From a virus, in IMG/VR virus record IMGVR_UViG_3300045988_096313, positions 32,001 to 96,000 of that record: DNA of 64,000 bases; one strand, 5' to 3'. The notes below the pieces were generated by a model. The model saw only the letters and a program-made list of their open reading frames with translations, was not told the DNA's origin and made no database searches. Positions within the stretch are counted from its first letter, which is position 1; every line of letters starts with the position of its first letter. The position numbers were made by a program, and so were the translations under genes. Shown here piece by piece: positions 1-64,000 of this stretch.

Positions 1-10
1 CACAATTGTT

Positions 11-265
11 ATGAAGATGATTACCGACAAGCAGAAGAAGTTCATCAATGATATTAAAGGTGTTATCACAGAAAATGGCATAAATGTTATTGATGCATTG
101 GACTTGAATAAGTTTACTTGTTATGATGCGTCTAAGCTTATTAGTGGCTTGCTTGGTCTTAGAGATTGCTACAAGGCGATTACAAGAGGTGCATGTGTAA
201 CTAGTACAGCGTATTGCGATGAGGCTTTAGATAACGTCTTTGATACAATTGAAAAGTACAAATAA
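11..265 (+). CDS. hypothetical protein (84 aa)
   Basis: Intact ORF heading a same-strand array. N-terminal ITDKQKKFI resembles MTDKQRKYI at the start of the 44580..44828 product. Confidence 0.5.
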   Translation: MKMITDKQKKFINDIKGVITENGINVIDALDLNKFTCYDASKLISGLLGLRDCYKAITRGACVTSTAYCDEALDNVFDTIEKYK

Positions 266-272
266 CATAAAA

Positions 273-295
273 GGTGAGACACACCCAAAAAACTG
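273..295 (+). promoter_or_regulatory. conserved hairpin-box copy 1 (GGTG-AGACA-CACC + CAAAAAACTG)
   Basis: 4-bp stem and 5-nt loop at 273..285, followed by an A-rich ACTG tail. It ends 9 nt before the ATG at 305. Confidence 0.6.
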
Positions 296-304
296 TCTAA
301 GAGA

Positions 305-490
305 ATGAATAGCAAAGAATTAGTAAGAAATATGATAGCTTTCTTAAACGAGCGTCACGATATGGATTGCGCTACTTTGCGCCAGCGTTTCGCAGTATGC
401 TATGGCATGAGTGAAGACGAGGCTAAGAAAGTTATTTTGGATTTGACTATGCTTCAGATTTTTGCAGAAAATTTTGGTGTTGAAATTTAA
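305..490 (+). CDS. hypothetical protein (61 aa)
   Basis: ORF starting 9 nt after hairpin-box copy 1. Confidence 0.5.
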   Translation: MNSKELVRNMIAFLNERHDMDCATLRQRFAVCYGMSEDEAKKVILDLTMLQIFAENFGVEI

Positions 491-501
491 AACTTAGAAT
501 T

Positions 502-972
502 ATGGATAAGAATACAGCATATCAAGTAATAAGCCAATTTAAGGAAAATAATTGCAAGAGCGGAGCTTTGGCTAACGCTTTGGATGAAGCTTTGAAAGCT
601 TTGAAGCCAGTGGCTACAAATAACGTTTACGTTATCAAGTTGGCTATATTGGGGACTACGTTATCTACGTTATGGATAGAAACATCTAACGATAAGAAAA
701 GGATGCAAGCACATATTGCAGAATGGAGAAGTAAGATAGTAGAGCGATGCAAAGATGATAATAGCTCTTTCGAGTTTGATTTTCAACATGGGAGTCCTTA
801 TAATTTCACGGCAAACAAAAAGAATTGCAATGAGTTGCCTTTTTACTTTGATGGCAAACATTATTGCTTTACGATATTAAAGGGTTATAAAAGTCTTAAA
901 AGCAAATATGAGCAGAGTATCGAGCACGATATGGATGCCGTTCAAGATATGATGTCTTATTTAAATTTATAG
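502..972 (+). CDS. hypothetical protein (156 aa)
   Basis: Intact ORF in a tightly packed same-strand array. Confidence 0.55.
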   Translation: MDKNTAYQVISQFKENNCKSGALANALDEALKALKPVATNNVYVIKLAILGTTLSTLWIETSNDKKRMQAHIAEWRSKIVERCKDDNSSFEFDFQHGSPYNFTANKKNCNELPFYFDGKHYCFTILKGYKSLKSKYEQSIEHDMDAVQDMMSYLNL

Positions 973-975
973 AGC

Positions 976-1242
976 ATGAGGTTATACGAGGTAGGCTGCA
1001 TCGTCAAAGAGGTGCAGCCAAAGAATGGAGAAAAGATTTCTCTAGAGGAGGCTCAGGCTTTGGTTGATGGATATGTTGAGCTGGTTCATCTTGAAGATGA
1101 TAATATATTGTTATGTGATGAAGAAGGACTTCTCAAACATAAACCTATAAATACTTTGGCTACAATACAAGCGAAGGGGCTTGGCTGGAAAGGTAGTTAT
1201 TTGGTTGGAAGCGTGTTATTTTTAAAGGATAAGGAGTTTTAA
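976..1242 (+). CDS. hypothetical protein (88 aa)
   Basis: Intact ORF 3 nt after the previous stop. Confidence 0.5.
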   Translation: MRLYEVGCIVKEVQPKNGEKISLEEAQALVDGYVELVHLEDDNILLCDEEGLLKHKPINTLATIQAKGLGWKGSYLVGSVLFLKDKEF

Positions 1243-1246
1243 ATAT

Positions 1247-1585
1247 ATGAGTAAGGCAAGAAAGAATGATGTGAATAAGGATATACCCGAAGAGCGAATA
1301 ACTCTTAGGGTATTGAAGAATTATTCCAAGATGCAAGAAGAGTTGTGTCGTCTTCGTAAGAAAACACGTGAACAAGGCTACAGACTTAATGAACTCAACA
1401 ATCAGCTACAGAGGCTTCACTCGAAAGAAGTTAGATGTGAGTTAGAGAAGTACAGAAAGTTACTCTTAGAGCGTGATGAGTTATGTGAAAAGAATAAGGC
1501 TTTGGAGCAGGTGGTAAAGCAATACGAAGGATTAAAAAAGTTTTTTACCAATGAGTTGAACGAAAAATTGGAGGGCAAAGAATGA
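1247..1585 (+). CDS. coiled-coil protein (112 aa)
   Basis: Heptad-like charged sequence (ELCRLRKKTREQ..LERDELCEKNKALEQ). Overlaps the next gene by 4 nt (ATGA). Confidence 0.5.
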   Translation: MSKARKNDVNKDIPEERITLRVLKNYSKMQEELCRLRKKTREQGYRLNELNNQLQRLHSKEVRCELEKYRKLLLERDELCEKNKALEQVVKQYEGLKKFFTNELNEKLEGKE

Positions 1586-2307
1586 TTATCGGTTCTATGA
1601 CAGGGCGTGAACTCTTTGAGATATTCAAGAAGGATAAGTCTATGCTAGAAAAGTTTGCTATCGAAAAAGCAAAGAAACTCATCCGTGAGCTTCGTAAAGG
1701 AATGGGGCAATGCACTACTCAGTGTTATGATTTCAAGACGAAAGATGCTACCGAGTACAAAGTATGCGTGTATGTAAATAGAGGGAACATCAGACAATTC
1801 TATTTCGATATGTTTATCTATTGCAAGGAGACGAATGACTATGTATGTGCTACTTCCTTGTTGGACGAAGAGAATAGCGCAGAGCAGTTCAGTTATACGC
1901 CCCATTTCTTACGAAGATATGCCGAGCGAGCATTGGGAATAGAGAATATGCCAATTAATAGGGTATTAGCTCATATAGAAAGAGAAGTGGCTTGTACGGT
2001 GCTTATTTATAAGAATGATACAAGCAAGGTTGTAGCTACGAGTATGGGGCTTTATCTGCAAAAGATTGACTATAAGCGAGGTATTAATATCTGCAAGACT
2101 TTTGTGAGCGTAGATATGCTTAAATCTTCCAAAATTAAAGCATATATGGTAGTTGCCGACTTAATTAAAGAATATTCTGAACGATACACTAAAGTTCAAA
2201 GGAATGATAATGTACAGGTAGATTTCGCTAATGATTGTTTGAGTAGAGGTATTACTGAAAAAGATTTGGTTAATGCCTATGGTGAATATTTCAAGAACAA
2301 AAAATAA
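1582..2307 (+). CDS. hypothetical protein (241 aa)
   Basis: Long intact ORF, translationally coupled to the upstream gene. Confidence 0.55.
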   Translation: MIIGSMTGRELFEIFKKDKSMLEKFAIEKAKKLIRELRKGMGQCTTQCYDFKTKDATEYKVCVYVNRGNIRQFYFDMFIYCKETNDYVCATSLLDEENSAEQFSYTPHFLRRYAERALGIENMPINRVLAHIEREVACTVLIYKNDTSKVVATSMGLYLQKIDYKRGINICKTFVSVDMLKSSKIKAYMVVADLIKEYSERYTKVQRNDNVQVDFANDCLSRGITEKDLVNAYGEYFKNKK

Positions 2308-2322
2308 AAGAAAGGGGTTTGT

Positions 2323-3321
2323 ATGGAGAGAATGACAAGAAATGATGCCGCTGCTTATTTAGGTGTTGACCCTCAGACGATTACAAACTGGGTTAACAAG
2401 GGTTTGCTTGGAGGCTACAATGATAAGAGTAGTAAACGCTTTTGGGTGAATGCAGATGATGTTAAGAAGTATTCCGAGAAGTACAAGATGTTGTCTGTTT
2501 CAGAAGACTTGCTTGATAAAGAACAGAAAGAGTTGTTGGCAAGTGAGCGCAAGGTAAATGCGAAGATACAAATGTTAATGCATGATGCCTTGAACGTTTC
2601 TTCTTTCAGCTATGACAAAATAGGTGGTTCGCTTTGTACGTTATTGGAGTTAACGTCACAAGGTGGAATGCGAGAGAAGAAGATTATGCAAGCATTTTTT
2701 AATGGGGAAAGAATTTGTAATATAGCCGAAGAATTTGAACTTTCAAGGGAGAGGGTGCGCCAGATTGTCATTAAGGCTATCAGAAAGTTTAACTATGCGA
2801 TTGAAGAACTTGCTGACTTGAAGCAGGAGAACAATTCCTTGAAAGAAGAAATTAAGAATGTAAAAATGCAGTTGATTATGCAAGAGGGTGAAAAAGAAGA
2901 AGAACATTCTGAAGATGTTCCCCCTTCTGTGTTCTCCATCCGATTAGTTAATTGTAATTTACCAGTACGTGTCCTTAATGTGACAAAGGCAGCCAATATA
3001 GATACTATTGGAGATTTGGTACAATATTCCAAGTTCGAAATGGTAAAATTCAGAAACTTCGGAAAGAAAAGCCTTATGCAATTGGATGAATTCATTCACG
3101 AAATGGGCTTGGAATGGGGAATGGATAAGGCTAAGATATACGCAAGAGGTATTCAGCGAATGAAGGATGACACTTACATTGAAGAACTTTTTGGGATACA
3201 TCTTGCGGACATAACAAGCGATATTGAGAAAAAGTATAATCTTTCTCCGGCTGAGGCTATGAAGAGAGCTTATAGTGAAATGAAGAGATATGTAGGATTT
3301 AAAGAGAAGAGCAATGAATGA
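2323..3321 (+). CDS. putative transcription factor: N-terminal MerR/excisionase-like HTH, sigma-70 region-4-like segment and RNAP alpha-CTD-like C-terminus
   Basis: AAAYLGVDPQTITNWVNKGLL looks like an HTH. EFELSRERVRQIVIKAIRKF resembles sigma region 4.2. LPVRVLNVTKAANIDTIGDLVQYSKFEMVKFRNFGKKSLMQLDEFIHEMGL resembles the alpha-CTD helix-hairpin-helix pattern. Confidence 0.6.
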   Translation: MERMTRNDAAAYLGVDPQTITNWVNKGLLGGYNDKSSKRFWVNADDVKKYSEKYKMLSVSEDLLDKEQKELLASERKVNAKIQMLMHDALNVSSFSYDKIGGSLCTLLELTSQGGMREKKIMQAFFNGERICNIAEEFELSRERVRQIVIKAIRKFNYAIEELADLKQENNSLKEEIKNVKMQLIMQEGEKEEEHSEDVPPSVFSIRLVNCNLPVRVLNVTKAANIDTIGDLVQYSKFEMVKFRNFGKKSLMQLDEFIHEMGLEWGMDKAKIYARGIQRMKDDTYIEELFGIHLADITSDIEKKYNLSPAEAMKRAYSEMKRYVGFKEKSNE

Positions 3322-3589
3322 AGTATATAACGATGTTTTAGGTAAGGTATTAAACATTAAATCAAACAATAATATTGCCGTTAAAGTTGAACAAGGAGCA
3401 TTAGAAGTTAATCTGAAACAATGCAGTGTAAAGCGAATTATGTGGTTCTCTGTCTTCTTGGTTGATGGGTTTACTATGCGACCATGTAGCTATACTTTCT
3501 ATTCCTCTATGAGTGATGACGAGTTGGATGATACCTTTACACAAGTAGAAGACAGATTGAACTTTCTGAAAAACTTAAATTCTAAATGA
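3314..3589 (+). CDS. hypothetical protein (91 aa)
   Basis: ORF overlapping the upstream stop by 8 nt. Confidence 0.45.
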   Translation: MNEVYNDVLGKVLNIKSNNNIAVKVEQGALEVNLKQCSVKRIMWFSVFLVDGFTMRPCSYTFYSSMSDDELDDTFTQVEDRLNFLKNLNSK

Positions 3590-3590
3590 T

Positions 3591-4019
3591 ATGACGGAAC
3601 AAGAAAGAAGAGTTGTAAACCATGCAATGAAAATTTTGGAACAAAGCCAAGATGATGAGGCTAGAGTTCTGGCGGTCAGATTATTGGAGCGAGGAACAAA
3701 AGTTCCTCTTCAAAAAGTTCAGCATTATGCAGCATATTGCAAAGGCTTACGTGATGGGTATTCAAGAATATTCGACCTTATACAAGGTGGTGGGTGGCTT
3801 GCGAAAGTTAGCAAGAAGGATATGACGTACTTCGAAGCAGAGAAGAATCTTGTAGAGAGTTGTATAGATGCTTGTTATGATTATCAAATGGGTAAGTATG
3901 ATATTAGGTACAAAGATAAAGTGTTATCTAAGAGTGGTAAGCTATTGTCTTGCAAGGCAGTTTTTGTGAAACAAACGATTGCAGGTGTTGAGGTTCGTTA
4001 CAACAAAGATAAAGAATGA
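3591..4019 (+). CDS. hypothetical protein (142 aa)
   Basis: Intact ORF, last gene of the leftmost plus-strand array. Confidence 0.5.
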   Translation: MTEQERRVVNHAMKILEQSQDDEARVLAVRLLERGTKVPLQKVQHYAAYCKGLRDGYSRIFDLIQGGGWLAKVSKKDMTYFEAEKNLVESCIDACYDYQMGKYDIRYKDKVLSKSGKLLSCKAVFVKQTIAGVEVRYNKDKE

Positions 4020-4022
4020 TTG

Positions 4023-4039
4023 CACAATATAAATAAGTG
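4023..4039 (+). promoter_or_regulatory. CAC-N11-GTG dyad (CACAATATAAATAAGTG), candidate activator site
   Basis: Its first C lies exactly 61 nt upstream of the first T of the -7 box at 4084. The dyads at 9531 and 11087 have the same spacing. Confidence 0.5.
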
Positions 4040-4083
4040 AAGTTGCAAGCCTTTGATATTTAGGTACTCCCAAGGTTATTTCG

Positions 4084-4091
4084 TATCTTTG
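4084..4091 (+). promoter_or_regulatory. Bacteroidota-type -7 promoter box TATCTTTG
   Basis: Matches TAnnTTTG. Lies 24 nt upstream of the ATG at 4115. Confidence 0.6.
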
Positions 4092-4114
4092 CAAATAAAA
4101 AAGGAGATTTATAT

Positions 4115-4756
4115 ATGGCAGATAGAGGATATAGAGGCAGACCTCAACGAGGCGAAAGAGCAGATAGGCAAATCAATGCCGGACATAGCCGTGGGTTGGA
4201 TGCGGCTTTGTCCGACACTGAAGCTAAAATTAGAAAGCTAAAGACAGAACGTATTTATGCTTATGACCAAAATGGAAAAGAGATAAGCCATTCCACAAGA
4301 GGTACTTCTACAAGTACGAAATTGCCAAGTGGCTATAATTACAAAGATGCAATATTGACGCATAACCACCCAGGAGAAGGGTTGGATAGCAATATTGCAG
4401 GTAGGATAGGAAGAAGCTTTAGTAGTGCAGATATTGCTACTACGGTCATAAATAACGCATCAGAGATAAGAGCTATCACAGGCTCTTATACATACTCTAT
4501 GAAAAGACCGAAGAATGGTTGGGGAATAAGTACGCAACGTCAAGCCGTGAATGTTGCAAGAAAAATAAAGGATAGGCGTATGAAATATTTTAATTCATAT
4601 GTCGCTAAACCAAGTTCCGATTACACTCACGGAAGAATAAGTAGAGAGCAGTTGTCAATTGCTTGGGACAGAGCTGATGTAGTTAGTACTAATAAAGCTC
4701 TTCGTGAAGTCGCAAAGGAATTAGGTTGGAATTATACTCGCAAGCGTACAAGTTAA
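4115..4756 (+). CDS. hypothetical protein with JAB/MPN (RadC-type) like motif
   Basis: THNHPGEG..(15 aa)..SFSSADI fits the HxH...S..D JAMM pattern. The N-terminus is Arg-rich. It has its own promoter. Confidence 0.4.
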   Translation: MADRGYRGRPQRGERADRQINAGHSRGLDAALSDTEAKIRKLKTERIYAYDQNGKEISHSTRGTSTSTKLPSGYNYKDAILTHNHPGEGLDSNIAGRIGRSFSSADIATTVINNASEIRAITGSYTYSMKRPKNGWGISTQRQAVNVARKIKDRRMKYFNSYVAKPSSDYTHGRISREQLSIAWDRADVVSTNKALREVAKELGWNYTRKRTS

Positions 4757-4782
4757 GGCATATATTCAAAGGATGGGTAGTA

Positions 4783-5226
4783 TTACCCCTCCTCATGTGG
4801 AAAGAACTTTCCCATCATCGCAAGCGCAGTAGTACATTTTTCAAATTGTTTTTGGAATCCGTACTTCTTGGCTCTCGATTGGTTGTGATGCAGGTCATTG
4901 ATTTTGACTTGGATTGCAACCATATCTTTTGAGTCGATGATAGATTGTACGTAGTCGAAATACGGAACACCTTCCTTGTGGGTTAGGACACATACACTAT
5001 CGGCAATGTCTTTTCTAACACCTAGTGATAACAGCTTGTCGTAGGTCATATCCGTATCTTCTATCGTATCATGGAGAAATCCAACACAAATCTCTTCGGT
5101 ACTATTACCCATTTCTCCTACATGGATAGGATGCAATATCACCGGAAGTCCAACCTTATCAATCTGTCCTTTGTGCGCCTTGCAAGCGATACCGAGGCAC
5201 AATTCAATCATTTCAGAATCTTTCAT
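4783..5226 (-). CDS. HD-domain small alarmone ((p)ppGpp/ppApp) hydrolase-like protein
   Basis: AHKGQIDKVGLPVILHPIHV...FLHDTIEDT...VKINDLHHN matches the RelA/SpoT HD hydrolase (Mesh1/SAH) signature. Confidence 0.75.
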   Translation of the reverse strand: MKDSEMIELCLGIACKAHKGQIDKVGLPVILHPIHVGEMGNSTEEICVGFLHDTIEDTDMTYDKLLSLGVRKDIADSVCVLTHKEGVPYFDYVQSIIDSKDMVAIQVKINDLHHNQSRAKKYGFQKQFEKCTTALAMMGKFFPHEEG

Positions 5227-5452
5227 ATTCTTCTTTCGTTATTAGCTCACCTAACTCAAGAGCATCTTGTGCATAGGTGTTTTCATTAAACTTAAACTCC
5301 TTTGGCTTACGTCCTTTGCCTTTAGGGTAACACATAAGTTCTTTATTTACATATTGATAACGGACAACGATGTCATCCTCCCAATAGTAAACATAAACCG
5401 ACTCTCCGTTTTTAAGGAGGTGGCTGATTTTGTTCTTATCTTTATTGTTCAT
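5213..5452 (-). CDS. hypothetical protein (79 aa)
   Basis: Start moved to ATG 5452, because the ORF-track start at 5479 lies inside the -7 box at 5477..5484. Overlaps the hydrolase gene by 14 nt. Confidence 0.5.
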   Translation of the reverse strand: MNNKDKNKISHLLKNGESVYVYYWEDDIVVRYQYVNKELMCYPKGKGRKPKEFKFNENTYAQDALELGELITKEEYERF

Positions 5453-5476
5453 AGTCTTTATCTCCTTATTACAATG

Positions 5477-5484
5477 CAAAGATA
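5477..5484 (-). promoter_or_regulatory. -7 promoter box (TATCTTTG on minus strand)
   Basis: The plus strand reads CAAAGATA. Lies 25 nt upstream of ATG 5452. Confidence 0.55.
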
Positions 5485-5546
5485 TAAAAAAGATATTAAA
5501 CTTGCAAATAAATTAATGTTTATTACTTGAAATTTAAATATATTAA

Positions 5547-6176
5547 TTATTGAAACATTGCATAGTAAGCTTGTTGCATAGATACCGACCTTTGCTTCTT
5601 GCCTCCGTTACTCTTGGCGGTTCTACTTTGCTCGTATAACGCATGTCCCCAACCGGATGGTTTCTTGGTCTCTTTATAGATTTCTCGCATGGTCTTTCCA
5701 CCCAACAGCTTATAGGCTATCGAGTAATTCTCCTTGGCGTAAATCATCTTGGCAGTGTTAACTTGTATCTCACCAATAAGTCCGGTCTTCTTGTTCCGAA
5801 TATTGATGATGTTTCCTGAATAGCCAGTATCCAGTTTCTGTTCCTTGAGTCTTACGAACTCAAAGCCTTTGTATTTGCCTTTTAGGTCTTTTATGATTTT
5901 CGGAATCGAGCCCTTATCTGCGATGATGGTTGTTCTGTACGAGTCCTTTATGTCTTTAATACCATTAGCCTCGCCCTTAGCTTTTCGTACTATAGAGTCA
6001 ACACTCTTGTAATTGATAGGAGTAACCCTTGCTCCATACTTCTTAGCTATACCTTCCGCTATAGCTTGTAGCTTATTACCAACCGACTCGGCTTTTCTCC
6101 GCATAGAGGTAGCTTGTGCTCGCAGCCTAGCATATGCCCCATTATTACCTACGTCTCCCATATCTTTTTTGTGCAA
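5547..6176 (-). CDS. RelA/SpoT-like nucleotidyltransferase (small alarmone synthetase / toxSAS-like)
   Basis: YKSVDSIVRKAK, IKDSYRTTII, TGYSGNIINI and GEIQVNTAKMIYAKE align with the RVKS..S, D..G.R.I, GY.S.H and EIQ.RT..M..WAE motifs. The start is ambiguous: TTG at 6176 or ATG at 6161. Confidence 0.65.
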   Translation of the reverse strand: MHKKDMGDVGNNGAYARLRAQATSMRRKAESVGNKLQAIAEGIAKKYGARVTPINYKSVDSIVRKAKGEANGIKDIKDSYRTTIIADKGSIPKIIKDLKGKYKGFEFVRLKEQKLDTGYSGNIINIRNKKTGLIGEIQVNTAKMIYAKENYSIAYKLLGGKTMREIYKETKKPSGWGHALYEQSRTAKSNGGKKQRSVSMQQAYYAMFQ

Positions 6177-6251
6177 AAGTAACCAAAATATAAGCCAATT
6201 AATATGTTACTGCGGTATGTTATTTCACTAAAAAGACAAAGTGAAAAGACA

Positions 6252-6259
6252 CAAAGATA
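6252..6259 (-). promoter_or_regulatory. -7 promoter box (TATCTTTG on minus strand)
   Basis: The plus strand reads CAAAGATA. Divergent from the plus-strand box at 6288. Confidence 0.5.
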
Positions 6260-6287
6260 AACATTTCTCTTAAACAATTATTATTCA

Positions 6288-6295
6288 TACCTTTG
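6288..6295 (+). promoter_or_regulatory. -7 promoter box TACCTTTG
   Basis: Matches TAnnTTTG. Lies 23 nt upstream of ATG 6318. Confidence 0.55.
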
Positions 6296-6317
6296 CAAGA
6301 AACAATGAGTTGATAAG

Positions 6318-7124
6318 ATGACGAAACCAAGAGATTATTTCACAGGTAAGCAAGAAGAGTTCAAACGCTCCGAAGTGCAGATAGCACCATATAATCCAAG
6401 GAGGATTTCACCGCAGCAGAAAGCTACATTGAAACGTTCCATAAGAAAATATGGCGTTGTTGGTGGTATAACCGTCAATAAGCAAACAATGACCATCGTA
6501 GGCGGCAACCAAAAAGTAACCATCGTGGATGAGATTATGGGCTATCCCGAAAAGGATTATACTCTTTTGGCTGAGGCTGTAAATATGGATTACAAGACCG
6601 AAGTTGAACTGAATTTCATGCTTAATTCCGAGAATGCTCATGGAGAATGGGATGACATGAAAGTCCGTGAATTACTGCCGGACATAAACTATATGGATGC
6701 TGGATTAACGGAAGAAGACCTATCCTTGTTTGGATATGATGCAATGGTAAAGACTGAAGGCGAAGATGAGTTAGGTAAAGAACTCAATTCCTTACTAGAC
6801 CCATTTGCCCAAGAAAGCGAAAACAGAAAAGTGCCAGCACCAAAGGAAGTGCAAGAAGAGCAGAGACGACAGATAGAACAGAACCAAGTCATAGCCAATC
6901 AGCAACAGGAGGCTCAATACCAAGCGAATAAGGAACGTATGCAACAGGTAAAGAAAGAAGTAAATACCAAGGCAGCAGAAAAAGCATTGGAAGCCGAGTC
7001 TTACGTCATGCTATCCTTTGATAACATCGAGAACAAGGAACGATTTATGAGCACCTTTGGCTTTATTGAAACCGATAAGGTGATAAAGGGAGAAATGCTT
7101 ATGAAGGTTGCTAAACGCATATAA
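6318..7124 (+). CDS. ParB/Srx-fold N-terminal domain-like protein with acidic/Gln-rich C-terminus
   Basis: IAPYNPRRISPQQKATLKRSIRKYGVVGGITVN...IVGGNQ resembles the ParB-like nuclease domain. The canonical GxxR motif is not conserved. Confidence 0.5.
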   Translation: MTKPRDYFTGKQEEFKRSEVQIAPYNPRRISPQQKATLKRSIRKYGVVGGITVNKQTMTIVGGNQKVTIVDEIMGYPEKDYTLLAEAVNMDYKTEVELNFMLNSENAHGEWDDMKVRELLPDINYMDAGLTEEDLSLFGYDAMVKTEGEDELGKELNSLLDPFAQESENRKVPAPKEVQEEQRRQIEQNQVIANQQQEAQYQANKERMQQVKKEVNTKAAEKALEAESYVMLSFDNIENKERFMSTFGFIETDKVIKGEMLMKVAKRI

Positions 7125-7135
7125 ACAAAAACAAA

Positions 7136-7327
7136 ATGAAAGCAATGAAAAAGATTATAAGATTCACGTTAGGGTTTATAATGGCGGCAATAACAATAGG
7201 TATGCTCATTCCCTTTATGATTGCTTCTATGTTTCTTGGCAAGAGGAGAAAGAACGCATTCAATATGTGGGTGTCGTGTTTCTTTACTCCTTTGATAAAC
7301 AAGGTAGGGCAATTGGTCAACTCATAA
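7136..7327 (+). CDS. small membrane protein (63 aa)
   Basis: Hydrophobic stretch FTLGFIMAAITIGMLIPFMIASMFL. Confidence 0.45.
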   Translation: MKAMKKIIRFTLGFIMAAITIGMLIPFMIASMFLGKRRKNAFNMWVSCFFTPLINKVGQLVNS

Positions 7328-7340
7328 ATATCGAAAGATT

Positions 7341-7466
7341 ATGAAGACAAACAGGAAAAGATTAATGAAGATTGCGAACTTGGCTATAGCTATGGTATTG
7401 GCAATACCGATGTTCATTCTAGCCGTTCCTTTCTATATATATAACAAGATTAGAGGCAAGGTATAA
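7341..7466 (+). CDS. small membrane protein (41 aa)
   Basis: Hand-translated as MKTNRKRLMKIANLAIAMVLAIPMFILAVPFYIYNKIRGKV. Below the ORF-track size cutoff. Confidence 0.35.
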   Translation: MKTNRKRLMKIANLAIAMVLAIPMFILAVPFYIYNKIRGKV

Positions 7467-7512
7467 ATCCCATCTGCCCAATATATAGCGAAACAATAAT
7501 AAATACAAGAAA

Positions 7513-8091
7513 ATGGCAAAACCGAAATTTGATTACAATGGCGATGCTTTCTACGATGAGATAGAACAGCTTGCAAAGCAAGGTCAGAAGGATTCTGAAA
7601 TTGCTTACGCCCTTGGTTTGAAGTTTGGGGTTGACCTAAATCCACAGGTCTTCAACCGAATGAAAAACGGAAAATATGAGAATTGGAATGAAGACGAAAA
7701 TGCGGAAAGAGGCGAAAGAATAACTCAATCCCTCGTGCGTGGCAGAGAGTTTATTAATGCAATAGTGCGTGGTAGATACCTTAAATGTGCCCTTGGCGGT
7801 GTAAAAGTAAAAGGAAAGACGACTACCAAAAGACACATGGTTGTAGATGGAGTTATGACGGATGATATAGTAGTAGAAACTAGAGAAACAGAACAGGAAA
7901 CCCCACCTAACATACAAGCTCTTTCTACTTGGTTATTCCATTATGATATGACTTGGAGAGAGATACAGAGAGGTAAAAAGGATGAAGAGGAAAAGGGCAT
8001 TCCTTTTGACCCTAAGAAAGGTATATCCGTCAACAAGTGGATTGAAAGAGAGATTGAGCAGGAAGCAGAAGAGCAAGAGGAGGATGAATAA
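7513..8091 (+). CDS. terS: terminase small subunit (putative)
   Basis: Lies directly upstream of terL and overlaps it. N-terminal HTH-like segment QKDSEIAYALGL and an acidic C-terminus. Confidence 0.55.
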   Translation: MAKPKFDYNGDAFYDEIEQLAKQGQKDSEIAYALGLKFGVDLNPQVFNRMKNGKYENWNEDENAERGERITQSLVRGREFINAIVRGRYLKCALGGVKVKGKTTTKRHMVVDGVMTDDIVVETRETEQETPPNIQALSTWLFHYDMTWREIQRGKKDEEEKGIPFDPKKGISVNKWIEREIEQEAEEQEEDE

Positions 8092-9374
8092 TGGCAAAAA
8101 CACATTCCGTTTATTATCCGTTATATAACGACAAGACGCATTTCATTTACCTTATTACAGGAAGCCGTGCGTCAGGAAAAAGTTTCTCTGTCTCTCAGTT
8201 TATCGAAAGGCTTACTTTTGAATACAATGCCGAAAGGAAGATAGCGCATAAGATTCTTTATACACGTTACACGATGGTAAGTGCCGCTATTTCCGTAATT
8301 CCAGAGGTTAAAGAGAAGATAGAGATTGATGGCACACAGGATTACTTCAAGAATACTAAGACAGATATTGTCAACAAAATGACAGGAGCTGAAATCATGT
8401 TCCGTGGTATCAATACTTCTAGTGGTAATCAGACTGCTAAGTTGAAGTCTATTCATGGCGTGACTATATTTGTTGTTGATGAGGCTGAGGAGTGGACTAG
8501 TGAGGAAGACTTTGAGCGAATTATGCTCTCAATCCGTCAGAAAGGCTTGCACAACCGAGTAATAATCATTATGAACCCATGTGATTCTAATCATTGGGTA
8601 TATAAGCGTTTTATAGAAAAGACACACAAAGAGGTCTACTTTGATGGCGTTCCCGTCCAGATCAGTACCGACCCTAGAGTGCTTCATATACATACAACAT
8701 ACCTTGACAACATAAAGCATCTGTCACCGGAGTTCCTTAACGAGGTATTGGAAATGAAGGAGAAAGAACCTGAGAAATATGCGCATATAATGATTGGCAG
8801 ATGGTTAGATGTCTCTGAAGGTGCTATATTCAAGCATGTAGGTATCGTTGACAAGTTCCCTAGTAACGCTAGGAAAGTAGCCATCGGTGTAGACTGGGGA
8901 TATTCGAAAGACTATACTGCTATTGTGAAGTGCGGTATAGTTGACAATCGTCTTTATATAGAGGAACTTTGTTATAAAACGGAAATGTTGTCTAGTGACA
9001 TCATAAGATTCTTGCGCCCTTATGCGGACGAAGGCTTGTTTGTGTATGCAGATAGTGCTGACCCTAGACTTATAGATGAGGTAGCTCTTGGTGGAATAGT
9101 CATATATGGAGCACAAAAGGGTGCTGGTTCGATATTGGCTGGTATTGACAAGATGCAGACATTCGAAATCTTCACAACTAGGCAATCAGTCCATTTACAG
9201 AGCGAGTTCCGTAAATATGTGTGGTCAAAGGATAAGGATGGTAATTATATCAATGTTCCGGAAGACCATGACAATCATTTAATAGATGCTGCTAGGTATT
9301 ATATTCTTGCTGTATTACTCGGTAAGGTGATGAAGCCAAGGAAAGCATCTAAATCAGACTTAGGAGTGTACTAA
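8091..9374 (+). CDS. terL: terminase large subunit
   Basis: Walker A-like ITGSRASGKSFS and Walker B-like IFVVDEAEE. C-terminal nuclease-type acidic motifs (ADSADPRLI, EDHDNHLIDAARY). Confidence 0.88.
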   Translation: MAKTHSVYYPLYNDKTHFIYLITGSRASGKSFSVSQFIERLTFEYNAERKIAHKILYTRYTMVSAAISVIPEVKEKIEIDGTQDYFKNTKTDIVNKMTGAEIMFRGINTSSGNQTAKLKSIHGVTIFVVDEAEEWTSEEDFERIMLSIRQKGLHNRVIIIMNPCDSNHWVYKRFIEKTHKEVYFDGVPVQISTDPRVLHIHTTYLDNIKHLSPEFLNEVLEMKEKEPEKYAHIMIGRWLDVSEGAIFKHVGIVDKFPSNARKVAIGVDWGYSKDYTAIVKCGIVDNRLYIEELCYKTEMLSSDIIRFLRPYADEGLFVYADSADPRLIDEVALGGIVIYGAQKGAGSILAGIDKMQTFEIFTTRQSVHLQSEFRKYVWSKDKDGNYINVPEDHDNHLIDAARYYILAVLLGKVMKPRKASKSDLGVY

Positions 9375-9480
9375 ATGACAAATATAATTACTTTTGTAAG
9401 AAAAATACAAGTGTTTAAATATTAGATAGTTAGTGTAAGTACTCTATAAGGGTGAATAAACGTCTAGTGTAAATAAAAAA

Positions 9481-9527
9481 GATTGTTTACTAAATAAAGA
9501 TATATTCTTTAGTAAATAGTCTTTTTT
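9481..9527 (+). terminator. intrinsic terminator after terL
   Basis: A 14-bp stem (two G-T wobbles), GATTGTTTACTAAA/TTTAGTAAATAGTC, followed by TTTTTT. Confidence 0.75.
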
Positions 9528-9530
9528 ATT

Positions 9531-9547
9531 CACTTAAAAACTAAGTG
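9531..9547 (+). promoter_or_regulatory. CAC-N11-GTG dyad (CACTTAAAAACTAAGTG)
   Basis: Palindromic arms CACTTA/TAAGTG. The first C lies 61 nt upstream of the -7 box at 9592. Confidence 0.55.
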
Positions 9548-9591
9548 AAAGGCATACGTAGATTAAAGTGTGTAGAAACCCTGTTTATTAT

Positions 9592-9599
9592 TACCTTTG
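9592..9599 (+). promoter_or_regulatory. -7 promoter box TACCTTTG (portal promoter)
   Basis: Matches TAnnTTTG. Lies 19 nt upstream of ATG 9618. Confidence 0.6.
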
Positions 9600-9617
9600 C
9601 TTCAAAAAGTTATAAGG

Positions 9618-11030
9618 ATGTTTGTAGATTCAATTATTCAGATAAAGACATATTTTCGAAACCTCACGCTCAACGCATTGGGTGTGGAGAGAAGCATCTT
9701 CGAACGTTTGGAAGATAATGATGTTGATTCTGTCGTAAACATGATGGAACAACATGATTTCGATGTGGATAATGCTATTTCGGAATATAATCCGCAAACT
9801 CACAAGGTGATGAGCCGTGAGGATAAATGGGTAAAGGGAGAGAAGCCATATAGGACGGAGAAGTTGGCAAGGACAAGACAGAGATACATTAATGAGGTAG
9901 AATTGTTTTTTTTGTTAGGTAATCCGGTAATGTGGAAGAAGACTGAAGGTGATGATGAAGCCTTTGAGTTATACAAAAAATACTTGAAGGATATATACTT
10001 CAATACCAAACTACGCCAATGCAAGCGACTTGCAGGTTCGGAAACCGAAAGCGGTTTTGTTTTTAATTTCTCGCAAAAAAACGGAAAAATGCATGTTGAT
10101 GTGTATGTTGCAGCTCGTTCAAAGGGACATAAGATGAGAGAGTTGTTTGACCAGTATGGAAACATGCTTGCTTTTGCTATTGGTTATTCCTTAAAGCGAG
10201 AGTCAAAGACTATCGAATGTTGGGATATATTGACATCCGTTTTTAACTATCATTGTGAACGTGGTGGCTTTGGGTGGAAAGTGTATAAGTATCCTAATCC
10301 GACAGGAAAAATTAATGGCATTTATTTTCGTCAGCCAAAGGCATGGGAAGGAGCAGAACCGAGAATGGAACGTGAAGAAATGCTTGATTCCAAGATAGGA
10401 GATACTAACAACTACTTTGCTGACCCTATTGCCGCTGCAACTGCTGACGTGATACAATCAATCCCTAAGCGGAACAAGCCAGGTAAACTCATACAACTTA
10501 CAGGCAAGAACTCTAGGTTTGAATATATCAACCCACCTCAGAATTCCGAAATCCGCAAGGCAGAGAAAGAAGACTTGGCTCAGTCTATATTGTTTGATAC
10601 GTTTACACCGGATATGTCACCGGAACTGATGAAAGCTATGAGTACGCTTACAAGTGTAGGCATAAAACGAGCGTTGGTATTGGGTTACATCAAACGAGCG
10701 AACCGAATGGAAATCTATGAAGAACTTGTCGGTAGATTATCGCATGTGATTATAGCCGTTATGAAGGAACTATATCCTGAGATGAGAAGCAAGTTGGATA
10801 AGCTGGAAGTGGAGTTCGATTTCGCAGAGCCGTTCGAGGATGACAAAAAGGATAAGTGGAAAGTAATAGCGGAACTATACAATCAAGGTGTACTATCATT
10901 GGAGACTGCTGTTCAAATGTTGGCTCTTACTGATGCTCCTGCTGAAGAAATCGAAAAGATACGCAAAGATTCAGAAGATAAAGTAGCATTAGCTGCAAAA
11001 GTAAAGGGAAACGAAAACACAACTTCATAA
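9618..11030 (+). CDS. portal protein (SPP1 gp6-like)
   Basis: About 470 aa, immediately after the terminase genes. Start moved to the first ATG after the promoter, because the ORF-track TTG at 9597 lies inside the -7 box. Confidence 0.7.
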   Translation: MFVDSIIQIKTYFRNLTLNALGVERSIFERLEDNDVDSVVNMMEQHDFDVDNAISEYNPQTHKVMSREDKWVKGEKPYRTEKLARTRQRYINEVELFFLLGNPVMWKKTEGDDEAFELYKKYLKDIYFNTKLRQCKRLAGSETESGFVFNFSQKNGKMHVDVYVAARSKGHKMRELFDQYGNMLAFAIGYSLKRESKTIECWDILTSVFNYHCERGGFGWKVYKYPNPTGKINGIYFRQPKAWEGAEPRMEREEMLDSKIGDTNNYFADPIAAATADVIQSIPKRNKPGKLIQLTGKNSRFEYINPPQNSEIRKAEKEDLAQSILFDTFTPDMSPELMKAMSTLTSVGIKRALVLGYIKRANRMEIYEELVGRLSHVIIAVMKELYPEMRSKLDKLEVEFDFAEPFEDDKKDKWKVIAELYNQGVLSLETAVQMLALTDAPAEEIEKIRKDSEDKVALAAKVKGNENTTS

Positions 11031-11051
11031 TTTTAAATACTTATTGTTTTT

Positions 11052-11085
11052 GGGCGCATTTCCTGTTGGGATTTGCGCCCTTTTT
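11052..11085 (+). terminator. intrinsic terminator after portal
   Basis: GGGCGCA/TGCGCCC stem followed by TTTTT. Confidence 0.75.
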
Positions 11086-11086
11086 G

Positions 11087-11103
11087 CACTTAAATTTTAA
11101 GTG
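11087..11103 (+). promoter_or_regulatory. CAC-N11-GTG dyad (CACTTAAATTTTAAGTG)
   Basis: 7-bp arms CACTTAA/TTAAGTG. The first C lies 61 nt upstream of the -7 box at 11148. Confidence 0.55.
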
Positions 11104-11147
11104 AAAGCATTGTGGTAAAAATATAATATTATTCCTCATTTTGTTTT

Positions 11148-11155
11148 TAACTTTG
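11148..11155 (+). promoter_or_regulatory. -7 promoter box TAACTTTG
   Basis: Matches TAnnTTTG. It lies only 5 nt before ATG 11161, implying a near-leaderless transcript. Confidence 0.45.
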
Positions 11156-11160
11156 TTGGC

Positions 11161-11646
11161 ATGAACACGAATGAACTTATCATAAACGGAAAAGATGCTT
11201 GGACTACCTATCGGGTCAAGATGGGGTATGGCTTTTTGGATGCGTTGGAAGCTGACGCAGACAATAAAAGTTATATTACCAATGAAGTAAGGACAGAGAA
11301 TGGAACTAGGGTAGTTCCTATCCGTCCAAAAAAGGCTGAAAGAAGTATAACCTTGGAGTTCGTTATTGTCGGTAAAGACCATAATGATTACAACAATAGG
11401 GTAAAAGCCTTTGATACACTTATGGATAATGGTTTTGTTACGATACAGGTTCCGAAGTCGAAGGATGATGTCTATCGTTTGTTTTGTGCGAGGAAGTCGC
11501 CTACCTATTCAAGAGGAAAAGGAGGGGTTATAGGCAAGAAGAGTTTGAAGTTTGTAGAATATAATCCTACTAATAGGGGAGTGTTGACGGATTCAGATAT
11601 TGATATGTTCACGTTGAAAGAATTTGAGGATATAGAGCAATTATGA
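11161..11646 (+). CDS. distal tail protein (Dit)-like / phage tail family protein
   Basis: 161 aa, directly upstream of the giant fibre or tail-tip gene. The call rests mainly on position. Confidence 0.45.
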   Translation: MNTNELIINGKDAWTTYRVKMGYGFLDALEADADNKSYITNEVRTENGTRVVPIRPKKAERSITLEFVIVGKDHNDYNNRVKAFDTLMDNGFVTIQVPKSKDDVYRLFCARKSPTYSRGKGGVIGKKSLKFVEYNPTNRGVLTDSDIDMFTLKEFEDIEQL

Positions 11647-11694
11647 AAACTTACAAGGATATTGAGCGATTATGAAAACTTACAAGGATATTGA
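11641..11694 (+). repeat. 29-bp-period tandem duplication of the fibre start region
   Basis: TTATGAAAACTTACAAGGATATTGA occurs at 11641..11665 and again at 11670..11694. The first copy gives a 9-codon mini-ORF overlapping the Dit stop. Confidence 0.9.
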
Positions 11695-14600
11695 TATAAA
11701 GTATTACGATAATGACGGAAACATACATGTAAGATGTTCTGTTCCCGTAACACAGGATGCATTGGTTCACTATGAATTAATGCAGTCCCACTATTGTAAG
11801 CTTTCCTTTAAGCTTACTAAGCCTACATATTTCTTACTTGGTGATTTTATAGATACACCATATGGACGATTTGAACTAATAGACTTAATTAAGGCCAAGG
11901 ATAATGATACTATTGGATATTCCTATGAGATACAATTTGATGCATATTATCGTAAGTTAAAGAATAAGATCTTGAAGTATCGCCCTAATACAGGTTCACA
12001 AGAAGCGACATTCTCTCTTACTTCAAAAATAAGCACCCATGTAGAGGTGATTATGAAAAGTTTAGCTTATTATGCGAAGTTAGACAAGTCTTATCTTTAC
12101 GACCCTAAATTTGAAGGCGAAGGTACGGACTATACTTATGTTATTGATGCGAGCGTAGACGCAAATGCTGCAAAGCTTATAACCTACTCAAACACAAGTA
12201 TGTTGGATGCTATTGCAAATATTGCTCAGACGTTTGAATGTGAATGGTGGTTTGAAGGCAATATTCTACATTTTGGTACTTGCGAGAATACAAATGCGAT
12301 TGTTGATTTCAGACTAAACGACAACATCGTTTCTATGTCAAGTTCGCAAAGCCAGTCCACTTATGCAAACAGGGTATATGCTTTTGGAGCTGCAAGGAAC
12401 TTGCCTAGTGGATATAAGAATGATGCAGATGCGGACATAACAAAGGATGGTGTTGTAGAAAAACGTCTCATGCTTCCTACTTCAGCAGAATGCTCTGACA
12501 AAAACAAGCAATTGTTAGCAGAGAATGGCTTTGAGCTGAAAAACGGATATATACAAGTCGGTGGACTCCATGAAGACCAGTATGTAGAGGGAGTAACAAC
12601 AAATGATGATATTTATCCAAGAAACCTTATCAAAACGTCTAAGGTGACATCATACGAAAAAGATGTAGAGGATGAAAGTACGCCCGAAGAGGGTGATTAC
12701 ATCAAACGGACTTTCTATCGTGTAAATTCGCTTACTATTGTCAATGATGATGGCGAAAAAACAGGTGATATGGCTTTCCGAAAGGCGTATATTCTTAGTG
12801 GTAAGAATTTACATATAGTGTTCCAAAGCGGTTCACTTAATGGTATGGACTTCGAGTGTGAGTTTAATCCAGATGGAGTTTCGGAAATACTTAGAGATAA
12901 TGATGGCAATCCGATTTTAAAGTATGGAAAGGAACAGATAAATCCAAAATCACAGGTCTTTGAGATTGTTGCTAATGAGGATTATGGTCGTTTTTTGCCG
13001 GACACGGCATTACACCCAAAAGATGGAGATACTTTTGTTCTCTATAATTGGGATTCTACCAAATTGGGCGATACTTTGGTTTCTGCTGCTTCGAATGAGT
13101 TGTTGACGGACGCTATTAAAAATTTGAAGAAGTCTATGATAGACCCTACGACATATACATGTACCGCTGAGGCTAATTATTCATTCAGTCAAGGTCGTGG
13201 CAACTTTCATGGGGTAGGAGACAGGGTTAACCTTTACAATAAGGGTTATGATGACAGCTATAGGTCTTCAAGAATTATCGGCTATGAACTTAATTTGGAT
13301 ATTCCTTATGATGGAGCAAAATATTATGTCGGAGAAAAACCGTCATATTCACGGCTCAATGCAATGGAGTCTAAAATTGAGGAACTTGTTTATAACGGAC
13401 AGAGTTATCTTAATGGCAATGGAGGCGGTGGAAAATCAATTTACATTATTAAAAGTTACGACAAGACTGCACCTACTGATTACAATGTGTATTCCGCAAA
13501 GGCTGTTGACGAGCAAAGATTAAACAAACTTAAGGATGACACCGCCAAGGGAACTATCACTTGGGAGAAGGTGCAGAAGCTTCTAAGTGGTTTGCTTATC
13601 GGTAACTCCAACAATGAGAACGGAGGCTCGTGGACTCCAGATGCAGAAGGTCGTTCGCACCTCATCACAGATTACTTGGAGGTAAGAATGAAGGCTATCT
13701 TCGAGGAGCTGGTCATTAATAAAACATCCACCATCGGTGGTAAGGAGATAATCTCTCCTGCTGGTGGCGTGGTGGCTCATAAGGTAGAAGAAGTTACTGT
13801 GACATACAATAATGTGTCACAGAAGGCTTATCGTTGCTATTTCTTAGCAGAGCAAGACGGCGACAAGATAGACAACGACTTTGTTGTTGAAGACCAAGTG
13901 CGCTCGGAGTCATTCAACTTGAATGCAGGAAAGTACCACAAGACAGGCAACCACTTCTTTTGGCGATTGGCAATCGGTCGTGACGAGGAACCTGTAGAGT
14001 TGGAAGGAAAGAAATACCATTACATCGACCTCTCGGAAACGGATTGCGCAACAGGTAGCGATGTTCCTATGAAGGGCGATGTACTCAGCCAATGCGGTAA
14101 CAGAAGCGACCCTATGAGACAGAGCTGCTTGGTATTCTCTTCGGTAGATACCTATTCGCCATCCATTAGCCTCTATCACGGCATCAACAGCTATTCCTTT
14201 GCCAATAGGGAGTATGTGGAATATGGTGTGAATAAGCAGACTAACAAGGCATTCTTCCACGTCTACGGAGATATGTACTTCGGAGACCGACCTACTAGTG
14301 CCAATAACTACGAGGGTGATTCCTACGTCAAGTATGATAGCGACAAGAAGAAAGTAACCATCAAGGGAGACTTGGATATTAAGTCCACCTATGATGGCAA
14401 AACCTTGGATAAGTATATCGCAGACAAGAGTTTGGATAAGAATGCCGTTGAGACCATTATCAAGAAATCGGAGACGATTATCGACCTTCAAAACCAGATA
14501 GACGGTGCAATCGAGACATGGTTCTACGATGGCGTTCCTACATTGAAAAATGAGCCAGCAGTCGGATGGGACACGGACATGATGAAAAACCATCTTGGGG

Positions 14601-17600
14601 ATTTGTATTATGACAATAAGACGGGCAAGGCATACCGCTTTGCCAAGGATGGCTCTACCTATAAGTGGATTATCATCACAGACACGGAACTGACCAAGGC
14701 ACTCGAAGATTCAAGCCAAGCACTCAAAGATGCAAAATCAAAGAGACGTATCTTCGGCTCTCAGCCAGTTCCACCATACGACGTGAACGATATGTGGGTC
14801 AATGCCACCTATCCTAGCGATGGAAGTACCTACAAGAATGAAATCTTGAAGTGTTCCACCTCCAAGGCAGAAGGTGAAGAGTTTGATATTGCCGATTGGA
14901 AATTGGCTAGCAAGTATACCGATGACACGAAGGCAGAGGAAGCAAAGAAAGCTGCTGAGAAGGCGCAAGCAGAGATTAAGGACACGCAAACTAATTTGAT
15001 TGCCCTCGGAACGACCGTATCTAACAATAAGAAGGCTTTCGATGCTTTTACCTCTGATGGCTACTTGGATAGTTCTGAGATTGCGGCTATTGCGCAGGAT
15101 AGCAAGCGTTTGGAGGACGATTATAATGCAGCCGTTGAGTCGTATAATAATGTTGTTGGCTCTAAGTTCTTGTTAGATAAGGATGGTAAAGAAACGACCT
15201 ATAAAACGGATTTGGTTTCAGCTAAGGCTACACTCGATAGCGCAAAAAATGAACTCATTACCTATCTTTCTGACATCGTAAGCAGATACAACGCTTCTGA
15301 TTCCAATGAAAAGGCTACCATCAAGGCGGCTGCGGCTCAGAAGTATACCAACTTCACCAATGCTTATAAGGCTTTCTACGACAAGCTGGGTGTGGCGAAC
15401 AACTATATCACGTCTAATCTGTTTGATGGTCTCAATACTAAGCTCATCACCAATATGGCTGGTCTTGAATACATCAAGGCTGCACTTGTTGATGGAGACA
15501 CAGTAGTCAAGGGTGGTCTTATCCTCTCTACATTGATAGCCTTACGTAACGATAAGGGAAATGTTACCGCAGGTATCAATGGAGCGGACACGAAGGAGAA
15601 TGGCATCGCCCTTTGGCTTGGTGGTAAGGCTATCGACAAGCAAGCCTCCACGACAACAGAGGAAGAGAAGAAAATTGCTGCCAAGTCCCTCCTACGCTTT
15701 GACGGAACTGGCTACTTCGCCAACGGCAACCTTTGGTGGGACGCAGATGGTACTTTGCACGCAGACCCGACATCTTTCATTATCAACAAGAATAATGTTG
15801 GTGTACAGCTTGCTCTCTTCGCACCTGTATGGAAGAGCGGAACGACCGACACAACAAAGCTGGCAAACGTATTATCTATCGACCCACAGAAGCCTTTCAC
15901 TCATCTTGACGTATCGGGTAACGTGACAACCGAAGGCAGCTTGAAAATTGGTGGAATCTATCTATCGTATGATAGTACCAACAATGCCCTTCGACTATCC
16001 AAGGATGCGGCAGGAAAGGAGGCTGCTAACTTCTATGCTCTTGGTGGTATTACCGCATACGGAAAAGGTGCAGGTACTTCTGGCGGTGGTGGCGGCTTGA
16101 ACGGCAGTGTGAAGAGTTATTCAAATGCCTTGAAACTTACATCAGAATCGCTGAATGAGATTGCCTCTGCCTACTCCATCAAGGCTCTTGATTCTCGTAT
16201 CTCCAGCCTAGAAGGTGGTAGTGCTACTGCTATTTCTGTCAGCGGTAGCGGTAATGCGGTTACGTCTGTCACCAAGAATGGTACTACTATCAGCGTAGTT
16301 AAAGGTGCAACGTTCCTCACCAGTCATCAGTCACTTGATGGTTACGTTAATGCAATATCTGTAAGTGGAAGTGGGAATGCTATCACGTCTGTATCTAAAA
16401 GCGGAAAGGGTATTACATTTACTAAAGGTGCTACATTTTTAACTTCTCACCAAAGTCTTGCTAACTATTATACCAAAAGTAGTGTAGATTCACTTCTTAG
16501 TGGTAAGTCGGCAACTAGTCATACACATAGTGTTAAGATTAACGGTGTTACTAAAACTATTGCAGCTACTGGTGGAACTGCTGTAGATTTAGGTACTTAT
16601 CTTACTTCTCATCAATCTTTAGCAAATTATGTTACTACTACAGATAGTAGACTTAGTGATAGTCGTTATCCTAAATTTGCTAATCGTACTTGGTATTTAG
16701 TAGGATACGATGCTTATATTGGCGACCATAATTTAAGTGGTTATTTTTGTGTTAAAAGTGCTAATGATAGTACTCGAGTTGGTATTTCATTATGGAATCG
16801 TGCTGAAAATGATTATGCTAATATATGGTTCGATAATACAAATATAAACCTTGATAAACAACTTGTTATGAATAACAAGCGTATTTGGATTCAAGGTGTC
16901 GGTACTGCTGGAGGTAATAATAATAGACTTACTCTTGTAGCAGGTATGCCTAGCGGATTAGCATATAATACTTCATGCCGTGGAACGATTCTTTATTCTA
17001 ACGGTATAGCATTTGCTGACCCATATAATGGTAAATCAAATAATGATAGTGGATGGATTAGACATTTAGAAACTTCTGGTAATAGTGGAACTTTAGAAAT
17101 AGCAGTAGGTGATGATGCTTCAAATGAAGAAATTCATTTCAGATGGTATGATACTACTCCAACTTCAGAACATATAAGATATGATATAACTGTTCCTAGA
17201 GCTACAGGTACTTTAGCTTTAACTAGTCAAATACCTACTTCTCTTAAATCTCCAAATTCATTATCTTGGAGTGGTTATAATACAGGTTCTTATGATGGTT
17301 CTAGTCCTAAAAGTTTTGTTATACCTAGTAATACTAATCAGTTAACTAATGGAGCTGGTTTTATAACTTCTAGTGCTAGCATTAGTGGTAATGCTGCTAC
17401 AGCAACAAATGCTGATAAACTTGATGGTATACACGCTAATGGTCTTCTCACTGCTATATCTAATTCCGATAAAGGTATTAGTATAACAGTTGGCGGAACT
17501 ACTAAAAGTGTTAGTAATATTAGTGTTAACTATGCTAGTAGTGCTGGAAATGCTGATACTGTTGATGGTTATCATGAAAGTTCATTTCTTAGATATAGAG

Positions 17601-19477
17601 GTGAGTATGGAGATGCATCTGTAACTAAAGATGGAGTTGGAGTTTATGGTTGGGCTCATACTAATGAGGGACATAATAATTTTCATGAAAGCTATGGTGA
17701 TATAATTAATATACAAGGCTATTCTACTTGGAGAACTAGATTTGATATAGGAACTAGTGGAAGAATTAGAATAATGCATGGTATAAATACTACTACTGCA
17801 ACTCAGGTTGGTTATCTTGCTTATTTACATGATAATGTGGCTTCTGCAACTAAACTTCAAACTGCTAGAACTATTTGGGGGCAAAGCTTTGATGGTACTG
17901 GTAATGTTAATGGAACTATTTACATAAACAATAATAATTCCTCTAACGGTGCTATACGATTAAACAATGATATAAATTCTAATGCTCGTATATCTGCTAT
18001 AGATAACCAAGTAATATTTAATACTGGTGCTGCTATTCGTTTTGGTGAAACTGCTTGGGATTGGAATCAGTGGGCTGGACTTAAATATAATCATTCCTAT
18101 AAAATTATTTATCTTGGTATAGCTGATGGTTCTGCATTTAATGCTAATAACGCACAAAGTGAAGGTACGCTTAGACTTGCTGGTATTAAAACTGTAACTC
18201 CTGATAGTGGAGCTAGAATTGGAAATACTGGTGGAGATTTATATCTAGGTAATAACAATAATAGTGCTTGGGTGAAAGTTCAAGACATGTGTAGTCAACA
18301 AAATAGTAATAATTGGCGTATATATCAAGCTGGTGGTGCTGTATTTAATACTCTTACAATTAATGGTGGCAGTACTTTTAATGGTGCAGTTAAAGTTAAC
18401 AATATGCTTACTGCTAAAGCTATAATGTTTACTACTACTGATGCAAATGCGTTTGGTACTGATATAAATAATTGGGATGGTAGTATTGGGGCTAATGTTA
18501 CTAATATGTTTAATGGTATTCCTCAGGACAATATACAAGTAGAATATTCAATGGATAATGGTGCTAGTTGGAATACATATCCTGGTAATCCAGAAAGTAG
18601 ATTTAATCTTGTAAATGATAATACTAGGGTATTTAATTATTATTTAGGGTGTAATAATATGCTTGGTGATACTGAGGCTGATAAACTTGCTCAAATAAAG
18701 AAAAATCAACTTAGGGTTACTGTTAAAATTCCTGCTGAAATATATCAAGAACTTAGTTGGATAAGTGTTGACGTAAATAACGGAGTTGATATAAAATGTC
18801 AAGTATACTTTGGAAGTAGTACTGGTGGTTATAAAGAATATGTTTCTAAAATAATGTTAGGATGGGCACACAAATGTGATATTTGTGTTGGTCCTTTAAA
18901 TGTAAATGTTGGTAATGATACATATCGTTATGTAAGATTAGTATTTAGTCATCCTAGTAATAATACTGCTTTACGTAATGGTATTGTTGCTAAAATTAGA
19001 GCTTTAGCTTTAACTAAATATATTTATAATAATGGCAGATATACATTTAGTACTACTGGTCATATATATGATTATGATGCTTATATGAATACTTATTTCC
19101 CTAATAGCATTCTTGCTGCTGGTGGAGTTACAGCTTATAAATCTTCTGATGTTCGTCTTAAAACTAACATTACTAAACTTAATTGTTTAAATGTTATTAA
19201 AAGTATTGGAGGTACTTATGAATTTGATTATCTTCGTGACCATAAACATAGTATTGGTTTTATTGCTCAACATGTAAATAATCCATTACTTAAAGATATA
19301 GTTGCTAAGGATAAAGATGGTTATCTAAAGATTAACTATTGGAGTCCTAAACTTATTAGTCTTGCTTTTGGTGCTTTAACTGAAATAGATGATGAAGTTG
19401 ATAGACTTAAAGCTAGAGTTAGAGAATTAGAAACTGAAGTTGAATATTTAAAAAATAAAGATTATGCCTTACAATAG
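11672..19477 (+). CDS. giant tail fibre / tail-tip receptor-binding protein (2601 aa) with C-terminal intramolecular chaperone
   Basis: Uninterrupted 7.8-kb ORF with fibre-type repeats (NADKLDGIHA, NADTVDGYHES, SHTHS, LTSHQSL). C-terminal SSDVRLKTNI...IGFIAQHV...coiled coil matches Peptidase_S74. Confidence 0.88.
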   Translation: MKTYKDIDIKYYDNDGNIHVRCSVPVTQDALVHYELMQSHYCKLSFKLTKPTYFLLGDFIDTPYGRFELIDLIKAKDNDTIGYSYEIQFDAYYRKLKNKILKYRPNTGSQEATFSLTSKISTHVEVIMKSLAYYAKLDKSYLYDPKFEGEGTDYTYVIDASVDANAAKLITYSNTSMLDAIANIAQTFECEWWFEGNILHFGTCENTNAIVDFRLNDNIVSMSSSQSQSTYANRVYAFGAARNLPSGYKNDADADITKDGVVEKRLMLPTSAECSDKNKQLLAENGFELKNGYIQVGGLHEDQYVEGVTTNDDIYPRNLIKTSKVTSYEKDVEDESTPEEGDYIKRTFYRVNSLTIVNDDGEKTGDMAFRKAYILSGKNLHIVFQSGSLNGMDFECEFNPDGVSEILRDNDGNPILKYGKEQINPKSQVFEIVANEDYGRFLPDTALHPKDGDTFVLYNWDSTKLGDTLVSAASNELLTDAIKNLKKSMIDPTTYTCTAEANYSFSQGRGNFHGVGDRVNLYNKGYDDSYRSSRIIGYELNLDIPYDGAKYYVGEKPSYSRLNAMESKIEELVYNGQSYLNGNGGGGKSIYIIKSYDKTAPTDYNVYSAKAVDEQRLNKLKDDTAKGTITWEKVQKLLSGLLIGNSNNENGGSWTPDAEGRSHLITDYLEVRMKAIFEELVINKTSTIGGKEIISPAGGVVAHKVEEVTVTYNNVSQKAYRCYFLAEQDGDKIDNDFVVEDQVRSESFNLNAGKYHKTGNHFFWRLAIGRDEEPVELEGKKYHYIDLSETDCATGSDVPMKGDVLSQCGNRSDPMRQSCLVFSSVDTYSPSISLYHGINSYSFANREYVEYGVNKQTNKAFFHVYGDMYFGDRPTSANNYEGDSYVKYDSDKKKVTIKGDLDIKSTYDGKTLDKYIADKSLDKNAVETIIKKSETIIDLQNQIDGAIETWFYDGVPTLKNEPAVGWDTDMMKNHLGDLYYDNKTGKAYRFAKDGSTYKWIIITDTELTKALEDSSQALKDAKSKRRIFGSQPVPPYDVNDMWVNATYPSDGSTYKNEILKCSTSKAEGEEFDIADWKLASKYTDDTKAEEAKKAAEKAQAEIKDTQTNLIALGTTVSNNKKAFDAFTSDGYLDSSEIAAIAQDSKRLEDDYNAAVESYNNVVGSKFLLDKDGKETTYKTDLVSAKATLDSAKNELITYLSDIVSRYNASDSNEKATIKAAAAQKYTNFTNAYKAFYDKLGVANNYITSNLFDGLNTKLITNMAGLEYIKAALVDGDTVVKGGLILSTLIALRNDKGNVTAGINGADTKENGIALWLGGKAIDKQASTTTEEEKKIAAKSLLRFDGTGYFANGNLWWDADGTLHADPTSFIINKNNVGVQLALFAPVWKSGTTDTTKLANVLSIDPQKPFTHLDVSGNVTTEGSLKIGGIYLSYDSTNNALRLSKDAAGKEAANFYALGGITAYGKGAGTSGGGGGLNGSVKSYSNALKLTSESLNEIASAYSIKALDSRISSLEGGSATAISVSGSGNAVTSVTKNGTTISVVKGATFLTSHQSLDGYVNAISVSGSGNAITSVSKSGKGITFTKGATFLTSHQSLANYYTKSSVDSLLSGKSATSHTHSVKINGVTKTIAATGGTAVDLGTYLTSHQSLANYVTTTDSRLSDSRYPKFANRTWYLVGYDAYIGDHNLSGYFCVKSANDSTRVGISLWNRAENDYANIWFDNTNINLDKQLVMNNKRIWIQGVGTAGGNNNRLTLVAGMPSGLAYNTSCRGTILYSNGIAFADPYNGKSNNDSGWIRHLETSGNSGTLEIAVGDDASNEEIHFRWYDTTPTSEHIRYDITVPRATGTLALTSQIPTSLKSPNSLSWSGYNTGSYDGSSPKSFVIPSNTNQLTNGAGFITSSASISGNAATATNADKLDGIHANGLLTAISNSDKGISITVGGTTKSVSNISVNYASSAGNADTVDGYHESSFLRYRGEYGDASVTKDGVGVYGWAHTNEGHNNFHESYGDIINIQGYSTWRTRFDIGTSGRIRIMHGINTTTATQVGYLAYLHDNVASATKLQTARTIWGQSFDGTGNVNGTIYINNNNSSNGAIRLNNDINSNARISAIDNQVIFNTGAAIRFGETAWDWNQWAGLKYNHSYKIIYLGIADGSAFNANNAQSEGTLRLAGIKTVTPDSGARIGNTGGDLYLGNNNNSAWVKVQDMCSQQNSNNWRIYQAGGAVFNTLTINGGSTFNGAVKVNNMLTAKAIMFTTTDANAFGTDINNWDGSIGANVTNMFNGIPQDNIQVEYSMDNGASWNTYPGNPESRFNLVNDNTRVFNYYLGCNNMLGDTEADKLAQIKKNQLRVTVKIPAEIYQELSWISVDVNNGVDIKCQVYFGSSTGGYKEYVSKIMLGWAHKCDICVGPLNVNVGNDTYRYVRLVFSHPSNNTALRNGIVAKIRALALTKYIYNNGRYTFSTTGHIYDYDAYMNTYFPNSILAAGGVTAYKSSDVRLKTNITKLNCLNVIKSIGGTYEFDYLRDHKHSIGFIAQHVNNPLLKDIVAKDKDGYLKINYWSPKLISLAFGALTEIDDEVDRLKARVRELETEVEYLKNKDYALQ
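16229..16474 (+). repeat. two tandem 123-nt (41-aa) repeats inside the fibre
   Basis: AISVSGSGNAVTSVTKNGTTISVVKGATFLTSHQSLDGYVN is followed by AISVSGSGNAITSVSKSGKGITFTKGATFLTSHQSLANYYT. A partial third copy (TYLTSHQSLANYV) lies near 16600. Confidence 0.9.
19142..19474 (+). other. Peptidase_S74 / endosialidase-type intramolecular chaperone auto-cleavage domain
   Basis: SSDVRLKTNITKL..YEFDY..HSIGFIAQHV..LKINY, then the coiled coil VDRLKARVRELETEVEYLK. Confidence 0.8.
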
Positions 19478-20747
19478 TGAAACTGGAATTATTAGTGCTC
19501 CTGTTAGCATTGATGATGTTAAACAAGCTCTTGGAGAGAGTAGCAATGACCTTGCTACTCTTTGTAAGAGTGAGAATATAAATATATGGAGTAGGTATAA
19601 ACCTATTAGTTGTAAAGGTGACTTTAAAGAATATCCTATTAGAGAAGATTCTGATGAAAAAGCAACATCTTCATATAATAAGTATGCTTGTGTTGTTCGT
19701 TGTGGTATGAATATACCTATAGATACTTATAAGAACTTACGTTATAATTATGGTGGAGAAGGTTTTGCAATTAACGCTTGTGAATTTTTTTATGTGGATA
19801 ATGTATACGGTCTTTATGGTGGTATTCATGATAATACAACTACAAGGGTATCAGGAAAACATTTTCCAAAAGGTGGTGCTAATTCTCCTTATAGATTAAG
19901 TGATTTTAGAAACTATAATAGTAAAGCTGAAAGTAATATATTTCTGACTTCTCTTCCTATATTAACTAGTGTTGAAATTTATTATTCTTCAACTCCTAAA
20001 CTTAATTGTGTATTATATATGAATGCAAATGTAGGTATTAATACAAATCTTACTATGGATGATATAATACCTGATTTATCTTTAGCTTGGTCTCTTTGGG
20101 TTCAAATTCGTTATGAATCACCATATAATGTTAACGATACGATTTATAAAAATTATTATGTTGGTAATTGTAAAAAACCAACAGATTTTGTATATGTTAG
20201 TAAAGAAATAACTTTTGATATAACTGGTGATAAAAAAATTGATATTGTACCTTTTTTAGCTGATGTTCGTAACGGATATTTATACGATAATTCAAAAATA
20301 ATTTTTATAAGTCCTCCAGGTAGTATTTATTTTAGCTATTATCCTAGACAAATTAATATGGAACGTATTAAAAGTGGTTCTAGTGATTTTGTTTATTTCT
20401 CAGAATTGAGAGAATTAGTTGGTGGTACTTGTATTTGTAAAGCAAGAATACATAAACTTCCTGATGCTGCATTTACAGTTACTGATGGTATATTTAGAAG
20501 TGTTTGTGCATATGGTAATAATAAGATAACATACGGAAGAGGTTATGTATCTAATAGCTCTGGTCAAAATATATCTTCTGTAACTGTTCCTAACGGTAAT
20601 AGAACAGATTATATTGATGTATATATAAGATTTGATAATGTTTATGAAGGAGCTTATTATGGACAAAAATGTGAATTGTCTTTTGAAATTAATATAGATG
20701 GCGGATGGAAACAAGTTCCTCCAGGAGGTTATTATATTATGCATTAA
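19464..20747 (+). CDS. hypothetical protein (427 aa), probably tail-fibre associated
   Basis: Overlaps the fibre stop by 14 nt and shares the AT-rich, T-ending codon usage of the distal fibre. Confidence 0.5.
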   Translation: MPYNSETGIISAPVSIDDVKQALGESSNDLATLCKSENINIWSRYKPISCKGDFKEYPIREDSDEKATSSYNKYACVVRCGMNIPIDTYKNLRYNYGGEGFAINACEFFYVDNVYGLYGGIHDNTTTRVSGKHFPKGGANSPYRLSDFRNYNSKAESNIFLTSLPILTSVEIYYSSTPKLNCVLYMNANVGINTNLTMDDIIPDLSLAWSLWVQIRYESPYNVNDTIYKNYYVGNCKKPTDFVYVSKEITFDITGDKKIDIVPFLADVRNGYLYDNSKIIFISPPGSIYFSYYPRQINMERIKSGSSDFVYFSELRELVGGTCICKARIHKLPDAAFTVTDGIFRSVCAYGNNKITYGRGYVSNSSGQNISSVTVPNGNRTDYIDVYIRFDNVYEGAYYGQKCELSFEINIDGGWKQVPPGGYYIMH

Positions 20748-20834
20748 GAAGTAGATATTCTTAACATAATAAATATGCTAGAAATGATATTAACTTTACT
20801 TATCAAATAAGTATAATTATTTAATAATACAATT

Positions 20835-21149
20835 ATGGAAATTAAAGTAACTAAAATTGTAAGTATGACTTCTAATGTAGAAGCTACTGTAAATGAACTT
20901 AGTATTAATGCTAATGTTCGAGTTCGTAACAATGACACTATCGAAGGTGTAGATAGTGGTAATGTAATTGATAGTACTGGTGACCAACTAGCTACTTTTA
21001 GTTATTACGGAAGTAATAATCTTAATATTAATTATAACAATATTGAGAATGGTAATGTTGCTGCTGTTAGTACTGCTGTTAATGATTTCATTAAAGAACT
21101 AGAGAAAAATCCTGCTCTTGTTAGTATTGCAAATACTAGTGAAATCTAA
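20835..21149 (+). CDS. hypothetical protein (104 aa)
   Basis: Last ORF of the AT-rich cassette. Asn/Ser/Val-rich. Confidence 0.45.
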   Translation: MEIKVTKIVSMTSNVEATVNELSINANVRVRNNDTIEGVDSGNVIDSTGDQLATFSYYGSNNLNINYNNIENGNVAAVSTAVNDFIKELEKNPALVSIANTSEI

Positions 21150-21170
21150 GTGTAATGATTAGCTTGGTTT

Positions 21171-21204
21171 GTGGGTATGAAAGCAGAATGCAAGTAATAC
21201 CCAC
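21171..21204 (+). terminator. hairpin at the end of the AT-rich cassette (possible terminator)
   Basis: GTGGGTAT/ATACCCAC 8-bp stem followed by TTTCC. The T tract is weak. Confidence 0.4.
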
Positions 21205-21265
21205 TTTCCGCTAATTTGTTTAGACAAAAAGTGTTAAAAAGATGTTTTTTGTACTGATTATTTTG

Positions 21266-21273
21266 TACCTTTG
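21266..21273 (+). promoter_or_regulatory. -7 promoter box TACCTTTG
   Basis: Matches TAnnTTTG, upstream of ATG 21336. Confidence 0.55.
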
Positions 21274-21335
21274 TGTGCAAATATAAATTATTATTTTTTT
21301 TATTATTTCTACAGTTGTAGACAACCAAGTTAATT

Positions 21336-21800
21336 ATGAAGAAGATTAAGACAATCGAGGCGGTCAACGCCTACAAAACATTGAAGGGCTTTAAGACAAG
21401 CTCTTTGAGTGAGGAAACCATGTTGGCGGTATGGAAGAACATGAAGGCTCTTCGTTCTATCGCCGACACCTTCGACAAGGATAAGGATGAGGCTCAGGAT
21501 TCCTTGAAGGATGACAAGTTCGAGGAGATGCAAGGCAAGCTCAAAACCGCACAGAAAAACGAGCTCAAGATGAAGAACGATGGCTATACCTACACCAAGG
21601 AGGATGCTGAACTCTTGGAAGAGGTGAACACCTACTTTGCTGCCTTTAGCAAGAAGACCATGGAGTACTTCAACGAACTCGCCGACAAGGAGGTCGAGGT
21701 GGAAATCACCGAGGTCGAGGAAGCCGAGCTGCTTAAGGCTATCAAGGCTTGCGAGAAGAGCTTCGATGACATGGAGATGCTCGCTTGCATCTGCAAGTAA
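21336..21800 (+). CDS. acidic helical protein (154 aa), monocistronic
   Basis: Flanked by its own promoter and a strong terminator. GC-rich, C/G-ending codons unlike its neighbours. Asp/Glu/Lys-rich. Confidence 0.6.
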   Translation: MKKIKTIEAVNAYKTLKGFKTSSLSEETMLAVWKNMKALRSIADTFDKDKDEAQDSLKDDKFEEMQGKLKTAQKNELKMKNDGYTYTKEDAELLEEVNTYFAAFSKKTMEYFNELADKEVEVEITEVEEAELLKAIKACEKSFDDMEMLACICK

Positions 21801-21831
21801 CGTAAAAGAAAATGAGAATGTTTCTTTATTG

Positions 21832-21866
21832 TGGGCGGCTGATTATTTCGGTCGCCCATCATTTTT
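21832..21866 (+). terminator. intrinsic terminator
   Basis: TGGGCG/CGCCCA stem followed by ATTTTT. Confidence 0.7.
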
Positions 21867-21871
21867 ACTTA

Positions 21872-21919
21872 CAATCTGTAATTTACCCCACATTTTTGAA
21901 TGGTAAATCTTACAGATTG
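21872..21919 (+). repeat. extended 16-bp interrupted hairpin
   Basis: CAATCTGTAA-TTTACC ... GGTAAA-tc-TTACAGATTG, immediately after the terminator. Confidence 0.7.
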
Positions 21920-21962
21920 GTACTTTAGCAAAGTTTAACTCTAAAAAGTTGCTCAAAATGAA

Positions 21963-21970
21963 TATCTTTG
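21963..21970 (+). promoter_or_regulatory. -7 promoter box TATCTTTG
   Basis: Matches TAnnTTTG. Lies about 95 nt upstream of ATG 22065. Confidence 0.5.
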
Positions 21971-22064
21971 TGCAGAATTGTTTATTTTTGCGGCACTTTC
22001 CTTATTATTAAGAATGAGGAACTAAGAACAAATAATAAACCCAAAAACAAAAGGAGAAGAATTT

Positions 22065-22616
22065 ATGACTAAAGAGGAAGAAGATGAAGTCCATCGGTTA
22101 GTTCAATCAGTCGGTGTTGTACAGTTGTCAAGAGTAATGTTTAAGGGTATGGACGTTAGCGAAATGATTAACGTCATTATCCTAGCAGGTAGAGGCTACA
22201 GCGTGAAGCTACTCACTTGGTTCAAGTATTATTGTGAGGTTATGCCGCTATTCATCATGCTTTTTCATGTTGCATGCATGGTGACATTTGCATCACACGA
22301 AAAAGAAATGTGTGTGTGGTTTAAGGAGAATTGGGTATCAGCAGCATTTATCTATTTCTCTGTTTACATCCATCCGCTTGTGCTTATACTTGCAAGTAGG
22401 TTCTTCTGGCTCTGCTACAGATGGCGTATTCCTATGATTATATACCTATTCGGTATTAATGCTATACACATTGTATACTGGAATGTTTTTACCACCAACG
22501 AAATGGTGGAAGCTAATGTTGTAATACTTGTAATGACAATCATATTTTATGCATATGGTTTCGCAGATAAGTATTTCTCAGGCAAGGGCTGTCAAAGTTT
22601 AATCTCTAGATTATAA
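22065..22616 (+). CDS. multi-pass membrane protein (183 aa)
   Basis: Several hydrophobic segments (VMPLFIMLFHVACMVTF, AAFIYFSVYIHPLVLILA, VVILVMTIIFYAYGF). Confidence 0.55.
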   Translation: MTKEEEDEVHRLVQSVGVVQLSRVMFKGMDVSEMINVIILAGRGYSVKLLTWFKYYCEVMPLFIMLFHVACMVTFASHEKEMCVWFKENWVSAAFIYFSVYIHPLVLILASRFFWLCYRWRIPMIIYLFGINAIHIVYWNVFTTNEMVEANVVILVMTIIFYAYGFADKYFSGKGCQSLISRL

Positions 22617-22620
22617 TGAT

Positions 22621-22965
22621 ATGGGAAAGTTATTTGGTTATCACACCTTGGGAGTGTTATTAAAATCATTGTCTGACTCTTGCTTTCGAGCAGACGAGCA
22701 AGAGAAGAGAGGGGAGAAGGTAACTGCTTGCGGAATGAGTAGCGATGAGATAGAAGACCTTTGTGAGAACTATCTGCCGTATGCTCTCAACCCTATGCTG
22801 AGCACCGAGGAAGTTAAGGAGAAGCTGCACGTTTCAGATGCTACCCTTAATCGTATGGTGGCTAGGGGCGATTTGCCCCATGGCGAATGCAAAAAGCGAG
22901 GGCACACCCGATATTGGAAGAAGTGGGATATACTACACTTCATAAAGAGCAAGAGAGGTAAGTGA
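22621..22965 (+). CDS. excisionase/MerR-like HTH protein (114 aa)
   Basis: C-terminal LSTEEVKEKLHVSDATLNRMVARGDLP...W..W resembles the HTH_17/Xis type. Confidence 0.5.
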   Translation: MGKLFGYHTLGVLLKSLSDSCFRADEQEKRGEKVTACGMSSDEIEDLCENYLPYALNPMLSTEEVKEKLHVSDATLNRMVARGDLPHGECKKRGHTRYWKKWDILHFIKSKRGK

Positions 22966-22982
22966 TTGCCTCTCTTTTTTAT
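22952..22982. terminator. terminator between convergent genes
   Basis: AGAGAGG/CCTCTCT stem followed by TTTTTT. Confidence 0.65.
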
Positions 22983-22987
22983 TGTTT

Positions 22988-23497
22988 TCATATTTTCAAG
23001 AAGTCTTCTACATCAATGTACTCAATTCCGAAATTCTCTGCGCATTGTTTGTCGGAGTCTGAGAAGTCACCTTCTTTTCCACTGGCATCACCTATCATAA
23101 TCAGCTCACTCTTTTTCCAAGAAGAATACGACTCAAGCATTCCTGTATTTGGCTTTCTCATGCAAATCTCTGCATTTGATGGGCAATACATGGAGTTGAC
23201 AAAGATGTTGCGTCCGGTATGATGGCGAAGATATTTTTGCATAAAGCTTTCTATAGCCTTAATCTTTCCGATAAATTCCTGTTCGTCAACGAATTGAGGT
23301 ATGCCACCTTGGTTTGAAACTATTTCTACATAGTATAGGGTAGGGAACGCTTCTACTATCTTATCCAAAACCTCTTTACGTATTTTGAAATCTGTTACAT
23401 CTGTAGGAAAGGTGTTTCCTGAAATAGTCTTGATTATAGTATCGTCTAAATCAATGAATAGTACTTTTTTCTTGATTAAATATCCTTTTTCTATCAT
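22988..23497 (-). CDS. HAD-family polynucleotide 3'-phosphatase-like protein (PNK phosphatase domain only)
   Basis: FIDLDDTII (DxDxT), VSNQGGI and MIGDASGKEGDFSDSDKQCAENFG match the PNKP/T4 Pnk phosphatase motifs. There is no kinase P-loop. Start moved to ATG 23497, downstream of the promoter and box. Confidence 0.65.
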   Translation of the reverse strand: MIEKGYLIKKKVLFIDLDDTIIKTISGNTFPTDVTDFKIRKEVLDKIVEAFPTLYYVEIVSNQGGIPQFVDEQEFIGKIKAIESFMQKYLRHHTGRNIFVNSMYCPSNAEICMRKPNTGMLESYSSWKKSELIMIGDASGKEGDFSDSDKQCAENFGIEYIDVEDFLKI

Positions 23498-23553
23498 ATT
23501 TTGCTTATCCTTTATATTAATGTCATTACCTAAAAAATGAAGTTTATAAAACA

Positions 23554-23576
23554 CAGTTGTTTTGGTGTGTCTCACC
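23554..23576 (-). promoter_or_regulatory. conserved hairpin-box copy 2
   Basis: The minus strand reads GGTGAGACACACC-AAAACAACTG, 12 nt downstream of the -7 box. Confidence 0.6.
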
Positions 23577-23588
23577 TCTTTAACAATG

Positions 23589-23596
23589 CAAAGATA
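23589..23596 (-). promoter_or_regulatory. -7 promoter box (TATCTTTG on minus strand)
   Basis: The plus strand reads CAAAGATA. Confidence 0.55.
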
Positions 23597-23644
23597 CGAC
23601 AAAATGGATATTCTTGCAAATAAATTAATGCAAATTTTGAATCG

Positions 23645-23989
23645 TTATCTGTTTTTAAAGAAATTATTAATAATTCTCGAAATAGCTTCTTGTTTGATGA
23701 TGATAGGGGCATCACCTTGATATTCTATCACTTGGCAACCGCATTCCTTCCAAAATAGAGTGCTATTGATGCGCTCGCCATCTACTAAGATCCAATCCGG
23801 ATAATACTCAAAAGAATGCATCTTAGTTAAAGGAACAAGAACGAATAATTTATTTTCTTTCTTGTTTACGAGTACAGACAAGTCTGTATCATCAAATGTG
23901 ATGATAACTCGATTTTCATTCTCGGAAAGAACGTTGTAATCCTCGTTATAACGTTCGAAAAGATAATTTTTAATGCTAGAACAACTCAT
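23645..23989 (-). CDS. hypothetical protein, LVPLTK-family paralog (114 aa)
   Basis: LVPLTKMHSFEYYPDWILVDGERINSTLFWKECGCQVIEY aligns with the 58964..59260 and 62782..63081 products. Confidence 0.55.
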   Translation of the reverse strand: MSCSSIKNYLFERYNEDYNVLSENENRVIITFDDTDLSVLVNKKENKLFVLVPLTKMHSFEYYPDWILVDGERINSTLFWKECGCQVIEYQGDAPIIIKQEAISRIINNFFKNR

Positions 23990-24065
23990 ATTCTTGTAAT
24001 TTTATAGGAGGGCAGATGGAAAAATCCAAGGTCTGCCCGCCAAGTTAAACTTATAAGGAAATCTT

Positions 24066-24434
24066 CTATAATATCGACTGACAAAGCCATCCCATAAGAT
24101 AGCATGGTTCTTCGCCTTGCATATCTATTCCCAGATGGTTGCATATATGTGCTACTACATGAAACATTTCATGTGTGAGACTATTTATATACTCACCTTC
24201 AGAAGTAGACTTGCAAATGAGCACAACACTTGTGTTTTTTGAAACATTTGTGTACGTCAACCCTTTGTTTGGTGAATTGGTTGAAATGTGGTCGTATGCA
24301 TCCAACAATGGTTGTCCTTTACAATCAATGGAACTTAGTAAATCCATAGCCTCGTCAACCTCTTCTTGATTAGCAACATGACATACAATTACATTCCAAT
24401 CATATTTCTCCAAGTAAATTTCTTGTTTAATCAT
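24066..24434 (-). CDS. small HExxH-motif protein (possible metallopeptidase-like)
   Basis: HEMFHVVAH is the only recognisable motif. Confidence 0.4.
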   Translation of the reverse strand: MIKQEIYLEKYDWNVIVCHVANQEEVDEAMDLLSSIDCKGQPLLDAYDHISTNSPNKGLTYTNVSKNTSVVLICKSTSEGEYINSLTHEMFHVVAHICNHLGIDMQGEEPCYLMGWLCQSIL

Positions 24435-24859
24435 AATACATCATCCCATGGAATGCCGATACCATTATGGTTGCAATCGGCATAAAATCTGTTGAAAATA
24501 AATCCGTCTGCTTGGTCAGGGTCATCCACCATATCCTTAATGAATTGAGCCAAAGCCGCTTCATCCTTTAGAGAGGACTTAAAGAAGTCAGCTCTTGCCA
24601 TATTTGCGACATAGACAAAATCGTAATTATCAGCATTCTCCAACTTTACGTTGTTGACTTTAAGAAGTTCCTCTACAGTGTCTTTTTCTGTAGGTTCTAC
24701 TCTTTCCAATTTGCCTGTCGTTGCGTTTGTCTTTCGCATTAAGGTGATAGCCCAATCACACATCTTTTTGTTGAAGTGCCATCCATTGTAGCGAAGGTAT
24801 GCAATCATTCCTTCGGGCTTCATGTCATATGCATCAAGTGGCATTTTGTATCTTCCCAT
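24431..24859 (-). CDS. hypothetical protein (142 aa)
   Basis: Intact ORF, overlapping the next gene by 4 nt. Confidence 0.55.
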   Translation of the reverse strand: MGRYKMPLDAYDMKPEGMIAYLRYNGWHFNKKMCDWAITLMRKTNATTGKLERVEPTEKDTVEELLKVNNVKLENADNYDFVYVANMARADFFKSSLKDEAALAQFIKDMVDDPDQADGFIFNRFYADCNHNGIGIPWDDVL

Positions 24860-24910
24860 AATAAATGTTTTTAAAGGAGGTGGAGATTTCTCCCCACCTC
24901 AAGTGTAATA

Positions 24911-25147
24911 CTAATAGCGATAGCCGCCACCTCTGCGACCACCATGTCTTTCACCATAGCGGTCTTCATCGTCATCCCAATTGTCTCGGTAATCCGGCAT
25001 TGGGCTTCTGTGACCCATTCGTCCATACTTGTCATCCCCCATTTCATCAATGCAGTGCATGAGTTTACCACCATACTTAAGCATCTTCTCTACAAGTTCC
25101 GACATTTCATTTACCTTGTTTTCGGTAATTTCTATCATGTATCCCAT
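24911..25147 (-). CDS. hypothetical protein (78 aa) with Arg/Gly/Tyr-rich tail
   Basis: C-terminus reads RYGERHGGRRGGGYRY. Confidence 0.45.
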   Translation of the reverse strand: MGYMIEITENKVNEMSELVEKMLKYGGKLMHCIDEMGDDKYGRMGHRSPMPDYRDNWDDDEDRYGERHGGRRGGGYRY

Positions 25148-25153
25148 AATGAT

Positions 25154-25672
25154 TTACTTTTTTGTATTAACTTTTTCCAAAGCCACTGACAACATAGACT
25201 TAATATCGGTCAAAGTTCCCTTCATTCCGCTAACCTCGCTTTTGAGGTTATTGATGTCTTCTTCCTGTTGTCTGTCTTTGGCTATCTGTGGATTCAAGAC
25301 GGCACGCATCTTAGCGCACTCTTCCATAACCTTTTTATGGTATGGCTCGCTTTCCACAATCTCCTTGGAATGCCGATACATAGCCTCAACTTCCGCATCC
25401 ATAGCTTCACGACTTTCAGAAACCACAAGGTTCTCTGAGTTTGCGATTTGCATGTTGGATGGGAGCTGTTTGAACTCCATTTGTTCATTAGGCAATTTTA
25501 CGACAACATCAACGGTAGTCTCCATTGGTTGTGGGTTGAATTGCCCAGGAGTATATGTCGGGAACTTAGGTTGTGGGTTGCTGACCGATACAACCTGTCC
25601 GATTTTAAGACTTGGGTTTTCACCCTTGTCAAGCACATAGAATATGCTGTTAGGTCGAAGTCCTTGAAACAT
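25154..25672 (-). CDS. hypothetical protein (172 aa), C-terminal coiled coil
   Basis: Intact ORF in the minus-strand operon. Confidence 0.55.
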   Translation of the reverse strand: MFQGLRPNSIFYVLDKGENPSLKIGQVVSVSNPQPKFPTYTPGQFNPQPMETTVDVVVKLPNEQMEFKQLPSNMQIANSENLVVSESREAMDAEVEAMYRHSKEIVESEPYHKKVMEECAKMRAVLNPQIAKDRQQEEDINNLKSEVSGMKGTLTDIKSMLSVALEKVNTKK

Positions 25673-25691
25673 AGCTTTGTAATGTTAATTG

Positions 25692-26036
25692 TTAAACAAT
25701 ACCCGTCATTAGCTGAAGGGTGTTAGTATCTCGCTCGAACCAAAACTGATAAACTCCAGTTCCTGCAATGTCGGCTACCGTCAAAGGATTGCCGTTGAAC
25801 TTAGTTACAGCTTGGGTTACGCCATTGGTCTCGAAAAGGATTGGCAGCGTATTTGTCGTACCAGTCGGAATAGCTTGATGTAGGTTCACAAAGATAGTTC
25901 CCCTATAGTTAGCATTCACGAAGGCGTGGTTTCTGAACGAGAAAACGACATTTTCGGTGTTCACCACCACGCCTGTAGATGCGATAGCTGCCGAGCCGTT
26001 ACGATTAACCCATGCAAAAGGTCTCATCCATAACAT
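25692..26036 (-). CDS. hypothetical beta-rich protein (114 aa)
   Basis: Intact ORF with no recognisable motif. Confidence 0.5.
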   Translation of the reverse strand: MLWMRPFAWVNRNGSAAIASTGVVVNTENVVFSFRNHAFVNANYRGTIFVNLHQAIPTGTTNTLPILFETNGVTQAVTKFNGNPLTVADIAGTGVYQFWFERDTNTLQLMTGIV

Positions 26037-26054
26037 AGCAGCCTCCTTTCCTAA

Positions 26055-27041
26055 TTAACCCCAAAAGCTTGCATTGTTGACACCATTCAGACCATATAAG
26101 CCTGTTTGCCAAGCAACACAATTTGGAACAGCAGTAAATGGACTATAGCTTGTCGTAACTGTTGATGGAAGCTTGCACTTGATACCATCTACCTCTTTTT
26201 GCAAGCCAGCCAACATAGCGTTGACAGGTGCGATAGCTTGACCTACAATCTGAGAAGTCATGGCAGAAGACTTATAAGTTCCATTCTCTTCACGAAGATG
26301 GTCTATCTTGTCCTGCATATCTCTGAGTTCTGCTTGGCGTTGACCATTAACTACAGTCTGAGTGCTATCCTTGATAGCATTCAAGATGTCGCATGTCTGA
26401 CCCTTGGTTTCGAAAGCAACACTAGAAAAGCCTCGTTCCTGACCTACGGCTACATTGTTGATGGCATTCTGCAAAGTGCCAGTCTGCTGACACATAGCCA
26501 ACTTGACGTTTCCGTCCATAGCCGTAATATTGTTATTTACACGGCAGCAGCAATCAGCGAGTTGTGATGCAATCTGCATATTACCTTGCTGAAGAGCGTT
26601 GATGGTTTGCATTCCGCTCATGCCTACTTGGTTGCCCACGTTCTGGACTTGGGTTGTCAAGGCAGAGATAGCTTGCTGAATCTGTCCTTCAGTACAATTG
26701 AGCTGAGTAGCGAGATTACTGAGTGCATTACGATTGCCACCGATTGCATCCATAAGCAAGGAACGACCATAGTCATTGTTGATTTCGTTAGCAAGACCTG
26801 CGCCATTGCCACGACCACCAAAGCCGAAACCATTACCGCCCCAACCACAGAAGCAAAGGATAAAGAGCAGCCAAATGAACCAAGAACCATCGCCATTGCC
26901 GAATCCGTTATTACCCTTCATCGCAAGAAGAACGTTTGGATCAACGCCTCTCTGTTGGAGCAAAGGAGCTATCAAGCTCATCATTCCTCCATTGTTACCT
27001 GAACCCTCTGGATTAAAAACATAAGTTTTTGATGTCTCCAT
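26055..27041 (-). CDS. membrane-anchored Gly/Asn/Gln-rich protein (328 aa)
   Basis: Hydrophobic segment SWFIWLLFILCFCGWGG flanked by GNG/GFG repeats. Long Q/N-rich region with a CCC cluster and a C-terminal coiled coil. Confidence 0.55.
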   Translation of the reverse strand: METSKTYVFNPEGSGNNGGMMSLIAPLLQQRGVDPNVLLAMKGNNGFGNGDGSWFIWLLFILCFCGWGGNGFGFGGRGNGAGLANEINNDYGRSLLMDAIGGNRNALSNLATQLNCTEGQIQQAISALTTQVQNVGNQVGMSGMQTINALQQGNMQIASQLADCCCRVNNNITAMDGNVKLAMCQQTGTLQNAINNVAVGQERGFSSVAFETKGQTCDILNAIKDSTQTVVNGQRQAELRDMQDKIDHLREENGTYKSSAMTSQIVGQAIAPVNAMLAGLQKEVDGIKCKLPSTVTTSYSPFTAVPNCVAWQTGLYGLNGVNNASFWG

Positions 27042-27085
27042 AAGAATAATCTTTTTGTGTTAAACCTTAATTAAACTAACTCTAT

Positions 27086-27095
27086 GTAACGTTAC
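27086..27095. promoter_or_regulatory. palindrome GTAACGTTAC overlapping the predicted start of the minus-strand operon transcript
   Basis: Perfect 10-bp palindrome, 6-15 nt downstream (minus sense) of the -7 box at 27101..27108. Confidence 0.45.
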
Positions 27096-27100
27096 GGCTG

Positions 27101-27108
27101 CAAAGTTA
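27101..27108 (-). promoter_or_regulatory. -7 promoter box (TAACTTTG, context TAACTTTGCAGCCG)
   Basis: The plus strand reads CAAAGTTA. The same 14-mer context recurs at 62566. Confidence 0.5.
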
Positions 27109-27283
27109 CGAATAATAAGGATAAGATTAAATAACTCTATCAAACTTTCTTTTAATCGCTAATAATCAAGTAGTTAAGGTGATAGGAGGTAATATCATAC
27201 TTTCGAATGCATGAAAAACAAAGGCTTGTTTGCAAATTCCGTTTGCAGAAAACGATAAATGCAAACGGAACTGCAAACGGAAA

Positions 27284-27901
27284 TTAAGCACACACAAATT
27301 TGAAACCAAACTTTTCAGTATAGTATTCCTCTTTAGGGTGTCTTTTTGTCTCGGAGTCATAGCAGAGAATAAACGGCTCACCCTTAGAGTAGAAATAGTT
27401 ATAAGACTTTCGCAAATACATCTTTGCATTCAAAGCCTTTGGGGAGAGCTTTCTTATTCTTAACTTTGTCTCTTGTGGTTTGCCCGACATAACTCTAAGT
27501 TCATCCATTTTGTATTGCATGTGAAGTTTTCTTCCTTTACTTGCATATCTTTCTTTAGTCCAATAGTTTCTTAGAGACTTGTTTCGCTCTTTACGAATCC
27601 TATTTATCGTTTCTACATCGTGTTTCAAGCCAAGCTTACTGATTTGTCCTAATATTGTAGACTGAGGAATATTCGTTACTTCTGAGATTTCTCTCGCTGT
27701 CATCGTTTTGTACATGTCGGAGATTTTGCTGATAGTCTCATTGTTCAATTTATTGTCTATTTTCGTACCACCTAAAATAGTGATATACTTGTATAATGTA
27801 TGTAAGGTTACACCAGCAGCCTTGGCTACTTCCTTTCGTGGGTAGTCATTGATGTGGACTTTGATATAGTCCATCTGTTCTTGTGTTAATCTTCTTGGCA
27901 T
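27284..27901 (-). CDS. HTH DNA-binding regulator, paralog A (205 aa)
   Basis: Two HTH-like segments (PRKEVAKAAGVTLHTLYKYI; TAREISEVTNIPQSTILGQISKLG). Collinear similarity to the adjacent gene. Confidence 0.6.
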   Translation of the reverse strand: MPRRLTQEQMDYIKVHINDYPRKEVAKAAGVTLHTLYKYITILGGTKIDNKLNNETISKISDMYKTMTAREISEVTNIPQSTILGQISKLGLKHDVETINRIRKERNKSLRNYWTKERYASKGRKLHMQYKMDELRVMSGKPQETKLRIRKLSPKALNAKMYLRKSYNYFYSKGEPFILCYDSETKRHPKEEYYTEKFGFKFVCA

Positions 27902-28527
27902 TCTTCGTCCTCCTCAAAAGAAAATCCGTATTTGTTCTTGTAGAATTCTTCATCCATTCTGCGAGTATTCCGGTCATAACCTAAGATGTATGGTTCACCT
28001 TCAAACGCAAAATACCCATACTTATTTATAAGATGGTACTTGGCATGATATGATTTTATCGGCATTTCTGAAAATTTGAATTTCGTCTGCTGCGGAATAC
28101 AAGATATAACTCGGAATTTCTCCATCTGCATAGTTCTTTGCCAGCTTTTCACCCTTTTGCCAATAGTTGCTTTATCATATGCTTTTTTTAAGTTAGCCAA
28201 ACTATTCTTTTTAAGTCTTTCGATAGTTTCTTCTGAATGAGTAAGCTTTAGTCTTTTTGCCGCCTTTCCTACTGTAGATGGATGACACCCTACAATCTCG
28301 GCAATCTCTCTGACCGAATGGTCAGGATAAAGCATTGTGATTTGCTCGTCACGCTTCTTGTTGGGTTGCGGAACAGGTGTTTTATGTTCGATTTTACAAT
28401 TGCAATCATGTAGAATCTTATACAAGAATTTCACGCTGACACCCATTCTTTGTGCCAACTTGTATCTTGGTCGTTCATTTATGTGCGCCTTAATAAAGTT
28501 TATTGTGTCTTGTTCTATAACTTTCAT
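27886..28527 (-). CDS. HTH DNA-binding regulator, paralog B (213 aa)
   Basis: PRYKLAQRMGVSVKFLYKIL and SVREIAEIVGCHPSTVGKAAKRL. Shares the GEP[FY]IL.YD and KYGF.F C-terminal motifs with paralog A. Confidence 0.6.
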   Translation of the reverse strand: MKVIEQDTINFIKAHINERPRYKLAQRMGVSVKFLYKILHDCNCKIEHKTPVPQPNKKRDEQITMLYPDHSVREIAEIVGCHPSTVGKAAKRLKLTHSEETIERLKKNSLANLKKAYDKATIGKRVKSWQRTMQMEKFRVISCIPQQTKFKFSEMPIKSYHAKYHLINKYGYFAFEGEPYILGYDRNTRRMDEEFYKNKYGFSFEEDEECQED

Positions 28528-28534
28528 TTTTATT

Positions 28535-28557
28535 CAGTTTTTGTGGTGTGTCTCACC
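28535..28557 (-). promoter_or_regulatory. conserved hairpin-box copy 3
   Basis: The minus strand reads GGTGAGACACACC-ACAAAAACTG and ends 7 nt before ATG 28527. Confidence 0.6.
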
Positions 28558-28567
28558 TGTTTTTTTG

Positions 28568-28575
28568 CAAAGGTA
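28568..28575 (-). promoter_or_regulatory. -7 promoter box (TACCTTTG on minus strand)
   Basis: The plus strand reads CAAAGGTA. Confidence 0.55.
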
Positions 28576-28708
28576 ATTAGATTTTGTTGAAAAAGCAAAT
28601 ATTTTAATGTGTAATAACTTAGTTTAAGGAAATATTTAATTATTTGCACAAAAATTAATTGTGCGGTTATCCGGTTAGGCTGTTTACACATTATTATATA
28701 TAAATTAC

Positions 28709-28716
28709 TATCTTTG
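28709..28716 (+). promoter_or_regulatory. -7 promoter box TATCTTTG (lysis cassette)
   Basis: Matches TAnnTTTG. Lies 19 nt upstream of ATG 28735. Confidence 0.55.
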
Positions 28717-28734
28717 CAACAAAAACACGAGAAA

Positions 28735-29163
28735 ATGACAGCGGAAACTATTCAATTGATACAGACAGGAATTAATCTTCTTTGCGCATCGGGAGTTATC
28801 TCTACGTTGCTGTACTATAATAGTAGAAAACGAAAGGAGGCGGCACTCGCATCACAGGAAGAGAATAAGACTATTTCATCATATGCCGATGAGTGGAAGG
28901 CTCTCTATGAACGTTCCAACGAGTCGGTCGTTAATCTTAATAGTAAAGTAGATGAATTGTATGAGGAAATCAACCAATACAGAATTACGATACGCAATCT
29001 TAGGGACGAGAAGAACGATTTGAAGCTTGCCTTGCATGAGGCACAATGGAACAGATGCATCAAGGATGGATGCCAACTTAGAACTCCACCAAGAAAGCGA
29101 GAATCCTTAGAATCGTTGGTTGAAAAGGAAGAAGATGCGATATATCGTGATAGGGAGGATTAA
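28735..29163 (+). CDS. N-terminal TM + coiled-coil protein (i-spanin-like or holin accessory)
   Basis: TM segment GINLLCASGVISTLLYY followed by a coiled coil. First gene of the lysis cassette. Start moved past the promoter box. Confidence 0.4.
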   Translation: MTAETIQLIQTGINLLCASGVISTLLYYNSRKRKEAALASQEENKTISSYADEWKALYERSNESVVNLNSKVDELYEEINQYRITIRNLRDEKNDLKLALHEAQWNRCIKDGCQLRTPPRKRESLESLVEKEEDAIYRDRED

Positions 29164-29166
29164 GTT

Positions 29167-29436
29167 ATGATAAAGTATCTGAAATTACTCATACAAGTTA
29201 ATAGCGGACATTCAAGCAAGGCATTCTTCTTAGTGTCCGTGACCTTGATAGGTTTCTTGATGCTCTTAGTTGTATGCTTCATCTTAGTGTGGGAAGTGGT
29301 GACTTATGGGACGATCAAGACCGATTTGATGGGGTTAAGTGCATTTGTTGGTAGTGTAGCTAGTTTGTTCGTCACGGCTGGCATTACCAAGACGATAGGG
29401 GAACGTGGCGAACATCAAAACATAAACGACAAATAG
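29167..29436 (+). CDS. holin-like membrane protein (89 aa)
   Basis: Two hydrophobic segments (AFFLVSVTLIGFLMLLVVCFILVW; LSAFVGSVASLFVTAGI), directly upstream of the endolysin. Confidence 0.45.
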   Translation: MIKYLKLLIQVNSGHSSKAFFLVSVTLIGFLMLLVVCFILVWEVVTYGTIKTDLMGLSAFVGSVASLFVTAGITKTIGERGEHQNINDK

Positions 29437-29439
29437 ACT

Positions 29440-29988
29440 ATGGCAGACTCAAGTATTTTACAACCATTCATCCTCTCATTCGAGGGTGGATATTCTAACA
29501 AAAAGAGTGATAGGGGAGGCGCAACGATGAAAGGCGTGACTCTAGAGACGTTCCGTAAAGTTTATGGTGCTAGAAAGACCGCATCGGACTTGAAGAAGAT
29601 AACCGATGAACAATGGCATCACATATTCAAGAAATATTATTGGGATGCATGTAAGGCAGACCAAATCAACAATCAGTCAGTGGCTAACTTATTGGTTGAC
29701 TTCGCTTACAATAGTGGAGTAAGCAGAGCCGTACAAAAGATTCAGACTATCGTAGGAACGAAAGCTGATGGCATTATGGGTAACATGACCTTGGCTGCTA
29801 TTAATTCATACAAACAAGGACAATGGGCTTTGTTCGATAAGCTGAAGGTGTCACGTATTGCTTTTCTCAATGCGATTGTGAACAATGACCCAAGGCAGGG
29901 CGTGAATTTGCATGGTTGGCTTCGTAGGGTAGGGAACATACAATACGGAAAGCTCGTATGTAATACCGGAAAGATAATCACTTGGTAA
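29440..29988 (+). CDS. endolysin, GH108 N-acetylmuramidase with PG_binding_3-like C-terminus
   Basis: ILSFEGGYSNKKSDRGGATMKGVT matches the GH108 EGGY...D.GG.T motif. ADGIMGNMTLAAIN matches the peptidoglycan-binding motif. Confidence 0.8.
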   Translation: MADSSILQPFILSFEGGYSNKKSDRGGATMKGVTLETFRKVYGARKTASDLKKITDEQWHHIFKKYYWDACKADQINNQSVANLLVDFAYNSGVSRAVQKIQTIVGTKADGIMGNMTLAAINSYKQGQWALFDKLKVSRIAFLNAIVNNDPRQGVNLHGWLRRVGNIQYGKLVCNTGKIITW

Positions 29989-29994
29989 TCTATA

Positions 29995-30024
29995 TAGGGT
30001 GCATCTTATGATACACCCTATTTT
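29995..30024. terminator. bidirectional terminator between convergent genes
   Basis: TAGGGTG/CACCCTA stem followed by TTTT. Confidence 0.65.
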
Positions 30025-30205
30025 ATATACCTTTTAAATTCCTAACAATCCAAGAACCTATTGTTATATTCTCTTCTTTAGCTTTCTGTTTTATAATTTC
30101 TGCTATATCTTTAGGTATTCTAATGTGTAAATATACATGATTTAGTGCTTTTCGTCCAGATCCTTCTCTTGCACCGCCTCGTTTACTTGTTTTATTACTA
30201 TTCAT
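30023..30205 (-). CDS. ribbon-helix-helix-like DNA-binding protein with basic GGAREGSGRK arm
   Basis: The strand-helix-helix pattern VYLHIRIPKDIAEIIKQKAKEENITIGSWIVRNL. Paralogous N-terminal motif to the 60361..60549 product. Confidence 0.5.
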   Translation of the reverse strand: MNSNKTSKRGGAREGSGRKALNHVYLHIRIPKDIAEIIKQKAKEENITIGSWIVRNLKGI

Positions 30206-30225
30206 ATCTAGTTTTTATTCTTGTT

Positions 30226-30720
30226 TTAATAAATCCTTGACATTCCGGTTGGGCAGAATGATGTGCCATACGCCTTATCAATCTCTCCCAAATAGATTTC
30301 AATCTCGTTGTTTGCTTGAAGAAGCTCGCTGACGATGCGGTTTTTGTTCTCCCAATACCAAGTATCATAATCTTTACTATCGTGGTCTTCGGGAATATCG
30401 TCCGAATATTCCATAAGTCCGTCAATATCATCAATCATAGCGACCTCTCCACAATCCGCACTAAACGACACACCATCTAATCCGGACAATCTGATTTCTT
30501 CATTCAGTTCATCAATCTTTGCTAGAATGCCGTTTTCGGAAGATTCTGCGCAATTGTCAATATTGGTATGAAGTTCATGTCGCAAGCCGCATAATCTGGT
30601 AATCATGTCTGCTTGTTCTTTTGTCATACCATTACTGATGGCGATCTCTTCATTGTGAGCATTTCTTTCGGCTGCACTATTTTTGCGATACTCGTATTGT
30701 TCTTTATTAAGATAAGCCAT
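30226..30720 (-). CDS. acidic hypothetical protein (164 aa)
   Basis: Intact ORF, Asp/Glu-rich. Confidence 0.5.
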   Translation of the reverse strand: MAYLNKEQYEYRKNSAAERNAHNEEIAISNGMTKEQADMITRLCGLRHELHTNIDNCAESSENGILAKIDELNEEIRLSGLDGVSFSADCGEVAMIDDIDGLMEYSDDIPEDHDSKDYDTWYWENKNRIVSELLQANNEIEIYLGEIDKAYGTSFCPTGMSRIY

Positions 30721-30749
30721 AAAGTTGCTTTAACCGTGATAGCGAGGGC

Positions 30750-31064
30750 TTAAAATCTTTTTGTTTTCTTTCCGTTTATATATTCTTCTTGCCACATCTC
30801 TTTATAGTCAGACATATCGTCTGAATAGTAACAGATTATGGTTACTTGCGCAAGACCCGCATCTAATGATGTTGATTCTTTGTAACGCATGTTTTCAGAG
30901 CCAATATCTAACGAATACTTCTTAGCCATTTTTACAGCTTCTCTATAATTGTCTGCTCCATCGAACTCTACACTTTCGTAATCGTCTTCCACGCTACCTT
31001 TTACGTGCTGTTTAAGAGCAATTTCGTATTTTGGATATACTGTCTTTCCATAGATATTTTTCAT
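30750..31064 (-). CDS. hypothetical protein (104 aa)
   Basis: Intact ORF in the minus-strand operon. Confidence 0.5.
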   Translation of the reverse strand: MKNIYGKTVYPKYEIALKQHVKGSVEDDYESVEFDGADNYREAVKMAKKYSLDIGSENMRYKESTSLDAGLAQVTIICYYSDDMSDYKEMWQEEYINGKKTKRF

Positions 31065-31067
31065 ATC

Positions 31068-31340
31068 TTATGCCTTATCCGTGTTGGCGAGGGCTGATAG
31101 AAATTGTAATTTTAGTTTCTTAAACATAACCTTTTGGTCAAGGCTATCGGAAAAACAAAGAGAAATAGACTCTTTTAATTGTTCGTCCGTTCGGCAATCT
31201 ATATAATCTGCATAAATAGCTTCAATATAGCTATTATACCTATTAAAATCATATTTTATAGAGCCGTCAGATAGGTGAACAATATTTTTTGTTCTTCTAT
31301 CTATATTCTTGTTCTTTAGAACGTATAAAGTATTACTCAT
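31068..31340 (-). CDS. hypothetical protein (90 aa)
   Basis: Intact ORF in the minus-strand operon. Confidence 0.5.
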   Translation of the reverse strand: MSNTLYVLKNKNIDRRTKNIVHLSDGSIKYDFNRYNSYIEAIYADYIDCRTDEQLKESISLCFSDSLDQKVMFKKLKLQFLSALANTDKA

Positions 31341-31473
31341 CCTTTAATTCTTTTAGTGCATAATCCAAAAGCTTATCAATATCCATTGATAGCGAATAAC
31401 AGTTCTCGTCATCTATTCTTTCTAGCTTTTTTCGAGCACGATTTATTAATTCTATTAAATTTTCTGTATTCAT
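31333..31473 (-). CDS. hypothetical small protein (46 aa)
   Basis: Hand-translated as MNTENLIELINRARKKLERIDDENCYSLSMDIDKLLDYALKELKDE. Its stop overlaps the next start (ATGAGTAA). First ORF after the promoter at 31540. Confidence 0.35.
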   Translation of the reverse strand: MNTENLIELINRARKKLERIDDENCYSLSMDIDKLLDYALKELKDE

Positions 31474-31539
31474 ATACATTCGCTTATCCGTGGTGCGTAG
31501 GGCTTAATTGGTTATTAACCTTGTTTCTTAATTACATTG

Positions 31540-31547
31540 CAAAGATA
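31540..31547 (-). promoter_or_regulatory. -7 promoter box (TATCTTTG on minus strand)
   Basis: The plus strand reads CAAAGATA. Confidence 0.55.
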
Positions 31548-31722
31548 CAAAGAATAATTGAAAGATGCAACTAAAAACCAAAGATTTTCCTTGCAATTAA
31601 TAATATTTTACTGAAAAGAGTAGTCTCGTAAGGTTCATTAACAGAAAAGACTTATTTTTCACTTTTTCTTGTTTTGCAAAAACGAAGTCTATAATTTGTA
31701 TGGATATAGTAATATAAATGTT

Positions 31723-31730
31723 TATCTTTG
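31723..31730 (+). promoter_or_regulatory. -7 promoter box TATCTTTG
   Basis: Matches TAnnTTTG. Lies 21 nt upstream of ATG 31751. Confidence 0.55.
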
Positions 31731-31750
31731 CACTCAAAAAGGAGGTAGAT

Positions 31751-32344
31751 ATGGAACTCAGATTCGATTGGTGGCGTTGGCTCGTTACCATATTGGTAGG
31801 TTTCTTCATCATGCTGATGATGTACGGATGCCGGACAACAAGATATGTAGAAGTGGAAAAGGTGGTGCGAGACACTACTACTTATGCTCATTGGGACTCA
31901 ATCGTCAATGAAAGGGTTAAGCTCATTCGGGATAGCTTACTATCTTATCATTGGGAGCAGACCGAAAAGCATGTTAAGGACTCCACTTACATCAAGGATG
32001 ATGTCAAGACAAGGGTAGATGAGAGTGGTAAGGTGCTAGGTAAGGATTCTACTCATATAGAGATTAGATACAGGGACAGCAAGGAACTATCCAAGTTTCG
32101 TGATAGCCTTATTCATTATAAGGAGATAGCAGAGCGAGCGAGTATATATAAGGCTCAGAGGGATAGCCTAAACAGAGAATTGAGTATCGCCCAGACCAAA
32201 AAGGAATATATTGAGAAAGACTTGGAGGGATGGGATTTGTTCTATTGGAAATTCGGTATGATTTCCTTTTGGGTCGTTTCCTTGATGCTGGTTACAATGA
32301 TTTTCTTTCTCACGGTAAAATATAAGAAAAAGTTATTTTATTAG
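31751..32344 (+). CDS. unimolecular-spanin-like protein (N-terminal signal/lipobox-like, C-terminal TM)
   Basis: N-terminus WWRWLVTILVGFFIMLMMYGC (non-canonical lipobox), a charged helical middle and a C-terminal TM MISFWVVSLMLVTMIFFLTV. Start moved past the promoter. Confidence 0.4.
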   Translation: MELRFDWWRWLVTILVGFFIMLMMYGCRTTRYVEVEKVVRDTTTYAHWDSIVNERVKLIRDSLLSYHWEQTEKHVKDSTYIKDDVKTRVDESGKVLGKDSTHIEIRYRDSKELSKFRDSLIHYKEIAERASIYKAQRDSLNRELSIAQTKKEYIEKDLEGWDLFYWKFGMISFWVVSLMLVTMIFFLTVKYKKKLFY

Positions 32345-32395
32345 GTTGGTTTTTAGTTATTAAGGTTTTAGATTGGTTTAAGGTAACAACTTATG

Positions 32396-32431
32396 GAGCA
32401 GCTGCCAGTGATGGTGGTTGCTCTTTTTTTT
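32396..32431 (+). terminator. intrinsic terminator
   Basis: GAGCAGC/GTTGCTC stem (one G-T wobble) followed by TTTTTTTT. Confidence 0.75.
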
Positions 32432-32587
32432 ATCTTGAAAATGCATTAGGGTGCTAGATGTTAAAAATGCAAGTGGTTTAATGTGTTTATAGTTTTATAT
32501 ATGTAACTAAAATCGAATTGTGTGTTAAAAATTCGCAGAAAATAAAATAAAACACACTAAACCACTTGCGGATTGAAAATAAATTAG

Positions 32588-32595
32588 TATCTTTG
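32588..32595 (+). promoter_or_regulatory. -7 promoter box TATCTTTG
   Basis: Matches TAnnTTTG. It would drive the roughly 230-nt leader of the 32830 gene. Confidence 0.55.
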
Positions 32596-32601
32596 CAGCG
32601 T

Positions 32602-32736
32602 GCTTTGTTGGTGCTGACCCGCTTACAAGAATCAATAAGATTTTCCGTGGCGAAAGCCATATCACGATAATCCTTACCTAGATTTCGGGGTCAGACGAAT
32701 GAAGGGTAAGGATTTCTTTTTAGAATCCTTATTTTT
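32602..32736 (+). ncRNA. structured 5' leader with mutually exclusive antiterminator and terminator helices (riboswitch/attenuator-like)
   Basis: Helix A pairs 32614-32620 with 32688-32694. A GAAA-loop hairpin TGGC/GCCA lies near 32648-32659. The antiterminator pairs AATCCTTACC (32669-78) with GGTAAGGATT (32705-14). The terminator pairs TAAGGATT (32707-14) with AATCCTTA (32724-31), followed by TTTTT. Confidence 0.55.
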
Positions 32737-32829
32737 GAGTCGAAACATTCTTAGATAGCTCTAAGTAAGTAATGGGCTATAATTGTTGGAGTAAGCGAAA
32801 CACAAATAAGTTAAACAAATAAGGAATTT

Positions 32830-33660
32830 ATGGGAAAGCATTATTTACATATACGTATGGACTTGGTAAAGAAGTATACCTATGGTGCGTCATCATCAGA
32901 AGTGAAGGCGCACAAGGAGACGCTTTGCTTTGCTATTTGGTGTAAGATGCAACACAGAAATTCTGTAATATTTAACTTAACCATTAAGGATGTAAAGAAA
33001 AAACTCGGTGTAGGCTATCCAAAGGCAAGAAAATTGCTAAAGGATGTCAAGGAGGATGGACTCTTTACAGAACTTGGTAACGGGCGATTTATCGTGAATA
33101 CGTTCCGTGATAAAGAAAAGAAGACCAATAAAAAGGGCGGTCGCTTCCAAGGGGCTTATGTTTGTCGTATTCCTATTAGCAAGAACTATAAGCTAAAGGA
33201 GTTATATTCTATAGTCAACAATATTTTGTACACATCGGTTATTAGTGGTGCTCGTCAAGACTGTTTTAACGTTGGAAACAATAATTGTGCTTGGCATCAA
33301 CTAACTACTAACTCGTTTGCAAAGGTTGTGAATATGGGACATGGCTCTATATGCCGAATCAAGAAGAATCTTATCAGCAAAGGTAAGATTAAGTCCACGT
33401 ATGCGGAAATGCACATGGCAGATGATAGAAACGAGGGAGAGATGGAACGAACATTGCAAAGGTTTGGTCGTAGGAACTTTACGTTTAACGTAGGTAACTT
33501 GCACTATTTAATCATACCTTGCTCTTACTCTTTTGGAGACCGAGAGACTTCTGTTGCTATCAAGCACAGAATCTATGGTTATAAATTGAAGGGACATCGA
33601 ATGCAAATAAAGGAAAATGGCACAATAGGAAATCTACCTGATGACTTCTATGGTGGATAA
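32830..33660 (+). CDS. hypothetical protein with two winged-helix-like segments (possible replication initiator)
   Basis: TIKDVKKKLGVGYPKARKLLKDVKEDGLF and FAKVVNMGHGSICRIKKNLISKGKI. The Rep call is an inference from architecture and context only. Confidence 0.4.
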   Translation: MGKHYLHIRMDLVKKYTYGASSSEVKAHKETLCFAIWCKMQHRNSVIFNLTIKDVKKKLGVGYPKARKLLKDVKEDGLFTELGNGRFIVNTFRDKEKKTNKKGGRFQGAYVCRIPISKNYKLKELYSIVNNILYTSVISGARQDCFNVGNNNCAWHQLTTNSFAKVVNMGHGSICRIKKNLISKGKIKSTYAEMHMADDRNEGEMERTLQRFGRRNFTFNVGNLHYLIIPCSYSFGDRETSVAIKHRIYGYKLKGHRMQIKENGTIGNLPDDFYGG

Positions 33661-33772
33661 GTTCTATTTTGGACATTTTCATATTAGTAGTTAGTTGGAA
33701 TAAGTATAGGAGTCTTTAAGAGGCTAACGTGTTCCTTGACATATTACGTGTTATTATTATATATACGAGATT

Positions 33773-34963
33773 ATGAAGAAGATAGAAGAAAAGTACTTGG
33801 AATCAGAACATCAAGTTAGAGCTTATGATGTTTATCTGAGTTCATATCGTGTGAAAGGTGCAAATCGAGTGTTGGCTTGTAGTCGATTGTATGATGGTGA
33901 CAAATTCATTCGTGACAACTTCCTGGTCAACGAGCAACAAGCCGACAAAATAGAGGCTATGTTTGACTTGGTTAATAGAATGTTGGAAACTTGTAAGGAT
34001 ATAGATTTGTTTACGATTCGTGTTTCAAACAAAACTTTTGCGAATTTAGTGAAGAATGCTGACTTTGCGGAAGAGTCTAATCGCTACTTTGGCAATATAT
34101 CTAGATTCAAACGTCTGCTTGGCAAGAGGGAGGTGATAATTGTTATTCCCAATTGGTGTACCGCAAACAAAAAAGATTATGCTATTGACGAAATGGCAAA
34201 GGATTTGTATGCGAAGATACCATCTTCCCGAGTCTTTTCGGGTTTCTGTATAAAGAAAAATTGGATAGAAAAGGGCTTTATCGAAGATTTGTGGGACTTG
34301 TTATGGAAAAACGAATGGAGACAGAAAGATGGAAACTATTGTGATGATTGGCGAACATTGGCAGGTGCTTACAATTCCGTTTTGCGAACAGGCAAGAATG
34401 CAAAGTATGGCAAGGTTCAACCTAAGAAAGAAGAAACTGTTGTGGAAAGAAAAAGGCTTCTTCCAAACTATATTTGCTATACAGATGGCAGCTGCGATAA
34501 CTATTCCACCCATAAGGCAGGTGGTTCTGCGTATATTGTTGTGAATACATCTACAGGTGAACTTGAAAAGGTCAAGACACACCATTGCTTGCATACTACC
34601 AATAATAGAATGGAGATGTTAGCGATAATATCAGCCGTTAATTATTGCCCGAAAGGTTCTGTCATAGAGGTTCGAAGTGATTCCAAGTACGCATTAAAGA
34701 TGTTCCGCTATACAGATTGGGAAATAGGCGCAGATATAAAGAACACAGACTTAATCAAGTTGTATCGTAAGTGTGCAAAGGATAAGCTTGTTATTTTGAC
34801 TTGGGTAAAGGGACATAATGGTGATGATTTGAACGAGCAAGCGGATTGCTTGGCTTTTGGTGCATATGAGAAAGCATTAAAAGAGAATGGCTTACCAATG
34901 GCTCCTGAGAAGTATCGTGCTATGAGACGAGGCAAGCAGACTGTGTTTGAAACAGATAATTAA
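33773..34963 (+). CDS. RNase HI domain protein with a roughly 230-aa unknown N-terminal domain
   Basis: C-terminal CYTDGSC (D), NNRMEMLAI (E), VRSDSKYAL (D), VKGHNGDDLNEQADCLA (D), giving the RNase H DEDD set. Confidence 0.75.
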   Translation: MKKIEEKYLESEHQVRAYDVYLSSYRVKGANRVLACSRLYDGDKFIRDNFLVNEQQADKIEAMFDLVNRMLETCKDIDLFTIRVSNKTFANLVKNADFAEESNRYFGNISRFKRLLGKREVIIVIPNWCTANKKDYAIDEMAKDLYAKIPSSRVFSGFCIKKNWIEKGFIEDLWDLLWKNEWRQKDGNYCDDWRTLAGAYNSVLRTGKNAKYGKVQPKKEETVVERKRLLPNYICYTDGSCDNYSTHKAGGSAYIVVNTSTGELEKVKTHHCLHTTNNRMEMLAIISAVNYCPKGSVIEVRSDSKYALKMFRYTDWEIGADIKNTDLIKLYRKCAKDKLVILTWVKGHNGDDLNEQADCLAFGAYEKALKENGLPMAPEKYRAMRRGKQTVFETDN

Positions 34964-34981
34964 AGAAAAATTTGATTTATT

Positions 34982-35332
34982 ATGAAAGAGTTAAGTTTTG
35001 ATAAGCTATACGTAAATTTTAGCAATTTATATTGTGAGTATCGTAGTAGAAAGCAATTCTTGAAGTGGTTGAAATCCTCAAAGAATCTTTCTGAAGAGTT
35101 GTTTGAAGTAACGCCAAGTGAAGGTGGTTCGTTTGATGTTGTGTTGTCTTTTGAAGAGATAAAGGATGTATTCCCGATTATGGAGAATTCATTGCCTAAG
35201 TACGAAAACGATATAAAGCAAGTTCTTTTGGCTATAAAGGAAATGGGACAGCTTGAAGTTGCAAAGATATGGCATGAGGATGATTGGGGTGATGGCTTTG
35301 TAGAGGATTTTTGTAAAACACATGATATTTAA
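34982..35332 (+). CDS. hypothetical protein (116 aa)
   Basis: Intact ORF whose stop overlaps the MTase start. Confidence 0.5.
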   Translation: MKELSFDKLYVNFSNLYCEYRSRKQFLKWLKSSKNLSEELFEVTPSEGGSFDVVLSFEEIKDVFPIMENSLPKYENDIKQVLLAIKEMGQLEVAKIWHEDDWGDGFVEDFCKTHDI

Positions 35333-36381
35333 TGAGGATACGGACGTTTGAACTTTGTGCCGGATATGACTCTCAACTGATGGCTTTAGAGCGGTTGAAG
35401 AAGAAATATTCTGATTTCGATTACGAGTGCATCGGCTGGTCGGAGATAGAGCCAAGTGCAATAGCCTTGCATAATGCTTGTTTTCCTAGTCTATCCTGCA
35501 AGAATTTCGGTGATATGACAAAGATAGATTGGAGCAAGGTTGAAGACTTTGACTTGCTGACATATTCAACACCTTGCCAGTCCATTTCGCAAGCCGGAAA
35601 GCAGAAAGGAATAGAGGAGGGGAGTAACACCCGTTCCTCTATCCTTTGGCTTACAAGAAACGCCATTATTACCACGAGACCGAAATACCTCTTGATGGAG
35701 AATGTTGAGGCTTTGGTTCAAACAAAGTTCATCGGGTTCTTCAATAAGTGGCGTAAGGAGTTGGAATCCTATGGATATGTCAACTATGCTAAGGTGATAA
35801 ATGCAGCCGATTGTGGTGTTCCTCAGAACAGAAAGCGTGTCTTTATGCTCTCTATACGAAATGATGGAGAAAAGACCGATTATCACTTTCCGAGAAAGAT
35901 AAAGCTGGAGAAACACTTAGTTGATGTCTTGGAGGAAAATGTGGACGAGAAGTACTTTTTGAGCGATGCCCTGCTATGTAAAGAGAAGTTTGTGTCAAAT
36001 GAAAGGAAAGAGCCTATGAGTGCAGCTATAAGAACTCGTTCTGAGGGGAAGTGGATAAAAGGCGAAATGCATAGTCCAAAGGTCGAGCTTGGAAAGAATA
36101 TAGCCAATACCATTACATCTGCGAGCAAGGACTCCTTGGTTGTGCTTGGAGAGACAAGGTTGCGCATTAGGCGTTTGACTCCGAGAGAACTCTTCCGCTT
36201 AATGAACGTTGACGAAGAATACATAGACAAGATGCTTGAAAGTGGAGTGTCGAAGTCAAGTCTTCAAAAGGCAGCTGGAAATTCGATTGTCGTAGCTTGC
36301 ATGGAAAGGATATTAGAGGAACTTTGGTTTAATAGCAAAGAGTTCGACGTTTCCGATGACGGACAATTATATATATTTTAG
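35332..36381 (+). CDS. DNA (cytosine-5)-methyltransferase
   Basis: FELCAGYDS (motif I-like), TYSTPCQSISQAGK (PCQ, motif IV), LLMENV (motif VI), QNRKRVF (motif VIII), GNSIVV (motif X). Confidence 0.85.
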   Translation: MRIRTFELCAGYDSQLMALERLKKKYSDFDYECIGWSEIEPSAIALHNACFPSLSCKNFGDMTKIDWSKVEDFDLLTYSTPCQSISQAGKQKGIEEGSNTRSSILWLTRNAIITTRPKYLLMENVEALVQTKFIGFFNKWRKELESYGYVNYAKVINAADCGVPQNRKRVFMLSIRNDGEKTDYHFPRKIKLEKHLVDVLEENVDEKYFLSDALLCKEKFVSNERKEPMSAAIRTRSEGKWIKGEMHSPKVELGKNIANTITSASKDSLVVLGETRLRIRRLTPRELFRLMNVDEEYIDKMLESGVSKSSLQKAAGNSIVVACMERILEELWFNSKEFDVSDDGQLYIF

Positions 36382-36401
36382 CATATGTTTATAAGGGTAG
36401 C

Positions 36402-36509
36402 CATATTATCGTGGATTGCAAGCGGTTCGATTCTGACATCTTTTTCCGCAAGGATGCTTGTCAATGGATTCAGATGCAACCTAAAGAAATGCTATCAATG
36501 GTAGCGTAA
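36402..36509 (+). pseudogene. 3' fragment of an LVPLTK-family gene
   Basis: Encodes ..IIVDCKRFDSDIFFRKDACQWIQMQPKEMLSMVA*. The last 81 nt differ at only 3 positions from the 3' end of 62782..63081 (reverse complement). No N-terminal part is present. Confidence 0.75.
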
Positions 36510-36576
36510 AGAAACAAGGTATAATTTTTCGGTGAAAGTTCTTGCCAATTCCCTTGCATATATGAAGAAATTTTCG

Positions 36577-36584
36577 TATCTTTG
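36577..36584 (+). promoter_or_regulatory. -7 promoter box TATCTTTG upstream of tnpB
   Basis: Matches TAnnTTTG. The upstream TTGCATAT resembles the promoter modules at 39.06 kb and 44.24 kb. Confidence 0.55.
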
Positions 36585-36596
36585 CAAGTGGATTTC

Positions 36597-36621
36597 GGTG
36601 AGACACACCTTTCAAAAACTG
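36597..36621 (+). promoter_or_regulatory. conserved hairpin-box copy 4
   Basis: GGTGAGACACACC-TTTCAAAAACTG. Lies 12 nt after the -7 box and ends 16 nt before the tnpB ATG. Confidence 0.6.
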
Positions 36622-36637
36622 TTTAAAATTTAGGGAT

Positions 36638-37774
36638 ATGATTTCATACAAGTATAAGCTATATCGGACAAAGAAGACGAAGCATTTGGATAAGATGCTC
36701 CGAGAGGCTTGCTATGTTTGGAATCATGCGCTTGCCTTGCAGATGAGGTACTATAAGCTGTACCACAAGTATATTCCAAAATTTACGATGTTTAAGCATT
36801 TCTCTAAGCGATATAAGCCAATATTGCTTAACGGTCATACCATTAGAGAAATTTTAGAGCGTTTGGATATAGCTTACCAACGTTTCTTCAAACACGATGC
36901 GAAGCGTCCACCGAAATTCAAAAAGGCATCTGAGTTTTGCTCATTTGTTTTTACTGATTGTGGTTATTCTCTTAGTGGAAATGAGTTGGCGATAAACAAG
37001 ATTAAGAAGTCCTTCAAGTTCTTTCTGAGCCGTTCCTACGATGGCAAGGTCAAGAGGGTGTCAGTTAAGCGCAACAAGTTGGGCGAGTACTTCATTATCC
37101 TTTGCTTAGATAAAGAAGCCAGACCTTACGGAAAGTCACACGATGGTGCATCCGTTGGCATCGACTTTGGATTGAAGAAGTACCTGACTTTGAGCGATGG
37201 GCGTGAGATTGATAATCCTCAGTTCCTTAAAGCTGACTTGCAGGAGCTTAGGCGCAGGTCTCGCAACTTCTCGAAGTGCAAGAAGGGCAGCAACAACCGC
37301 AAACGAAAGAAGCTGGAGTTGGAGCGATTGTATCGAAACATCGTGAACAAGCGTTCCGATTTTCAGTGGAAGTTGGCGCATGAGTTGTGCAAGCGTTATG
37401 ACTTGATTTGCTTGGAGGATTTGAACTTGGAGGGAATGATAAAGCGTTGGGGACGCAAGATGTCTGACTTGGCTCATGGCGATTTCGTTGTGAAGTTGGA
37501 GCACGTAGCGAAGAAGTATGGCGTTCAGGTTCATAAGATAGACCGCTTCTTCCCTTCGAGCCGTCTCTGTACCTGTGGTTACAAGAATGATAAGCTGTCA
37601 TTGAGTGATAGGATTTGGACTTGTCCTAGTTGTGGTGCAGTTCATCCTAGAGACCTCTTCGCAGCTGAGAATATACTTCGGCAGGGCATTGCCGAATTGG
37701 GGAGTGGTAGTAAGTCACCCAAGCACTCGCAAGGGCGCAGCCACGTTAGCCACCCAACAATTCCTTGCAAATAA
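36638..37774 (+). CDS. tnpB: TnpB (OrfB) RNA-guided RuvC nuclease
   Basis: Typical N-terminus MISYKYKLYRTKKT. RuvC triad candidates VGIDFGLKK (D), ICLEDLNL (E), HPRDLFAAENI (D). Zinc ribbon CTCG...CPSCG. Confidence 0.85.
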   Translation: MISYKYKLYRTKKTKHLDKMLREACYVWNHALALQMRYYKLYHKYIPKFTMFKHFSKRYKPILLNGHTIREILERLDIAYQRFFKHDAKRPPKFKKASEFCSFVFTDCGYSLSGNELAINKIKKSFKFFLSRSYDGKVKRVSVKRNKLGEYFIILCLDKEARPYGKSHDGASVGIDFGLKKYLTLSDGREIDNPQFLKADLQELRRRSRNFSKCKKGSNNRKRKKLELERLYRNIVNKRSDFQWKLAHELCKRYDLICLEDLNLEGMIKRWGRKMSDLAHGDFVVKLEHVAKKYGVQVHKIDRFFPSSRLCTCGYKNDKLSLSDRIWTCPSCGAVHPRDLFAAENILRQGIAELGSGSKSPKHSQGRSHVSHPTIPCK

Positions 37775-37785
37775 GCAAGGAAGTA
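37560..37785 (+). ncRNA. predicted omega/reRNA scaffold region of TnpB (position inferred, not demonstrated)
   Basis: In characterised TnpB systems the guide RNA scaffold overlaps the tnpB 3' end. An 8-bp hairpin TTCCTTGC/GCAAGGAA (37761..37782) spans the stop codon. Confidence 0.3.
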
Positions 37786-38087
37786 TGCCAACAGCTATGT
37801 TTATTTTAAATATTGATGATATGATGTTTTTGAATAATAAAGAGAAAAAGGAGAAAGCAAATGCTATCTCATACAAGATAGAGGAGTACATCTGGGGACG
37901 TAAGGATTTCGTTACCGACTGCCCCTATGGAGAGAAAGGCAGATATACCAACGCCATTAATAAGGTTGGTGATTTGGGATGTAACACTTGCAAATGGCAG
38001 GTAAGGCATAGCCCAAGAGCGCAAGTTGTGACGTGCTCCCATCCAAAGGAGGAGAATTGCGAGGTTAAGAAACAGTTTAAGGATTAA
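37785..38087 (+). CDS. hypothetical Cys-containing protein (100 aa)
   Basis: Start moved to ATG 37785, 3 nt after the hairpin. The longer ORF-track version overlaps tnpB out of frame. Confidence 0.45.
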   Translation: MPTAMFILNIDDMMFLNNKEKKEKANAISYKIEEYIWGRKDFVTDCPYGEKGRYTNAINKVGDLGCNTCKWQVRHSPRAQVVTCSHPKEENCEVKKQFKD

Positions 38088-38500
38088 TGATTATGGATAA
38101 AGAAAAGTTAAAGAAAGATTACGAGAATGCTTGTAATGCTTATTTGAAGGCATTTTGTGAGAAGCATGAGTTTTACGGATTAGATAATCCGGAGACATTT
38201 TGGATAGGAGACCAAGTTGGAGGAATAGCCAATTGCGGTGATTTTACCTTCGATATGGCTACTATTGTAACTGATATAGACAAGGAGGCTCCAGAGGAAG
38301 AGTTGTTGAAATGGTATGACTATACGATTGAAGCCAGTGACTTCAATTTACCTGTTCCAAACTTCGACCATTGGCTGATGGGATGTCCTATAACACCAAG
38401 TAAATGGTTTGAGAATATGCGAGCAAAGCGCAAGGAGTTTGAGGACTTGTTGAAACAAGAAAACGAAAGACTGAAAAATGGAAAAGAGCAATCTTTATAA
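38087..38500 (+). CDS. hypothetical protein (137 aa)
   Basis: TAATG overlap with the upstream gene. Confidence 0.5.
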   Translation: MIMDKEKLKKDYENACNAYLKAFCEKHEFYGLDNPETFWIGDQVGGIANCGDFTFDMATIVTDIDKEAPEEELLKWYDYTIEASDFNLPVPNFDHWLMGCPITPSKWFENMRAKRKEFEDLLKQENERLKNGKEQSL

Positions 38501-38756
38501 TCATTTGCAAAGGCTCTTTGATGAGGGGCTCTGCATGAAGACTACCGAACTTGAATTCGGTACACTTGAAGTAACGGTTGAGAATCGAAGCCAAGACAAG
38601 AAAATCACATTCTTAGCAAATGGTATAGAGGATGCAAAGCAGAAAGCCATGGAGTGGCAAGTTGGTCAGATGCTGCTGAATTCCGAAGATTTCGAGGAGG
38701 TTGTTATGTTCTTGGCTCAAAGAAAGAAACTTAAAAAGGAAATGTCAAATGGATAA
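38478..38756 (+). CDS. hypothetical protein (92 aa)
   Basis: Intact ORF overlapping the upstream gene. Confidence 0.5.
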   Translation: MEKSNLYNHLQRLFDEGLCMKTTELEFGTLEVTVENRSQDKKITFLANGIEDAKQKAMEWQVGQMLLNSEDFEEVVMFLAQRKKLKKEMSNG

Positions 38757-38910
38757 GAATTTTAGAAGTTGTTTTTGTTGCGTCCATTTCTTGGAAATAC
38801 AAAATACAAGTACAGGAAACGTTTTGAAATGCAAGAAGGGTAGCACTACGAAAGTGCAAGGGAAGCGACTGACAGAAATCGCTGCAAGATGCAGAAATTA
38901 TAAAGCGTGA
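38749..38910 (+). CDS. small Cys-rich protein (53 aa)
   Basis: MDKNFRSCFCCVHF...C..C. Start chosen at the ATG overlapping the previous stop. Confidence 0.4.
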   Translation: MDKNFRSCFCCVHFLEIQNTSTGNVLKCKKGSTTKVQGKRLTEIAARCRNYKA

Positions 38911-38928
38911 GCCACACGTTAAAAACTG
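38906..38928 (+). promoter_or_regulatory. conserved hairpin-box copy 5 (variant CGTG-AGCCA-CACG)
   Basis: CGTGAGCCACACG-TTAAAAACTG overlapping the stop of the previous gene. It is followed after 12 nt by only an 8-codon ORF. Confidence 0.5.
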
Positions 38929-39084
38929 ACTTTGATTAATATGGTTACAAAAACTTTCAATTGTTAGAACGCATAAAATGCAAAAATCTACTAAATGAAT
39001 GGTTGTATTAATGTTTAAAGATTAAAATACTTTAAACGTGTACATAAACACATTAAATAATTTGCATATTTCGATATTAGTTTG

Positions 39085-39092
39085 TATCTTTG
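39085..39092 (+). promoter_or_regulatory. -7 promoter box TATCTTTG with TTTG 24 nt upstream
   Basis: Matches TAnnTTTG. A candidate -33 TTTG lies at 39061. Confidence 0.6.
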
Positions 39093-39129
39093 CACTGTAA
39101 TTAAGAGACAAAGATTACTAATTTGAAAA

Positions 39130-39152
39130 GGTGAGACACACCATAAAAACTG
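39130..39152 (+). promoter_or_regulatory. conserved hairpin-box copy 6
   Basis: GGTGAGACACACC-ATAAAAACTG, ending 6 nt before ATG 39159. Confidence 0.6.
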
Positions 39153-39158
39153 GTGATA

Positions 39159-39467
39159 ATGACAAAGAAAGAAATTTTAAAACAATGGCTTGAAGAACCA
39201 AAAGTGAAATATTGTGGCAATTCAAATTTCACATTAGGTTATGGTGATGGTTGGGATTGGGTTAAAGATACCCTACGACCAACTATCACGAAGAATGCGA
39301 TGTTCCTTAGACTCTTGGAGCATGTTTTCCGTGAGATAGAAGAATTTCTTAAGCCCAAGTCTGGGAAACCGAGCGAAGAGGATTGTACCTTGTATTCTGT
39401 TGGATACAAAGATGGAGTCAAGGATGCTATAATAGCAATAAAGAATAGATTTGAAATATATAAATAG
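39159..39467 (+). CDS. hypothetical protein (102 aa)
   Basis: First gene after the promoter-box module. ATG 39159 preferred over GTG 39153. Confidence 0.5.
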   Translation: MTKKEILKQWLEEPKVKYCGNSNFTLGYGDGWDWVKDTLRPTITKNAMFLRLLEHVFREIEEFLKPKSGKPSEEDCTLYSVGYKDGVKDAIIAIKNRFEIYK

Positions 39468-39476
39468 GAGGTTTTA

Positions 39477-39767
39477 ATGGATTTAGGTAAGGCGATTAAG
39501 ACAATTAGGGTAAGCAAGGGCTTGACCCAACGACAACTGGCTATGGCTATCGGTTGTAGTGAGACGAATATGTTGTTTATGGAGACCGGAAGAACGTTTC
39601 CACGTAAGAGTAAGATAGATGCAATATGCAAGGTGTTGGGGATTCCGGTGTCCTATTTGTTAATGTTCTCAATTACACAGGATGATATTCCTGAAGGCAA
39701 GCAGAGTTTGTACACAAGCATCGTTGAGCCGATGCGTAACGAATTTACTAGGGAGTTACTGCGATGA
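39477..39767 (+). CDS. XRE-family HTH transcriptional regulator
   Basis: IRVSKGLTQRQLAMAIGCSETNMLFMETGRTFP matches the Cro/C1-type HTH. Confidence 0.7.
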   Translation: MDLGKAIKTIRVSKGLTQRQLAMAIGCSETNMLFMETGRTFPRKSKIDAICKVLGIPVSYLLMFSITQDDIPEGKQSLYTSIVEPMRNEFTRELLR

Positions 39768-39994
39768 AAAGATACTTTTATTTTTCCGCAAGATTCATCA
39801 AGGATGGACGTATGAGGTATTCCGCCGGAATATCGGAATCAGATGATGGATATTTTGATTTTGTTAAGACCACAAAGGATATTGCACAAGAAGAAGGGGT
39901 TGATGTCAAAAATATTATTATAGTTTTTTGGACAGAGACCAATTCTATTATGAAGGATAAGTTTGAAGCTTTAAAAGAAGAGGAAAATTGGTAG
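39764..39994 (+). CDS. hypothetical protein (76 aa)
   Basis: ATGA overlap with the upstream gene. Confidence 0.5.
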   Translation: MKRYFYFSARFIKDGRMRYSAGISESDDGYFDFVKTTKDIAQEEGVDVKNIIIVFWTETNSIMKDKFEALKEEENW

Positions 39995-40176
39995 AATTTT
40001 ACTTTGAAGGGAATATCATTTGGAAAAATTACGACTTCCATTTCATGCCTTGTGTTGGAGATAAGGTCGTAATAAACAATCTTACATATAAAATTAAGAC
40101 TCGTGTGTTCAAGTGTGATGGGAAGACAGTTAAAGTTGTTTTAAAAAAGGTAGATAATGAAATTACGAATAGTTAA
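39988..40176 (+). CDS. hypothetical protein (62 aa)
   Basis: Overlapping ORF in the same-strand array. Confidence 0.45.
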   Translation: MVEFYFEGNIIWKNYDFHFMPCVGDKVVINNLTYKIKTRVFKCDGKTVKVVLKKVDNEITNS

Positions 40177-40498
40177 ACATGTTTGTACCGATGGAGTAGA
40201 AAGAGGTATTTTGGAGTACCGCAATCATTGGTGGGAGAAATGGATGCCATTACATCAAGACGGCAAGCTGGCTTATGTTGCGTTTATGGGAACGAAACCA
40301 TATAAGTCATTGCAGGAAGAGTGCTTTGATGTACTTGGATTGAATGAAGAGCAGATAAATGTTCGTGAACAGATGTTCCGCTATATCTTGGATGCAAAAG
40401 AGGTATATGTTGGTGCTAGAATAGGCAACGAATATCATATCGGCTATGATGTTGATAATGATGAGAGTCTTGAAACGCTTAGAAATTTGGAGGACTAG
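40157..40498 (+). CDS. hypothetical protein (113 aa)
   Basis: Intact ORF in the same-strand array. Confidence 0.5.
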   Translation: MKLRIVKHVCTDGVERGILEYRNHWWEKWMPLHQDGKLAYVAFMGTKPYKSLQEECFDVLGLNEEQINVREQMFRYILDAKEVYVGARIGNEYHIGYDVDNDESLETLRNLED

Positions 40499-40500
40499 TT

Positions 40501-40797
40501 ATGTTCGTAAAGATTTTTTCGGTTAAGACCGATATTGTTTATCGTAGAGAGGAGAGCTTGAATCTCTTCGAAGGCAAGAAGAAACTTGATAAGGTGGTGT
40601 CAGGTCGGGTATTCAAGGAACAAATCAAGTTGCTTGGTTTTACCATCAGGACAAAGTATTATTATCAGATTTGTTGTCCGCAAGTCAATATGAATGATAC
40701 CCATGAGGTTATCGTATTGAATAAGGTCGAGGATTTGGTAAGAACGGGGTGCTATAACAAGGTTGTTGAATATTCTGTTAGAAAACATCATGCCTAG
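40501..40797 (+). CDS. hypothetical protein (98 aa)
   Basis: Intact ORF in the same-strand array. Confidence 0.5.
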   Translation: MFVKIFSVKTDIVYRREESLNLFEGKKKLDKVVSGRVFKEQIKLLGFTIRTKYYYQICCPQVNMNDTHEVIVLNKVEDLVRTGCYNKVVEYSVRKHHA

Positions 40798-41614
40798 TGT
40801 AAATTGTTTCAGAAGAGTCTTGTTGAACGTAGGTGGCAAGAAGATAATCATCAGTGTTCCGCATGGAATGACCGAAACCGAAGTAAACAAGGTTATGATT
40901 GTTACTAGAGGTTATCTTCAGCAATATGTCTATGTTGAAATGGTGTTGGCAGAGTGCTTCATGCAGAAAATCGAAAAGAGTATTCTGAAGAAGAAATGCG
41001 TTAGGTTTGAAGTTAAGAAGAAGTGGGTGGACTGCAAGAAGAACCTTCGCAAGGCGGTTAAGTATTATGACGCTTATGTTCCTAATGCAGATTTCAATAA
41101 CGAATTCGCAATGACGTTCTATGACAAGATAAGTGGAGATTTGTATAAGTTGCGAGATAAGATTGCGGTGAGGTTGCAGAACTTAGGAATTGGTGAAAAA
41201 TCGGGAGTTTATGCGAATGCAATCATCCTTTATAATCTTACCAACCTTTGTTTGGGCACTTATGAGAATATCATCCGTAAGCTGTTTGAAGAGTTGCACG
41301 TTAACTTAATGCAAGCGTTCAAGGACTTTGCCCCTATCTTGGCCTTTGAAAACTCTTATGACTTCATGGCATTAGTGATGGATAAGGATTTCGAGAGACT
41401 GGCTGACCATTTGATGACGAAAGAAATACTTTCTTATTTCGACAAGGTGAGAAAAGGTGTCTTTGACGAACAGACATTGAATGAGGCGGCTATCAACGCA
41501 ACGGAAGACATGATGGGCGACGAGAAGGATTTGCAGCGGACATACATAGGAATTAGTGACTTTATGAAGAGTGACTATCCATTGGAGAGTGTGACATCTA
41601 AGAAAGCAAGCTGA
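40790..41614 (+). CDS. hypothetical protein (274 aa)
   Basis: Start placed at ATG 40790, overlapping the upstream stop (ATGCCTAG). The ORF-track start at 40763 is possible. Confidence 0.5.
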   Translation: MPSVNCFRRVLLNVGGKKIIISVPHGMTETEVNKVMIVTRGYLQQYVYVEMVLAECFMQKIEKSILKKKCVRFEVKKKWVDCKKNLRKAVKYYDAYVPNADFNNEFAMTFYDKISGDLYKLRDKIAVRLQNLGIGEKSGVYANAIILYNLTNLCLGTYENIIRKLFEELHVNLMQAFKDFAPILAFENSYDFMALVMDKDFERLADHLMTKEILSYFDKVRKGVFDEQTLNEAAINATEDMMGDEKDLQRTYIGISDFMKSDYPLESVTSKKAS

Positions 41615-41871
41615 TGAAAATCGAACCAAGTGAGTTCTTGTCGATAGGTAATGAATTTCAGAAAATCTTCGGTGTTAGCTTTGGAAAGTTCATTGATATG
41701 CGGTTTCTTTTAGCGAGAAAAGAGTTGGTCTTTAACTTACTGAAGTTCACGGATTGGCTTGAAGAACGTTATCCAGATGAGTGTTCCATTGATGAAGTGA
41801 GTTACAATGCGGTTGTCGAGCGAAAGTTTGGCAAGCGAGGTGTTAAAATGATTAAGAAGTTGATAGGATGA
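41614..41871 (+). CDS. hypothetical protein (85 aa)
   Basis: Start overlaps the upstream stop, and the stop overlaps the Dam start. Confidence 0.5.
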   Translation: MKIEPSEFLSIGNEFQKIFGVSFGKFIDMRFLLARKELVFNLLKFTDWLEERYPDECSIDEVSYNAVVERKFGKRGVKMIKKLIG

Positions 41872-42593
41872 AGTACATGGGTAGTAAGGCTAGAATCGTG
41901 CATGAGATATTGCCGATTATGCTGGACAAAGAGCATAATACGTTTGTAGATGCTTTCTGTGGTGGCTGTAGCGTTATTGAGAACGTTCCGGACACGTATC
42001 GCAGGATTGCCAACGACAAGAATAAGTACCTTATCGAAATGTGGAAGTATCTACAGAACGATGGATTTGTCTTCAACCATATTAGTAAGACGTTGTATGA
42101 CTTTGCACGAGATTGTTATCACGGAAAGAATAATTTCTTTACCGAAGCTGGTGTTGGACTAATAGGGTTTATGGCTAGCTTTAATGGCCGTTTCTTTGAT
42201 GGTGGCTATAGCGGACATAATGTTGTCGGCAAGAACGGAAAGGCTAGAGATTACATAAGGGAGCAGATAGAAAATACAATGCGTGATGTGCCTCTTCTCA
42301 AAGGTGTTGAGTTCTATAGCGGCAGTTATGATGAACTTGTGATACCGGATAGGAGTATAGTGTATTGCGATCCACCTTACAAATCTACGAAAAAGTATGA
42401 TGTATCAAAGAATTTCGATTACGAAAACTTCTATATATGGTGCATGGAAATGGCTAGAAGAGGTCATAAGGTATTTATCAGCGAGTACCAGATGCCGCAA
42501 GAGTTCAGATGTGTTTGGGAAAAGGAAGTAACAAACTCTCTTAACCCGAATATCACAAAGAGACCAGTTGAAAGGTTATTTACGATAGATTAA
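41868..42593 (+). CDS. DNA N6-adenine methyltransferase (Dam / D12 class)
   Basis: N-terminal MKYMGSKARI, FVDAFCGGCSV (AdoMet motif) and VYCDPPY (catalytic DPPY). Confidence 0.85.
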   Translation: MKYMGSKARIVHEILPIMLDKEHNTFVDAFCGGCSVIENVPDTYRRIANDKNKYLIEMWKYLQNDGFVFNHISKTLYDFARDCYHGKNNFFTEAGVGLIGFMASFNGRFFDGGYSGHNVVGKNGKARDYIREQIENTMRDVPLLKGVEFYSGSYDELVIPDRSIVYCDPPYKSTKKYDVSKNFDYENFYIWCMEMARRGHKVFISEYQMPQEFRCVWEKEVTNSLNPNITKRPVERLFTID

Positions 42594-42600
42594 AATCGGT

Positions 42601-42759
42601 ATGAAAGAAACTTGTTGCTTAGAAGATACGCTTTACAACACAAAGCGTTACTTCACTTTGGAAAATGGTGTAGTATCAGGAACGGAACTTTCGCAGGAAG
42701 ACTTTAATGTGTTCCTCGACCTTGCAAGTCGTCTTGGTTATAATGTAGTGAAACTATGA
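42601..42759 (+). CDS. hypothetical small protein (52 aa)
   Basis: Hand-translated as MKETCCLEDTLYNTKRYFTLENG.... ATGA overlap with the next small ORF. Confidence 0.35.
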   Translation: MKETCCLEDTLYNTKRYFTLENGVVSGTELSQEDFNVFLDLASRLGYNVVKL

Positions 42760-42917
42760 CAAGGCGAGTAAACAAGGATTGTCCGTTCACAGCAGAAGAA
42801 CTGGATGGGTTCAGAGCTGCTTTGTATAGTGTGAATACATCGTTTCTCTGCTGCAATGCAGCTCCGGTAGATTGGGCAGCAGGATGGCAGCGGTATGATA
42901 TAAGGAAGACGAGGTAG
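42756..42917 (+). CDS. hypothetical small protein (53 aa)
   Basis: Hand-translated as MTRRVNKDCPFTAEELDGFRAALYSVNTSFLCCNAAPVDWAAGWQRYDIRKTR. Confidence 0.35.
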   Translation: MTRRVNKDCPFTAEELDGFRAALYSVNTSFLCCNAAPVDWAAGWQRYDIRKTR

Positions 42918-43364
42918 GATTCCATAATCTACAAATACCCACGTGTCAAAGCCGTGTGATGCCTTGCGTGGGGGCGGGATTGTAAACTTAGGAGTCGCAC
43001 GGCTTTATTTGGAAGTTTCATAACTACAATAGCCTATCGCTAATGGTTGTTCCCTTGGGCAGGGAGATAGTTAATACCGCATCGTAAGATGTGAACACTT
43101 GAAATTTGTCGGCAATCATTGGCAAATGCCTATTAGTCAGCGGCAGAAACCCTTGGGCAAGGTTGGAAATGGTGCAAAGTCTTCAAATTCGCATCTGTCG
43201 CTGACAAACGGATGAGTGGCATTGGCAACTGAAAGCAATGCGACCCTCGCAAACTTGGAGCGGATTTTCTGATTAAATATTCCGTGTACCAGGTCACTGG
43301 GGAGGTGTTGACATCAACAAGGGTTTAAATCCCTTGTCATCCACTAATTTTAAAAGGTTAAATT
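42918..43364 (+). ncRNA. ORF-free 447-nt GC-richer region with multiple helices and two degenerate roughly 100-nt repeats (candidate structured RNA or cis-acting DNA site)
   Basis: 9-bp helix 42948-56/42998-43006. 11-bp helix 43136-46/43195-43205. GUAA-loop hairpin 43078-93. Two hairpins share the loop TTGGGCA on different stems (TCCC/GGGA at 43051-65; AACC/GGTT at 43148-64). CATTGGCAA occurs twice. 6-bp helix 43219-24/43236-41. Confidence 0.45.
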
Positions 43365-43592
43365 ATGAATGAATATTGTAAGAATTTGATTTCAAATGGT
43401 GTTCCTAGCTGGATAGTAGAGGAGGCTTATAAATTTACAATTGAGCCTTTGAAATCAACAGAAGGCTTGGTAGAAATTGATAAGGAAAATAGTGAGCTAT
43501 ATAGAAATGTCATTATCGCAGCCTACATTGAGGGTGCTAGTGCTACATTGGAAAAAGTGCAAAGATATTATGGCAGTGAGGAACATAGTTAG
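43365..43592 (+). CDS. hypothetical protein (75 aa)
   Basis: First ORF after the non-coding region. Confidence 0.45.
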   Translation: MNEYCKNLISNGVPSWIVEEAYKFTIEPLKSTEGLVEIDKENSELYRNVIIAAYIEGASATLEKVQRYYGSEEHS

Positions 43593-43809
43593 ACAATGGA
43601 ACGAGGCAACAGGAGGATATTCGTACCGCTTCAAAGGTGGAGATATTTTCCTTCGCTTGGTAAAGGCTGATGGTATTTATGAATTGCGTAACCCTATAGG
43701 TTATGGTGTTCAAGTAGTCAAATGCAAAGACTTGGATGAAGCAGATGCAAAAGCCAAGGAAGTGCTAGAAGCTTTTTTTGAAGACAAAGTTAACATAAAA
43801 GTTATTTGA
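43570..43809 (+). CDS. hypothetical protein (79 aa)
   Basis: Start placed at ATG 43570, overlapping the end of the upstream gene. Confidence 0.45.
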   Translation: MAVRNIVRQWNEATGGYSYRFKGGDIFLRLVKADGIYELRNPIGYGVQVVKCKDLDEADAKAKEVLEAFFEDKVNIKVI

Positions 43810-43811
43810 TT

Positions 43812-44081
43812 ATGGACTTAGAAATGTTGATTGATAAGATAGACTTTAGTCAAGGTGCAAGGCAGATAGCCAAGCAAGCCTTGGAGTTGGGAATAAAATA
43901 TCAAAAGGAAGATGCTTGGCATTCGGTTGAAGAATTGCCGGAGCACAACAGACGCATTGTCGGTTTGACCAAGGTTCGCAAGCGTTTCAAGCATCTGAAT
44001 TTCTTAGGAGAGGAATGGTGGAAGAAGTTTACGAAGTCAAATGCTATCTATAAATGGGCTTATGTGGACGATTTAGTTTGA
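43812..44081 (+). CDS. DUF551-like small protein
   Basis: WHSVEELPEHNRRIV core and a C-terminal YKWAYVDDLV motif shared with paralogs. Confidence 0.5.
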   Translation: MDLEMLIDKIDFSQGARQIAKQALELGIKYQKEDAWHSVEELPEHNRRIVGLTKVRKRFKHLNFLGEEWWKKFTKSNAIYKWAYVDDLV

Positions 44082-44128
44082 TAGTAATCGTAGAAATCCA
44101 TAATGCTATTTTGTTTTAAATGTTTGCC

Positions 44129-44167
44129 CCATCACTATATATAATAATGTAGTGGTGGTTTTTTTTT
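44129..44167 (+). terminator. intrinsic terminator
   Basis: CCATCACTA/TAGTGGTGG stem (one wobble) followed by TTTTTTTTT. Confidence 0.75.
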
Positions 44168-44261
44168 GTTAACGTCAGCAAATTATTCGTTTATATTATT
44201 ATAGAGTGTTAAAGGTTATAAGAAATACATTAAATAACTTGCATATTTCGGGATTTATTCG

Positions 44262-44269
44262 TATCTTTG
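44262..44269 (+). promoter_or_regulatory. -7 promoter box TATCTTTG
   Basis: Matches TAnnTTTG. Confidence 0.6.
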
Positions 44270-44305
44270 CATCGTAGTTAAGAAACAAAGGTTACTAATT
44301 TAAAA

Positions 44306-44328
44306 GGTGAGACACACCTTAAAAACTG
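44306..44328 (+). promoter_or_regulatory. conserved hairpin-box copy 7
   Basis: GGTGAGACACACC-TTAAAAACTG, ending 10 nt before GTG 44339. Confidence 0.6.
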
Positions 44329-44338
44329 TAAGAAGAAA

Positions 44339-44599
44339 GTGGAAAAGAATAATGTTTATGTAGAGGTGTTGGCAAAGATTGCCAGCCTCATGGGTAGAAC
44401 AAAGGAGTCTATCCAGATGTCGTCTTCAAATACTCATACGAGTATTACGATGTTTGCTGAAAATAATAGCAAGATTATTGGAAATTGGTATTTTGATGCT
44501 TCCGATAGCAAGGAGTTGGTGGATGCTACTTTCAATGGTCTGAAGGCTTTGGTTGAGTCTCTTGAGCACAATAAGAGCAATGACGGACAAGCAGCGTAA
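44339..44599 (+). CDS. hypothetical protein (86 aa, GTG start)
   Basis: First ORF after promoter-box module B. Confidence 0.45.
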   Translation: MEKNNVYVEVLAKIASLMGRTKESIQMSSSNTHTSITMFAENNSKIIGNWYFDASDSKELVDATFNGLKALVESLEHNKSNDGQAA

Positions 44600-44828
44600 G
44601 TACATAGAAAGACTTATCAAGAAAGTGTTTCGTAATGCAGATTCGCAGAGCGAAATACTTTCTAGATTGGATAGGGTTAAGATTTCAAGCCATCAAGCTT
44701 CGGTAATGATACATGCATTGAAGTTAGAGTGCAATATCGGTCGCTCCGTTCCGGCATATATGTTAATGGCAAACAATCTAAATTCAAAAATGGATGAGTT
44801 CTTTAGTATATTAGGGTACGATGAATGA
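44580..44828 (+). CDS. hypothetical protein (82 aa)
   Basis: Start at ATG 44580 (MTDKQRKYIERL), similar to the N-terminus of the 11..265 product. Confidence 0.45.
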   Translation: MTDKQRKYIERLIKKVFRNADSQSEILSRLDRVKISSHQASVMIHALKLECNIGRSVPAYMLMANNLNSKMDEFFSILGYDE

Positions 44829-44857
44829 CGTATTCTTCAAGAAGAAAAGAAGTTGAT

Positions 44858-45133
44858 ATGAAAAAGGTAATTATGATAATAGCCGTTGCCGCCATTTTGG
44901 TAGGTTGCAAAGGTAAGGGTACAAGAGTCCAAATCTCGGATTCTGTTGACAAATTCAATGTCGAGAAATTGTTTGTTGTTGATAGTATAACAGTGTACAG
45001 GTTCTATGACCAAGGAAATGCTATCTATTTCACTAACCGGAAAGGTAGGGTAGATGCAACCCATTCTGAGTACAATCCGGTTACTCACACATACAATGAC
45101 GAGGTTAACGAAACTTTATGTGAAGGAGACTGA
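44858..45133 (+). CDS. lipoprotein (91 aa)
   Basis: Signal peptide MKKVIMIIAVAAILVGC with an LVGC lipobox. Confidence 0.55.
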   Translation: MKKVIMIIAVAAILVGCKGKGTRVQISDSVDKFNVEKLFVVDSITVYRFYDQGNAIYFTNRKGRVDATHSEYNPVTHTYNDEVNETLCEGD

Positions 45134-45136
45134 AAA

Positions 45137-45367
45137 ATGGAAAAGAGATTAACTAAGGAAGAGTTCCTGAAGGATTTATGGCATCCATACAATGAAGAGC
45201 CTAGAAATGACTCTAAAATTGTATACGAAGATTGCGATAGAGACATTCATAACAAACAATACATTAAAGAAGACTACGAAGAGGGTTGGAGGGATTTTGT
45301 TTGTTTTTATAGCGTTTGGAAATGGGCTTATAAAGATGATTTACTTCCAAAGGAAGGAGGTGAATAA
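45137..45367 (+). CDS. DUF551-like small protein
   Basis: LWHPYNEEPRNDSKIV core and a C-terminal WKWAYKDDLLPKEGGE. Confidence 0.5.
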   Translation: MEKRLTKEEFLKDLWHPYNEEPRNDSKIVYEDCDRDIHNKQYIKEDYEEGWRDFVCFYSVWKWAYKDDLLPKEGGE

Positions 45368-45555
45368 TGACAAAATGGTACTCTGCAAAAGAAGCTCCAA
45401 ACTACGAAGAATGGATTCTTACAGAATGGTATGATGGAGACGATGGATGTCTTAAGTACGAAGCTGATTATCTTTACTCTTTTGTTTATTGGAAAGATTA
45501 TGTAAAGAGAAACAACATCACAAAGTGGTGCTATATTAAAGACATAAAAGATTAG
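45367..45555 (+). CDS. DUF551-like small protein
   Basis: KWYSAKEAPNYEEWIL core and a C-terminal TKWCYIKDIKD. Confidence 0.5.
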   Translation: MTKWYSAKEAPNYEEWILTEWYDGDDGCLKYEADYLYSFVYWKDYVKRNNITKWCYIKDIKD

Positions 45556-45654
45556 GCGTATGAAAGAACTTAAGAAGATGTTTGCTGAGCGTGTTTTCGA
45601 TAATAGAAATAAAGGTTTGTAGTGTTAGTCCAAATTTAAAAAGGAGGTTTGATT

Positions 45655-45873
45655 ATGAAATTATCTGAAATAGAATTAGAATTTTTGTATGAAAAATCAG
45701 CAGAGTTGTTTAGAGATAAAGTAAAACAACGAGGGGAAGATTACGAGCATTATAATAGATGCGCTTGCCCTGATGCTGTTCGCAGAACTCATCTACGAAC
45801 TCTCGCAAGAGAATCCATAGAAGATGTCAAGATTTTAATTGATGAACTACGTAATAATGGTTATGAAGCTTAA
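45655..45873 (+). CDS. hypothetical protein (72 aa)
   Basis: ATG 45655 preferred over the ORF-track TTG at 45649. Confidence 0.45.
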   Translation: MKLSEIELEFLYEKSAELFRDKVKQRGEDYEHYNRCACPDAVRRTHLRTLARESIEDVKILIDELRNNGYEA

Positions 45874-45877
45874 TAAA

Positions 45878-46297
45878 ATGGTTTTAGACAATAAGAAAAT
45901 AGAAGAAGCTGCACAAGGAGCAGCAGACTTGTATGAGCAAGACTTGCCTATAATGTCTTATAATGAAGACACAGAGGTTGATGGCCAGCATCATTTCTGC
46001 CAAGAGTTTGGCGCAGAGTTGTTTAAGGATGGTGTTAAGTGGGCTATCAATGAATTCCAGAAGAGCTTGTGTCACCCTGCTAGCGAAGTTCCTCAAATTG
46101 GCAGAGGAAGAGTTCTTGCATACTCTATAGACTGCTGTTATAGAAATCTTTACAACCTATACGATATGATGTCCAAGACCGATTGTAACACATATCAAGA
46201 AATGTGGGAATTAGAAGTTAAGGCATACGATTTGGATGGTTGGATATACGCAGATGAATTGTTTGGTTTAATTATAGAAGGAGGCAATCATGATTAA
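45878..46297 (+). CDS. DUF551-like protein, paralog of 54480..54803
   Basis: LDNKKIEEAAQGAADLYEQ...DGVKWAINEFQKSLCHPASEVP aligns with DDKKIEAAAFEEY...EGAKWAIKAFLEGLWHQTNKEP. Confidence 0.5.
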   Translation: MVLDNKKIEEAAQGAADLYEQDLPIMSYNEDTEVDGQHHFCQEFGAELFKDGVKWAINEFQKSLCHPASEVPQIGRGRVLAYSIDCCYRNLYNLYDMMSKTDCNTYQEMWELEVKAYDLDGWIYADELFGLIIEGGNHD

Positions 46298-46514
46298 GGA
46301 AGTAACAATGTACTCTGTCGTTTGTGACAGATGTGGAAAGACTTATGGTGTGGACGATGGCATAGACTGCTGGGTAGACATCTGTACCGCTAGAGAGCAA
46401 GCAATGGAAAGCGAATGGGCGGAGATAGGTGATAAACACTACTGTCCAGACTGCTACGAGTTTGAAGAGAAACTTGATGAGTATATTCCCAAAAAGAAAG
46501 GAGGTGAACAATGA
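46290..46514 (+). CDS. zinc-ribbon small protein, paralog of 50730..50945
   Basis: MYSVVCDRCG...KHYCPDCYEFE aligns with MYQIVCDRCG...KHYCPDCYEVE. Confidence 0.5.
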   Translation: MIKEVTMYSVVCDRCGKTYGVDDGIDCWVDICTAREQAMESEWAEIGDKHYCPDCYEFEEKLDEYIPKKKGGEQ

Positions 46515-46672
46515 AAAAGAATAAGCACTCATTAAAGATAAGTCGTAGTTTCTTTGGTGATACTACCCTTGATGGATATCCAATAGCAACATATTCAAAT
46601 GACGAATTGAAGATTCTAAAGAACCTGCTAACAAAGGTTCTGTGTGAAGTAAATGAATATATAAAAGACTAG
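46511..46672 (+). CDS. hypothetical small protein (53 aa)
   Basis: Hand-translated. ATGA overlap upstream, and it ends in the junction TAGGCGTATG. Confidence 0.35.
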   Translation: MKKNKHSLKISRSFFGDTTLDGYPIATYSNDELKILKNLLTKVLCEVNEYIKD

Positions 46673-46676
46673 GCGT

Positions 46677-46865
46677 ATGAAAGAGCTTAAAGTTGGAGAA
46701 AAGACCAAATGTGTCGTCACTATTAAAGCTGTTAGATGTGGTACATGCGAGGAATGTTTATTTTATGATGAATATTATCACTGTGCTAATGAAAAAAAAA
46801 TCGAATGTTTGGGTAAGTATCGCTCAGATGGAGAGAATGTAATCTTTAAATTGGTAAAGGAGTAA
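46677..46865 (+). CDS. small Cys-rich protein (62 aa)
   Basis: VRCGTCEECLFYDEYYHCANEKKIEC. Confidence 0.45.
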   Translation: MKELKVGEKTKCVVTIKAVRCGTCEECLFYDEYYHCANEKKIECLGKYRSDGENVIFKLVKE

Positions 46866-46869
46866 GCGT

Positions 46870-46992
46870 ATGAGTTACGAATCAAGAAGTAGATGTAAGG
46901 AAAGACAAATAACACCTTGTGGAATTTGTCCTTTAATGTTTAAGTGTCCTTATGATGAAGATGAGGATAAGTATAATCATCGTAAAAAGTAA
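46870..46992 (+). CDS. hypothetical small Cys-rich protein (40 aa)
   Basis: Hand-translated as MSYESRSRCKERQITPCGICPLMFKCPYDEDEDKYNHRKK. Flanked by TAAGCGTATG-type junctions. Confidence 0.3.
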   Translation: MSYESRSRCKERQITPCGICPLMFKCPYDEDEDKYNHRKK

Positions 46993-46997
46993 AGCGT

Positions 46998-47381
46998 ATG
47001 GCGCAGAAATATATTAAAGATGACATTGTAATGTATAAAAACAGAATACATACAATCATAGATACACTTGGACTAAATAATTATGAATTATCTTATGTAA
47101 GACATTCTGTAAATCAAGCTGAATTATCAGGCATTCCTCTTACTCTAGAGATTCTAGAGAAGAACGGATGGGTAAAAGATACGCATCGCCATTGTTTGGA
47201 TGAAATGCCGGCAGAGGCTTATGGAAAGAAGGACTTCCCGTTATCGTATTTTAATGTGACTTTTGGAAAGACAAGAATACAGGCTTCTCATGATTGCCTG
47301 TTTGTTAGAAATCTAAAATATGTGTCAGATTTACAACACCTTCTCTTCGGTCTAGGGCTTAACTCAGAAATGGAGGTGTAG
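46998..47381 (+). CDS. hypothetical protein (127 aa)
   Basis: Intact ORF in the array. Confidence 0.5.
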   Translation: MAQKYIKDDIVMYKNRIHTIIDTLGLNNYELSYVRHSVNQAELSGIPLTLEILEKNGWVKDTHRHCLDEMPAEAYGKKDFPLSYFNVTFGKTRIQASHDCLFVRNLKYVSDLQHLLFGLGLNSEMEV

Positions 47382-47383
47382 GT

Positions 47384-47551
47384 ATGGCTATATTATTATT
47401 AACATTAACAATGATTTTGGATATTACGGTACAATTTGGAATGGATAGAACTGAAAGTGTATGGTATGTTCCTATAAGTATCTTTGTTTTTATTTTAAGT
47501 GTAGCCGCTTTAGTGGTAGCATTTTTGGGTTTGATATATTTGATTGTTTAA
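47384..47551 (+). CDS. small two-TM membrane protein (55 aa)
   Basis: Hand-translated as MAILLLTLTMILDITVQFGMDRTESVWYVPISIFVFILSVAALVVAFLGLIYLIV. Confidence 0.4.
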   Translation: MAILLLTLTMILDITVQFGMDRTESVWYVPISIFVFILSVAALVVAFLGLIYLIV

Positions 47552-47577
47552 CGCCTTCGGGCATAACTTTTAAAGAT

Positions 47578-47883
47578 ATGACAAAAGAAGAATTAAAAGC
47601 AAAGGTTGCAAAGCAACAAAGTATCATTAATGATGCTAACAATCAGATTTGTTCTGATGTGAAGGAGTACATAGAAAGTCTTCCATACAAGGTTGGTGAC
47701 AAAGTTAGCTGTTCTAGATGTGATGTTTGTTGGATTGCAAGCATTGTTCCAGAGCGAGGTTATAAAGGTTATACTGGCGAGATTGATGTAAGAATCAACC
47801 CTGCTAAGAAAGATGGCACTCGCTCCAGTAGAGAGTTTGTACTATGGAGTATGGAAATTGATAGTATCAAGAAGATTGATTAA
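47578..47883 (+). CDS. hypothetical protein (101 aa)
   Basis: Start placed at ATG 47578 (MTKEELKAK). The longer ORF-track version overlaps the membrane ORF. Confidence 0.45.
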   Translation: MTKEELKAKVAKQQSIINDANNQICSDVKEYIESLPYKVGDKVSCSRCDVCWIASIVPERGYKGYTGEIDVRINPAKKDGTRSSREFVLWSMEIDSIKKID

Positions 47884-47914
47884 TCATCCTGCAAAGGATA
47901 TAAAAAGTAGTAAT

Positions 47915-48127
47915 ATGGATATTGATAAATTAGAAAGAGCAAATATCTTAGCAAAAAGTTTGATTCCTAAAGTAGATAACCTCTTAAATATGGGTTCAGT
48001 TATAAATAGTAAACTTGCTGATGCCATTTTGGGACTATCACAGCGTGATAAGGAATTTGAAACTAAATTCAAGAAGCTTCTGAATGAAACAAAACAGAGA
48101 TTTCAGAAAGAGTTTGATGAACTTTAG
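47915..48127 (+). CDS. hypothetical protein (70 aa)
   Basis: Start placed at ATG 47915 (MDIDKLERAN). Confidence 0.4.
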   Translation: MDIDKLERANILAKSLIPKVDNLLNMGSVINSKLADAILGLSQRDKEFETKFKKLLNETKQRFQKEFDEL

Positions 48128-48165
48128 TAACTAACCATTCCTTTTGGGATATAAATATAAGTAAT

Positions 48166-48315
48166 ATGGAAGAAATTTCTTTTAAAGTAATTCTGAGAGG
48201 TGAAGAATTAGACAAGGCGGAAGAATATCTTTATAGTATCAAAAATGCTATTAAAGAAGATATTGTAGAACAGAATTGTGAATTTGAAGATTTTGATGTA
48301 TTGATAACAGAGTAA
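48166..48315 (+). CDS. hypothetical small protein (49 aa)
   Basis: Hand-translated as MEEISFKVILRGEELDKAEEY.... Flanked by the direct 12-mer AGTAACTAACCA at 48126 and 48311. Confidence 0.3.
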   Translation: MEEISFKVILRGEELDKAEEYLYSIKNAIKEDIVEQNCEFEDFDVLITE

Positions 48316-48321
48316 CTAACC

Positions 48322-48549
48322 ACCCTCTCCTTGGTGAAGTTAAGATAATAATGAAAAAGTCGTGCTCGAATTAGATTGGTTGGCATCAGGTGTAGCCGTA
48401 AAATATCAATTACCGCTTGACAATTCACCTCAGAGCACTCTTATGTGGAAAAGGCATCAAGCATTTAGTACACATTGAAGAACGTTAATGAGTGAAAGGC
48501 TCATAAAGACTCCAATCCGTTATTATTTTAACAACATCAGGGAGAGGGT
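48322..48549 (+). ncRNA. candidate structured RNA (about 228 nt) closed by a 15-bp long-range helix
   Basis: 48322-48336 pairs with 48535-48549 (9 Watson-Crick pairs, then 6 more including two G-T wobbles valid only on the plus strand). Nested helices: GTGCTC/GAGCAC (48362-67/48433-38), AGGTG/CACCT (48388-92/48426-30), ATGAG/CTCAT (48488-92/48500-04). No plus-strand ORF above the size cutoff. Confidence 0.45.
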
Positions 48550-48563
48550 AAAAAGAAGAGAAT

Positions 48564-48695
48564 ATGGATGCAGGCAAAATAACATTAGGTAGCTATATTG
48601 CCTATCTCAAAAGTATGTATCAGCGATATGGTAATATAAGTATTACGCAACTAAAGCATATAGAAAGAAACAGGAAAAAGGAGAATAAACAATGA
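48564..48695 (+). CDS. hypothetical small protein (43 aa)
   Basis: Hand-translated. ATGA overlap with the next gene. Confidence 0.3.
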   Translation: MDAGKITLGSYIAYLKSMYQRYGNISITQLKHIERNRKKENKQ

Positions 48696-49096
48696 GCATA
48701 TATGTAACAATAAACTTGGATAGCTTGATATGCAAGCTGTCTAATAAAGAATTATATGATTTCATGATTGAAACATTCCGTGATAGAGTACCTGATGAAT
48801 CTCATATAAGCCTTATAACAGAAATGTTTAAGGTTATGTATGATACAGACCAAGAAGATGCACTTGCCAAAATGGTTGCTAACATACAAGGAAGAAGACC
48901 AAAGCAAGTGTCTCCCGTATGGGTTTCTGTCAAGGATAGACTTCCACCAGTAGATAAAGAAGCTGTAGTACTCACTACAGATGGTGAAATATGTTTCGGA
49001 CATATAGTAGATAAAAAGATAGCCAAAGACTACAACGGATGGAATATTCCTGATGTAGAATACTGGCTACCATTCGTTGACCCAAAAGATGAATAA
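48692..49096 (+). CDS. DUF551 domain protein
   Basis: WVSVKDRLPPVDKEAVVLTTDGEICFGH...EYWLPF is the characteristic DUF551 pattern. Confidence 0.6.
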   Translation: MSIYVTINLDSLICKLSNKELYDFMIETFRDRVPDESHISLITEMFKVMYDTDQEDALAKMVANIQGRRPKQVSPVWVSVKDRLPPVDKEAVVLTTDGEICFGHIVDKKIAKDYNGWNIPDVEYWLPFVDPKDE

Positions 49097-49098
49097 TT

Positions 49099-49434
49099 AT
49101 GGATTTTATGAACTCAGAGCGTAAAGCACGCAAACCTCACAAATGTTATATGTGTGGTTGTGAAATAGAAGTAGGACATAAATATATTCGTCAGTTTGTA
49201 CCAGAATACAGGTCTGCAACCTGTATGCACAAGGAATGTGTAGACCTTCTAAGCTATGAAGGTTTCTGTGATGAAGAATCTAGCGAGGGTACAAGTGATG
49301 ATTTCTTTTGCAACGCAATCTTTGATTACGTCAATAGGTATCATACTTCTTCTGATGGCAAAGCGTTAGATGAAGGTTGGGATGCGCCTATATATGAACA
49401 AGTAAAACTAATTTTAAAAGAATTGGAGGATTGA
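49099..49434 (+). CDS. Cys-rich hypothetical protein (111 aa)
   Basis: HKCYMCGCEIEVGHKY...CMHKEC. Confidence 0.5.
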   Translation: MDFMNSERKARKPHKCYMCGCEIEVGHKYIRQFVPEYRSATCMHKECVDLLSYEGFCDEESSEGTSDDFFCNAIFDYVNRYHTSSDGKALDEGWDAPIYEQVKLILKELED

Positions 49435-49436
49435 TT

Positions 49437-49592
49437 ATGACAAAATTTAAAGTAGTTAGATATTGGGATACATATCCCGATGGAGTTGTTGCAACTTGTG
49501 ACACAGAGGAGGAGGCTGAAAAGATACGTAAGAAATATCTTAGTAATTGCAAGCCTATGTATGACTATTTGGTTAGAAAGGAGAACGAGTAA
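49437..49592 (+). CDS. hypothetical small protein (51 aa)
   Basis: Hand-translated as MTKFKVVRYWDTYPDGVVATCDTEEEAEKIRKKY.... Confidence 0.35.
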   Translation: MTKFKVVRYWDTYPDGVVATCDTEEEAEKIRKKYLSNCKPMYDYLVRKENE

Positions 49593-49759
49593 TGACTAGA
49601 GAAGAGTTAAGAAATAATTATGGAAATGACATCTGTGAGTTATGCCACCGTGAGTTCTATACTAGCAGAGCATACCCAGAATCACTTTGCGAAGGTCTGT
49701 TTTGCGAAGAGGCAGAAGATGACTACGCAGCAGAAAATAACATAGAGTTGGAGGATTGA
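49592..49759 (+). CDS. hypothetical small protein (55 aa)
   Basis: Hand-translated as MTREELRNNYGNDICELCHREFY.... TAATG overlap upstream. Confidence 0.35.
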   Translation: MTREELRNNYGNDICELCHREFYTSRAYPESLCEGLFCEEAEDDYAAENNIELED

Positions 49760-49760
49760 T

Positions 49761-50015
49761 ATGACAGAAGAAATTTATAACAAAGCTACAAACTTAAGAA
49801 GTTTAATTGAAAAAGACAAGAAGACTCTTAAGTATTGGAAGGAAGCAGTAGATGCAACAGAAGAAACTATCACATTGTCTAACGGATTAGGATATAATGG
49901 ATATGTAAAAACATCTATTGCTATGTTTATATCTTTCAAAGAATTGAAAGATATGGCTATTGAGAGACTTACAAAGAGTTTAGAACGACATCAAAAAATG
50001 TATGAAGAATTATAA
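49761..50015 (+). CDS. hypothetical protein (84 aa)
   Basis: Intact ORF in the array. Confidence 0.45.
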   Translation: MTEEIYNKATNLRSLIEKDKKTLKYWKEAVDATEETITLSNGLGYNGYVKTSIAMFISFKELKDMAIERLTKSLERHQKMYEEL

Positions 50016-50029
50016 TGGAGAACTAAATT

Positions 50030-50458
50030 ATGGACAGAAATCAAGCTAAAGAATTTTATCCTATTCTGCAAGCTTATGCTGAAGGAAAGGTAATAGAGTG
50101 TAGAACCAAACCAAGTGCCATAGAAGATGAGAACGTTCCGAATGAATGGGCAGAAATAAAGGTTATAGAGTTTAATGGCAATAAAGAGTATCGCATTAAG
50201 CCAAATCTAGAACCAGAGTCAGAGTACCGTCCTTTCAAGGATGCTATAGAGTGCTGGACTGAAATGCGTAAGCATAAGCCGTTTTCAATTTTGAAGGATA
50301 AAAAAGATGGACATCGGATTCAAATCTCTTCTATCTCTGATGGAATTAATTCAATTAGTTCAAGTCCAGATTCAAATTTTTGCTGTGATTTTAAATACAG
50401 AATGGATTCATGTACCTTTGATGATGGGGCTCCATTCGGCGTAAAAGTGGAGGAATAG
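50030..50458 (+). CDS. hypothetical protein (142 aa)
   Basis: Intact ORF in the array. Confidence 0.5.
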   Translation: MDRNQAKEFYPILQAYAEGKVIECRTKPSAIEDENVPNEWAEIKVIEFNGNKEYRIKPNLEPESEYRPFKDAIECWTEMRKHKPFSILKDKKDGHRIQISSISDGINSISSSPDSNFCCDFKYRMDSCTFDDGAPFGVKVEE

Positions 50459-50460
50459 TT

Positions 50461-50703
50461 ATGGAAATTAATGAAAAAATAAATGAAATAATTCAACAAG
50501 CAAAAGAAGAAGGAGATTATAAGGAAGATTTTGACGCATTTGAACAAGCGATATATGACCAAGGTTTTCATAATGCAATTTCTTTCATGCTGTGGAATCC
50601 AAGCGAGCGAAGTTGTTCTAATTGTCAGTATCAGCACAGTAGACAGCTATGTGGGGAAGAGTACTGCGGGCAAAAATACTGGAGACCAAAATTGGAGGAA
50701 TAG
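50461..50703 (+). CDS. hypothetical protein (80 aa)
   Basis: Intact ORF in the array. Confidence 0.45.
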   Translation: MEINEKINEIIQQAKEEGDYKEDFDAFEQAIYDQGFHNAISFMLWNPSERSCSNCQYQHSRQLCGEEYCGQKYWRPKLEE

Positions 50704-50729
50704 ATATGCCATGTAAAGAAGAATAGCTT

Positions 50730-50945
50730 ATGTATAGACCGATTACAATGTATCAGATTGTTTGCGATAGATGCGGAGAAGTGTTTGGTGGTACAGATAC
50801 TTGCTCTGCACTATTCAGTAACAAAGAAGTTGATATTGGTGACTACTCTGATTGGGAAATGATAGATAGCAAACACTATTGTCCCGATTGTTATGAAGTA
50901 GAGGTCATTGATGGAGTGTATAACGTTAAAGCAAAGGAGAAATAG
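50730..50945 (+). CDS. zinc-ribbon small protein, paralog of 46290..46514
   Basis: Shared CDRCG...HYCPDCYE motifs. Confidence 0.5.
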   Translation: MYRPITMYQIVCDRCGEVFGGTDTCSALFSNKEVDIGDYSDWEMIDSKHYCPDCYEVEVIDGVYNVKAKEK

Positions 50946-50947
50946 AT

Positions 50948-51262
50948 ATGGAAGTATTAAAAGACATAAGTCAGTTAACAAAAGGTTGCGGAGTGACATT
51001 CATTAAAAATGATAATTTCCACTTCTACGAGTACCTTATGGTACACCCTAATCGTGAAACCTATTATCTTTTTATAGATAACTGGACGCAAGACGTTGTA
51101 CGAATACACGTCAGCGAACTCTTAAATGGAGATTACTATATAGGTGAATATGATACTGTTTTCGTTAATAAAAAGATGATAGAATTTTATAAACGTATGA
51201 TTCACTGTCACGAGAATAGAATTAAAGAGAGTTTAAAGAAAAATAGTTATGGCAACCTATAG
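50948..51262 (+). CDS. hypothetical protein (104 aa)
   Basis: Intact ORF in the array. Confidence 0.5.
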   Translation: MEVLKDISQLTKGCGVTFIKNDNFHFYEYLMVHPNRETYYLFIDNWTQDVVRIHVSELLNGDYYIGEYDTVFVNKKMIEFYKRMIHCHENRIKESLKKNSYGNL

Positions 51263-51503
51263 AATAGTAGATATGTATCGTAAAAGCAAGGCTGTTAGAG
51301 GCATACATTACGATTCTTGGAATGAGCAAATCCTTGCTTATCGTGTAGATAAAAGACATTCATTGCTCTTTGGGCTTATCCATTATTGGGATTATGGCGC
51401 ATATAACCTTTGTCCAGAGTATTTGTTTCCTTCGGTTGATAAAGCCAAGGAGGCTATATTAAAAGTGAACAAAAATAGAAGAGTGACAATTTTACATAAA
51501 TAG
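51249..51503 (+). CDS. hypothetical protein (84 aa)
   Basis: Intact ORF overlapping the upstream gene. Confidence 0.45.
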   Translation: MATYRIVDMYRKSKAVRGIHYDSWNEQILAYRVDKRHSLLFGLIHYWDYGAYNLCPEYLFPSVDKAKEAILKVNKNRRVTILHK

Positions 51504-51506
51504 CTT

Positions 51507-51884
51507 ATGAAAATAGAAAACATAAAGTTCAAGGCTAAACGTCTTGACAACGGAGAATTGGTTTATGGTAGCCTAATCAGAAGTACTGCTGGGATAAAAG
51601 AAAGAGCTTACATAGTAGATAATTTTAGTAGTATGAGCGATTATAGTGTTATTGGTATTGACCATTCTACCATCTGCCAGTTTACAGGGCTGAAAGACAA
51701 GAACGGAACACCTATCTATGAAGGCGATATAGTTATATACAAAGACAACAATGCTGAGAGGCGAGGTGCTATTGTTTGGGACAACGAATCAATAGCATTC
51801 TGCTTTGAAAAAGGTTTCTTCTTGTGCCATTTCCCTTCAAAAAATATGGTCGTTGTTGGCAATAAATTCGATAAAAATAAGTAG
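51507..51884 (+). CDS. YopX family protein
   Basis: KFKAKRLDNGELVYGSL...CQFTGLKDKNGTPIYEGDIV matches the YopX pattern. Confidence 0.7.
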   Translation: MKIENIKFKAKRLDNGELVYGSLIRSTAGIKERAYIVDNFSSMSDYSVIGIDHSTICQFTGLKDKNGTPIYEGDIVIYKDNNAERRGAIVWDNESIAFCFEKGFFLCHFPSKNMVVVGNKFDKNK

Positions 51885-51887
51885 CTT

Positions 51888-52268
51888 ATGAATATAGCAA
51901 TTTTGTATATTTGTGTAAGCATTGTCTATATCTTCTTTGTCTGTTTAGATGGAGAAGATGTAAAGCCAAAATGGAAACAATGGCTAGCTGAAAAACTAGG
52001 CATCAAACCAAATATAGAAGTTAGATACATAGAGCCACAAATCGTTAAGCTTCATTCAAGGGTTGCAATATCACGTTTTGAAATGGAGTACTATGGTCGT
52101 GATAAATCTAGCATGGTACAATTGAAGAGAAGAGCAATAGAAAGTGTGTACGATGAAATTCTTAAGGGAATGAAGGCAAATGGATTGGTTTCCATTTCGC
52201 AATATAATGACATTTATAGTAATAACACTATTTATGAGGGGACATGTGAAATTTATAAAAATAATTAG
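51888..52268 (+). CDS. hypothetical protein with N-terminal TM (126 aa)
   Basis: MNIAILYICVSIVYIFFVCL. Confidence 0.45.
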   Translation: MNIAILYICVSIVYIFFVCLDGEDVKPKWKQWLAEKLGIKPNIEVRYIEPQIVKLHSRVAISRFEMEYYGRDKSSMVQLKRRAIESVYDEILKGMKANGLVSISQYNDIYSNNTIYEGTCEIYKNN

Positions 52269-52271
52269 TAT

Positions 52272-52532
52272 ATGAAGATAAGACAAGCTAAGAAGATAAT
52301 GAAGCAAGTCTATAAAACCCGATATTGGGCTTATAGACAAGGCTATTATTGTGGCAAAACGGATGCAGGAAAACTAGCCGGAGACCATCGTTTGTTAAAG
52401 GCTATGCGTCTTACACAGAAGTGGGAAATCCGCAAGATGCGAAATAAAATATTGAAGAAGAATCCGTTCAAACCGAGAGACCTTCGACGTAGTGTTTTAA
52501 AATTAATGAGATATGGATGTAGCAATGCTTAA
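52272..52532 (+). CDS. highly basic small protein (86 aa)
   Basis: Lys/Arg-rich throughout (RQAKKIMKQVYKTRYW...RKMRNKILKK...RDLRRSVLKLMR). Confidence 0.45.
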   Translation: MKIRQAKKIMKQVYKTRYWAYRQGYYCGKTDAGKLAGDHRLLKAMRLTQKWEIRKMRNKILKKNPFKPRDLRRSVLKLMRYGCSNA

Positions 52533-52589
52533 TCGTAAAATTCTCGGTGTAGATTTTGAATATAAAAACTTCTAAAATGAAAAAGAGAT

Positions 52590-53018
52590 ATGGAAATTAA
52601 AGATAACAAATTAGTCCTTGATATTCCTGAAGGAATGGAAGTGGACGTTGAAAAAAGTGACTTGAAAGCTGGCATTATTATGCTTAGAAAAAAGGTAATC
52701 TGCTATGCGGATGTCTTATCTGCTTTAGCTGAGGAAGGTGTTTGTCCCGTTGACATGAAAGTTCCTGGTTTGATTGCAGGAAAGATAATCGCATTAGCTA
52801 GGTTAATGACCATAGCTAAGTACTATAATGGAGATTGGAAACCGGATTGGAAGTCTAAAGAATATAAGCATAATATCATGCGAACCAGCGAATATGGTAT
52901 AACTTCTAGTGGTAATTATAACGAAGGTGCTATTTACTTCAAGAACAAAGAAGATGCCCAAGCCGTTATTGATAATCCGAATTTCAGAAGTATTCTTGAT
53001 GCAATCTATAAGGACTAA
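52590..53018 (+). CDS. hypothetical protein (142 aa)
   Basis: Intact ORF in the array. Confidence 0.5.
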   Translation: MEIKDNKLVLDIPEGMEVDVEKSDLKAGIIMLRKKVICYADVLSALAEEGVCPVDMKVPGLIAGKIIALARLMTIAKYYNGDWKPDWKSKEYKHNIMRTSEYGITSSGNYNEGAIYFKNKEDAQAVIDNPNFRSILDAIYKD

Positions 53019-53023
53019 GGCTT

Positions 53024-53263
53024 ATGAAAGAAATGTTCTTTAAGAGTGTAAAGTTCCGTGAAGTTCAGCATTGGTCATTCTCGGATGAATATATAACCGC
53101 ATACGTGTCGGTGAACCATGTTCCAAAGATGCACATGAGTGTTAATACACCTCGTGACGAATATGGATTTGCGAAAGGCAAACCAAAGCGTTACTTTAGA
53201 GTGGGGTTTGGAAAATGGCTTACCGAAAGAGCGTTTATTAAAAAATATTTTAGCGAAGAATAA
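53024..53263 (+). CDS. hypothetical protein (79 aa)
   Basis: Intact ORF in the array. Confidence 0.45.
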   Translation: MKEMFFKSVKFREVQHWSFSDEYITAYVSVNHVPKMHMSVNTPRDEYGFAKGKPKRYFRVGFGKWLTERAFIKKYFSEE

Positions 53264-54316
53264 ATGAATATAAAAAAGTCTGATATGGAAACAAAGATTA
53301 ATATAGAGGAAATCCTTAAGGATAAGCCGCAAGGAACAAAGCTGTATGACTGGTTGTATAATATAGACGTGGAGTTAGATACTATCAGTACTACAGATAC
53401 AGAAACAGTCGTTTGGTGTACAAATGAGACTGATAATAATACAACATGCCATCGTGGTTATTCCGGATTTGGTACAGTAAGAGGATGCAATGATGGCTTA
53501 CAGATTCTTCTTCCATCTAAGGAAATGCGTGATTGGCGCAAGTTCTCTTGGAAGAAGGGCGATGTTCTGGTTAGCAATGATAGCGACACACATATAATCT
53601 TTAAGGGTTTCTCAAAAAGTGATTATACTACATTTGAAGGTAAACACTGGATTAGTGTAAGTAAAAAGAGACATGTATCTTGTTTGAAAATGCAGAATGT
53701 ACAAGATTATCATATTGAAGATAACAAAGAATCTGCTCAGACCTACATCAACACCATCGAGGAAAGATTGGGTGGTAAGCTCAATCGTGAAACCTTCGAG
53801 ATTGAGAAGGTTCAGCCAGAGTTCAAGGATGGGGATATAATCTATGCAGAAAGTGATGCTTATCATTATCCTTCGATTCATATTTTAAACACTAATTGTG
53901 ATTCAAGACGTTATTATGCTAGGTTAGTAATTAATGGTAGTTATGATGGAGCTATCGACTATGATATATCAGCATTTGATGACGCTGCCCCAGATAGACT
54001 TCGCTTTGCAACAGAAGAAGAGAGACAACAACTCTTCAAAGCTCTTGCAAATGAAGGCAAGGCTTGGGATGCTGAGAAGAAAATGATTGTGGTCTTGAAG
54101 TCATTGTGGACTCCAAAGCCTTTTGATAAGGTGCTGGTTAGAAATTCGGATGCAGATAAATGGTTGGCAGGGTTCTTCGAGAAATTCGAGAAGTCTTGGA
54201 ATAATCCATACCATATAATGAATCTTCATCACATGACAGATTTTGCTTTTAAGCAGTGCATTCCTTACGAGGGTAACGAATCATTGTTAGGTACAACTAA
54301 AGATGTGGAGGGCTAA
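53264..54316 (+). CDS. hypothetical protein (350 aa)
   Basis: Largest ORF of the small-gene array, with no recognisable motif. Confidence 0.55.
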   Translation: MNIKKSDMETKINIEEILKDKPQGTKLYDWLYNIDVELDTISTTDTETVVWCTNETDNNTTCHRGYSGFGTVRGCNDGLQILLPSKEMRDWRKFSWKKGDVLVSNDSDTHIIFKGFSKSDYTTFEGKHWISVSKKRHVSCLKMQNVQDYHIEDNKESAQTYINTIEERLGGKLNRETFEIEKVQPEFKDGDIIYAESDAYHYPSIHILNTNCDSRRYYARLVINGSYDGAIDYDISAFDDAAPDRLRFATEEERQQLFKALANEGKAWDAEKKMIVVLKSLWTPKPFDKVLVRNSDADKWLAGFFEKFEKSWNNPYHIMNLHHMTDFAFKQCIPYEGNESLLGTTKDVEG

Positions 54317-54319
54317 GAT

Positions 54320-54466
54320 ATGGACGAAGCTTTTAAGAAAGAACTTATAAAACATTGCAAAAGGCAGATACAATACTTTAAGAGAATGGGCAGAACTGAT
54401 TCTTTCGCATATAAGGAACATGTTATCTTGCTTAGTTTTCTCGAACGTCCATATTTACCTTTTTAA
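54320..54466 (+). CDS. hypothetical small protein (48 aa)
   Basis: Hand-translated as MDEAFKKELIKHCKRQIQYFKRMGRTDSFAYKEHVILLSFLERPYLPF. Confidence 0.3.
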   Translation: MDEAFKKELIKHCKRQIQYFKRMGRTDSFAYKEHVILLSFLERPYLPF

Positions 54467-54479
54467 TACAACAATAGTT

Positions 54480-54803
54480 ATGATAGACGATAAGAAAATA
54501 GAAGCTGCCGCTTTTGAGGAATACCCTCTTAACAGCGATGGAAATATTATAGGAAGAAATGGTTTCAAAGAAGGTGCTAAGTGGGCTATCAAAGCGTTTT
54601 TAGAAGGCTTGTGGCATCAAACAAATAAAGAGCCAGAAGGATATGATGAATGGATATTGCTACACTATAATGTAGGAAACTATTATTCATTAGCCCAAGT
54701 CAAAGACTTCAAATCTTGGAAAGGATTTGTTGAGAGAGCACCTATAGAAAACTGGCTCTATATTGATGATTTAGAATCAAAGGAAGGAGGTGAATGCAAA
54801 TGA
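54480..54803 (+). CDS. DUF551-like protein, paralog of 45878..46297
   Basis: Start at ATG 54480 by alignment to its paralog. C-terminal ENWLYIDDLESKEGGECK. Confidence 0.5.
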   Translation: MIDDKKIEAAAFEEYPLNSDGNIIGRNGFKEGAKWAIKAFLEGLWHQTNKEPEGYDEWILLHYNVGNYYSLAQVKDFKSWKGFVERAPIENWLYIDDLESKEGGECK

Positions 54804-54973
54804 CCGATGCAGAATTCTATAAGTTTGTGCTTGTACTAGAGAATGAAGCGTTTCGGTTTTCGAGAAGCCAAAACGAATTTAAGGAACATCGGGGGATTAT
54901 AGAACAGTCCTTCAAGCTAGGAGGATTGTTCATCCTTAGAGAACTGAAAAAGTATTTTAATCAAAAGAAGTAA
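54800..54973 (+). CDS. hypothetical small protein (57 aa)
   Basis: Hand-translated. ATGA overlap upstream, ending in the TAAGCGTATG junction. Confidence 0.35.
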   Translation: MTDAEFYKFVLVLENEAFRFSRSQNEFKEHRGIIEQSFKLGGLFILRELKKYFNQKK

Positions 54974-54977
54974 GCGT

Positions 54978-55151
54978 ATGAAAAAAGTTTCTTTGACTGA
55001 TGATGAGATGGAATTACTTATTATCGGGTTGCATTGTGTAGATAGGTCTAATTATAACAACTACGGACGATATTACGACTCTTATGATAAAGTGTCGCAA
55101 ATGAAGGAAGAACTTAGGATTAAACTTAAGAGAACGTTGTATAATTTTTAG
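54978..55151 (+). CDS. hypothetical small protein (57 aa)
   Basis: Hand-translated as MKKVSLTDDEMELLIIGLHCVDRSNYNNYGRYYDSYDKVSQMKEELRIKLKRTLYNF. Confidence 0.35.
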   Translation: MKKVSLTDDEMELLIIGLHCVDRSNYNNYGRYYDSYDKVSQMKEELRIKLKRTLYNF

Positions 55152-55181
55152 TTTTGAATAGTAGTTTAAATATATTAAGAT

Positions 55182-55457
55182 ATGGAATTAAAGATAAAAA
55201 CGCATCATGCATTGCCTTGCCGTGCAGAGGTATTCACCATTAACGGAAAGAATGCCGAACAAAACGATTTTGGCGATATGTATGACCATCATGCTCAAGA
55301 TGCAGAGCCTTATGCTTGTGCCGATATGAGCTTTGACCCAAAGCCTCCAACAAAGGAAGTACTAGACCGATATAATATAACGGATAAAGAATATTATGAA
55401 ATCTGCAACGAACTAGAATGTGAGTTGTGCGTTGGTCGTTGCGGATGGTGTGTTTGA
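55182..55457 (+). CDS. Cys-rich hypothetical protein (91 aa)
   Basis: C-terminal CELCVGRCGWCV. Confidence 0.45.
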   Translation: MELKIKTHHALPCRAEVFTINGKNAEQNDFGDMYDHHAQDAEPYACADMSFDPKPPTKEVLDRYNITDKEYYEICNELECELCVGRCGWCV

Positions 55458-55485
55458 TAGTATTTGAGAATAAACAATATAAGCA

Positions 55486-55665
55486 ATGACAAAGGAAGAA
55501 ATATTAGAGAAGGCATCCGACTTTGAGGATGAAGATGAGTTTGTGAAGTGTGATAGATTGCCGTTCACTGAGGAATGGTGGCTTTTGCATCAACTAGTGT
55601 ATCATCTTGGCTTGACTTGTACCTATACAGGTCGTGGTTATATAATTGAGAAACTTAAAGATTAG
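55486..55665 (+). CDS. hypothetical small protein (59 aa)
   Basis: Hand-translated as MTKEEILEKASDFEDEDEFVKCDRLPFTEEWW.... Confidence 0.35.
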   Translation: MTKEEILEKASDFEDEDEFVKCDRLPFTEEWWLLHQLVYHLGLTCTYTGRGYIIEKLKD

Positions 55666-55678
55666 TAAAGTTTAAGAG

Positions 55679-55701
55679 CGTGAGACACACGTTAAAAACT
55701 G
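55679..55701 (+). promoter_or_regulatory. conserved hairpin-box copy 8 (CGTG-AGACA-CACG)
   Basis: CGTGAGACACACG-TTAAAAACTG with no adjacent -7 box. Ends 14 nt before ATG 55716. Confidence 0.6.
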
Positions 55702-55715
55702 AAAAGAAGAAACAA

Positions 55716-56471
55716 ATGGAAAGTAAGATTGTTTTGACAAAAGAAAGCTCTTCATTGGATTTGGAGAGTTACTTTCGTGGAGTTTTGGAATTAGATAAGC
55801 AGAGAAAGGAATATCCTGTAAATCTTGATGAAGTTTGGCAACTTTGCTATGCGGAGAAAGGAAAGGCAGTGCGTGCATTGAAGACCAACTTCATTGAGAA
55901 TGTGGATTTTATCAGTATTGCCAAAAATGGCAAAACTGCAACAGGTGGTTACAAAGAGGTTAGCTATCACCTCACCTCCGCTTGTTTGGAATATTTTGTT
56001 GCTCGCAAGGTTCGTCCGGTGTTTGAAGTGTACCGCAAGGTCTTTCATTGTGTAGCACAAGGCATGATACCTTCTTATCAGATTGAAGACCCAATTGAGA
56101 GAGCGAAGCGTTGGATAAAGGAGCAGGAAGAGAAGAAAGCTATTGAGGAAAAGAACAAGGAAATGCAGCCAAAGGCAGAATACTTTGATAACTTAGTTGA
56201 CAAAGGCTTGCTTACGAACTTCCGAGATACAGCAAAGGAGATTGGTATGAAGCAGAATCTGTTCATCAAAATCTTGATTAAGAAGAAATACGTCTATCGT
56301 GATAAACAGAATCACATTAAGCCATATTCACAATACAATGATGACTTGTTTAAGGTGAAAGACTGGGGAAATGACAAAGCTGTTGGTACAAGAACACTTA
56401 TCACACCAAAGGGAAAGGAGACATTCAGACTGCTTTTCGGAAATGGTAATATGCCTTCGTTGAATTTCTAG
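55716..56471 (+). CDS. phage antirepressor, KilAC domain protein
   Basis: C-terminal KAEYFDNLVDKGLLTNFRDTAKEIGMKQNLFIKILIKKKYVYRD matches the KilAC/ANT pattern. Start moved to the first ATG after the box. Confidence 0.7.
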   Translation: MESKIVLTKESSSLDLESYFRGVLELDKQRKEYPVNLDEVWQLCYAEKGKAVRALKTNFIENVDFISIAKNGKTATGGYKEVSYHLTSACLEYFVARKVRPVFEVYRKVFHCVAQGMIPSYQIEDPIERAKRWIKEQEEKKAIEEKNKEMQPKAEYFDNLVDKGLLTNFRDTAKEIGMKQNLFIKILIKKKYVYRDKQNHIKPYSQYNDDLFKVKDWGNDKAVGTRTLITPKGKETFRLLFGNGNMPSLNF

Positions 56472-56568
56472 GTAGAAGGAGAGGAATGTTACTTCCCCTC
56501 CTTTGCCTTAATCTCAAGCTCGATAGGCTTGCCGCAATGAGGGCAGATGATAGCCGGAGATTATATAA

Positions 56569-56588
56569 AGTGAGTCACACAAAAACTG
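56569..56588 (+). promoter_or_regulatory. conserved hairpin-box copy 9 (degenerate, AGTG-AGTCA-CACA)
   Basis: AGTGAGTCACACA-AAAACTG, ending 7 nt before ATG 56596. The closing pair is not complementary. Confidence 0.45.
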
Positions 56589-56595
56589 AAAAATT

Positions 56596-57306
56596 ATGGA
56601 AATTGATAAAAGTAAAGTGTATTATTCCGTGGAGGGATTTCCTTTTAAGATTGTAAAAATGACATCAAAGTTGACTTGTATTGTTTTTGCTTTCAAACAA
56701 GGATTTATGAAAGGAGTAAGAATAGACAAGATTAACAATGTTTCTTTTCTTATAAATGGAAAAGGTTACTTTGATGTAACTACCATTGAGGAGTATTGTG
56801 ATAAGTATAATTCAAAAGCGTACCAAATTTGGACTGGTATTTTATGCCGCATAGGGGTATCTGGGTATAAAGATGTGAGTGTTTGTAAGGAGTGGTTATT
56901 GTTCTCTCGTTTTGAAAAATTTCATACCAGGTGGTATCAAGAAGGTTATGCAATAGATAAAGATTTGCTTTCGGGTGATACTAAGATATATTCCCCTGAT
57001 ACTTGTACTTATATGCCGGGTTATTTGAACAATTCAATAACTCCCGAATTTAGTAAACGAGAATATGATTTTAAGAAATCTAATGGTATCTATTATTATG
57101 ATATAGCTGATATAAAACAACGTATTTATAGTTCCACAAAGGATGGAATTATTCACAAATACGCCATTTGTAGATGCATAAGGGTTAAAACGTATTATTC
57201 TTCGTGTTGGAAGTTTTTGCGTCCGGAAGCGAGAGAAAAGATAGAAAATATGTATCAGGTAGAACATTTAGAAAAGTATATAAAGGAACACTTAAAGGAG
57301 GATTAA
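56596..57306 (+). CDS. hypothetical protein (236 aa)
   Basis: Intact ORF following box copy 9. Confidence 0.5.
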   Translation: MEIDKSKVYYSVEGFPFKIVKMTSKLTCIVFAFKQGFMKGVRIDKINNVSFLINGKGYFDVTTIEEYCDKYNSKAYQIWTGILCRIGVSGYKDVSVCKEWLLFSRFEKFHTRWYQEGYAIDKDLLSGDTKIYSPDTCTYMPGYLNNSITPEFSKREYDFKKSNGIYYYDIADIKQRIYSSTKDGIIHKYAICRCIRVKTYYSSCWKFLRPEAREKIENMYQVEHLEKYIKEHLKED

Positions 57307-57317
57307 TCCTCCTTTAA
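57292..57317. terminator. perfect 26-nt palindrome between convergent genes (bidirectional terminator candidate)
   Basis: TTAAAGGAGGATT|AATCCTCCTTTAA. Overlaps the stop of the 56596..57306 gene. Confidence 0.6.
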
Positions 57318-57373
57318 ATTAATTCCCATATTAATAGGTTTGCCACAAAGAAGCCAATTTAACTTGGTTGGCT

Positions 57374-57697
57374 CTATTTCGTCTTTGAAGAAATTTCCAG
57401 CTTATCAACAATAGAACGAAGTTCTTGCAAGGAAGATGCGACAAATGTATCTCCATTTTCTGAGCGGACAAATGCGCAGAAGTTAAACCTTGGTGAACAC
57501 TCGCAGTAGATGTCTTCTGGGTCAACAAATAGTTGCCAAGTTGGAACACCAAGAAGTTGTGCCATTTCTTCCAATCTTGCTTTTGTAGGGTTGCCATTGA
57601 TAAGGTTTGTAATGGCTTGCTTTGAAATCCCCAACATTTGGGCAAACTCTGTTTTTGAGATACCCTTTTGCTTTAAAATACTTTCTAGTCTATACAT
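57374..57697 (-). CDS. XRE/cI-Cro-type HTH repressor-like protein
   Basis: LKQKGISKTEFAQMLGISKQAITNLINGNPT. Divergently transcribed from the 57979 operon. Confidence 0.75.
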   Translation of the reverse strand: MYRLESILKQKGISKTEFAQMLGISKQAITNLINGNPTKARLEEMAQLLGVPTWQLFVDPEDIYCECSPRFNFCAFVRSENGDTFVASSLQELRSIVDKLEISSKTK

Positions 57698-57737
57698 ATT
57701 ATACCTTATTATATATTAATACAAACTTATTCGTATG

Positions 57738-57745
57738 CAAAGATA
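57738..57745 (-). promoter_or_regulatory. -7 promoter box (TATCTTTG on minus strand)
   Basis: The plus strand reads CAAAGATA. Confidence 0.55.
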
Positions 57746-57760
57746 CGGCAAAAACCATAA

Positions 57761-57780
57761 AGTACAAAGAAAATAGTACT
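57761..57780. promoter_or_regulatory. operator-like repeat O1 (AGTACAAAGAAAATAGTACT)
   Basis: 20-mer with inverted arms AGTAC/GTACT. Lies 16-35 nt upstream of the minus-strand -7 box. Confidence 0.55.
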
Positions 57781-57834
57781 AATAAATGTAAATAAGAGAG
57801 TAGTAAAAACATCTTTTTATAAATAATAGTTAAA

Positions 57835-57854
57835 AGTACAAAGAAAATGGTACT
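57835..57854. promoter_or_regulatory. operator-like repeat O2 (AGTACAAAGAAAATGGTACT)
   Basis: 19 of 20 positions identical to O1. Lies 29-48 nt upstream of the plus-strand -7 box. Confidence 0.55.
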
Positions 57855-57882
57855 TTTATTTGGTGGATTACAAAAATGTTTG

Positions 57883-57890
57883 TATCTTTG
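57883..57890 (+). promoter_or_regulatory. -7 promoter box TATCTTTG
   Basis: Matches TAnnTTTG. Confidence 0.55.
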
Positions 57891-57947
57891 CAATGTCTTT
57901 AAGAGATAAAGGCTTTAAAGTTTAACTATTAATTGCTGTTATGCAGC

Positions 57948-57961
57948 CGAGTCGGCACTCG
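57948..57961 (+). promoter_or_regulatory. variant leader hairpin CGAGT-CGGC-ACTCG followed by TAAAACGGT
   Basis: 5-bp stem and 4-nt loop, ending 17 nt before ATG 57979. The same 24-mer recurs inverted at 63821..63844. Confidence 0.5.
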
Positions 57962-57978
57962 TAAAACGGTTTGAGGAT

Positions 57979-58317
57979 ATGACTACTTCAATTAAGAACA
58001 AGATGAGAAAGGTAATGCAGTTGGCACATAGAGCCTATCAGTTGAAATCAGCTTATATGAGTTGGGCAGAATGCTTGAAGCAAGCTTGGCAGGTAATCAA
58101 GCTGAAGGCTCGCATGAAGAAGCAGGTCGTTGAGTTCTACTTTCAGAAGATGAATGGTGAGGTAAGACAAGCCTTTGGTACTCTCCTTCAGAGCCACATT
58201 GACTATACTCCAAATGGTACAGGGCATGCAGCATCAAGAGATTGCATCCGCTATTGGGATGAAGCAAAGGGCGCATGGAGACAATTCAAGGCTTACAACT
58301 TCTTGCGAGTTGCATAA
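57979..58317 (+). CDS. hypothetical protein (112 aa), paralog of 63475..63810
   Basis: Roughly 75-80% amino-acid identity (by-eye estimate) to the inverted copy. Confidence 0.6.
   Translation: MTTSIKNKMRKVMQLAHRAYQLKSAYMSWAECLKQAWQVIKLKARMKKQVVEFYFQKMNGEVRQAFGTLLQSHIDYTPNGTGHAASRDCIRYWDEAKGAWRQFKAYNFLRVA
58027..58161 (+). repeat. 135-bp perfect inverted repeat, arm 1
   Basis: Identical to the reverse complement of 63628..63762 (checked base by base). Confidence 0.95.
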
Positions 58318-58356
58318 AGATATATTCACGTTCTAAGGTGTTTGGCGAGGCTTAAT

Positions 58357-58386
58357 AGGGGGTGTGCCTTTAAACACCCCTTTAGT
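58357..58386 (+). terminator. intrinsic terminator candidate
   Basis: GGGGTGT/ACACCCC stem followed by TTTAGTTT. Confidence 0.55.
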
Positions 58387-58411
58387 TTAGGACTTTTAAA
58401 GTATTTGAGAT

Positions 58412-58660
58412 ATGGAGACAATTGCTAAGTGTTTGAAAGAAGTGTTCTACAAAGGGCATCATATTACCAAGGTGGAGGACGTATTCGGTCAGATTGCCGT
58501 TCGCATTGATAATGTTGTTGAACCGGACTATGCTAGCATAGCAGAGGCGAAACGTGTAATCAATGGTAAAGCCCCAAAGTGGTTTAATGATGGTTATATG
58601 TGGGACGAAGCCAGCAAGAAAGTTGTAAAAGACCCTAACGCTTTCCGATGGGAGGAGTAA
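58412..58660 (+). CDS. hypothetical protein (82 aa)
   Basis: Intact ORF. Confidence 0.45.
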   Translation: METIAKCLKEVFYKGHHITKVEDVFGQIAVRIDNVVEPDYASIAEAKRVINGKAPKWFNDGYMWDEASKKVVKDPNAFRWEE

Positions 58661-58959
58661 GAAAACATAAGGTAAAGAACTTAAAACAATTGGTTATGGA
58701 AAAGTTTATTGATGGCAGTTATGTATTCGAGAAAACAAATGAGTTTCCGGATGGCTACGAAATTTGGGCGATTGGTCGAAGAAATTTCGAGCACAAAGGC
58801 TACGTACCATTGTGTGAGGTTGATGAGAACTACAACGTCAAAAGAGATACCTTGAAGGCTTTGAAAGTCAAGGATGAAGCATTTGCTTTGGCTTTGCTCT
58901 ATGAAGCCGTTAAACGAGGTGTCAACAAGAAGAAGTATAACAAAATGTTAAGTGCATAA
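58648..58959 (+). CDS. hypothetical protein (103 aa)
   Basis: Overlaps the upstream gene by 13 nt. An alternative start lies at 58696. Confidence 0.45.
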   Translation: MGGVRKHKVKNLKQLVMEKFIDGSYVFEKTNEFPDGYEIWAIGRRNFEHKGYVPLCEVDENYNVKRDTLKALKVKDEAFALALLYEAVKRGVNKKKYNKMLSA

Positions 58960-58963
58960 GAAC

Positions 58964-59260
58964 ATGGATGAGAATTTCTTGAATGTGCTCTATATCGAGC
59001 ACACGGACAAAATAGGCGTTCTAAAGGACGATAAGAACGAAAGGGTATCGGTTGTTCGTGGGACAGACAAAACGCTTGTAGAACGCAAAAGAGAGGGCAA
59101 AACGTACCTTCTTGTACCATTAACAAAGAACCATACTTTCAAGTGCAATGGCGATAGCTTGGAGGTTGATGGCAAGATTATCCCTAGCAAGGTATTTTTC
59201 CGTAAGGATGGTGCTCAGTGGATTGAGATTGACAAAGAAACGTTATTTAAGGTTGCGTAA
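58964..59260 (+). CDS. hypothetical protein, LVPLTK-family paralog (98 aa)
   Basis: MDENFLNVLYIEHTDKIGVL...LVPLTKNHTFKCNGDSLEVDGKIIPSKVFFRKDGAQWIEI aligns with the 62782..63081 product. Confidence 0.55.
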   Translation: MDENFLNVLYIEHTDKIGVLKDDKNERVSVVRGTDKTLVERKREGKTYLLVPLTKNHTFKCNGDSLEVDGKIIPSKVFFRKDGAQWIEIDKETLFKVA

Positions 59261-59280
59261 GGAATTAGGAGGTTTAAGCT

Positions 59281-59538
59281 ATGAAACTATATGTAGTAAT
59301 ATCTTCATACCAACATGGATTGGGTGAAGCAGTGGAGGTTGACGCAGAAGTCTTCTCTACCATTGATAAGGCAAGAAAAGCGATAAGACACAAAGGGATG
59401 AACACTTTGGAGAATTACAAGCGAGTTTTGAATTGGGATGATTATCTATACAATATCTCAGATTCTTTCTTCCATATCTCAGACAGCGAAGGAGAAACGT
59501 GGGACAATTTCGACATCGTAGAACAAGAATTAAAATAA
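59281..59538 (+). CDS. hypothetical protein (85 aa)
   Basis: Intact ORF. Confidence 0.45.
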   Translation: MKLYVVISSYQHGLGEAVEVDAEVFSTIDKARKAIRHKGMNTLENYKRVLNWDDYLYNISDSFFHISDSEGETWDNFDIVEQELK

Positions 59539-59545
59539 TAAAGCT

Positions 59546-59794
59546 ATGAAGATTGATGTTATCAAAAATATTATAGAAGATGCGAAGGAGTGTGGTTGCC
59601 TTATGACGATTACACTTGCAAATGGACAGGTATCTCATGTAAACTTCAGTAAGCATATAAAGAAGTTTACTATAACAGATGATGTTATCTTAGACGAGGA
59701 TGGGCATCTTGTGACAATAATTGATACGGATGGAAGTTGTGACTACATTGATAGCGATTCCATCATTCGCATATTTAGTAAAGAAGGTTTATAA
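59546..59794 (+). CDS. hypothetical protein (82 aa)
   Basis: Intact ORF of the same length as the next gene. Weak similarity around YID..SI. Confidence 0.45.
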   Translation: MKIDVIKNIIEDAKECGCLMTITLANGQVSHVNFSKHIKKFTITDDVILDEDGHLVTIIDTDGSCDYIDSDSIIRIFSKEGL

Positions 59795-59813
59795 CAATTG
59801 ATTAGATAAGAAT

Positions 59814-60062
59814 ATGGATGCTGGTCATGTGAATGTGATATTGGGCAAAGCCGAGGACAAAGGTCTTAGAGGAACTATCAACTTGGTAGGTGGAGCAAAA
59901 ATAAGTTTCGACTTCAATGGTATTGGTATTGAAACATCTTTCAATTGCAATACAAAGAACAGAACACTTATGATTGGAAGTGGAAGTACAGTAGTGTTTA
60001 CACGTAAATATATTGATTGTAGCTCTATCCAGTATATTGAAGTGTTTGAACGTACAAAATAA
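59814..60062 (+). CDS. hypothetical protein (82 aa)
   Basis: Intact ORF. Confidence 0.45.
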   Translation: MDAGHVNVILGKAEDKGLRGTINLVGGAKISFDFNGIGIETSFNCNTKNRTLMIGSGSTVVFTRKYIDCSSIQYIEVFERTK

Positions 60063-60079
60063 TTATAGGAGACAAGAAT

Positions 60080-60364
60080 ATGAATATACTAGACTATTAT
60101 GAGGTTGTCACCTCAAAGATTTTCAAGTTGGAAAGCATGAACGAGGGGCTTGTATTGATAGCACCGGAGCAGGAGGTAGATGGAGTCCGTTCCTTGATGG
60201 TGGGATTATATGTTCCTGAGCATGAACGATACAAGATATATACTTTCCGTTCATCTATGAACGAGGGCGAACTTGGCGACAAGTACAAGGCGATGGTCGG
60301 CACGATGAATGTACTTAAACCGGATTGGGACAGAATTAGAAAGAAAAGACGGAAGAGGATTTAA
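60080..60364 (+). CDS. hypothetical protein (94 aa)
   Basis: Intact ORF, convergent with the RHH gene (4-nt overlap). Confidence 0.45.
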   Translation: MNILDYYEVVTSKIFKLESMNEGLVLIAPEQEVDGVRSLMVGLYVPEHERYKIYTFRSSMNEGELGDKYKAMVGTMNVLKPDWDRIRKKRRKRI

Positions 60365-60549
60365 CCTCTTACCGCCTTAAGGATGCATTCGTTGATGAAG
60401 TCACTCTTGTTTCCGTCTAAGGAATTGAGGATGTCGAGCGTTTCTTCTGTGGCAGAAAAGAACATACGTTTAGCGCATTTTTTCTTGCGTCCACACCCTT
60501 CTCTTGCACCTCCCCATGACTTGGTTGTCTTTTCTTCGTTTGTGCCCAT
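60361..60549 (-). CDS. ribbon-helix-helix-like protein with basic WGGAREGCGRKKK arm
   Basis: The strand-helix-helix pattern RMFFSATEETLDILNSLDGNKSDFINECILKAV. Paralogous arm to the 30023..30205 product. Confidence 0.5.
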   Translation of the reverse strand: MGTNEEKTTKSWGGAREGCGRKKKCAKRMFFSATEETLDILNSLDGNKSDFINECILKAVRG

Positions 60550-60583
60550 ACGTTAAAAATTTGGTGGTTTGAAATAAATTTCG

Positions 60584-60591
60584 TACCTTTG
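60584..60591 (+). promoter_or_regulatory. -7 promoter box TACCTTTG driving the antisense small RNA
   Basis: Matches TAnnTTTG. Its end lies 5 nt before the first paired base of the RNA (60596). Confidence 0.5.
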
Positions 60592-60595
60592 CAAC

Positions 60596-60733
60596 GAAAT
60601 CCCAAGGTGGGAGGCGGTGGTGTGAACACTACCTCCCTGTTGGAAATCTAAGCTTTACAATTCAATTGTAAGAGCAACTTTGATTTTCCAAATCCGAACT
60701 GAAATGTAAACTCTCATACGGCTTTGGGATTTC
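60596..60733 (+). ncRNA. candidate 138-nt structured small RNA, antisense to the 5' leader of the RHH gene
   Basis: P1 pairs GAAATCCCAA (60596-605) with TTGGGATTTC (60724-33). A hairpin GGGAGG...CCTCCC lies at 60609-37, and its inner G-T wobble is valid only on the plus strand. P2 pairs TTGGAAATC (60640-48) with GATTTTCCAA (60682-91), enclosing a TTACA/TGTAA hairpin. Confidence 0.5.
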
Positions 60734-60793
60734 ATTTCACCTACTCTTTCAGGTTTTCGGCATCCCCTTTGCAATCTCTCATTGATTACACAG

Positions 60794-60801
60794 CAAAGAT
60801 A
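60794..60801 (-). promoter_or_regulatory. -7 promoter box (TATCTTTG on minus strand) for the RHH gene
   Basis: The plus strand reads CAAAGATA. Implies a leader of about 240 nt. Confidence 0.5.
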
Positions 60802-60811
60802 CGAAAAATAT

Positions 60812-60834
60812 TTGAAATATGCAAACTATTTCAA
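60812..60834. promoter_or_regulatory. dyad TTGAAATA-N7-TATTTCAA (operator candidate)
   Basis: 8-bp inverted arms, 11-40 nt upstream of the minus-strand -7 box. Confidence 0.45.
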
Positions 60835-60896
60835 GATTATTTTAAGAAAATATGAAAATAAATTAGAGTTTTCTTGCATTTCACGAAGGTTTTTAT

Positions 60897-60904
60897 TACC
60901 TTTG
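60897..60904 (+). promoter_or_regulatory. -7 promoter box TACCTTTG
   Basis: Matches TAnnTTTG. Lies 29 nt upstream of ATG 60933. Confidence 0.55.
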
Positions 60905-60932
60905 CGAATGTAAACATCAAAACAATGAGCTT

Positions 60933-61337
60933 ATGAAAGTATTATCAATTCGTCAGCCGTATGCTTGGTTAATCGCTATCGGCTGCAAGACCATTGAAAA
61001 CAGAACCTGGAATAGAAAGTTCCGTGGTCGTTTCCTTATTCATGCTAGCCAAGCCAAACCTGAAAAACTTGACGGATGGCAGGAGAGCGCAATGAAGAAA
61101 TATTGCCAAGAGCATGGTATTGTTATTCCGGACTTCAAAGACTTGCCAACGTCAGCCATTATCGGCAGTGTAGAGTTGGATGATATTCAATTTCATGAGG
61201 CTTATCCGGATGCATTTGCTGAAGATTTCCAATATCATTGGTTCTTGAAGAATGCTAAATTGTTCGATGAGCCGATTAGAAACGTCAAAGGCAAGTTGTT
61301 CCTCTGGGATTATGAGTATAATGAAGCCGAAATGTAA
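60933..61337 (+). CDS. ASCH domain protein
   Basis: MKVLSIRQPYAWLIAIGCKTIENRTW..RGRFLIHAS is the typical ASCH/PUA-like N-terminus. Confidence 0.75.
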   Translation: MKVLSIRQPYAWLIAIGCKTIENRTWNRKFRGRFLIHASQAKPEKLDGWQESAMKKYCQEHGIVIPDFKDLPTSAIIGSVELDDIQFHEAYPDAFAEDFQYHWFLKNAKLFDEPIRNVKGKLFLWDYEYNEAEM

Positions 61338-61437
61338 AATAACAATACTTTTGTAATAAAAATACAAGCCATTGAAAATTAGCGCAAAAGTGTTTGTTCT
61401 TCTAAGAGATAGATAAGAAGTAAATGTAAAAATAAAG

Positions 61438-61470
61438 AAAGCCCCAATCTCGTTAGAGGTTGAGGCTTTT
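61438..61470. terminator. terminator between convergent ASCH and Rha genes
   Basis: AAAGCCCCAA/TTGAGGCTTT stem. The single mismatch becomes a G-U wobble on the minus strand. T and A runs lie on both sides. Confidence 0.6.
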
Positions 61471-61471
61471 A

Positions 61472-61494
61472 CAGTTGTCCTAGTGTGTCTCACT
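61472..61494 (-). promoter_or_regulatory. conserved hairpin-box copy 10 (AGTG-AGACA-CACT)
   Basis: The minus strand reads AGTGAGACACACT-AGGACAACTG. It overlaps the 3' end of the Rha gene, just before the terminator. Confidence 0.5.
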
Positions 61495-62331
61495 GCTTGC
61501 AAACATATCTACTTGCTTGGATGGTTTGTAGCCGATGATTTCCAATACCTCCTCAAACTTGTTGTCATACCACTTCGGAATGGTTTGCCCAGGCACATCC
61601 TTGTAGATGTCATTCAAAGCATACACCAAACCTTTCTCGGTGACGGAATAGTACTTGTGAACCTTTCCGTGCGTACCCTTTCGGGTCTTCTCTTCCAATA
61701 AGCCAGCAGTCAATGCCATCTTATTGAACTTGATAGCAGACAACACAACTCCACGTTCTTTCAATAATTCGCTGACTGCGTGCGAAGCACCATTCGGAGC
61801 GTGGACGTAATCGGGAACCGGAACACCATAAGGCTCTGCTATCTGGCTTACCAACTGCAAGCGAGCAGCATCACTATATCGCAACGAGTCCATTACCCAA
61901 TTGGCAACCGTCAACTTGTCTTGCAAGAAACTTTGCTGAGGCTTCATTTGCTCGGCTTGCATCTTGGCTTGTGCTTGCTCACGATGCTTGATTTCCAACT
62001 CCTCCCAACGCAAAATCAACTTCGCTCTTGCCTCGTCATTGAACTTGGTCGCAATGTAAAGACTCTCACGTTTGGTAAGGGAATAACAAGGACGCTCACG
62101 TCCGTTTTCATCTAAGTAAGAGCAGAGGGAAAAATTTCCCCGAGCCACCTTAAACCATGATTCTTCCATTTTACGAATAGCTTTCATCACATCTGCGTGA
62201 CGTTTATTTGCTATTGTAGCAATTTCTAACGAGGTGATTCTTTCTTCTCCATCACCTGTCGTACCAGATTTCACACTGCCCGATGGGAACACTGGCGGAT
62301 TCACCATCATCCGGTTTACATTTTCTGTCAT
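61480..62331 (-). CDS. Rha-family phage regulatory protein / antirepressor-like
   Basis: ITSLEIATIANKRHADVMKAIRKMEESW matches the Phage_pRha N-terminal domain. Confidence 0.7.
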   Translation of the reverse strand: MTENVNRMMVNPPVFPSGSVKSGTTGDGEERITSLEIATIANKRHADVMKAIRKMEESWFKVARGNFSLCSYLDENGRERPCYSLTKRESLYIATKFNDEARAKLILRWEELEIKHREQAQAKMQAEQMKPQQSFLQDKLTVANWVMDSLRYSDAARLQLVSQIAEPYGVPVPDYVHAPNGASHAVSELLKERGVVLSAIKFNKMALTAGLLEEKTRKGTHGKVHKYYSVTEKGLVYALNDIYKDVPGQTIPKWYDNKFEEVLEIIGYKPSKQVDMFASSETH

Positions 62332-62385
62332 AGTAACTCCAAATTTAAATTGTTAATAATTATATTTGGCTGTGGTGGAAACGAA

Positions 62386-62424
62386 AAGCCCCATCCGCTA
62401 ATGTGGAAAGTGCGAACGGGGCTT
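62386..62424 (-). terminator. terminator-like hairpin inside the Rha leader
   Basis: The minus strand reads AAGCCCC-(25 nt)-GGGGCTT followed by TTCGTTTCC. It lies between the -7 box at 62566 and ATG 62331. Confidence 0.4.
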
Positions 62425-62565
62425 AGCCACTTGCCCACTAAAGTAGAGAGATGAGCTTGTGGCAATTCTCCACGCTTGGAGAAAGTGAAATATCTAACAA
62501 ATTTTAATAGTTTCAATATCCTTATTAGCCGTGCTCTCTACTTCACAACCTTGTTGTTTCGGCTG

Positions 62566-62573
62566 CAAAGTTA
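62566..62573 (-). promoter_or_regulatory. -7 promoter box (TAACTTTG, context TAACTTTGCAGCCG)
   Basis: The plus strand reads CAAAGTTA. The extended context matches the promoter at 27101. Confidence 0.5.
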
Positions 62574-62616
62574 ATGCTTTTCTCTTTAACTTGCAAACGC
62601 TTTAGTGTTTTATTTA

Positions 62617-62630
62617 AAACGTTAACGTTT
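62617..62630. promoter_or_regulatory. palindrome AAACGTTAACGTTT upstream of the Rha promoter
   Basis: Perfect 14-bp palindrome centred about 50 nt upstream (minus sense) of the -7 box. Confidence 0.45.
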
Positions 62631-62738
62631 GTTTTACTTTGGAGGACTTCTGTCCTCGCCAGCACGACCAGCTATCGTGGCACGTTGCTGCACATTACTT
62701 CTTCTTTCCATTATTCACGGAATTTAATTGTTAAACAT

Positions 62739-62746
62739 CAAAGATA
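62739..62746 (-). promoter_or_regulatory. -7 promoter box (TATCTTTG on minus strand)
   Basis: The plus strand reads CAAAGATA. Downstream lie only a 25-codon ORF and hairpins. Confidence 0.4.
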
Positions 62747-62751
62747 ATGTG

Positions 62752-62772
62752 CAGTTTATAGTGTGCCTCACC
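62752..62772 (-). promoter_or_regulatory. conserved hairpin-box copy 11 (GGTG-AGGCA-CACT, G-U closing pair)
   Basis: The minus strand reads GGTGAGGCACACT-ATAAACTG, immediately 3' of the 62782..63081 gene. Confidence 0.5.
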
Positions 62773-62781
62773 TTATATATA

Positions 62782-63081
62782 TTATGCTACCATTGATAGC
62801 ATTTCTTTTGATTGCATCTGAATCCATTGACAAGCATCCTTGCGGAAAAAGATGTCAGAATCGAGCTGCTTGCCATCCACAATGATGTAATTACCCTTAT
62901 ACTCAAATTTGTGGTTTCGGGTCAATGGGACTAGCAGATAGACCGCCATGTCCTTTTTATCCAACACCAGTGTAAGGTCAGTACCCAATATATGTGAAAT
63001 AGTGTTGTCTTTGTCGTCACACAATACACCAATCTTCTCATCGTAGCTCACGTAGAGAGCATCCATTAAATTCTTATCCAT
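62782..63081 (-). CDS. hypothetical protein, LVPLTK-family paralog (99 aa)
   Basis: Start moved to ATG 63081 (MDKNLMDALYVSY) by alignment to 58964..59260. The ORF-track N-terminus covers box copy 12. Confidence 0.55.
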   Translation of the reverse strand: MDKNLMDALYVSYDEKIGVLCDDKDNTISHILGTDLTLVLDKKDMAVYLLVPLTRNHKFEYKGNYIIVDGKQLDSDIFFRKDACQWIQMQSKEMLSMVA

Positions 63082-63114
63082 ATCTCTTAAATATTTAATG
63101 TTCAAAGTCCGGTG

Positions 63115-63135
63115 CAGTTTAGCGTGTGCCTCACG
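63115..63135 (-). promoter_or_regulatory. conserved hairpin-box copy 12 (CGTG-AGGCA-CACG)
   Basis: The minus strand reads CGTGAGGCACACG-CTAAACTG in the intergenic gap, 33 nt before ATG 63081. Confidence 0.55.
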
Positions 63136-63142
63136 AAATCTA

Positions 63143-63442
63143 TTACAAATCACACTCGTATGAGTATTGCTTTTTCAGCTTGTTCAATGCGTTCTCGGTA
63201 ACGTAGTAGATGTTATCGAAATATTCGCTTTTCTTGATGCTTCGGCTTTCTTTCAGCTCTACCTTGTGATTGAATGTCACTTCGTAGCGGTTTGCGATGC
63301 TTGTAATCAAGAAATCGACCTCACGCTTATGTCTGTCCAGCTCGGTCTCTTTATACTCACCACGCTTGATAAATGCGTCCTTGTTCGTCTCTTCGATGGT
63401 TGCAACCATATTGCCTTGCATCACGATAATCTTTGCGCTCAT
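63143..63442 (-). CDS. hypothetical protein (99 aa)
   Basis: ATG 63442 is preferred. The ORF-track start at 63517 would overlap the upstream gene by 43 nt. Confidence 0.45.
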   Translation of the reverse strand: MSAKIIVMQGNMVATIEETNKDAFIKRGEYKETELDRHKREVDFLITSIANRYEVTFNHKVELKESRSIKKSEYFDNIYYVTENALNKLKKQYSYECDL

Positions 63443-63474
63443 ATATAGTTTCTTTTTAATCGTTAATAATCTTG

Positions 63475-63810
63475 TTAAGCAACTCGAATCAAGTTGTAGT
63501 TCTTGAATTGTCTCCACTCTCCCTTGACCTCATCCCAGTACTTGGTGCAGTCCTTGCAAGCGTAACCCTTGCCGTTTGGAGTGTAGTCAATGTGACTCTC
63601 CATCAAAGTGCCGAAAGCCTGACGAATCTCACCATTCATCTTCTGAAAGTAGAACTCAACGACCTGCTTCTTCATGCGAGCCTTCAGCTTGATTACCTGC
63701 CAAGCTTGCTTCAAGCATTCTGCCCAACTCATATAAGCTGATTTCAACTGATAGGCTCTATGCGCCATATTCATCACTTCTCTCATCATATTCTTAAAAA
63801 TAGTAGCCAT
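63475..63810 (-). CDS. hypothetical protein (111 aa), paralog of 57979..58317
   Basis: ATG 63810 is preferred, by analogy with the plus-strand copy. Confidence 0.6.
   Translation of the reverse strand: MATIFKNMMREVMNMAHRAYQLKSAYMSWAECLKQAWQVIKLKARMKKQVVEFYFQKMNGEIRQAFGTLMESHIDYTPNGKGYACKDCTKYWDEVKGEWRQFKNYNLIRVA
63628..63762 (-). repeat. 135-bp perfect inverted repeat, arm 2
   Basis: Reverse complement identical to 58027..58161. Confidence 0.95.
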
Positions 63811-63828
63811 AATCACTATACCGTTTTA

Positions 63829-63842
63829 CGAGTGCCGACTCG
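63829..63842 (-). promoter_or_regulatory. variant leader hairpin CGAGT-CGGC-ACTCG (inverted copy)
   Basis: The 24-mer CCGAGTCGGCACTCGTAAAACGGT is shared with 57947..57970. Confidence 0.5.
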
Positions 63843-63902
63843 GAGGTGCAACCTCAGCTAAATTAATAATGTTATTGTGACCTTTCTTTCTTAATCACGA
63901 TG

Positions 63903-63910
63903 CAAAGGTA
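63903..63910 (-). promoter_or_regulatory. -7 promoter box (TACCTTTG on minus strand)
   Basis: The plus strand reads CAAAGGTA. TGTAACGT-type repeats lie at 63919, 63951 and 63986, upstream in the minus sense. Confidence 0.5.
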
Positions 63911-64000
63911 ACATATTTACGTTACACTGCCAAATATTTTAGAAAGAAAATGTAACGTATTTAGGTTAATTAACAAATATTCATTTGTAACGTACTATTC

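Follow-up and report, generated by a model that had tools for sequence, protein, structure and literature searches.

A conserved, predicted mini-pseudoknot upstream of start codons

The window analysed here is a stretch of 64,000 nt from the virus record IMGVR_UViG_3300045988_096313 (positions 32,001 to 96,000), and it carries 12 copies of a short element that lie on the coding strand of the flanking ORFs, between genes or at gene ends. An initial annotation described these copies as strand-matched boxes made of a hairpin with a GTG/CAC stem followed by a separate A-rich tail. As set out below, we interpret each as a compact H-type RNA pseudoknot, in which a first helix (P1) is followed by a two-nucleotide loop (L1), a second helix (P2) between the hairpin loop and the tail, and an A-rich third loop (L3). 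The copies are listed here with hairpin loop and tail separated by a slash, distances to start codons counted from CUG, and scores from the covariance model described below. Labels beginning with L followed by three digits designate other sequences compared with the window.

273..296 (+): copy 1, G-GUG AGACA CAC-C, L3 CAAAAAAC, UGU; intercistronic, 7 nt after the stop of 11-265, with the AUG of 305-490 9 nt downstream; 36.5 bits.
23553..23576 (-): copy 2, AGACA / CUGU; starts 13 nt after the -7 box at 23589-23596, with the start of the PNK-phosphatase-like gene (22988-23497) 56 nt downstream; 34.6 bits.
28534..28557 (-): copy 3, AGACA / CUGA, the outer P2 pair being an A-A mismatch where orthologues L004/L027 have AGUCA / CUGA; starts 11 nt after the -7 box at 28568-28575, with the AUG of the HTH gene 27886-28527 7 nt downstream; 35.4 bits.
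36597..36622 (+): copy 4, AGACA / CUGU, with the longest L3; starts 13 nt after the -7 box at 36577-36584, with the AUG of the TnpB/IS605 OrfB-like gene 36638-37774 16 nt downstream; 28.4 bits.
38904..38929 (+): copy 5, AGCCA / CUGA (a C-A mismatch), 6-bp P1; overlaps the stop of 38749-38910, is followed only by an 8-codon micro-ORF and looks like a decaying copy, since orthologues in L086, L221, L222 and L268 have lost the tail; 30.1 bits.
39130..39153 (+): copy 6, AGACA / CUGG; 38 nt after the -7 box at 39085-39092 and preceded by a 5' leader hairpin, with the AUG of 39159-39467, the first gene of a long rightward operon, 6 nt downstream; 37.5 bits.
44304..44329 (+): copy 7, AGACA / CUGU, 6-bp P1; 37 nt after the -7 box at 44262-44269 and just after the terminator at 44129-44158, with a GTG start at 44339 (ATG in relatives) 10 nt downstream; 42.3 bits.
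55677..55702 (+): copy 8, AGACA / CUGA, 6-bp P1; intercistronic, with the AUG of the Ant/KilAC antirepressor gene 55716-56471 14 nt downstream; 35.2 bits.
56569..56589 (+): copy 9, AGUCA / CUGA, a compensated U-A outer P2 pair, 3-bp P1 and the shortest L3; AUG of the HNH-endonuclease-like gene 56596-57306 7 nt downstream; 24.5 bits.
61471..61494 (-): copy 10, AGACA / CUGU; the stop codon of the Rha/Ant-like gene 61480-62331 lies inside L3, a terminator-like hairpin follows directly and there is no downstream gene; 31.0 bits.
62751..62772 (-): copy 11, AGGCA / CUGC, a compensated G-C outer P2 pair with a G-U closing pair; 9 nt after the stop of 62782-63081 with no start codon nearby, conserved in relatives L005, L013, L021 and L075; 30.3 bits.
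63114..63135 (-): copy 12, AGGCA / CUGC, a compensated G-C outer P2 pair; 7 nt after the stop of 63143-63442, with the AUG of 62782-63081 33 nt downstream; 25.9 bits.
39085..39092 (+): an example of the Bacteroidota-type -7 promoter box (TATCTTTG, with TTTG/TTGC at about -33).

The observation of twelve strand-matched copies holds. The pattern GTGAGNCACAC has exactly 12 matches, 7 on the plus strand and 5 on the minus strand, while dinucleotide shuffles, a control proposed beforehand, give a mean of 0.03 and a maximum of 1. No further copy appears when one mismatch is allowed, all 12 are followed by AACTG within 2-8 nt, and a covariance model built from 75 units recovers the same 12 at 24.5-42.3 bits with the next hit at only 10.9 bits. 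The counts given in the initial annotation were correct, both for the loops (AGACA 8, AGGCA 2, AGCCA 1, AGTCA 1) and for the closing pair (G-C 6, C-G 3, A-T 1, G-T 1, A/A 1), as was the association with promoters and start codons. Five copies, at 23.5, 28.5, 36.6, 39.1 and 44.3 kb, start 11-38 nt after a -7 box (TAnnTTTG), and seven copies end 6-16 nt before a start codon, with gaps of 9, 7, 16, 6, 10, 14 and 7 nt. The copies at 23.5 and 63.1 kb are farther from theirs, and those at 38.9, 61.5 and 62.8 kb have no gene behind them.

What required correction was the structure, since the tail is not an independent box but the A-rich L3 plus the 3' strand of a second helix that pairs with the hairpin loop. 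The unit is therefore an H-type pseudoknot of 22-28 nt, in which P1 is 3-6 bp and takes more than 20 different sequences, L1 is invariably AG, the next three loop bases (N-C-A) pair with U-G-N' of the tail to form a 3-bp P2, there is no L2, and L3 is an A-rich stretch of 5-10 nt that ends in AAC and would cross the minor groove of P1. Evidence that P1 is a real helix comes first from orthologous units in prophage arrays, which carry GUG, GUGC, GCGC, CGG, AGG, GGGG, GGG, GAG, UGG and CAG stems that are 100% paired at the three inner pairs in 50 distinct rows. A scan that fixed only the top pair returned about 22 distinct sequence families, of which 11 had further stems with 4-6 perfect pairs (CGUGG, UGUGG, CGAG, AGAG, AAGAG, AGAGG, AGUAG, ACAAGG, GGGG, CGGG, AAAG), where about 1 of 22 is expected by chance. 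The closing pair covaries as the initial annotation had proposed, being Watson-Crick in 96, G-U in 12 and A-C in 0 of 122 distinct units, and the tolerance of G-U in the absence of A-C points to RNA of the sense strand.

P2 is supported by covariation between the loop N and the base after CUG in 122 distinct units from a scan that left both bases free. The pair is A-U in 76 units (Fisher p = 1e-7, 38 independent contexts), G-C in 10 (p = 5e-8, 7 contexts), G-U in 7 (5 contexts, without a Fisher test) and U-A in 5 of 5 (p = 3e-5, 3 contexts), and slid registers lose the signal. The two inner P2 pairs, L1 and the AAC never vary, however, so P2 rests on covariation at one pair plus geometry, and this invariance looks more like the binding core for a specific partner or ligand than like a generic structure.

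The element is very widespread in gut phages, other mobile elements and a few bacterial genes. It is present in hundreds of Bacteroidota phage contigs, before establishment genes of conjugative elements (ArdC, SSB, ParB-like, DUF932 and also DUF6876), between higB and higA of a toxin-antitoxin pair, before chromosomal cysS (flanked by sbcCD, xth and purE) in five Bacteroidales species, and in Lachnospiraceae prophages, where three tandem units precede the scaffold gene. The GUG-type unit is nonetheless rare in bacterial chromosomes, with 95 stretches in 596 Gb, and it is therefore not a general host translation signal. Of 235 distinct units, 128 have an open ATG 6-11 nt after CUG, with a mode of 9-10, and about 14 more have a GTG at 10 nt; in Bacteroidota most units end 7-10 nt before the AUG. 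Roughly 20% of credible copies have no start codon within 12 nt, including the 23.5, 61.5 and 62.8 kb families. As far as our searches can show the element is undescribed, since Rfam 15 gave no hit and no relevant paper among the part of the literature hits that was examined contains the sequence.

Among the closest known systems is the preQ1-I riboswitch aptamer (Rfam RF00522), likewise a very small H-type pseudoknot (about 34 nt) with a covarying P1, a short conserved P2 between hairpin loop and tail, an A-rich L3 (AAAAAACU...) lying in the P1 minor groove, and a position directly in front of the ribosome-binding region (PMC11625349). The present element differs in having no L2 and no specificity cytosine before the 3' strand of P1, that position being a covarying base pair, in an L1 that is AG rather than U-rich, in giving no covariance-model hit, and in its use by dozens of unrelated gene families with no link to queuosine genes. 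Leader pseudoknots that bind S1 or the 30S subunit (the tisB standby pseudoknot, the rpsO operator and SELEX S1 ligands) are also H-type knots in a 5' leader next to an unstructured A-rich stretch upstream of the start codon, with the same proposed role in recruiting or positioning the 30S subunit (PMC7708055). Those are single-gene, species-specific structures with no shared sequence at various distances from the RBS, whereas this is a sequence family with an invariant core, reused before many genes across two phyla at a fixed 7-10 nt from the AUG, and for which S1 or 30S binding remains a conjecture. Luteovirus-type frameshifting pseudoknots such as that of BWYV have the same compact geometry as that inferred here, with a first stem of 4-5 bp, a first loop of 2 nt, a second stem of 3 bp, an almost absent junction and an A-rich last loop of 6-7 nt that forms minor-groove triples. 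They lie inside ORFs, 6-8 nt downstream of a slippery site, while the units described here lie in untranslated leaders, five of them near transcript 5' ends where no ribosome arrives from upstream. Lambda/P22 nut sites share a small RNA hairpin with a covarying stem in phage leaders and a conserved single-stranded partner sequence nearby, but boxB displays a GNRA-like pentaloop to the N protein, and in our case there is no boxA, the loop pairs with the tail, and there are many copies per genome, tied to start codons and occurring also in cellular genes. Guanidine-II (mini-ykkC) and other tandem small-hairpin leader motifs likewise consist of tiny units with free stems and invariant loops, sometimes in tandem, just upstream of the ribosome-binding site, but here there is no ACGR tetraloop, each unit is an intramolecular pseudoknot rather than one half of a loop-loop dimer, and there is neither a coherent gene association nor an Rfam hit.

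Our preferred explanation, which we hold only tentatively, is that the knot acts in cis on the gene immediately downstream using host rather than phage-specific machinery. Bacteroidota do not use Shine-Dalgarno pairing, and the knot ends where an SD:anti-SD helix would sit, so it may dock on, or be positioned by, the 30S platform or protein S1, and thereby define and boost initiation at that AUG. There is precedent in that S1 and the 30S subunit bind H-type pseudoknots, and a 5' pseudoknot is required for standby translation of tisB (PMC7708055). While the repeat, its strand and position bias, the two helices by covariation, the invariant core, the spacing to start codons and the distribution are all established by the sequence analysis, ribosome contact and a positive effect on translation are inferences without direct evidence. 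In Lachnospiraceae prophages the three units sit upstream of a strong AAAGGAG Shine-Dalgarno sequence, where the knot cannot be an SD surrogate, and in this window the element precedes early and accessory genes, not the most highly expressed structural genes.

Two alternatives remain open, although we consider each of them unlikely. In the first, a compact triplex-type pseudoknot near the 5' end of a transcript or of a processed cistron would block 5'-end-dependent decay (by an RNase J-type 5'-3' exonuclease, or RNase E/G/Y entry), so that the downstream cistron would outlive the rest of the transcript. The three tandem knots of the Lachnospiraceae prophages lie between an intrinsic terminator and the SD of the scaffold/major-capsid genes, which is where a 5' stabiliser of a processed late mRNA would be expected, and in several promoter-proximal copies the knot begins only 11-13 nt after the -7 box, so within a few nt of the 5' end. 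Copies with distant or no start codons, such as the one fused to a terminator at 61.5 kb, also fit a stability role better than a translation role, and the architecture resembles the mechanically robust luteovirus-type knots. On the other hand, a stabiliser does not need the narrow 8-10 nt spacing to the AUG seen in most Bacteroidota copies, a generic roadblock would not need an invariant AG/CA/AAC/UG core, and many copies are intercistronic with no known processing site. The 5'-3' exonuclease version further presumes such an enzyme in Bacteroidota, for which the text of PMC3071783 lists only RNase E/G homologues.

In the second, the invariant core would be an aptamer or operator for a conserved partner, either a small molecule, as in preQ1-I, or a conserved host RNA-binding protein, whose binding would stabilise or open the knot and turn translation of the downstream gene off or on. 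The conservation pattern is riboswitch-like, with helices that covary freely while L1, the inner P2 pairs and the AAC of L3 are invariant across two phyla, and the fold (hairpin, A-rich tail AAAAACU, short P2 to the loop, position just before the ribosome-binding region) parallels preQ1-I. Tandem units like those of the prophage arrays occur in cooperative riboswitches, and P1 alone is no more stable than shuffles, so folding may need a partner. However, the client genes have no metabolic theme, including as they do antirepressors, HTH proteins, TnpB, HNH, SSB, ArdC, ParB-like, a scaffold protein, HigA and CysRS; there is no L2 and no unpaired pyrimidine at the helix junction to read a ligand; and there is no Rfam hit to PreQ1 or any other riboswitch, even at E = 10 on a 51-nt slice.

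The interpretation offered in the initial annotation is only partly supported. It was right that the element is a transcribed-strand RNA structure tied to start codons rather than plain sequence conservation, but its two functional proposals, a lambda nut/boxB-like recruitment site for antitermination or a translational operator bound by a protein of this phage (for example the 52272-52532 or 2323-3321 product), are poorly supported and seem very unlikely to us. In favor of these, five copies lie in leaders shortly after promoters, the copy at 44.3 kb follows a good terminator, the prophage arrays follow a terminator, the phage encodes an unusual HTH + sigma region 4 + alpha-CTD protein, and mobile elements do use leader RNAs for processive antitermination, as in conAn2 of pLS20 (PMC8191782), although conAn2 is a region of about 280 nt with no resemblance to the knot. 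Against the antitermination reading, the loop is base-paired to the tail instead of being presented to a protein as a GNRA-like pentaloop, no boxA-like second box is conserved in the flanks, and units precede individual consecutive genes at a fixed distance from the AUG (55.7/56.6 kb and 63.1/62.8 kb in the window, three consecutive genes in L126) rather than occurring once per operon upstream of terminators. Terminator-like sites are also not enriched in the window, at 16 against 12.7 ± 3.5 and 17 against 11.1 ± 3.5. A phage-encoded operator-binding protein is unlikely because the identical core serves chromosomal cysS, higA, conjugative-element genes and unrelated Lachnospiraceae prophages, which share no candidate protein with this phage, the prophages having only one weak protein match to it (27% identity over 125 aa).

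Least likely is a DNA-level element (an operator or promoter for a DNA-binding protein, an N4-type hairpin promoter, or a short homology serving as a recombination joint between gene cassettes), for although the core is an inverted repeat, flanks cassette-like selfish genes (TnpB, HNH) and in near-identical 22-25 nt units at many gene boundaries could promote mosaic exchange (L034 shares the unit and L3 with the 61.5 kb copy but has a different upstream gene), a dimeric DNA-binding site does not predict free covariation of P1 and of a loop base with a base 12-17 nt downstream, the G-U tolerance points to RNA, orientation is strict and spacing to start codons fixed, no phage RNA polymerase was found in the proteins scanned from the window or the small prophages, and recombination, which may be a side effect, would not explain the invariant core.

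If the preferred explanation is correct, the element would be a portable cis-acting 5'-leader module read by host machinery, behaving as a "promoter-knot-AUG" expression cassette whose clients are early, accessory and selfish genes of phages and establishment genes of conjugative elements.

The repeat described in the initial annotation is real: GTGAGNCACAC occurs 12 times in the 64-kb window, whereas dinucleotide-preserving shuffles give 0.03. No additional copies appear at one mismatch, each copy is followed within 2-8 nt by AACTG, and a covariance model built from 75 distinct units recovers the same 12 at 24.5-42.3 bits, with the next hit at 10.9 bits. The annotation's counts of loop variants and closing pairs are correct when read from the copies, and a rough gene map shows every copy on the coding strand of its neighbours, between genes or at a gene end. 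The window is from an uncultured human-gut phage that encodes a large terminase, a portal protein, a 2601-aa fibre-like protein, methyltransferases, a TnpB-like gene and Ant/Rha antirepressors. It is 90-95% identical to contigs binned with a Segatella copri genome, although host assignment by a metagenomic bin is tentative. Its promoters are of the Bacteroidota type, and five copies start 11-38 nt after a TAnnTTTG -7 box.

The unit is much more widespread than this phage. A pattern scan of IMG/VR returned at least 120 stretches, many of them relatives with several copies each, and this and the other collection-wide abundances are lower bounds. A stricter pattern found 95 stretches in one-genome-per-species bacterial assemblies, where about 26 would be expected from a uniform-composition estimate, and almost all of these lie 8-11 nt before an ATG. 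The hosts are Bacteroidota (Alistipes, Segatella/Prevotella, Bacteroides, Parabacteroides, Chitinophagales), and one Ignavibacteria assembly and Clostridia (Blautia, Anaerocolumna and other Lachnospiraceae) also carry it. In the Clostridia the unit occurs as three tandem copies lying between an intrinsic terminator and the Shine-Dalgarno (SD) sequence of the prophage scaffold gene. Upstream of the three tandem knots these Lachnospiraceae prophages (array loci L008, L009, L019, L025, L031, L054, L063, L070, L076 and L079, and genome loci L122-L210) share a small GCCCGAAGGC hairpin and an AAAACUAC box directly after the terminator, and the whole leader of about 120 nt is conserved and has no Rfam match. 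Among the cultured phages and plasmids searched, none carries the unit; only uncultured relatives match.

The first helix, P1, is real. At orthologous positions of the prophage arrays the stem is GUG/CAC, GUGC/GCAC, GCGC/GCGC, CGG/CCG, AGG/CCU, GGGG/CCCC, GGG/CCC, GAG/CUC, UGG/CCA or CAG/CUG, while the loop AGACA and the tail AACUG stay fixed. Since these alignments were selected for, or fitted to, a stem, we also ran a scan that fixed only the pair next to the loop and excluded the common GUG stem. This returned about 22 distinct sequence families, eleven of which had 4-6 perfect further pairs, with eleven different stems, in AT-rich leaders with an ATG 8-10 nt downstream, where about one such family is expected by chance. 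The outer closing pair singled out in the initial annotation is paired in 108 of 122 distinct units and shows 12 G-U and no A-C, which places the structure on the sense strand and therefore in RNA. This count and the scan with only the pair next to the loop fixed are the checks free of the selection for P1. P1 alone is weak (-1.2 to -6.5 kcal/mol) and folds no better than shuffles, so a bare hairpin would not explain the conservation, and a simple hairpin recognised through its loop is rejected on this ground and because the loop pairs with the tail.

What had been described as a tail is the other half of a pseudoknot, since the variable middle base of the loop covaries with the base that follows CUG. 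In the window, the two AGGCA copies are followed by CUGC and the AGUCA copy by CUGA, and five of the eight AGACA copies are followed by CUGU. The first viral scan left both positions free, and its 122 distinct units, which fall into 66 sequence contexts, gave the following combinations.

Loop N paired with the base after CUG in 122 distinct units (count; Fisher p; independent contexts)
A-U: 76; 1e-7; 38
G-C: 10; 5e-8; 7
G-U: 7; not tested; 5
U-A: 5 of 5; 3e-5; 3

On the 75-unit alignment the pair is standard in 65 rows, and the signal vanishes when the partner column is slid. Loop N-C-A therefore pairs with tail U-G-N', and the resulting layout consists of a P1 of 3-6 bp, an L1 of two bases, a P2 of 3 bp, no L2 and an A-rich L3 of 5-10 nt. 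This is the geometry of a classical compact H-type pseudoknot, resembling the preQ1-I aptamer (PMC11625349). It also resembles the luteovirus frameshift knots. P2 rests on one covarying pair plus geometry, because the two inner P2 pairs are invariant and cannot be tested by covariation: scans that allowed any base at the loop C or A, with free partners in the tail, found only three hits in all of IMG/VR, all GC-rich chance matches. P2 also has the form of an anticodon/codon pairing, NCA with UGN', giving UGU or UGC (Cys) or UGA, with the variable pair in the "wobble" position. The only housekeeping client found is cysteinyl-tRNA synthetase (the cysS leaders L161, L180, L183, L185 and L212); this is probably coincidence, although a tRNA-Cys or CysRS connection is not excluded.

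The core of the unit is invariant. When L1 was left free, 89 of 89 credible units had AG, and the four exceptions were matches inside coding sequence. Of 231 distinct cores collected, 225 carry the AACUG tail, and the six that do not are orthologues of the gene-less copy at 38.9 kb, which seems to be decaying. The core AG-CA...AAC-UG is conserved far beyond what base pairing alone requires, a pattern typical of a site that forms specific tertiary contacts or binds a specific partner.

Among 235 distinct GUG-type units, 128 have an open ATG 6-11 nt after CUG (mode 9-10), about 14 have a GTG start at 10 nt, 29 are internal to tandem arrays and 3 are followed directly by an SD, while the remainder are conserved families without a nearby start, or chance matches inside genes. 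In many leaders the knot begins 10-20 nt after the -7 box, so that promoter, knot and AUG form a compact cassette of about 45 nt of leader. Clients in the window are the first genes of early operons, an HTH protein, a PNK-phosphatase-like protein, a TnpB-like gene, an HNH-endonuclease-like gene and an Ant antirepressor. Clients elsewhere are the ArdC, SSB, ParB-like, DUF932 and DUF6876 genes of conjugative elements, with three consecutive genes in one locus; the antitoxin of a higBA pair in Bacteroides intestinalis; and cysS in five Bacteroidales species, where it is flanked by sbcCD, xth and purE and so is chromosomal. Other features of the window are as follows.

36577-37774 (+) and 56569-57306 (+): two selfish-type genes, each with its own pseudoknot. 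The first is a TnpB/IS605 OrfB-like gene (OrfB_IS605 + Cas12f1-like TNB domains) that also has its own -7 box, and the second is an HNH-endonuclease-like gene; the knot looks like part of a portable expression cassette.
38929-38960 (+): an 8-9 codon micro-ORF (MVTKTFNC) after the gene-less copy at 38.9 kb, conserved in the relative L044. In other relatives the knot's tail is lost at this locus.
61471-61494 (-): a copy in which the stop codon of the Rha/Ant-like gene lies inside L3 and a terminator-like hairpin follows at once, an arrangement conserved in relatives (also seen at loci L016, L021 and L034). In L034 the same knot and L3 follow a different upstream gene and the terminator hairpin is inverted, which suggests recombination at the unit.
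39101-39113 (+), 44278-44290 (+), 57899-57911 (+), 63882-63894 (-) and 31519-31531 (-): a second leader element, a 5'-proximal hairpin right after the -7 box, with a covarying stem (GUAAU/AUUAC, GUAGU/GGUUAC, GUGAU/GUCAC, GUCUU/AAGGC) and a conserved loop UUAAGARANAAAG. At 39.1 and 44.3 kb it precedes the pseudoknot in the same leader, and it is also common in related contigs; the loop pattern has 9 matches at one mismatch or fewer, against 2.8 expected.
57949-57969 (+) and 63821-63841 (-): two identical occurrences of GAGTCGGCACTCGTAAAACGG, each about 9 nt before the ATG of paralogous genes (57979-58317 and 63475-63810), in the place where related leaders (L028, L046, L120) carry the GUG-AGACA-CAC unit. 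We could not fit it to the same pseudoknot, and it may be a different specificity class.
57979-59260 (+) versus 63810-62782 (-): inverted paralogous gene blocks in which, for example, 57979-58317 pairs with 63475-63810 and 58964-59260 pairs with 62782-63081. Only the minus-strand block carries the pseudoknots.
2323-3321 (+): a 332-aa protein combining HTH_17, sigma-70 region 4 and an RNA polymerase alpha C-terminal domain, an unusual architecture for a phage transcription factor.
30023-30205 (-) and 60361-60549 (-): two small basic paralogues that share a GGAREGxGRK motif resembling an AT-hook, neither with a Pfam hit.
60738-60770 (-): an Rfam DUF805b RNA (RF02914, 40.3 bits, above the 35.6-bit gathering score), about 25 nt downstream of a Bacteroidota-type -7 box at 60794-60801 (-), with no obvious gene directly behind it.

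Small basic ORFs such as 52272-52532, considered as possible N-like proteins, have no family hit.

How the element works is less certain than what it is. The repeat, its two helices, its invariant core, its position and its distribution come directly from the sequence comparisons, whereas everything concerning ribosomes, including binding of S1 or the 30S subunit and any dependence of translation on the knot, is inference. In our view the element most likely works on the sense RNA, in cis, on the next gene, and since it occurs in contexts that share no candidate element-encoded protein, it would be read by something common to Bacteroidota and Clostridia cells. In Bacteroidota, which do not use SD pairing (PMC6847099), the 3' end of the knot lies in most units 7-10 nt before the AUG, separated from it by an A-rich spacer, and this is the position of an SD:anti-SD helix. 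H-type pseudoknots are known high-affinity ligands of S1 and the 30S subunit, and one is required for standby translation of tisB (PMC7708055); the knot shares with such standby or enhancer pseudoknots an H-type fold in the leader, flanked by unstructured RNA upstream of the start codon. Our preferred, tentative reading is therefore a ribosome-docking and positioning module that would give early and establishment genes efficient, correctly placed initiation. Three facts fit this badly: the tandem arrays upstream of a strong SD in Clostridia, the 20% of copies without a nearby start codon, and the invariant core. A further reading, which is possible but less likely than not, is that the knot is a self-contained, structure-based ribosome-binding signal, an intramolecular surrogate of the SD:anti-SD helix or bacterial "mini-IRES". 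It would occupy the platform cleft of ribosomes whose anti-SD is sequestered, as in Bacteroidota, and would fix the AUG 7-10 nt downstream in the P site. If so, phages and conjugative elements would carry it as a host-independent cassette, so that their first genes are translated as soon as the DNA enters a cell.

The same three facts keep two rivals alive. One is a 5' stabiliser or nuclease barrier, which fits the arrays and the promoter-proximal copies best. The other is a ligand- or protein-responsive switch, which fits the riboswitch-like conservation best. The preQ1-I riboswitch (RF00522) is the closest in fold, being an H-type pseudoknot with an A-rich L3 and a short P2 to the hairpin loop, but the unit fails that family's defining features. 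The aptamer has an L2 with the specificity cytosine (AC or UC) immediately before the 3' strand of P1 (PMC11625349), whereas here there are no L2 nucleotides, and the base before and at the start of the 3' strand is part of P2/P1 and covaries (column 7-13: G-C 70, C-G 5). There is no PreQ1 hit at gathering score or at E <= 10 on the window, on four related loci or on a 51-nt slice, and instead of queuosine synthesis or transport genes the downstream genes are regulators, selfish nucleases, SSB, ArdC, ParB-like, scaffold, HigA and CysRS.

The functional interpretation in the initial annotation is only partly supported. Its view that the element is an RNA structure linked to gene starts, and undescribed, stands. 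Its proposal of a lambda nut/boxB-like antitermination signal fails on several counts. A boxB hairpin presents an unpaired GNRA-like pentaloop (GAAAA/GACAA) to an arginine-rich N peptide, whereas the last three bases of the AGNCA loop pair with the tail. No boxA (NusB/S10 site) is conserved next to the hairpin, since in the alignment of 75 units the 5' flank and the first L3 positions are not conserved and nothing beyond the A-rich L3 and CUG is shared. Units precede individual consecutive genes at 6-16 nt from their start codons, rather than occurring once per operon, promoter-proximal and upstream of the terminators to be overridden, and terminator-like sites are not enriched. The known leader-RNA antitermination system of conjugative plasmids, conAn2, is an unrelated region of about 280 nt. 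The alternative proposal, an operator for a protein of this phage, is hard to reconcile with the cellular and cross-phylum clients, and BLAST of ORFs from 13 tandem-array loci against all window ORFs gave only one weak, TerS-like hit.

Other identities were considered and set aside. SD-like pairing of AGGUGA with the 16S 3' end is rejected because the site lies about 30 nt from the AUG and P1 takes many other sequences. An ECF-type promoter (AAC-N17-CGTA) fits only the middle unit of the prophage arrays and not the window copies. Against an N4-like hairpin promoter or a phage RNA polymerase promoter, no RNA polymerase was found in the proteins scanned, and five copies lie downstream of host-type promoters. 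For an IS200/IS605 end, REP/RAYT, attC or CRISPR-like repeat, the unit is too short, has the wrong anatomy and is tied to start codons. Type III toxin-antitoxin RNA arrays (ToxI-like) consist of near-identical tandem pseudoknot repeats followed by a terminator and an endoribonuclease toxin gene, whereas the prophage arrays have three units with different stems, followed by an SD and the scaffold gene.

We found no earlier description of the element. Rfam 15 gives no match to it at gathering scores, or at E <= 10 on the window, on array-bearing loci or on a 51-nt slice, the DUF805b RNA being the only hit in the window and unrelated to the boxes. None of the inspected papers containing the core sequence concerns phage or Bacteroidota, and topic searches of Bacteroidota and phage papers turned up no description of such a knot. 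Leader H-type pseudoknots are already known; this one, undescribed as far as these searches show, is closest in fold to preQ1-I without sharing that family's defining features.

How Bacteroidota, a dominant gut phylum, choose start codons without SD pairing is unresolved, as is how their phages and mobile elements secure expression. A 25-nt leader element with an invariant core, lying in most units 7-10 nt before the AUG, makes this question testable by giving it a concrete, mutable object. The element is reused before dozens of unrelated early and establishment genes, including antirepressors, TnpB, HNH, SSB, ArdC, ParB-like proteins, antitoxins and one aminoacyl-tRNA synthetase. It is a sequence marker for gene starts and early genes in uncultured gut phages and a candidate new entry for RNA family databases, and it may be a compact, portable expression part for engineering Bacteroides or Segatella. 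If it is instead a switch or a nuclease barrier, its reuse across two phyla would still be unusual.

Follow-up and report, generated by a model that had tools for sequence, protein, structure and literature searches.

What does a phage gain from an alarmone synthetase of its own? The question is raised by three neighbouring genes on the minus strand of a phage that is common in the human gut, with Segatella (Prevotella) copri as its probable host. The DNA analysed, a stretch of 64,000 nucleotides here called the window, covers its genome only in part, the contigs being as long as ~100 kb or more. An earlier note on this DNA had described a RelA/SpoT-like synthetase, an HD-domain alarmone hydrolase and, between them, a small ORF of unknown function; the three ORFs are present on the minus strand where it had placed them, and all of the peptide motifs that it quoted (YKSVDSIVRK, DSYRTTII, GYSGNIINI and GEIQVNT for the synthetase, HKGQIDKVGLPVILHP...FLHDTIEDT for the hydrolase) are found in the translations. 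We consider it likely that the locus belongs to a known kind of toxin–immunity system, the tripartite (p)ppApp module Apk–Tis1/IapK–Aph, in a form that lacks MuF. Its biochemical parts and the three-gene order are already known; what is unusual here is that the toxin comes without the defining feature of Apk2, a MuF head-protein carrier. For phage-encoded (p)ppApp toxins, the two studies that characterised such systems (PMC10083569, PMC12226406) call the biological role unresolved.

The synthetase gene (5547..6161, minus strand, stop included) encodes a free-standing protein of 204 aa, whose top sequence match is Tas1 (PDB 6OX6_A; E 2.5e-18, residues 27-206). The same structure, 6ox6_A, is the top PDB fold match of its AF2 model (pLDDT 87; E 4e-12, TM 0.79/0.83), and among the matches listed the fold relatives retrieved by Foldseek, with 49 PDB matches at E <= 1e-3, are all RSH/SAS/toxSAS enzymes. 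These matches to solved structures are strong in both sequence and fold, so the identification is not due to chance. In Pfam the only match is a weak one to RelA_SpoT, and its score of 17.8 bits, short of the cut-off of 27, marks the synthetase as divergent; NCBIfam gives no match. The protein belongs to the RSH superfamily, as a divergent RelA/SpoT-type enzyme of the kind first proposed. This superfamily is marked by a synthetase fold of nucleotidyltransferase type and by the syn1-4 motifs, with their Mg-binding Asp and catalytic Glu. Besides the fold, D73, R76, E131 and Q133 show no variation among 34 homologues, nor do K52, K60, T78, G113, G116 and N135, and all of these residues fall within the segments assigned to the syn1-4 motifs.

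The motifs also place the enzyme more precisely. Apk-type synthetases are characterised by R-x-T in syn2, by a syn3 without S-x-H and by a syn4 without I-R (PMC12226406), and the protein described here carries DSYRTT, GYSGNIIN and EIQVNT, which, with its sequence and fold matches, make it a member of the Apk/Tas1-like family. Tas1 itself has GYSGVN and EIQVNS, so that GYSG and EIQVN are common to the two proteins, with the syn3 register one residue off between them. The replacement of the usual H and R by N, noticed earlier as a peculiarity, is real; it is however not an oddity, since it is typical of Tas1/Apk (p)ppApp synthetases. By analogy with these enzymes, the protein probably makes (p)ppApp out of ATP. 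As for its start, TTG 6176 had been proposed previously, but ATG 6161 is most likely, because TTG 6176 sits inside a conserved –7 motif, TActTTTG (6174..6181, minus strand), which is located 12 nt upstream of this ATG.

The 79-aa protein encoded downstream (5213..5452, minus strand) can no longer be regarded as being of unknown function, since profile and fold both identify it as a Tis1/IapK-type immunity protein. The Pfam model Tis1_ImmP (PF24154) matches it below threshold (E 1.7e-4, 22.1 bits, cut-off 27), and matches 7 of the 11 members of its family; NCBIfam leaves it unmatched. The family profile searched against PDB has a single significant match, 6ox6_B, which is Tis1 (E 1e-4), and the same chain is the top fold match of the AF2 model (pLDDT 94), with a probability of 1.00, TM 0.62/0.65 and an rmsd of 1.8 A, the runner-up reaching TM 0.42. 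The assignment to the Tis1/IapK group thus follows from fold and family, with a sub-threshold sequence score, and the position of the gene directly downstream of an Apk toxin gene is the one expected of this group. The succession of toxin gene and Tis1-like gene is also seen in the homologous loci L001, L004/5, L006, L010 and L011.

The third gene (4783..5226, minus strand) encodes a compact single HD domain of 147 aa, an alarmone hydrolase, as previously proposed, and closest to Aph1. Its best PDB match is 7smg_A, the '(p)ppApp hydrolase' Aph1 of 149 aa (E 5.3e-20 with the single sequence and 6e-28 with the profile), followed by a Rel hydrolase domain (5e-17). Furthermore, phrog_990, a family of metal-dependent phosphohydrolases, matches it at E 1.7e-31, while Pfam HD_4 remains below its curated cut-off and NCBIfam yields only weak SpoT/RelA N-terminal matches. 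The metal site H...HD...D of Aph1-type enzymes of ~150 aa is formed by H32, H52, D53 and D111, invariant in 18 homologues. The specificity of Aph1 has been ascribed to D24, R96, D116, R119, K133 and Y134 (PMC10083569), and the hydrolase described here keeps part of this signature: D24 corresponds to the invariant D23, the only signature residue that is clearly kept, whereas the positions of R96 and D116 are occupied by Ser. In the family R118 is invariant and K121-Y122 are conserved, but HMMER aligns Aph1 only up to about residue 118, short of R119, K133 and Y134. Judging from these residues, the enzyme might be non-specific for (p)ppApp.

Within the 64-kb window the module lies antisense, between regulatory genes and the terminase genes, and 5' of the toxin gene a divergent intergenic region is followed by a plus-strand gene for a ParB-like protein. 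A gap of 94 nt separates the synthetase stop from the 79-aa gene, which in turn overlaps the hydrolase gene (start at 5226), as the earlier note had observed; the overlap, of 14 nt, is kept in related phages, and the two immunity genes are therefore probably translationally coupled. The 94-nt gap holds a putative internal promoter, as had been proposed for this gene pair: a Bacteroidota-type promoter motif at 5477..5508 on the minus strand, made up of the –33 element TTTG, a 20-nt spacer and the –7 element TAtcTTTG. Across the window this pattern was counted 15 times, where 3.8 +/- 2.0 matches would be expected, and 0 of 100 shuffles reach that number. Both elements of the 5477..5508 promoter are conserved in L001, L004 and L005, in which the spacer has diverged, and they are kept even where the phage synthetase is only ~62% identical. 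The –7 motif ahead of the toxin gene behaves in a similar way, being found as TAatTTTG in L001 and as TAaaTTTG in L004/L005 amid a diverged intergenic region; TActTTTG at 6174..6181 is, by its motif, a candidate promoter element of the synthetase gene. By contrast, the TAtcTTTG located further upstream, at 6252..6259, where the piece described in the earlier note ended, is not conserved in L001. Split promoters for synthetase and hydrolase, as predicted then, are thus upheld at the level of motifs, with one conserved motif for the toxin gene and another for the immunity pair. A scan of the minus strand gave no terminator-like site behind either the toxin gene or the hydrolase gene; since none follows the toxin gene, both promoters probably serve the immunity genes, and only one of them the toxin.

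The combination of three genes had been considered to stand out, but this architecture is already published, and the order toxin–Tis1/IapK–hydrolase matches a known phage cluster. Apk2–BcTis1–Aph1 has been characterised in a temperate phage of Bacteroides caccae (Ahmad et al., PNAS 2023, PMC10083569), and apk2–iapK–aph1 in prophages of Streptococcus pneumoniae, Mannheimia and Pasteurella (PMC12226406); the three protein families and their order are common to these clusters and to the module described here, and the B. caccae cluster is likewise phage-borne in a Bacteroidota host. The differences are in the toxin and in the setting. Apk2 is fused to an N-terminal MuF (SPP1 gp7-like minor head) domain, while the toxin analysed here stands by itself as a protein of 204 aa that shares ~45-48% identity with MuF-fused homologues; the module is not beside the portal, unlike the Apk2 clusters, but antisense and upstream of the terminase genes, and its immunity pair has its own promoter motif. 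A second system to be compared is the Tas1 (Apk1)–Tis1 pair of the Pseudomonas aeruginosa T6SS (PDB 6OX6), the best solved structure for both the synthetase and the 79-aa protein. It is a chromosomal effector locus, in which the Apk1 type is defined by a PAAR/DUF4280 domain and T6SS context; here the toxin has no N-terminal extension and no PAAR domain, the context is that of a phage, and a hydrolase gene is added.

A further parallel in composition is the FaRel toxSAS of Cellulomonas marina, which comprises ATfaRel SAH, FaRel and AT2faRel (Jimmy et al., 2020; Kurata et al., 2024, PMC11782079) and whose toxin produces (pp)pApp (PMC11782079). Like FaRel-type systems, in which a free-standing toxic SAS goes with an SAH and/or a Tis1-like antitoxin, the phage module has a free-standing toxin and two putative neutralisers, a small alarmone hydrolase and a Tis1-like domain. 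The likeness is one of composition; the best matches of the synthetase are Tas1 and MuF-fused Apk2-type proteins. Moreover, the FaRel toxin gene is flanked by its two antitoxin genes, in contrast with the order toxin–Tis1–hydrolase found here, AT2faRel has an extra pZFD domain which the 79-aa protein lacks, and the FaRel locus belongs to an actinobacterial chromosome rather than to a Bacteroidota phage. Another phage toxSAS with a cognate neutraliser is PhRel–ATphRel (gp29/gp30) of mycobacteriophage Phrann, the mycobacteriophage example alluded to in the earlier note; it has been proposed to protect lysogens from superinfection and, unlike the present module, is a two-gene system without Tis1-like or HD partner.

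The stand-alone state of the toxin is not peculiar to this phage. To look for a MuF carrier, an HMM was made from the N-termini of seven MuF proteins; it recovers the MuF-fused controls L088-L090 at E <= 1e-135 but finds none in the window, the best E against all 673 ORFs being 0.73. The closest relatives of the toxin that are not stand-alone are 45-48% identical and include MuF-fused minor-head proteins which share phrog_16625, a family named for Bxa. In a rough, distance-based neighbour-joining tree without support values, the toxin falls within a clade of 37 homologues, all of them stand-alone. Furthermore, a stand-alone toxin with a Tis1-like gene is found upstream of terminase genes in four other phage lineages (L008, L010, L011 and L004/5); in L008 the Tis1 match is weak (E 0.007) and the hydrolase is absent. 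Of 74 near-identical loci from IMG/VR and MAGs, ~70 have an intact module and ~71 a full-length toxin, and the cluster with the intact toxin (P0001) has 1149 member sequences against 1-5 for each frameshift cluster. Measured against phages 63-79% identical, at which synonymous sites are saturated, pN/pS is ~0.2 for all three genes. The module is under purifying selection. Frameshifts have nevertheless arisen independently in the toxin gene of several close relatives, and the chromosomal homologue L002 has only a MuF fragment.

The toxin/antidote logic that had been proposed for synthetase and hydrolase is borne out by their homologues. By analogy with these, the 204-aa enzyme would use ATP as pyrophosphate donor and pyrophosphorylate the 3'-OH of ATP, ADP or AMP, giving (p)ppApp, and this synthesis would drain the ATP/ADP pool and arrest growth. 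The 79-aa protein is predicted to bind the toxin and to occlude its acceptor-nucleotide site, and the 147-aa HD enzyme would probably destroy the product, hydrolysing (p)ppApp to ATP/ADP. Our preferred reading of the role, a tentative one modelled on the FaRel toxin–antitoxin system, is that the module works inside the phage-carrying cell, where the toxin would be silent as long as immunity is made and would be freed when the supply fails, for example if the phage is lost or a competing phage causes a shut-off, resulting in exclusion of competitors or addiction. Such a role favours a lysogenic state, and against it stands the fact that a search of the 64-kb window for integrase or lysogeny genes gave neither, turning up just two Ant-like proteins and HTH regulators.

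The same observation would suit a role in host takeover or metabolic reprogramming, as would the size of the contigs, which at ~60-134 kb suggest a large and possibly virulent phage. In this case, which we regard as rather unlikely, a controlled pulse of (p)ppApp during the lytic cycle would halt purine synthesis in the host, along with processes that consume ATP, and the Tis1-like protein and the hydrolase would be rheostats and not antidotes. The neighbourhood otherwise consists of lytic-cycle genes, with the terminase adjoining, the promoter motif of the toxin makes a separate timing possible, and the Apk2 of B. caccae is bacteriostatic, not bactericidal (PMC10083569). On the other hand, antisense genes with their own promoters, outside the early and late operons, correspond to the pattern of a moron, two dedicated neutralisers are the mark of a toxin–immunity system, and the independent frameshift alleles suggest that the toxin is dispensable for replication.

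It is improbable that the free toxin is packaged non-covalently, for example bound to the portal or another protein of the head, and delivered by injection with the DNA. Nearly all of its 204 aa correspond to the Tas1 toxin fold, with no spare targeting segment, the carrier domain is absent from it and from the window, and its gene is antisense to the structural operon. These features outweigh the kinship with MuF minor-head proteins and the vicinity to packaging genes in several phages, which would agree with the capsid route published as a hypothesis for MuF toxins (PMC5576092; PMC10083569).

That the synthetase would instead resemble FaRel2, PhRel or CapRel, as a pyrophosphokinase of tRNA-CCA or a (p)ppGpp synthetase, is very improbable. 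It does belong to the RSH/toxSAS superfamily, and CapRel and small alarmone synthetases are among its weaker fold matches (TM 0.47-0.64), but Tas1 is far ahead in both sequence and fold, and R-x-T in syn2 and EIQVN in syn4 are as in Tas1. PhRel, which binds tRNA, is classed among the tRNA-phosphorylating toxSAS and not among the (p)ppApp producers (PMC11782079). In this respect the partners are telling: Tis1-type inhibitors pair with (pp)pApp producers, while tRNA-modifying toxSAS use pZFD antitoxins (PMC11782079), and here the inhibitor resembles Tis1 rather than pZFD, and a (p)ppApp-specific hydrolase is the nearest relative of the second partner. Pyrophosphorylation of tRNA, which the earlier note had mentioned as an alternative, is therefore unlikely for a toxin whose nearest characterised relatives make (p)ppApp only. 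Finally, the least probable reading, a decaying MuF-toxin remnant deprived of its 5' part and of its function, could appeal to the frameshift alleles and to the MuF fragment of L002, and is rejected on grounds of conservation, given the invariant catalytic motifs, the dominance of the intact allele, the full-length loci, the low pN/pS at saturated synonymous sites, the conserved promoter motif and start codon of the toxin gene and the wholly stand-alone clade.

A toxin with double immunity is thus kept by purifying selection without a MuF carrier, in a very common phage of the human gut, and the module recurs near the terminase genes of several unrelated phages; both facts suggest that delivery by the capsid is not the sole, and perhaps not the main, route by which it brings benefit. 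It is possible, if still doubtful, that the stand-alone Apk clade is a separate functional class, in which (p)ppApp serves within the cell that is infected or carries the phage, whether to shut off the host, to exclude rival phages or for self-addiction, with no injection from the capsid. If so, the benefit of the toxin would be independent of MuF-mediated delivery, and an abundant Segatella phage would offer a natural system for asking what phage (p)ppApp toxins are for. The separate promoter of the immunity pair and the natural frameshift alleles of the toxin make it a tractable case in which exclusion, addiction and host takeover can be addressed.

The GC content of the module (0.36-0.40) is that of its surroundings, so that composition gives no hint of a recent acquisition. 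For annotation it matters that current models of Pfam, NCBIfam and PADLOC either overlook the three proteins or score them below threshold, and in PADLOC-DB v2 none of the three matches a defence model at E <= 0.01. A scan of the window for tRNA genes found none, and a scan for sigma-70 promoters was of no help, yielding 4 sites where 6.6 were expected, which fits the Bacteroidota host already claimed for this phage and upheld here.

Three minus-strand ORFs lie where the earlier note had placed them, and all the peptide motifs that it cited are recovered in their translations: a synthetase gene, the presumed toxin (5547..6176; 209 aa from a TTG, 204 aa from the ATG at 6161), a 79-aa ORF (5213..5452), and an HD hydrolase gene (4783..5226; 147 aa), the start of which overlaps the end of the 79-aa ORF by 14 nt. 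The GC content of this module equals that of its surroundings. The bordering genes are on the plus strand on both sides, with a regulator fusing HTH, sigma-70 region 4 and RNA polymerase alpha-CTD domains and small ORFs on one flank; the other flank encodes a ParB-like protein, both terminase subunits (small and large), a portal of SPP1 type, a tail protein and a fibre-like protein of 2601 aa. The module thus forms an antisense island immediately upstream of the packaging functions. Between the ATG at 6161 and the plus-strand ParB-like gene lie 156 nt of divergent intergenic sequence. Convergent with the hydrolase gene is a 213-aa ORF (4115..4756, plus strand) with no match in Pfam, PADLOC or NCBIfam; in the related phage loci L004 and L005 other small ORFs take its place, and it therefore falls outside the conserved module.

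In Pfam the synthetase gives a sub-threshold RelA_SpoT match (17.8 bits, cut-off 27). A phmmer search against PDB sequences matches its residues 27-206 to the toxin domain of Tas1 (6ox6_A, residues 254-431; E 2.5e-18), the (p)ppApp synthetase of the Pseudomonas aeruginosa type VI secretion system, and Tas1 is also the top structural match of its AlphaFold2 model (pLDDT 87; E 4e-12, TM 0.79/0.83, rmsd 2.4 A), followed by weaker matches to exported and small alarmone synthetases and CapRel (TM 0.47-0.64). Residues of the segments that we assigned to the four syn motifs, among them K52, K60, D73, R76, T78, G113, G116, E131, Q133 and N135, are invariant in 34 homologues. The replacement of the usual H and R by N, previously noted as a divergence, is indeed present but is not odd, since Tas1 likewise has GYSGVN and EIQVNS, in agreement with the Apk-type deviations discussed by Paulet et al. 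(PMC12226406).

The 79-aa gene, earlier described as of unknown function, is identifiable as Tis1-like. The protein matches Pfam Tis1_ImmP (E 1.7e-4; 22.1 bits, cut-off 27), as do 7 of 11 members of its family; the family profile retrieves from PDB Tis1 alone (6ox6_B, E 1e-4), over nearly the full length, and Tis1 is the sole convincing fold match of the model (pLDDT 94; probability 1.00, TM 0.62/0.65, rmsd 1.8 A, 26% identity; runner-up TM 0.42). The closest PDB entry to the hydrolase is the “(p)ppApp hydrolase” 7smg_A (E 5.3e-20 with the single sequence, 6e-28 with the family profile), which is Aph1 of Bacteroides caccae, followed by Rel and SpoT hydrolase domains (5e-17 and weaker). Invariant residues include the metal ligands H32, H52, D53 and D111 and also D23, corresponding to Aph1 D24, one of two residues shown to determine adenosine specificity (PMC10083569). 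Ser occupies the positions of Aph1 R96 and D116, and the alignment stops near Aph1 residue 118, short of R119, K133 and Y134, although R118 is invariant and K121-Y122 conserved within the family. Specificity for (p)ppApp is likely, though not secured. The window allele (…FFPHEEG*) is 10 residues shorter than the dominant 157-aa allele (…FFPHKEGQYYPSFEYIP; P0084, L001:10935-11408) and about 95% identical to most copies, compared with 99-100% for the toxin and Tis1-like genes; in more distant relatives the hydrolase stops even earlier, so that the C-terminal tail seems dispensable.

Both the three-gene architecture and its mechanism have been described before, which the earlier interpretation, right in part, had overlooked. 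The same three families occur in the same order in a temperate phage of B. caccae (Ahmad et al., PNAS 2023; PMC10083569), in which Apk2 is a (p)ppApp synthetase toxin fused to MuF, BcTis1 confers immunity by binding and Aph1 by enzyme activity, each alone protecting partially and both together fully. Prophages of Streptococcus, Mannheimia and Pasteurella carry apk2–iapK–aph1, as reported by Bartoli et al. and Paulet et al. (PMC12226406). Kurata et al. showed that Tis1-type domains inhibit those toxSAS that make (pp)pApp, acting at the acceptor site, and that FaRel, a free-standing toxin of a toxin-antitoxin system, is neutralised by a small alarmone hydrolase and by a Tis1-like antitoxin (PMC11782079). 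By analogy with these characterised homologues, the synthetase would catalyse ATP-dependent 3'-pyrophosphorylation of adenine nucleotides, the Tis1-like binder would inhibit it and the HD enzyme would hydrolyse its product. What is new here is that the variant lacks MuF, is separately promoted and occurs widely among abundant gut phages; in full-text literature searches, whose incomplete coverage makes this no proof of novelty, no description of stand-alone phage Apk toxins turned up.

Unlike Apk2, the window toxin has no carrier domain. A MuF HMM, derived from seven N-termini of the closest fused homologues, matches none of the 673 window ORFs (best E 0.73), whereas it matches MuF-fused loci at E <= 1e-135; nowhere in the window was MuF or a major capsid protein recognised. 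When 1.84 billion representatives were searched exhaustively, 515 toxin relatives came back at E <= 1e-3. Among 204 pooled homologues aligning well to the toxin, 77 are stand-alone, some of which may be contig-end fragments, 63 carry N-terminal fusions longer than 250 aa, 45 shorter extensions and 19 other architectures; nine of ten long relatives scanned with PHROGs have MuF or minor-head N-termini. In a rough neighbour-joining tree the window toxin falls within a clade of 37 sequences, all stand-alone, a state borne out by genomic look-ups in several phages. The triad keeps its position in L001 (89% identity where the frame is unshifted) and in L004/L005 (62%); L010 and L011 (about 45-53%), otherwise different phages, have all three genes upstream of the terminase, and in L008 the toxin is accompanied by a weakly matching Tis1-like gene (E 0.007) but by no hydrolase. 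Separately, a bacterial chromosomal contig (L002:7103-9165) encodes a 300-aa Apk homologue with a MuF fragment only (HMM E 3.6e-22). Its neighbours, amid housekeeping genes, are a protein with an ADP-ribosyl exotoxin domain and a convergent ORF of 90 aa; the locus looks like a toxin cassette stranded from a degraded prophage.

The Bacteroidota promoter pattern TTTG-N17-23-TAnnTTTG has 15 matches in the window against 3.8 +/- 2.0 expected. One lies on the minus strand in the toxin–immunity gap (5477..5508), and both its elements are kept in L004/L005, the remaining spacer having diverged. A second minus-strand -7 motif, TActTTTG (6174..6181), 12 nt before the ATG at 6161, is conserved in all four phages compared; because the TTG chosen by the ORF finder falls inside it, this ATG is the likely toxin start. 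A terminator scan found no minus-strand terminator-like site after the toxin gene. We infer that both motif-predicted promoters serve the immunity genes and one of them the toxin, so that immunity would stay in excess.

The intact toxin cluster comprises 1149 member sequences and the hydrolase cluster 1719, and IMG/VR holds at least 73 contigs (22-222 kb, most 60-134 kb) with a 98-100% identical toxin. Of 74 close loci, all have a full-length Tis1-like gene, about 71 a full-length toxin and about 69 a full-length hydrolase; against L004 and L013, another related locus, pN is 0.14-0.23 and pS 0.69-0.89 for all three genes, with synonymous sites saturated. The promoter type and an identical copy in one Segatella copri MAG contig both point to a host in Segatella/Prevotella. 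An unannotated 23-kb human faecal record, “Bacteriophage sp.”, matches 70% of the first 20 kb at 91.5% identity. In close relatives of the toxin gene, six or more independent frameshifts occur, each at its own position (P0005, P0007, P0008/P0009, P0010, P0023, P0025, P0026), such as a 1-nt deletion in L001:10001-10618 (P0008/P0009), AAGCTGTTGG to AAGC-GTTGG, and the toxin C-terminus is likewise frameshifted in the more distant L011 (7001-7624). The frameshifted alleles of the close relatives are rare (1-5 members each versus 1149 intact); the frameshifts may be natural inactivating mutations or assembly errors.

As to its role, we tentatively favour an intracellular toxin–immunity function of toxin-antitoxin type, leading to exclusion or addiction, given a toxin without delivery domain, a composition mirroring the FaRel system and a moron-like unit that runs antisense and has a promoter of its own for immunity. 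Host takeover, favoured by the lack of any integrase found within the 64-kb window, is possible but rather doubtful, and non-covalent delivery of the carrier-less toxin in the virion is improbable. That the synthetase acts on tRNA or makes ppGpp is unlikely, since Tas1 is its top sequence and fold match, the middle gene has the Tis1 fold and Tis1-type domains go with (pp)pApp producers (PMC11782079). Its being a remnant is unlikely in view of the invariant syn-motif residues, the mostly full-length loci and a pN well under pS.

Other genes in the window belong to a phage with contigs of about 100 kb or more. The 332-aa regulator (2323..3321, plus strand) has an HTH_17/excisionase-like domain at its N-terminus and also contains sigma-70 region 4 and the C-terminal domain of RNA polymerase alpha (Pfam E 6e-14); it keeps this architecture in L001 and L004 and is a candidate for an unusual transcription hijacker. 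The giant 2601-aa ORF (11672..19477, plus strand), after the portal and a Dit-like tail protein, ends in a Peptidase_S74 intramolecular chaperone domain and is thus fibre- or tailspike-like. A 378-aa ORF (36638..37774, plus strand) of the PHROG 'transposase' family phrog_506 (E 1.5e-87), which we take to resemble TnpB/IS605, suggests a mobile element within the phage genome. Two Ant/anti-repressor-like proteins (55680..56471, plus; 61480..62331, minus) and several HTH regulators are encoded too, as are an HNH endonuclease (56596..57306) and DNA methyltransferases, of which there are at least two (35332..36381, 41868..42593). Finally, a polynucleotide kinase 3'-phosphatase domain protein (22988..23602, minus strand; Pfam PNK3P, E 2e-21) may serve in RNA/tRNA repair or counter-defence.
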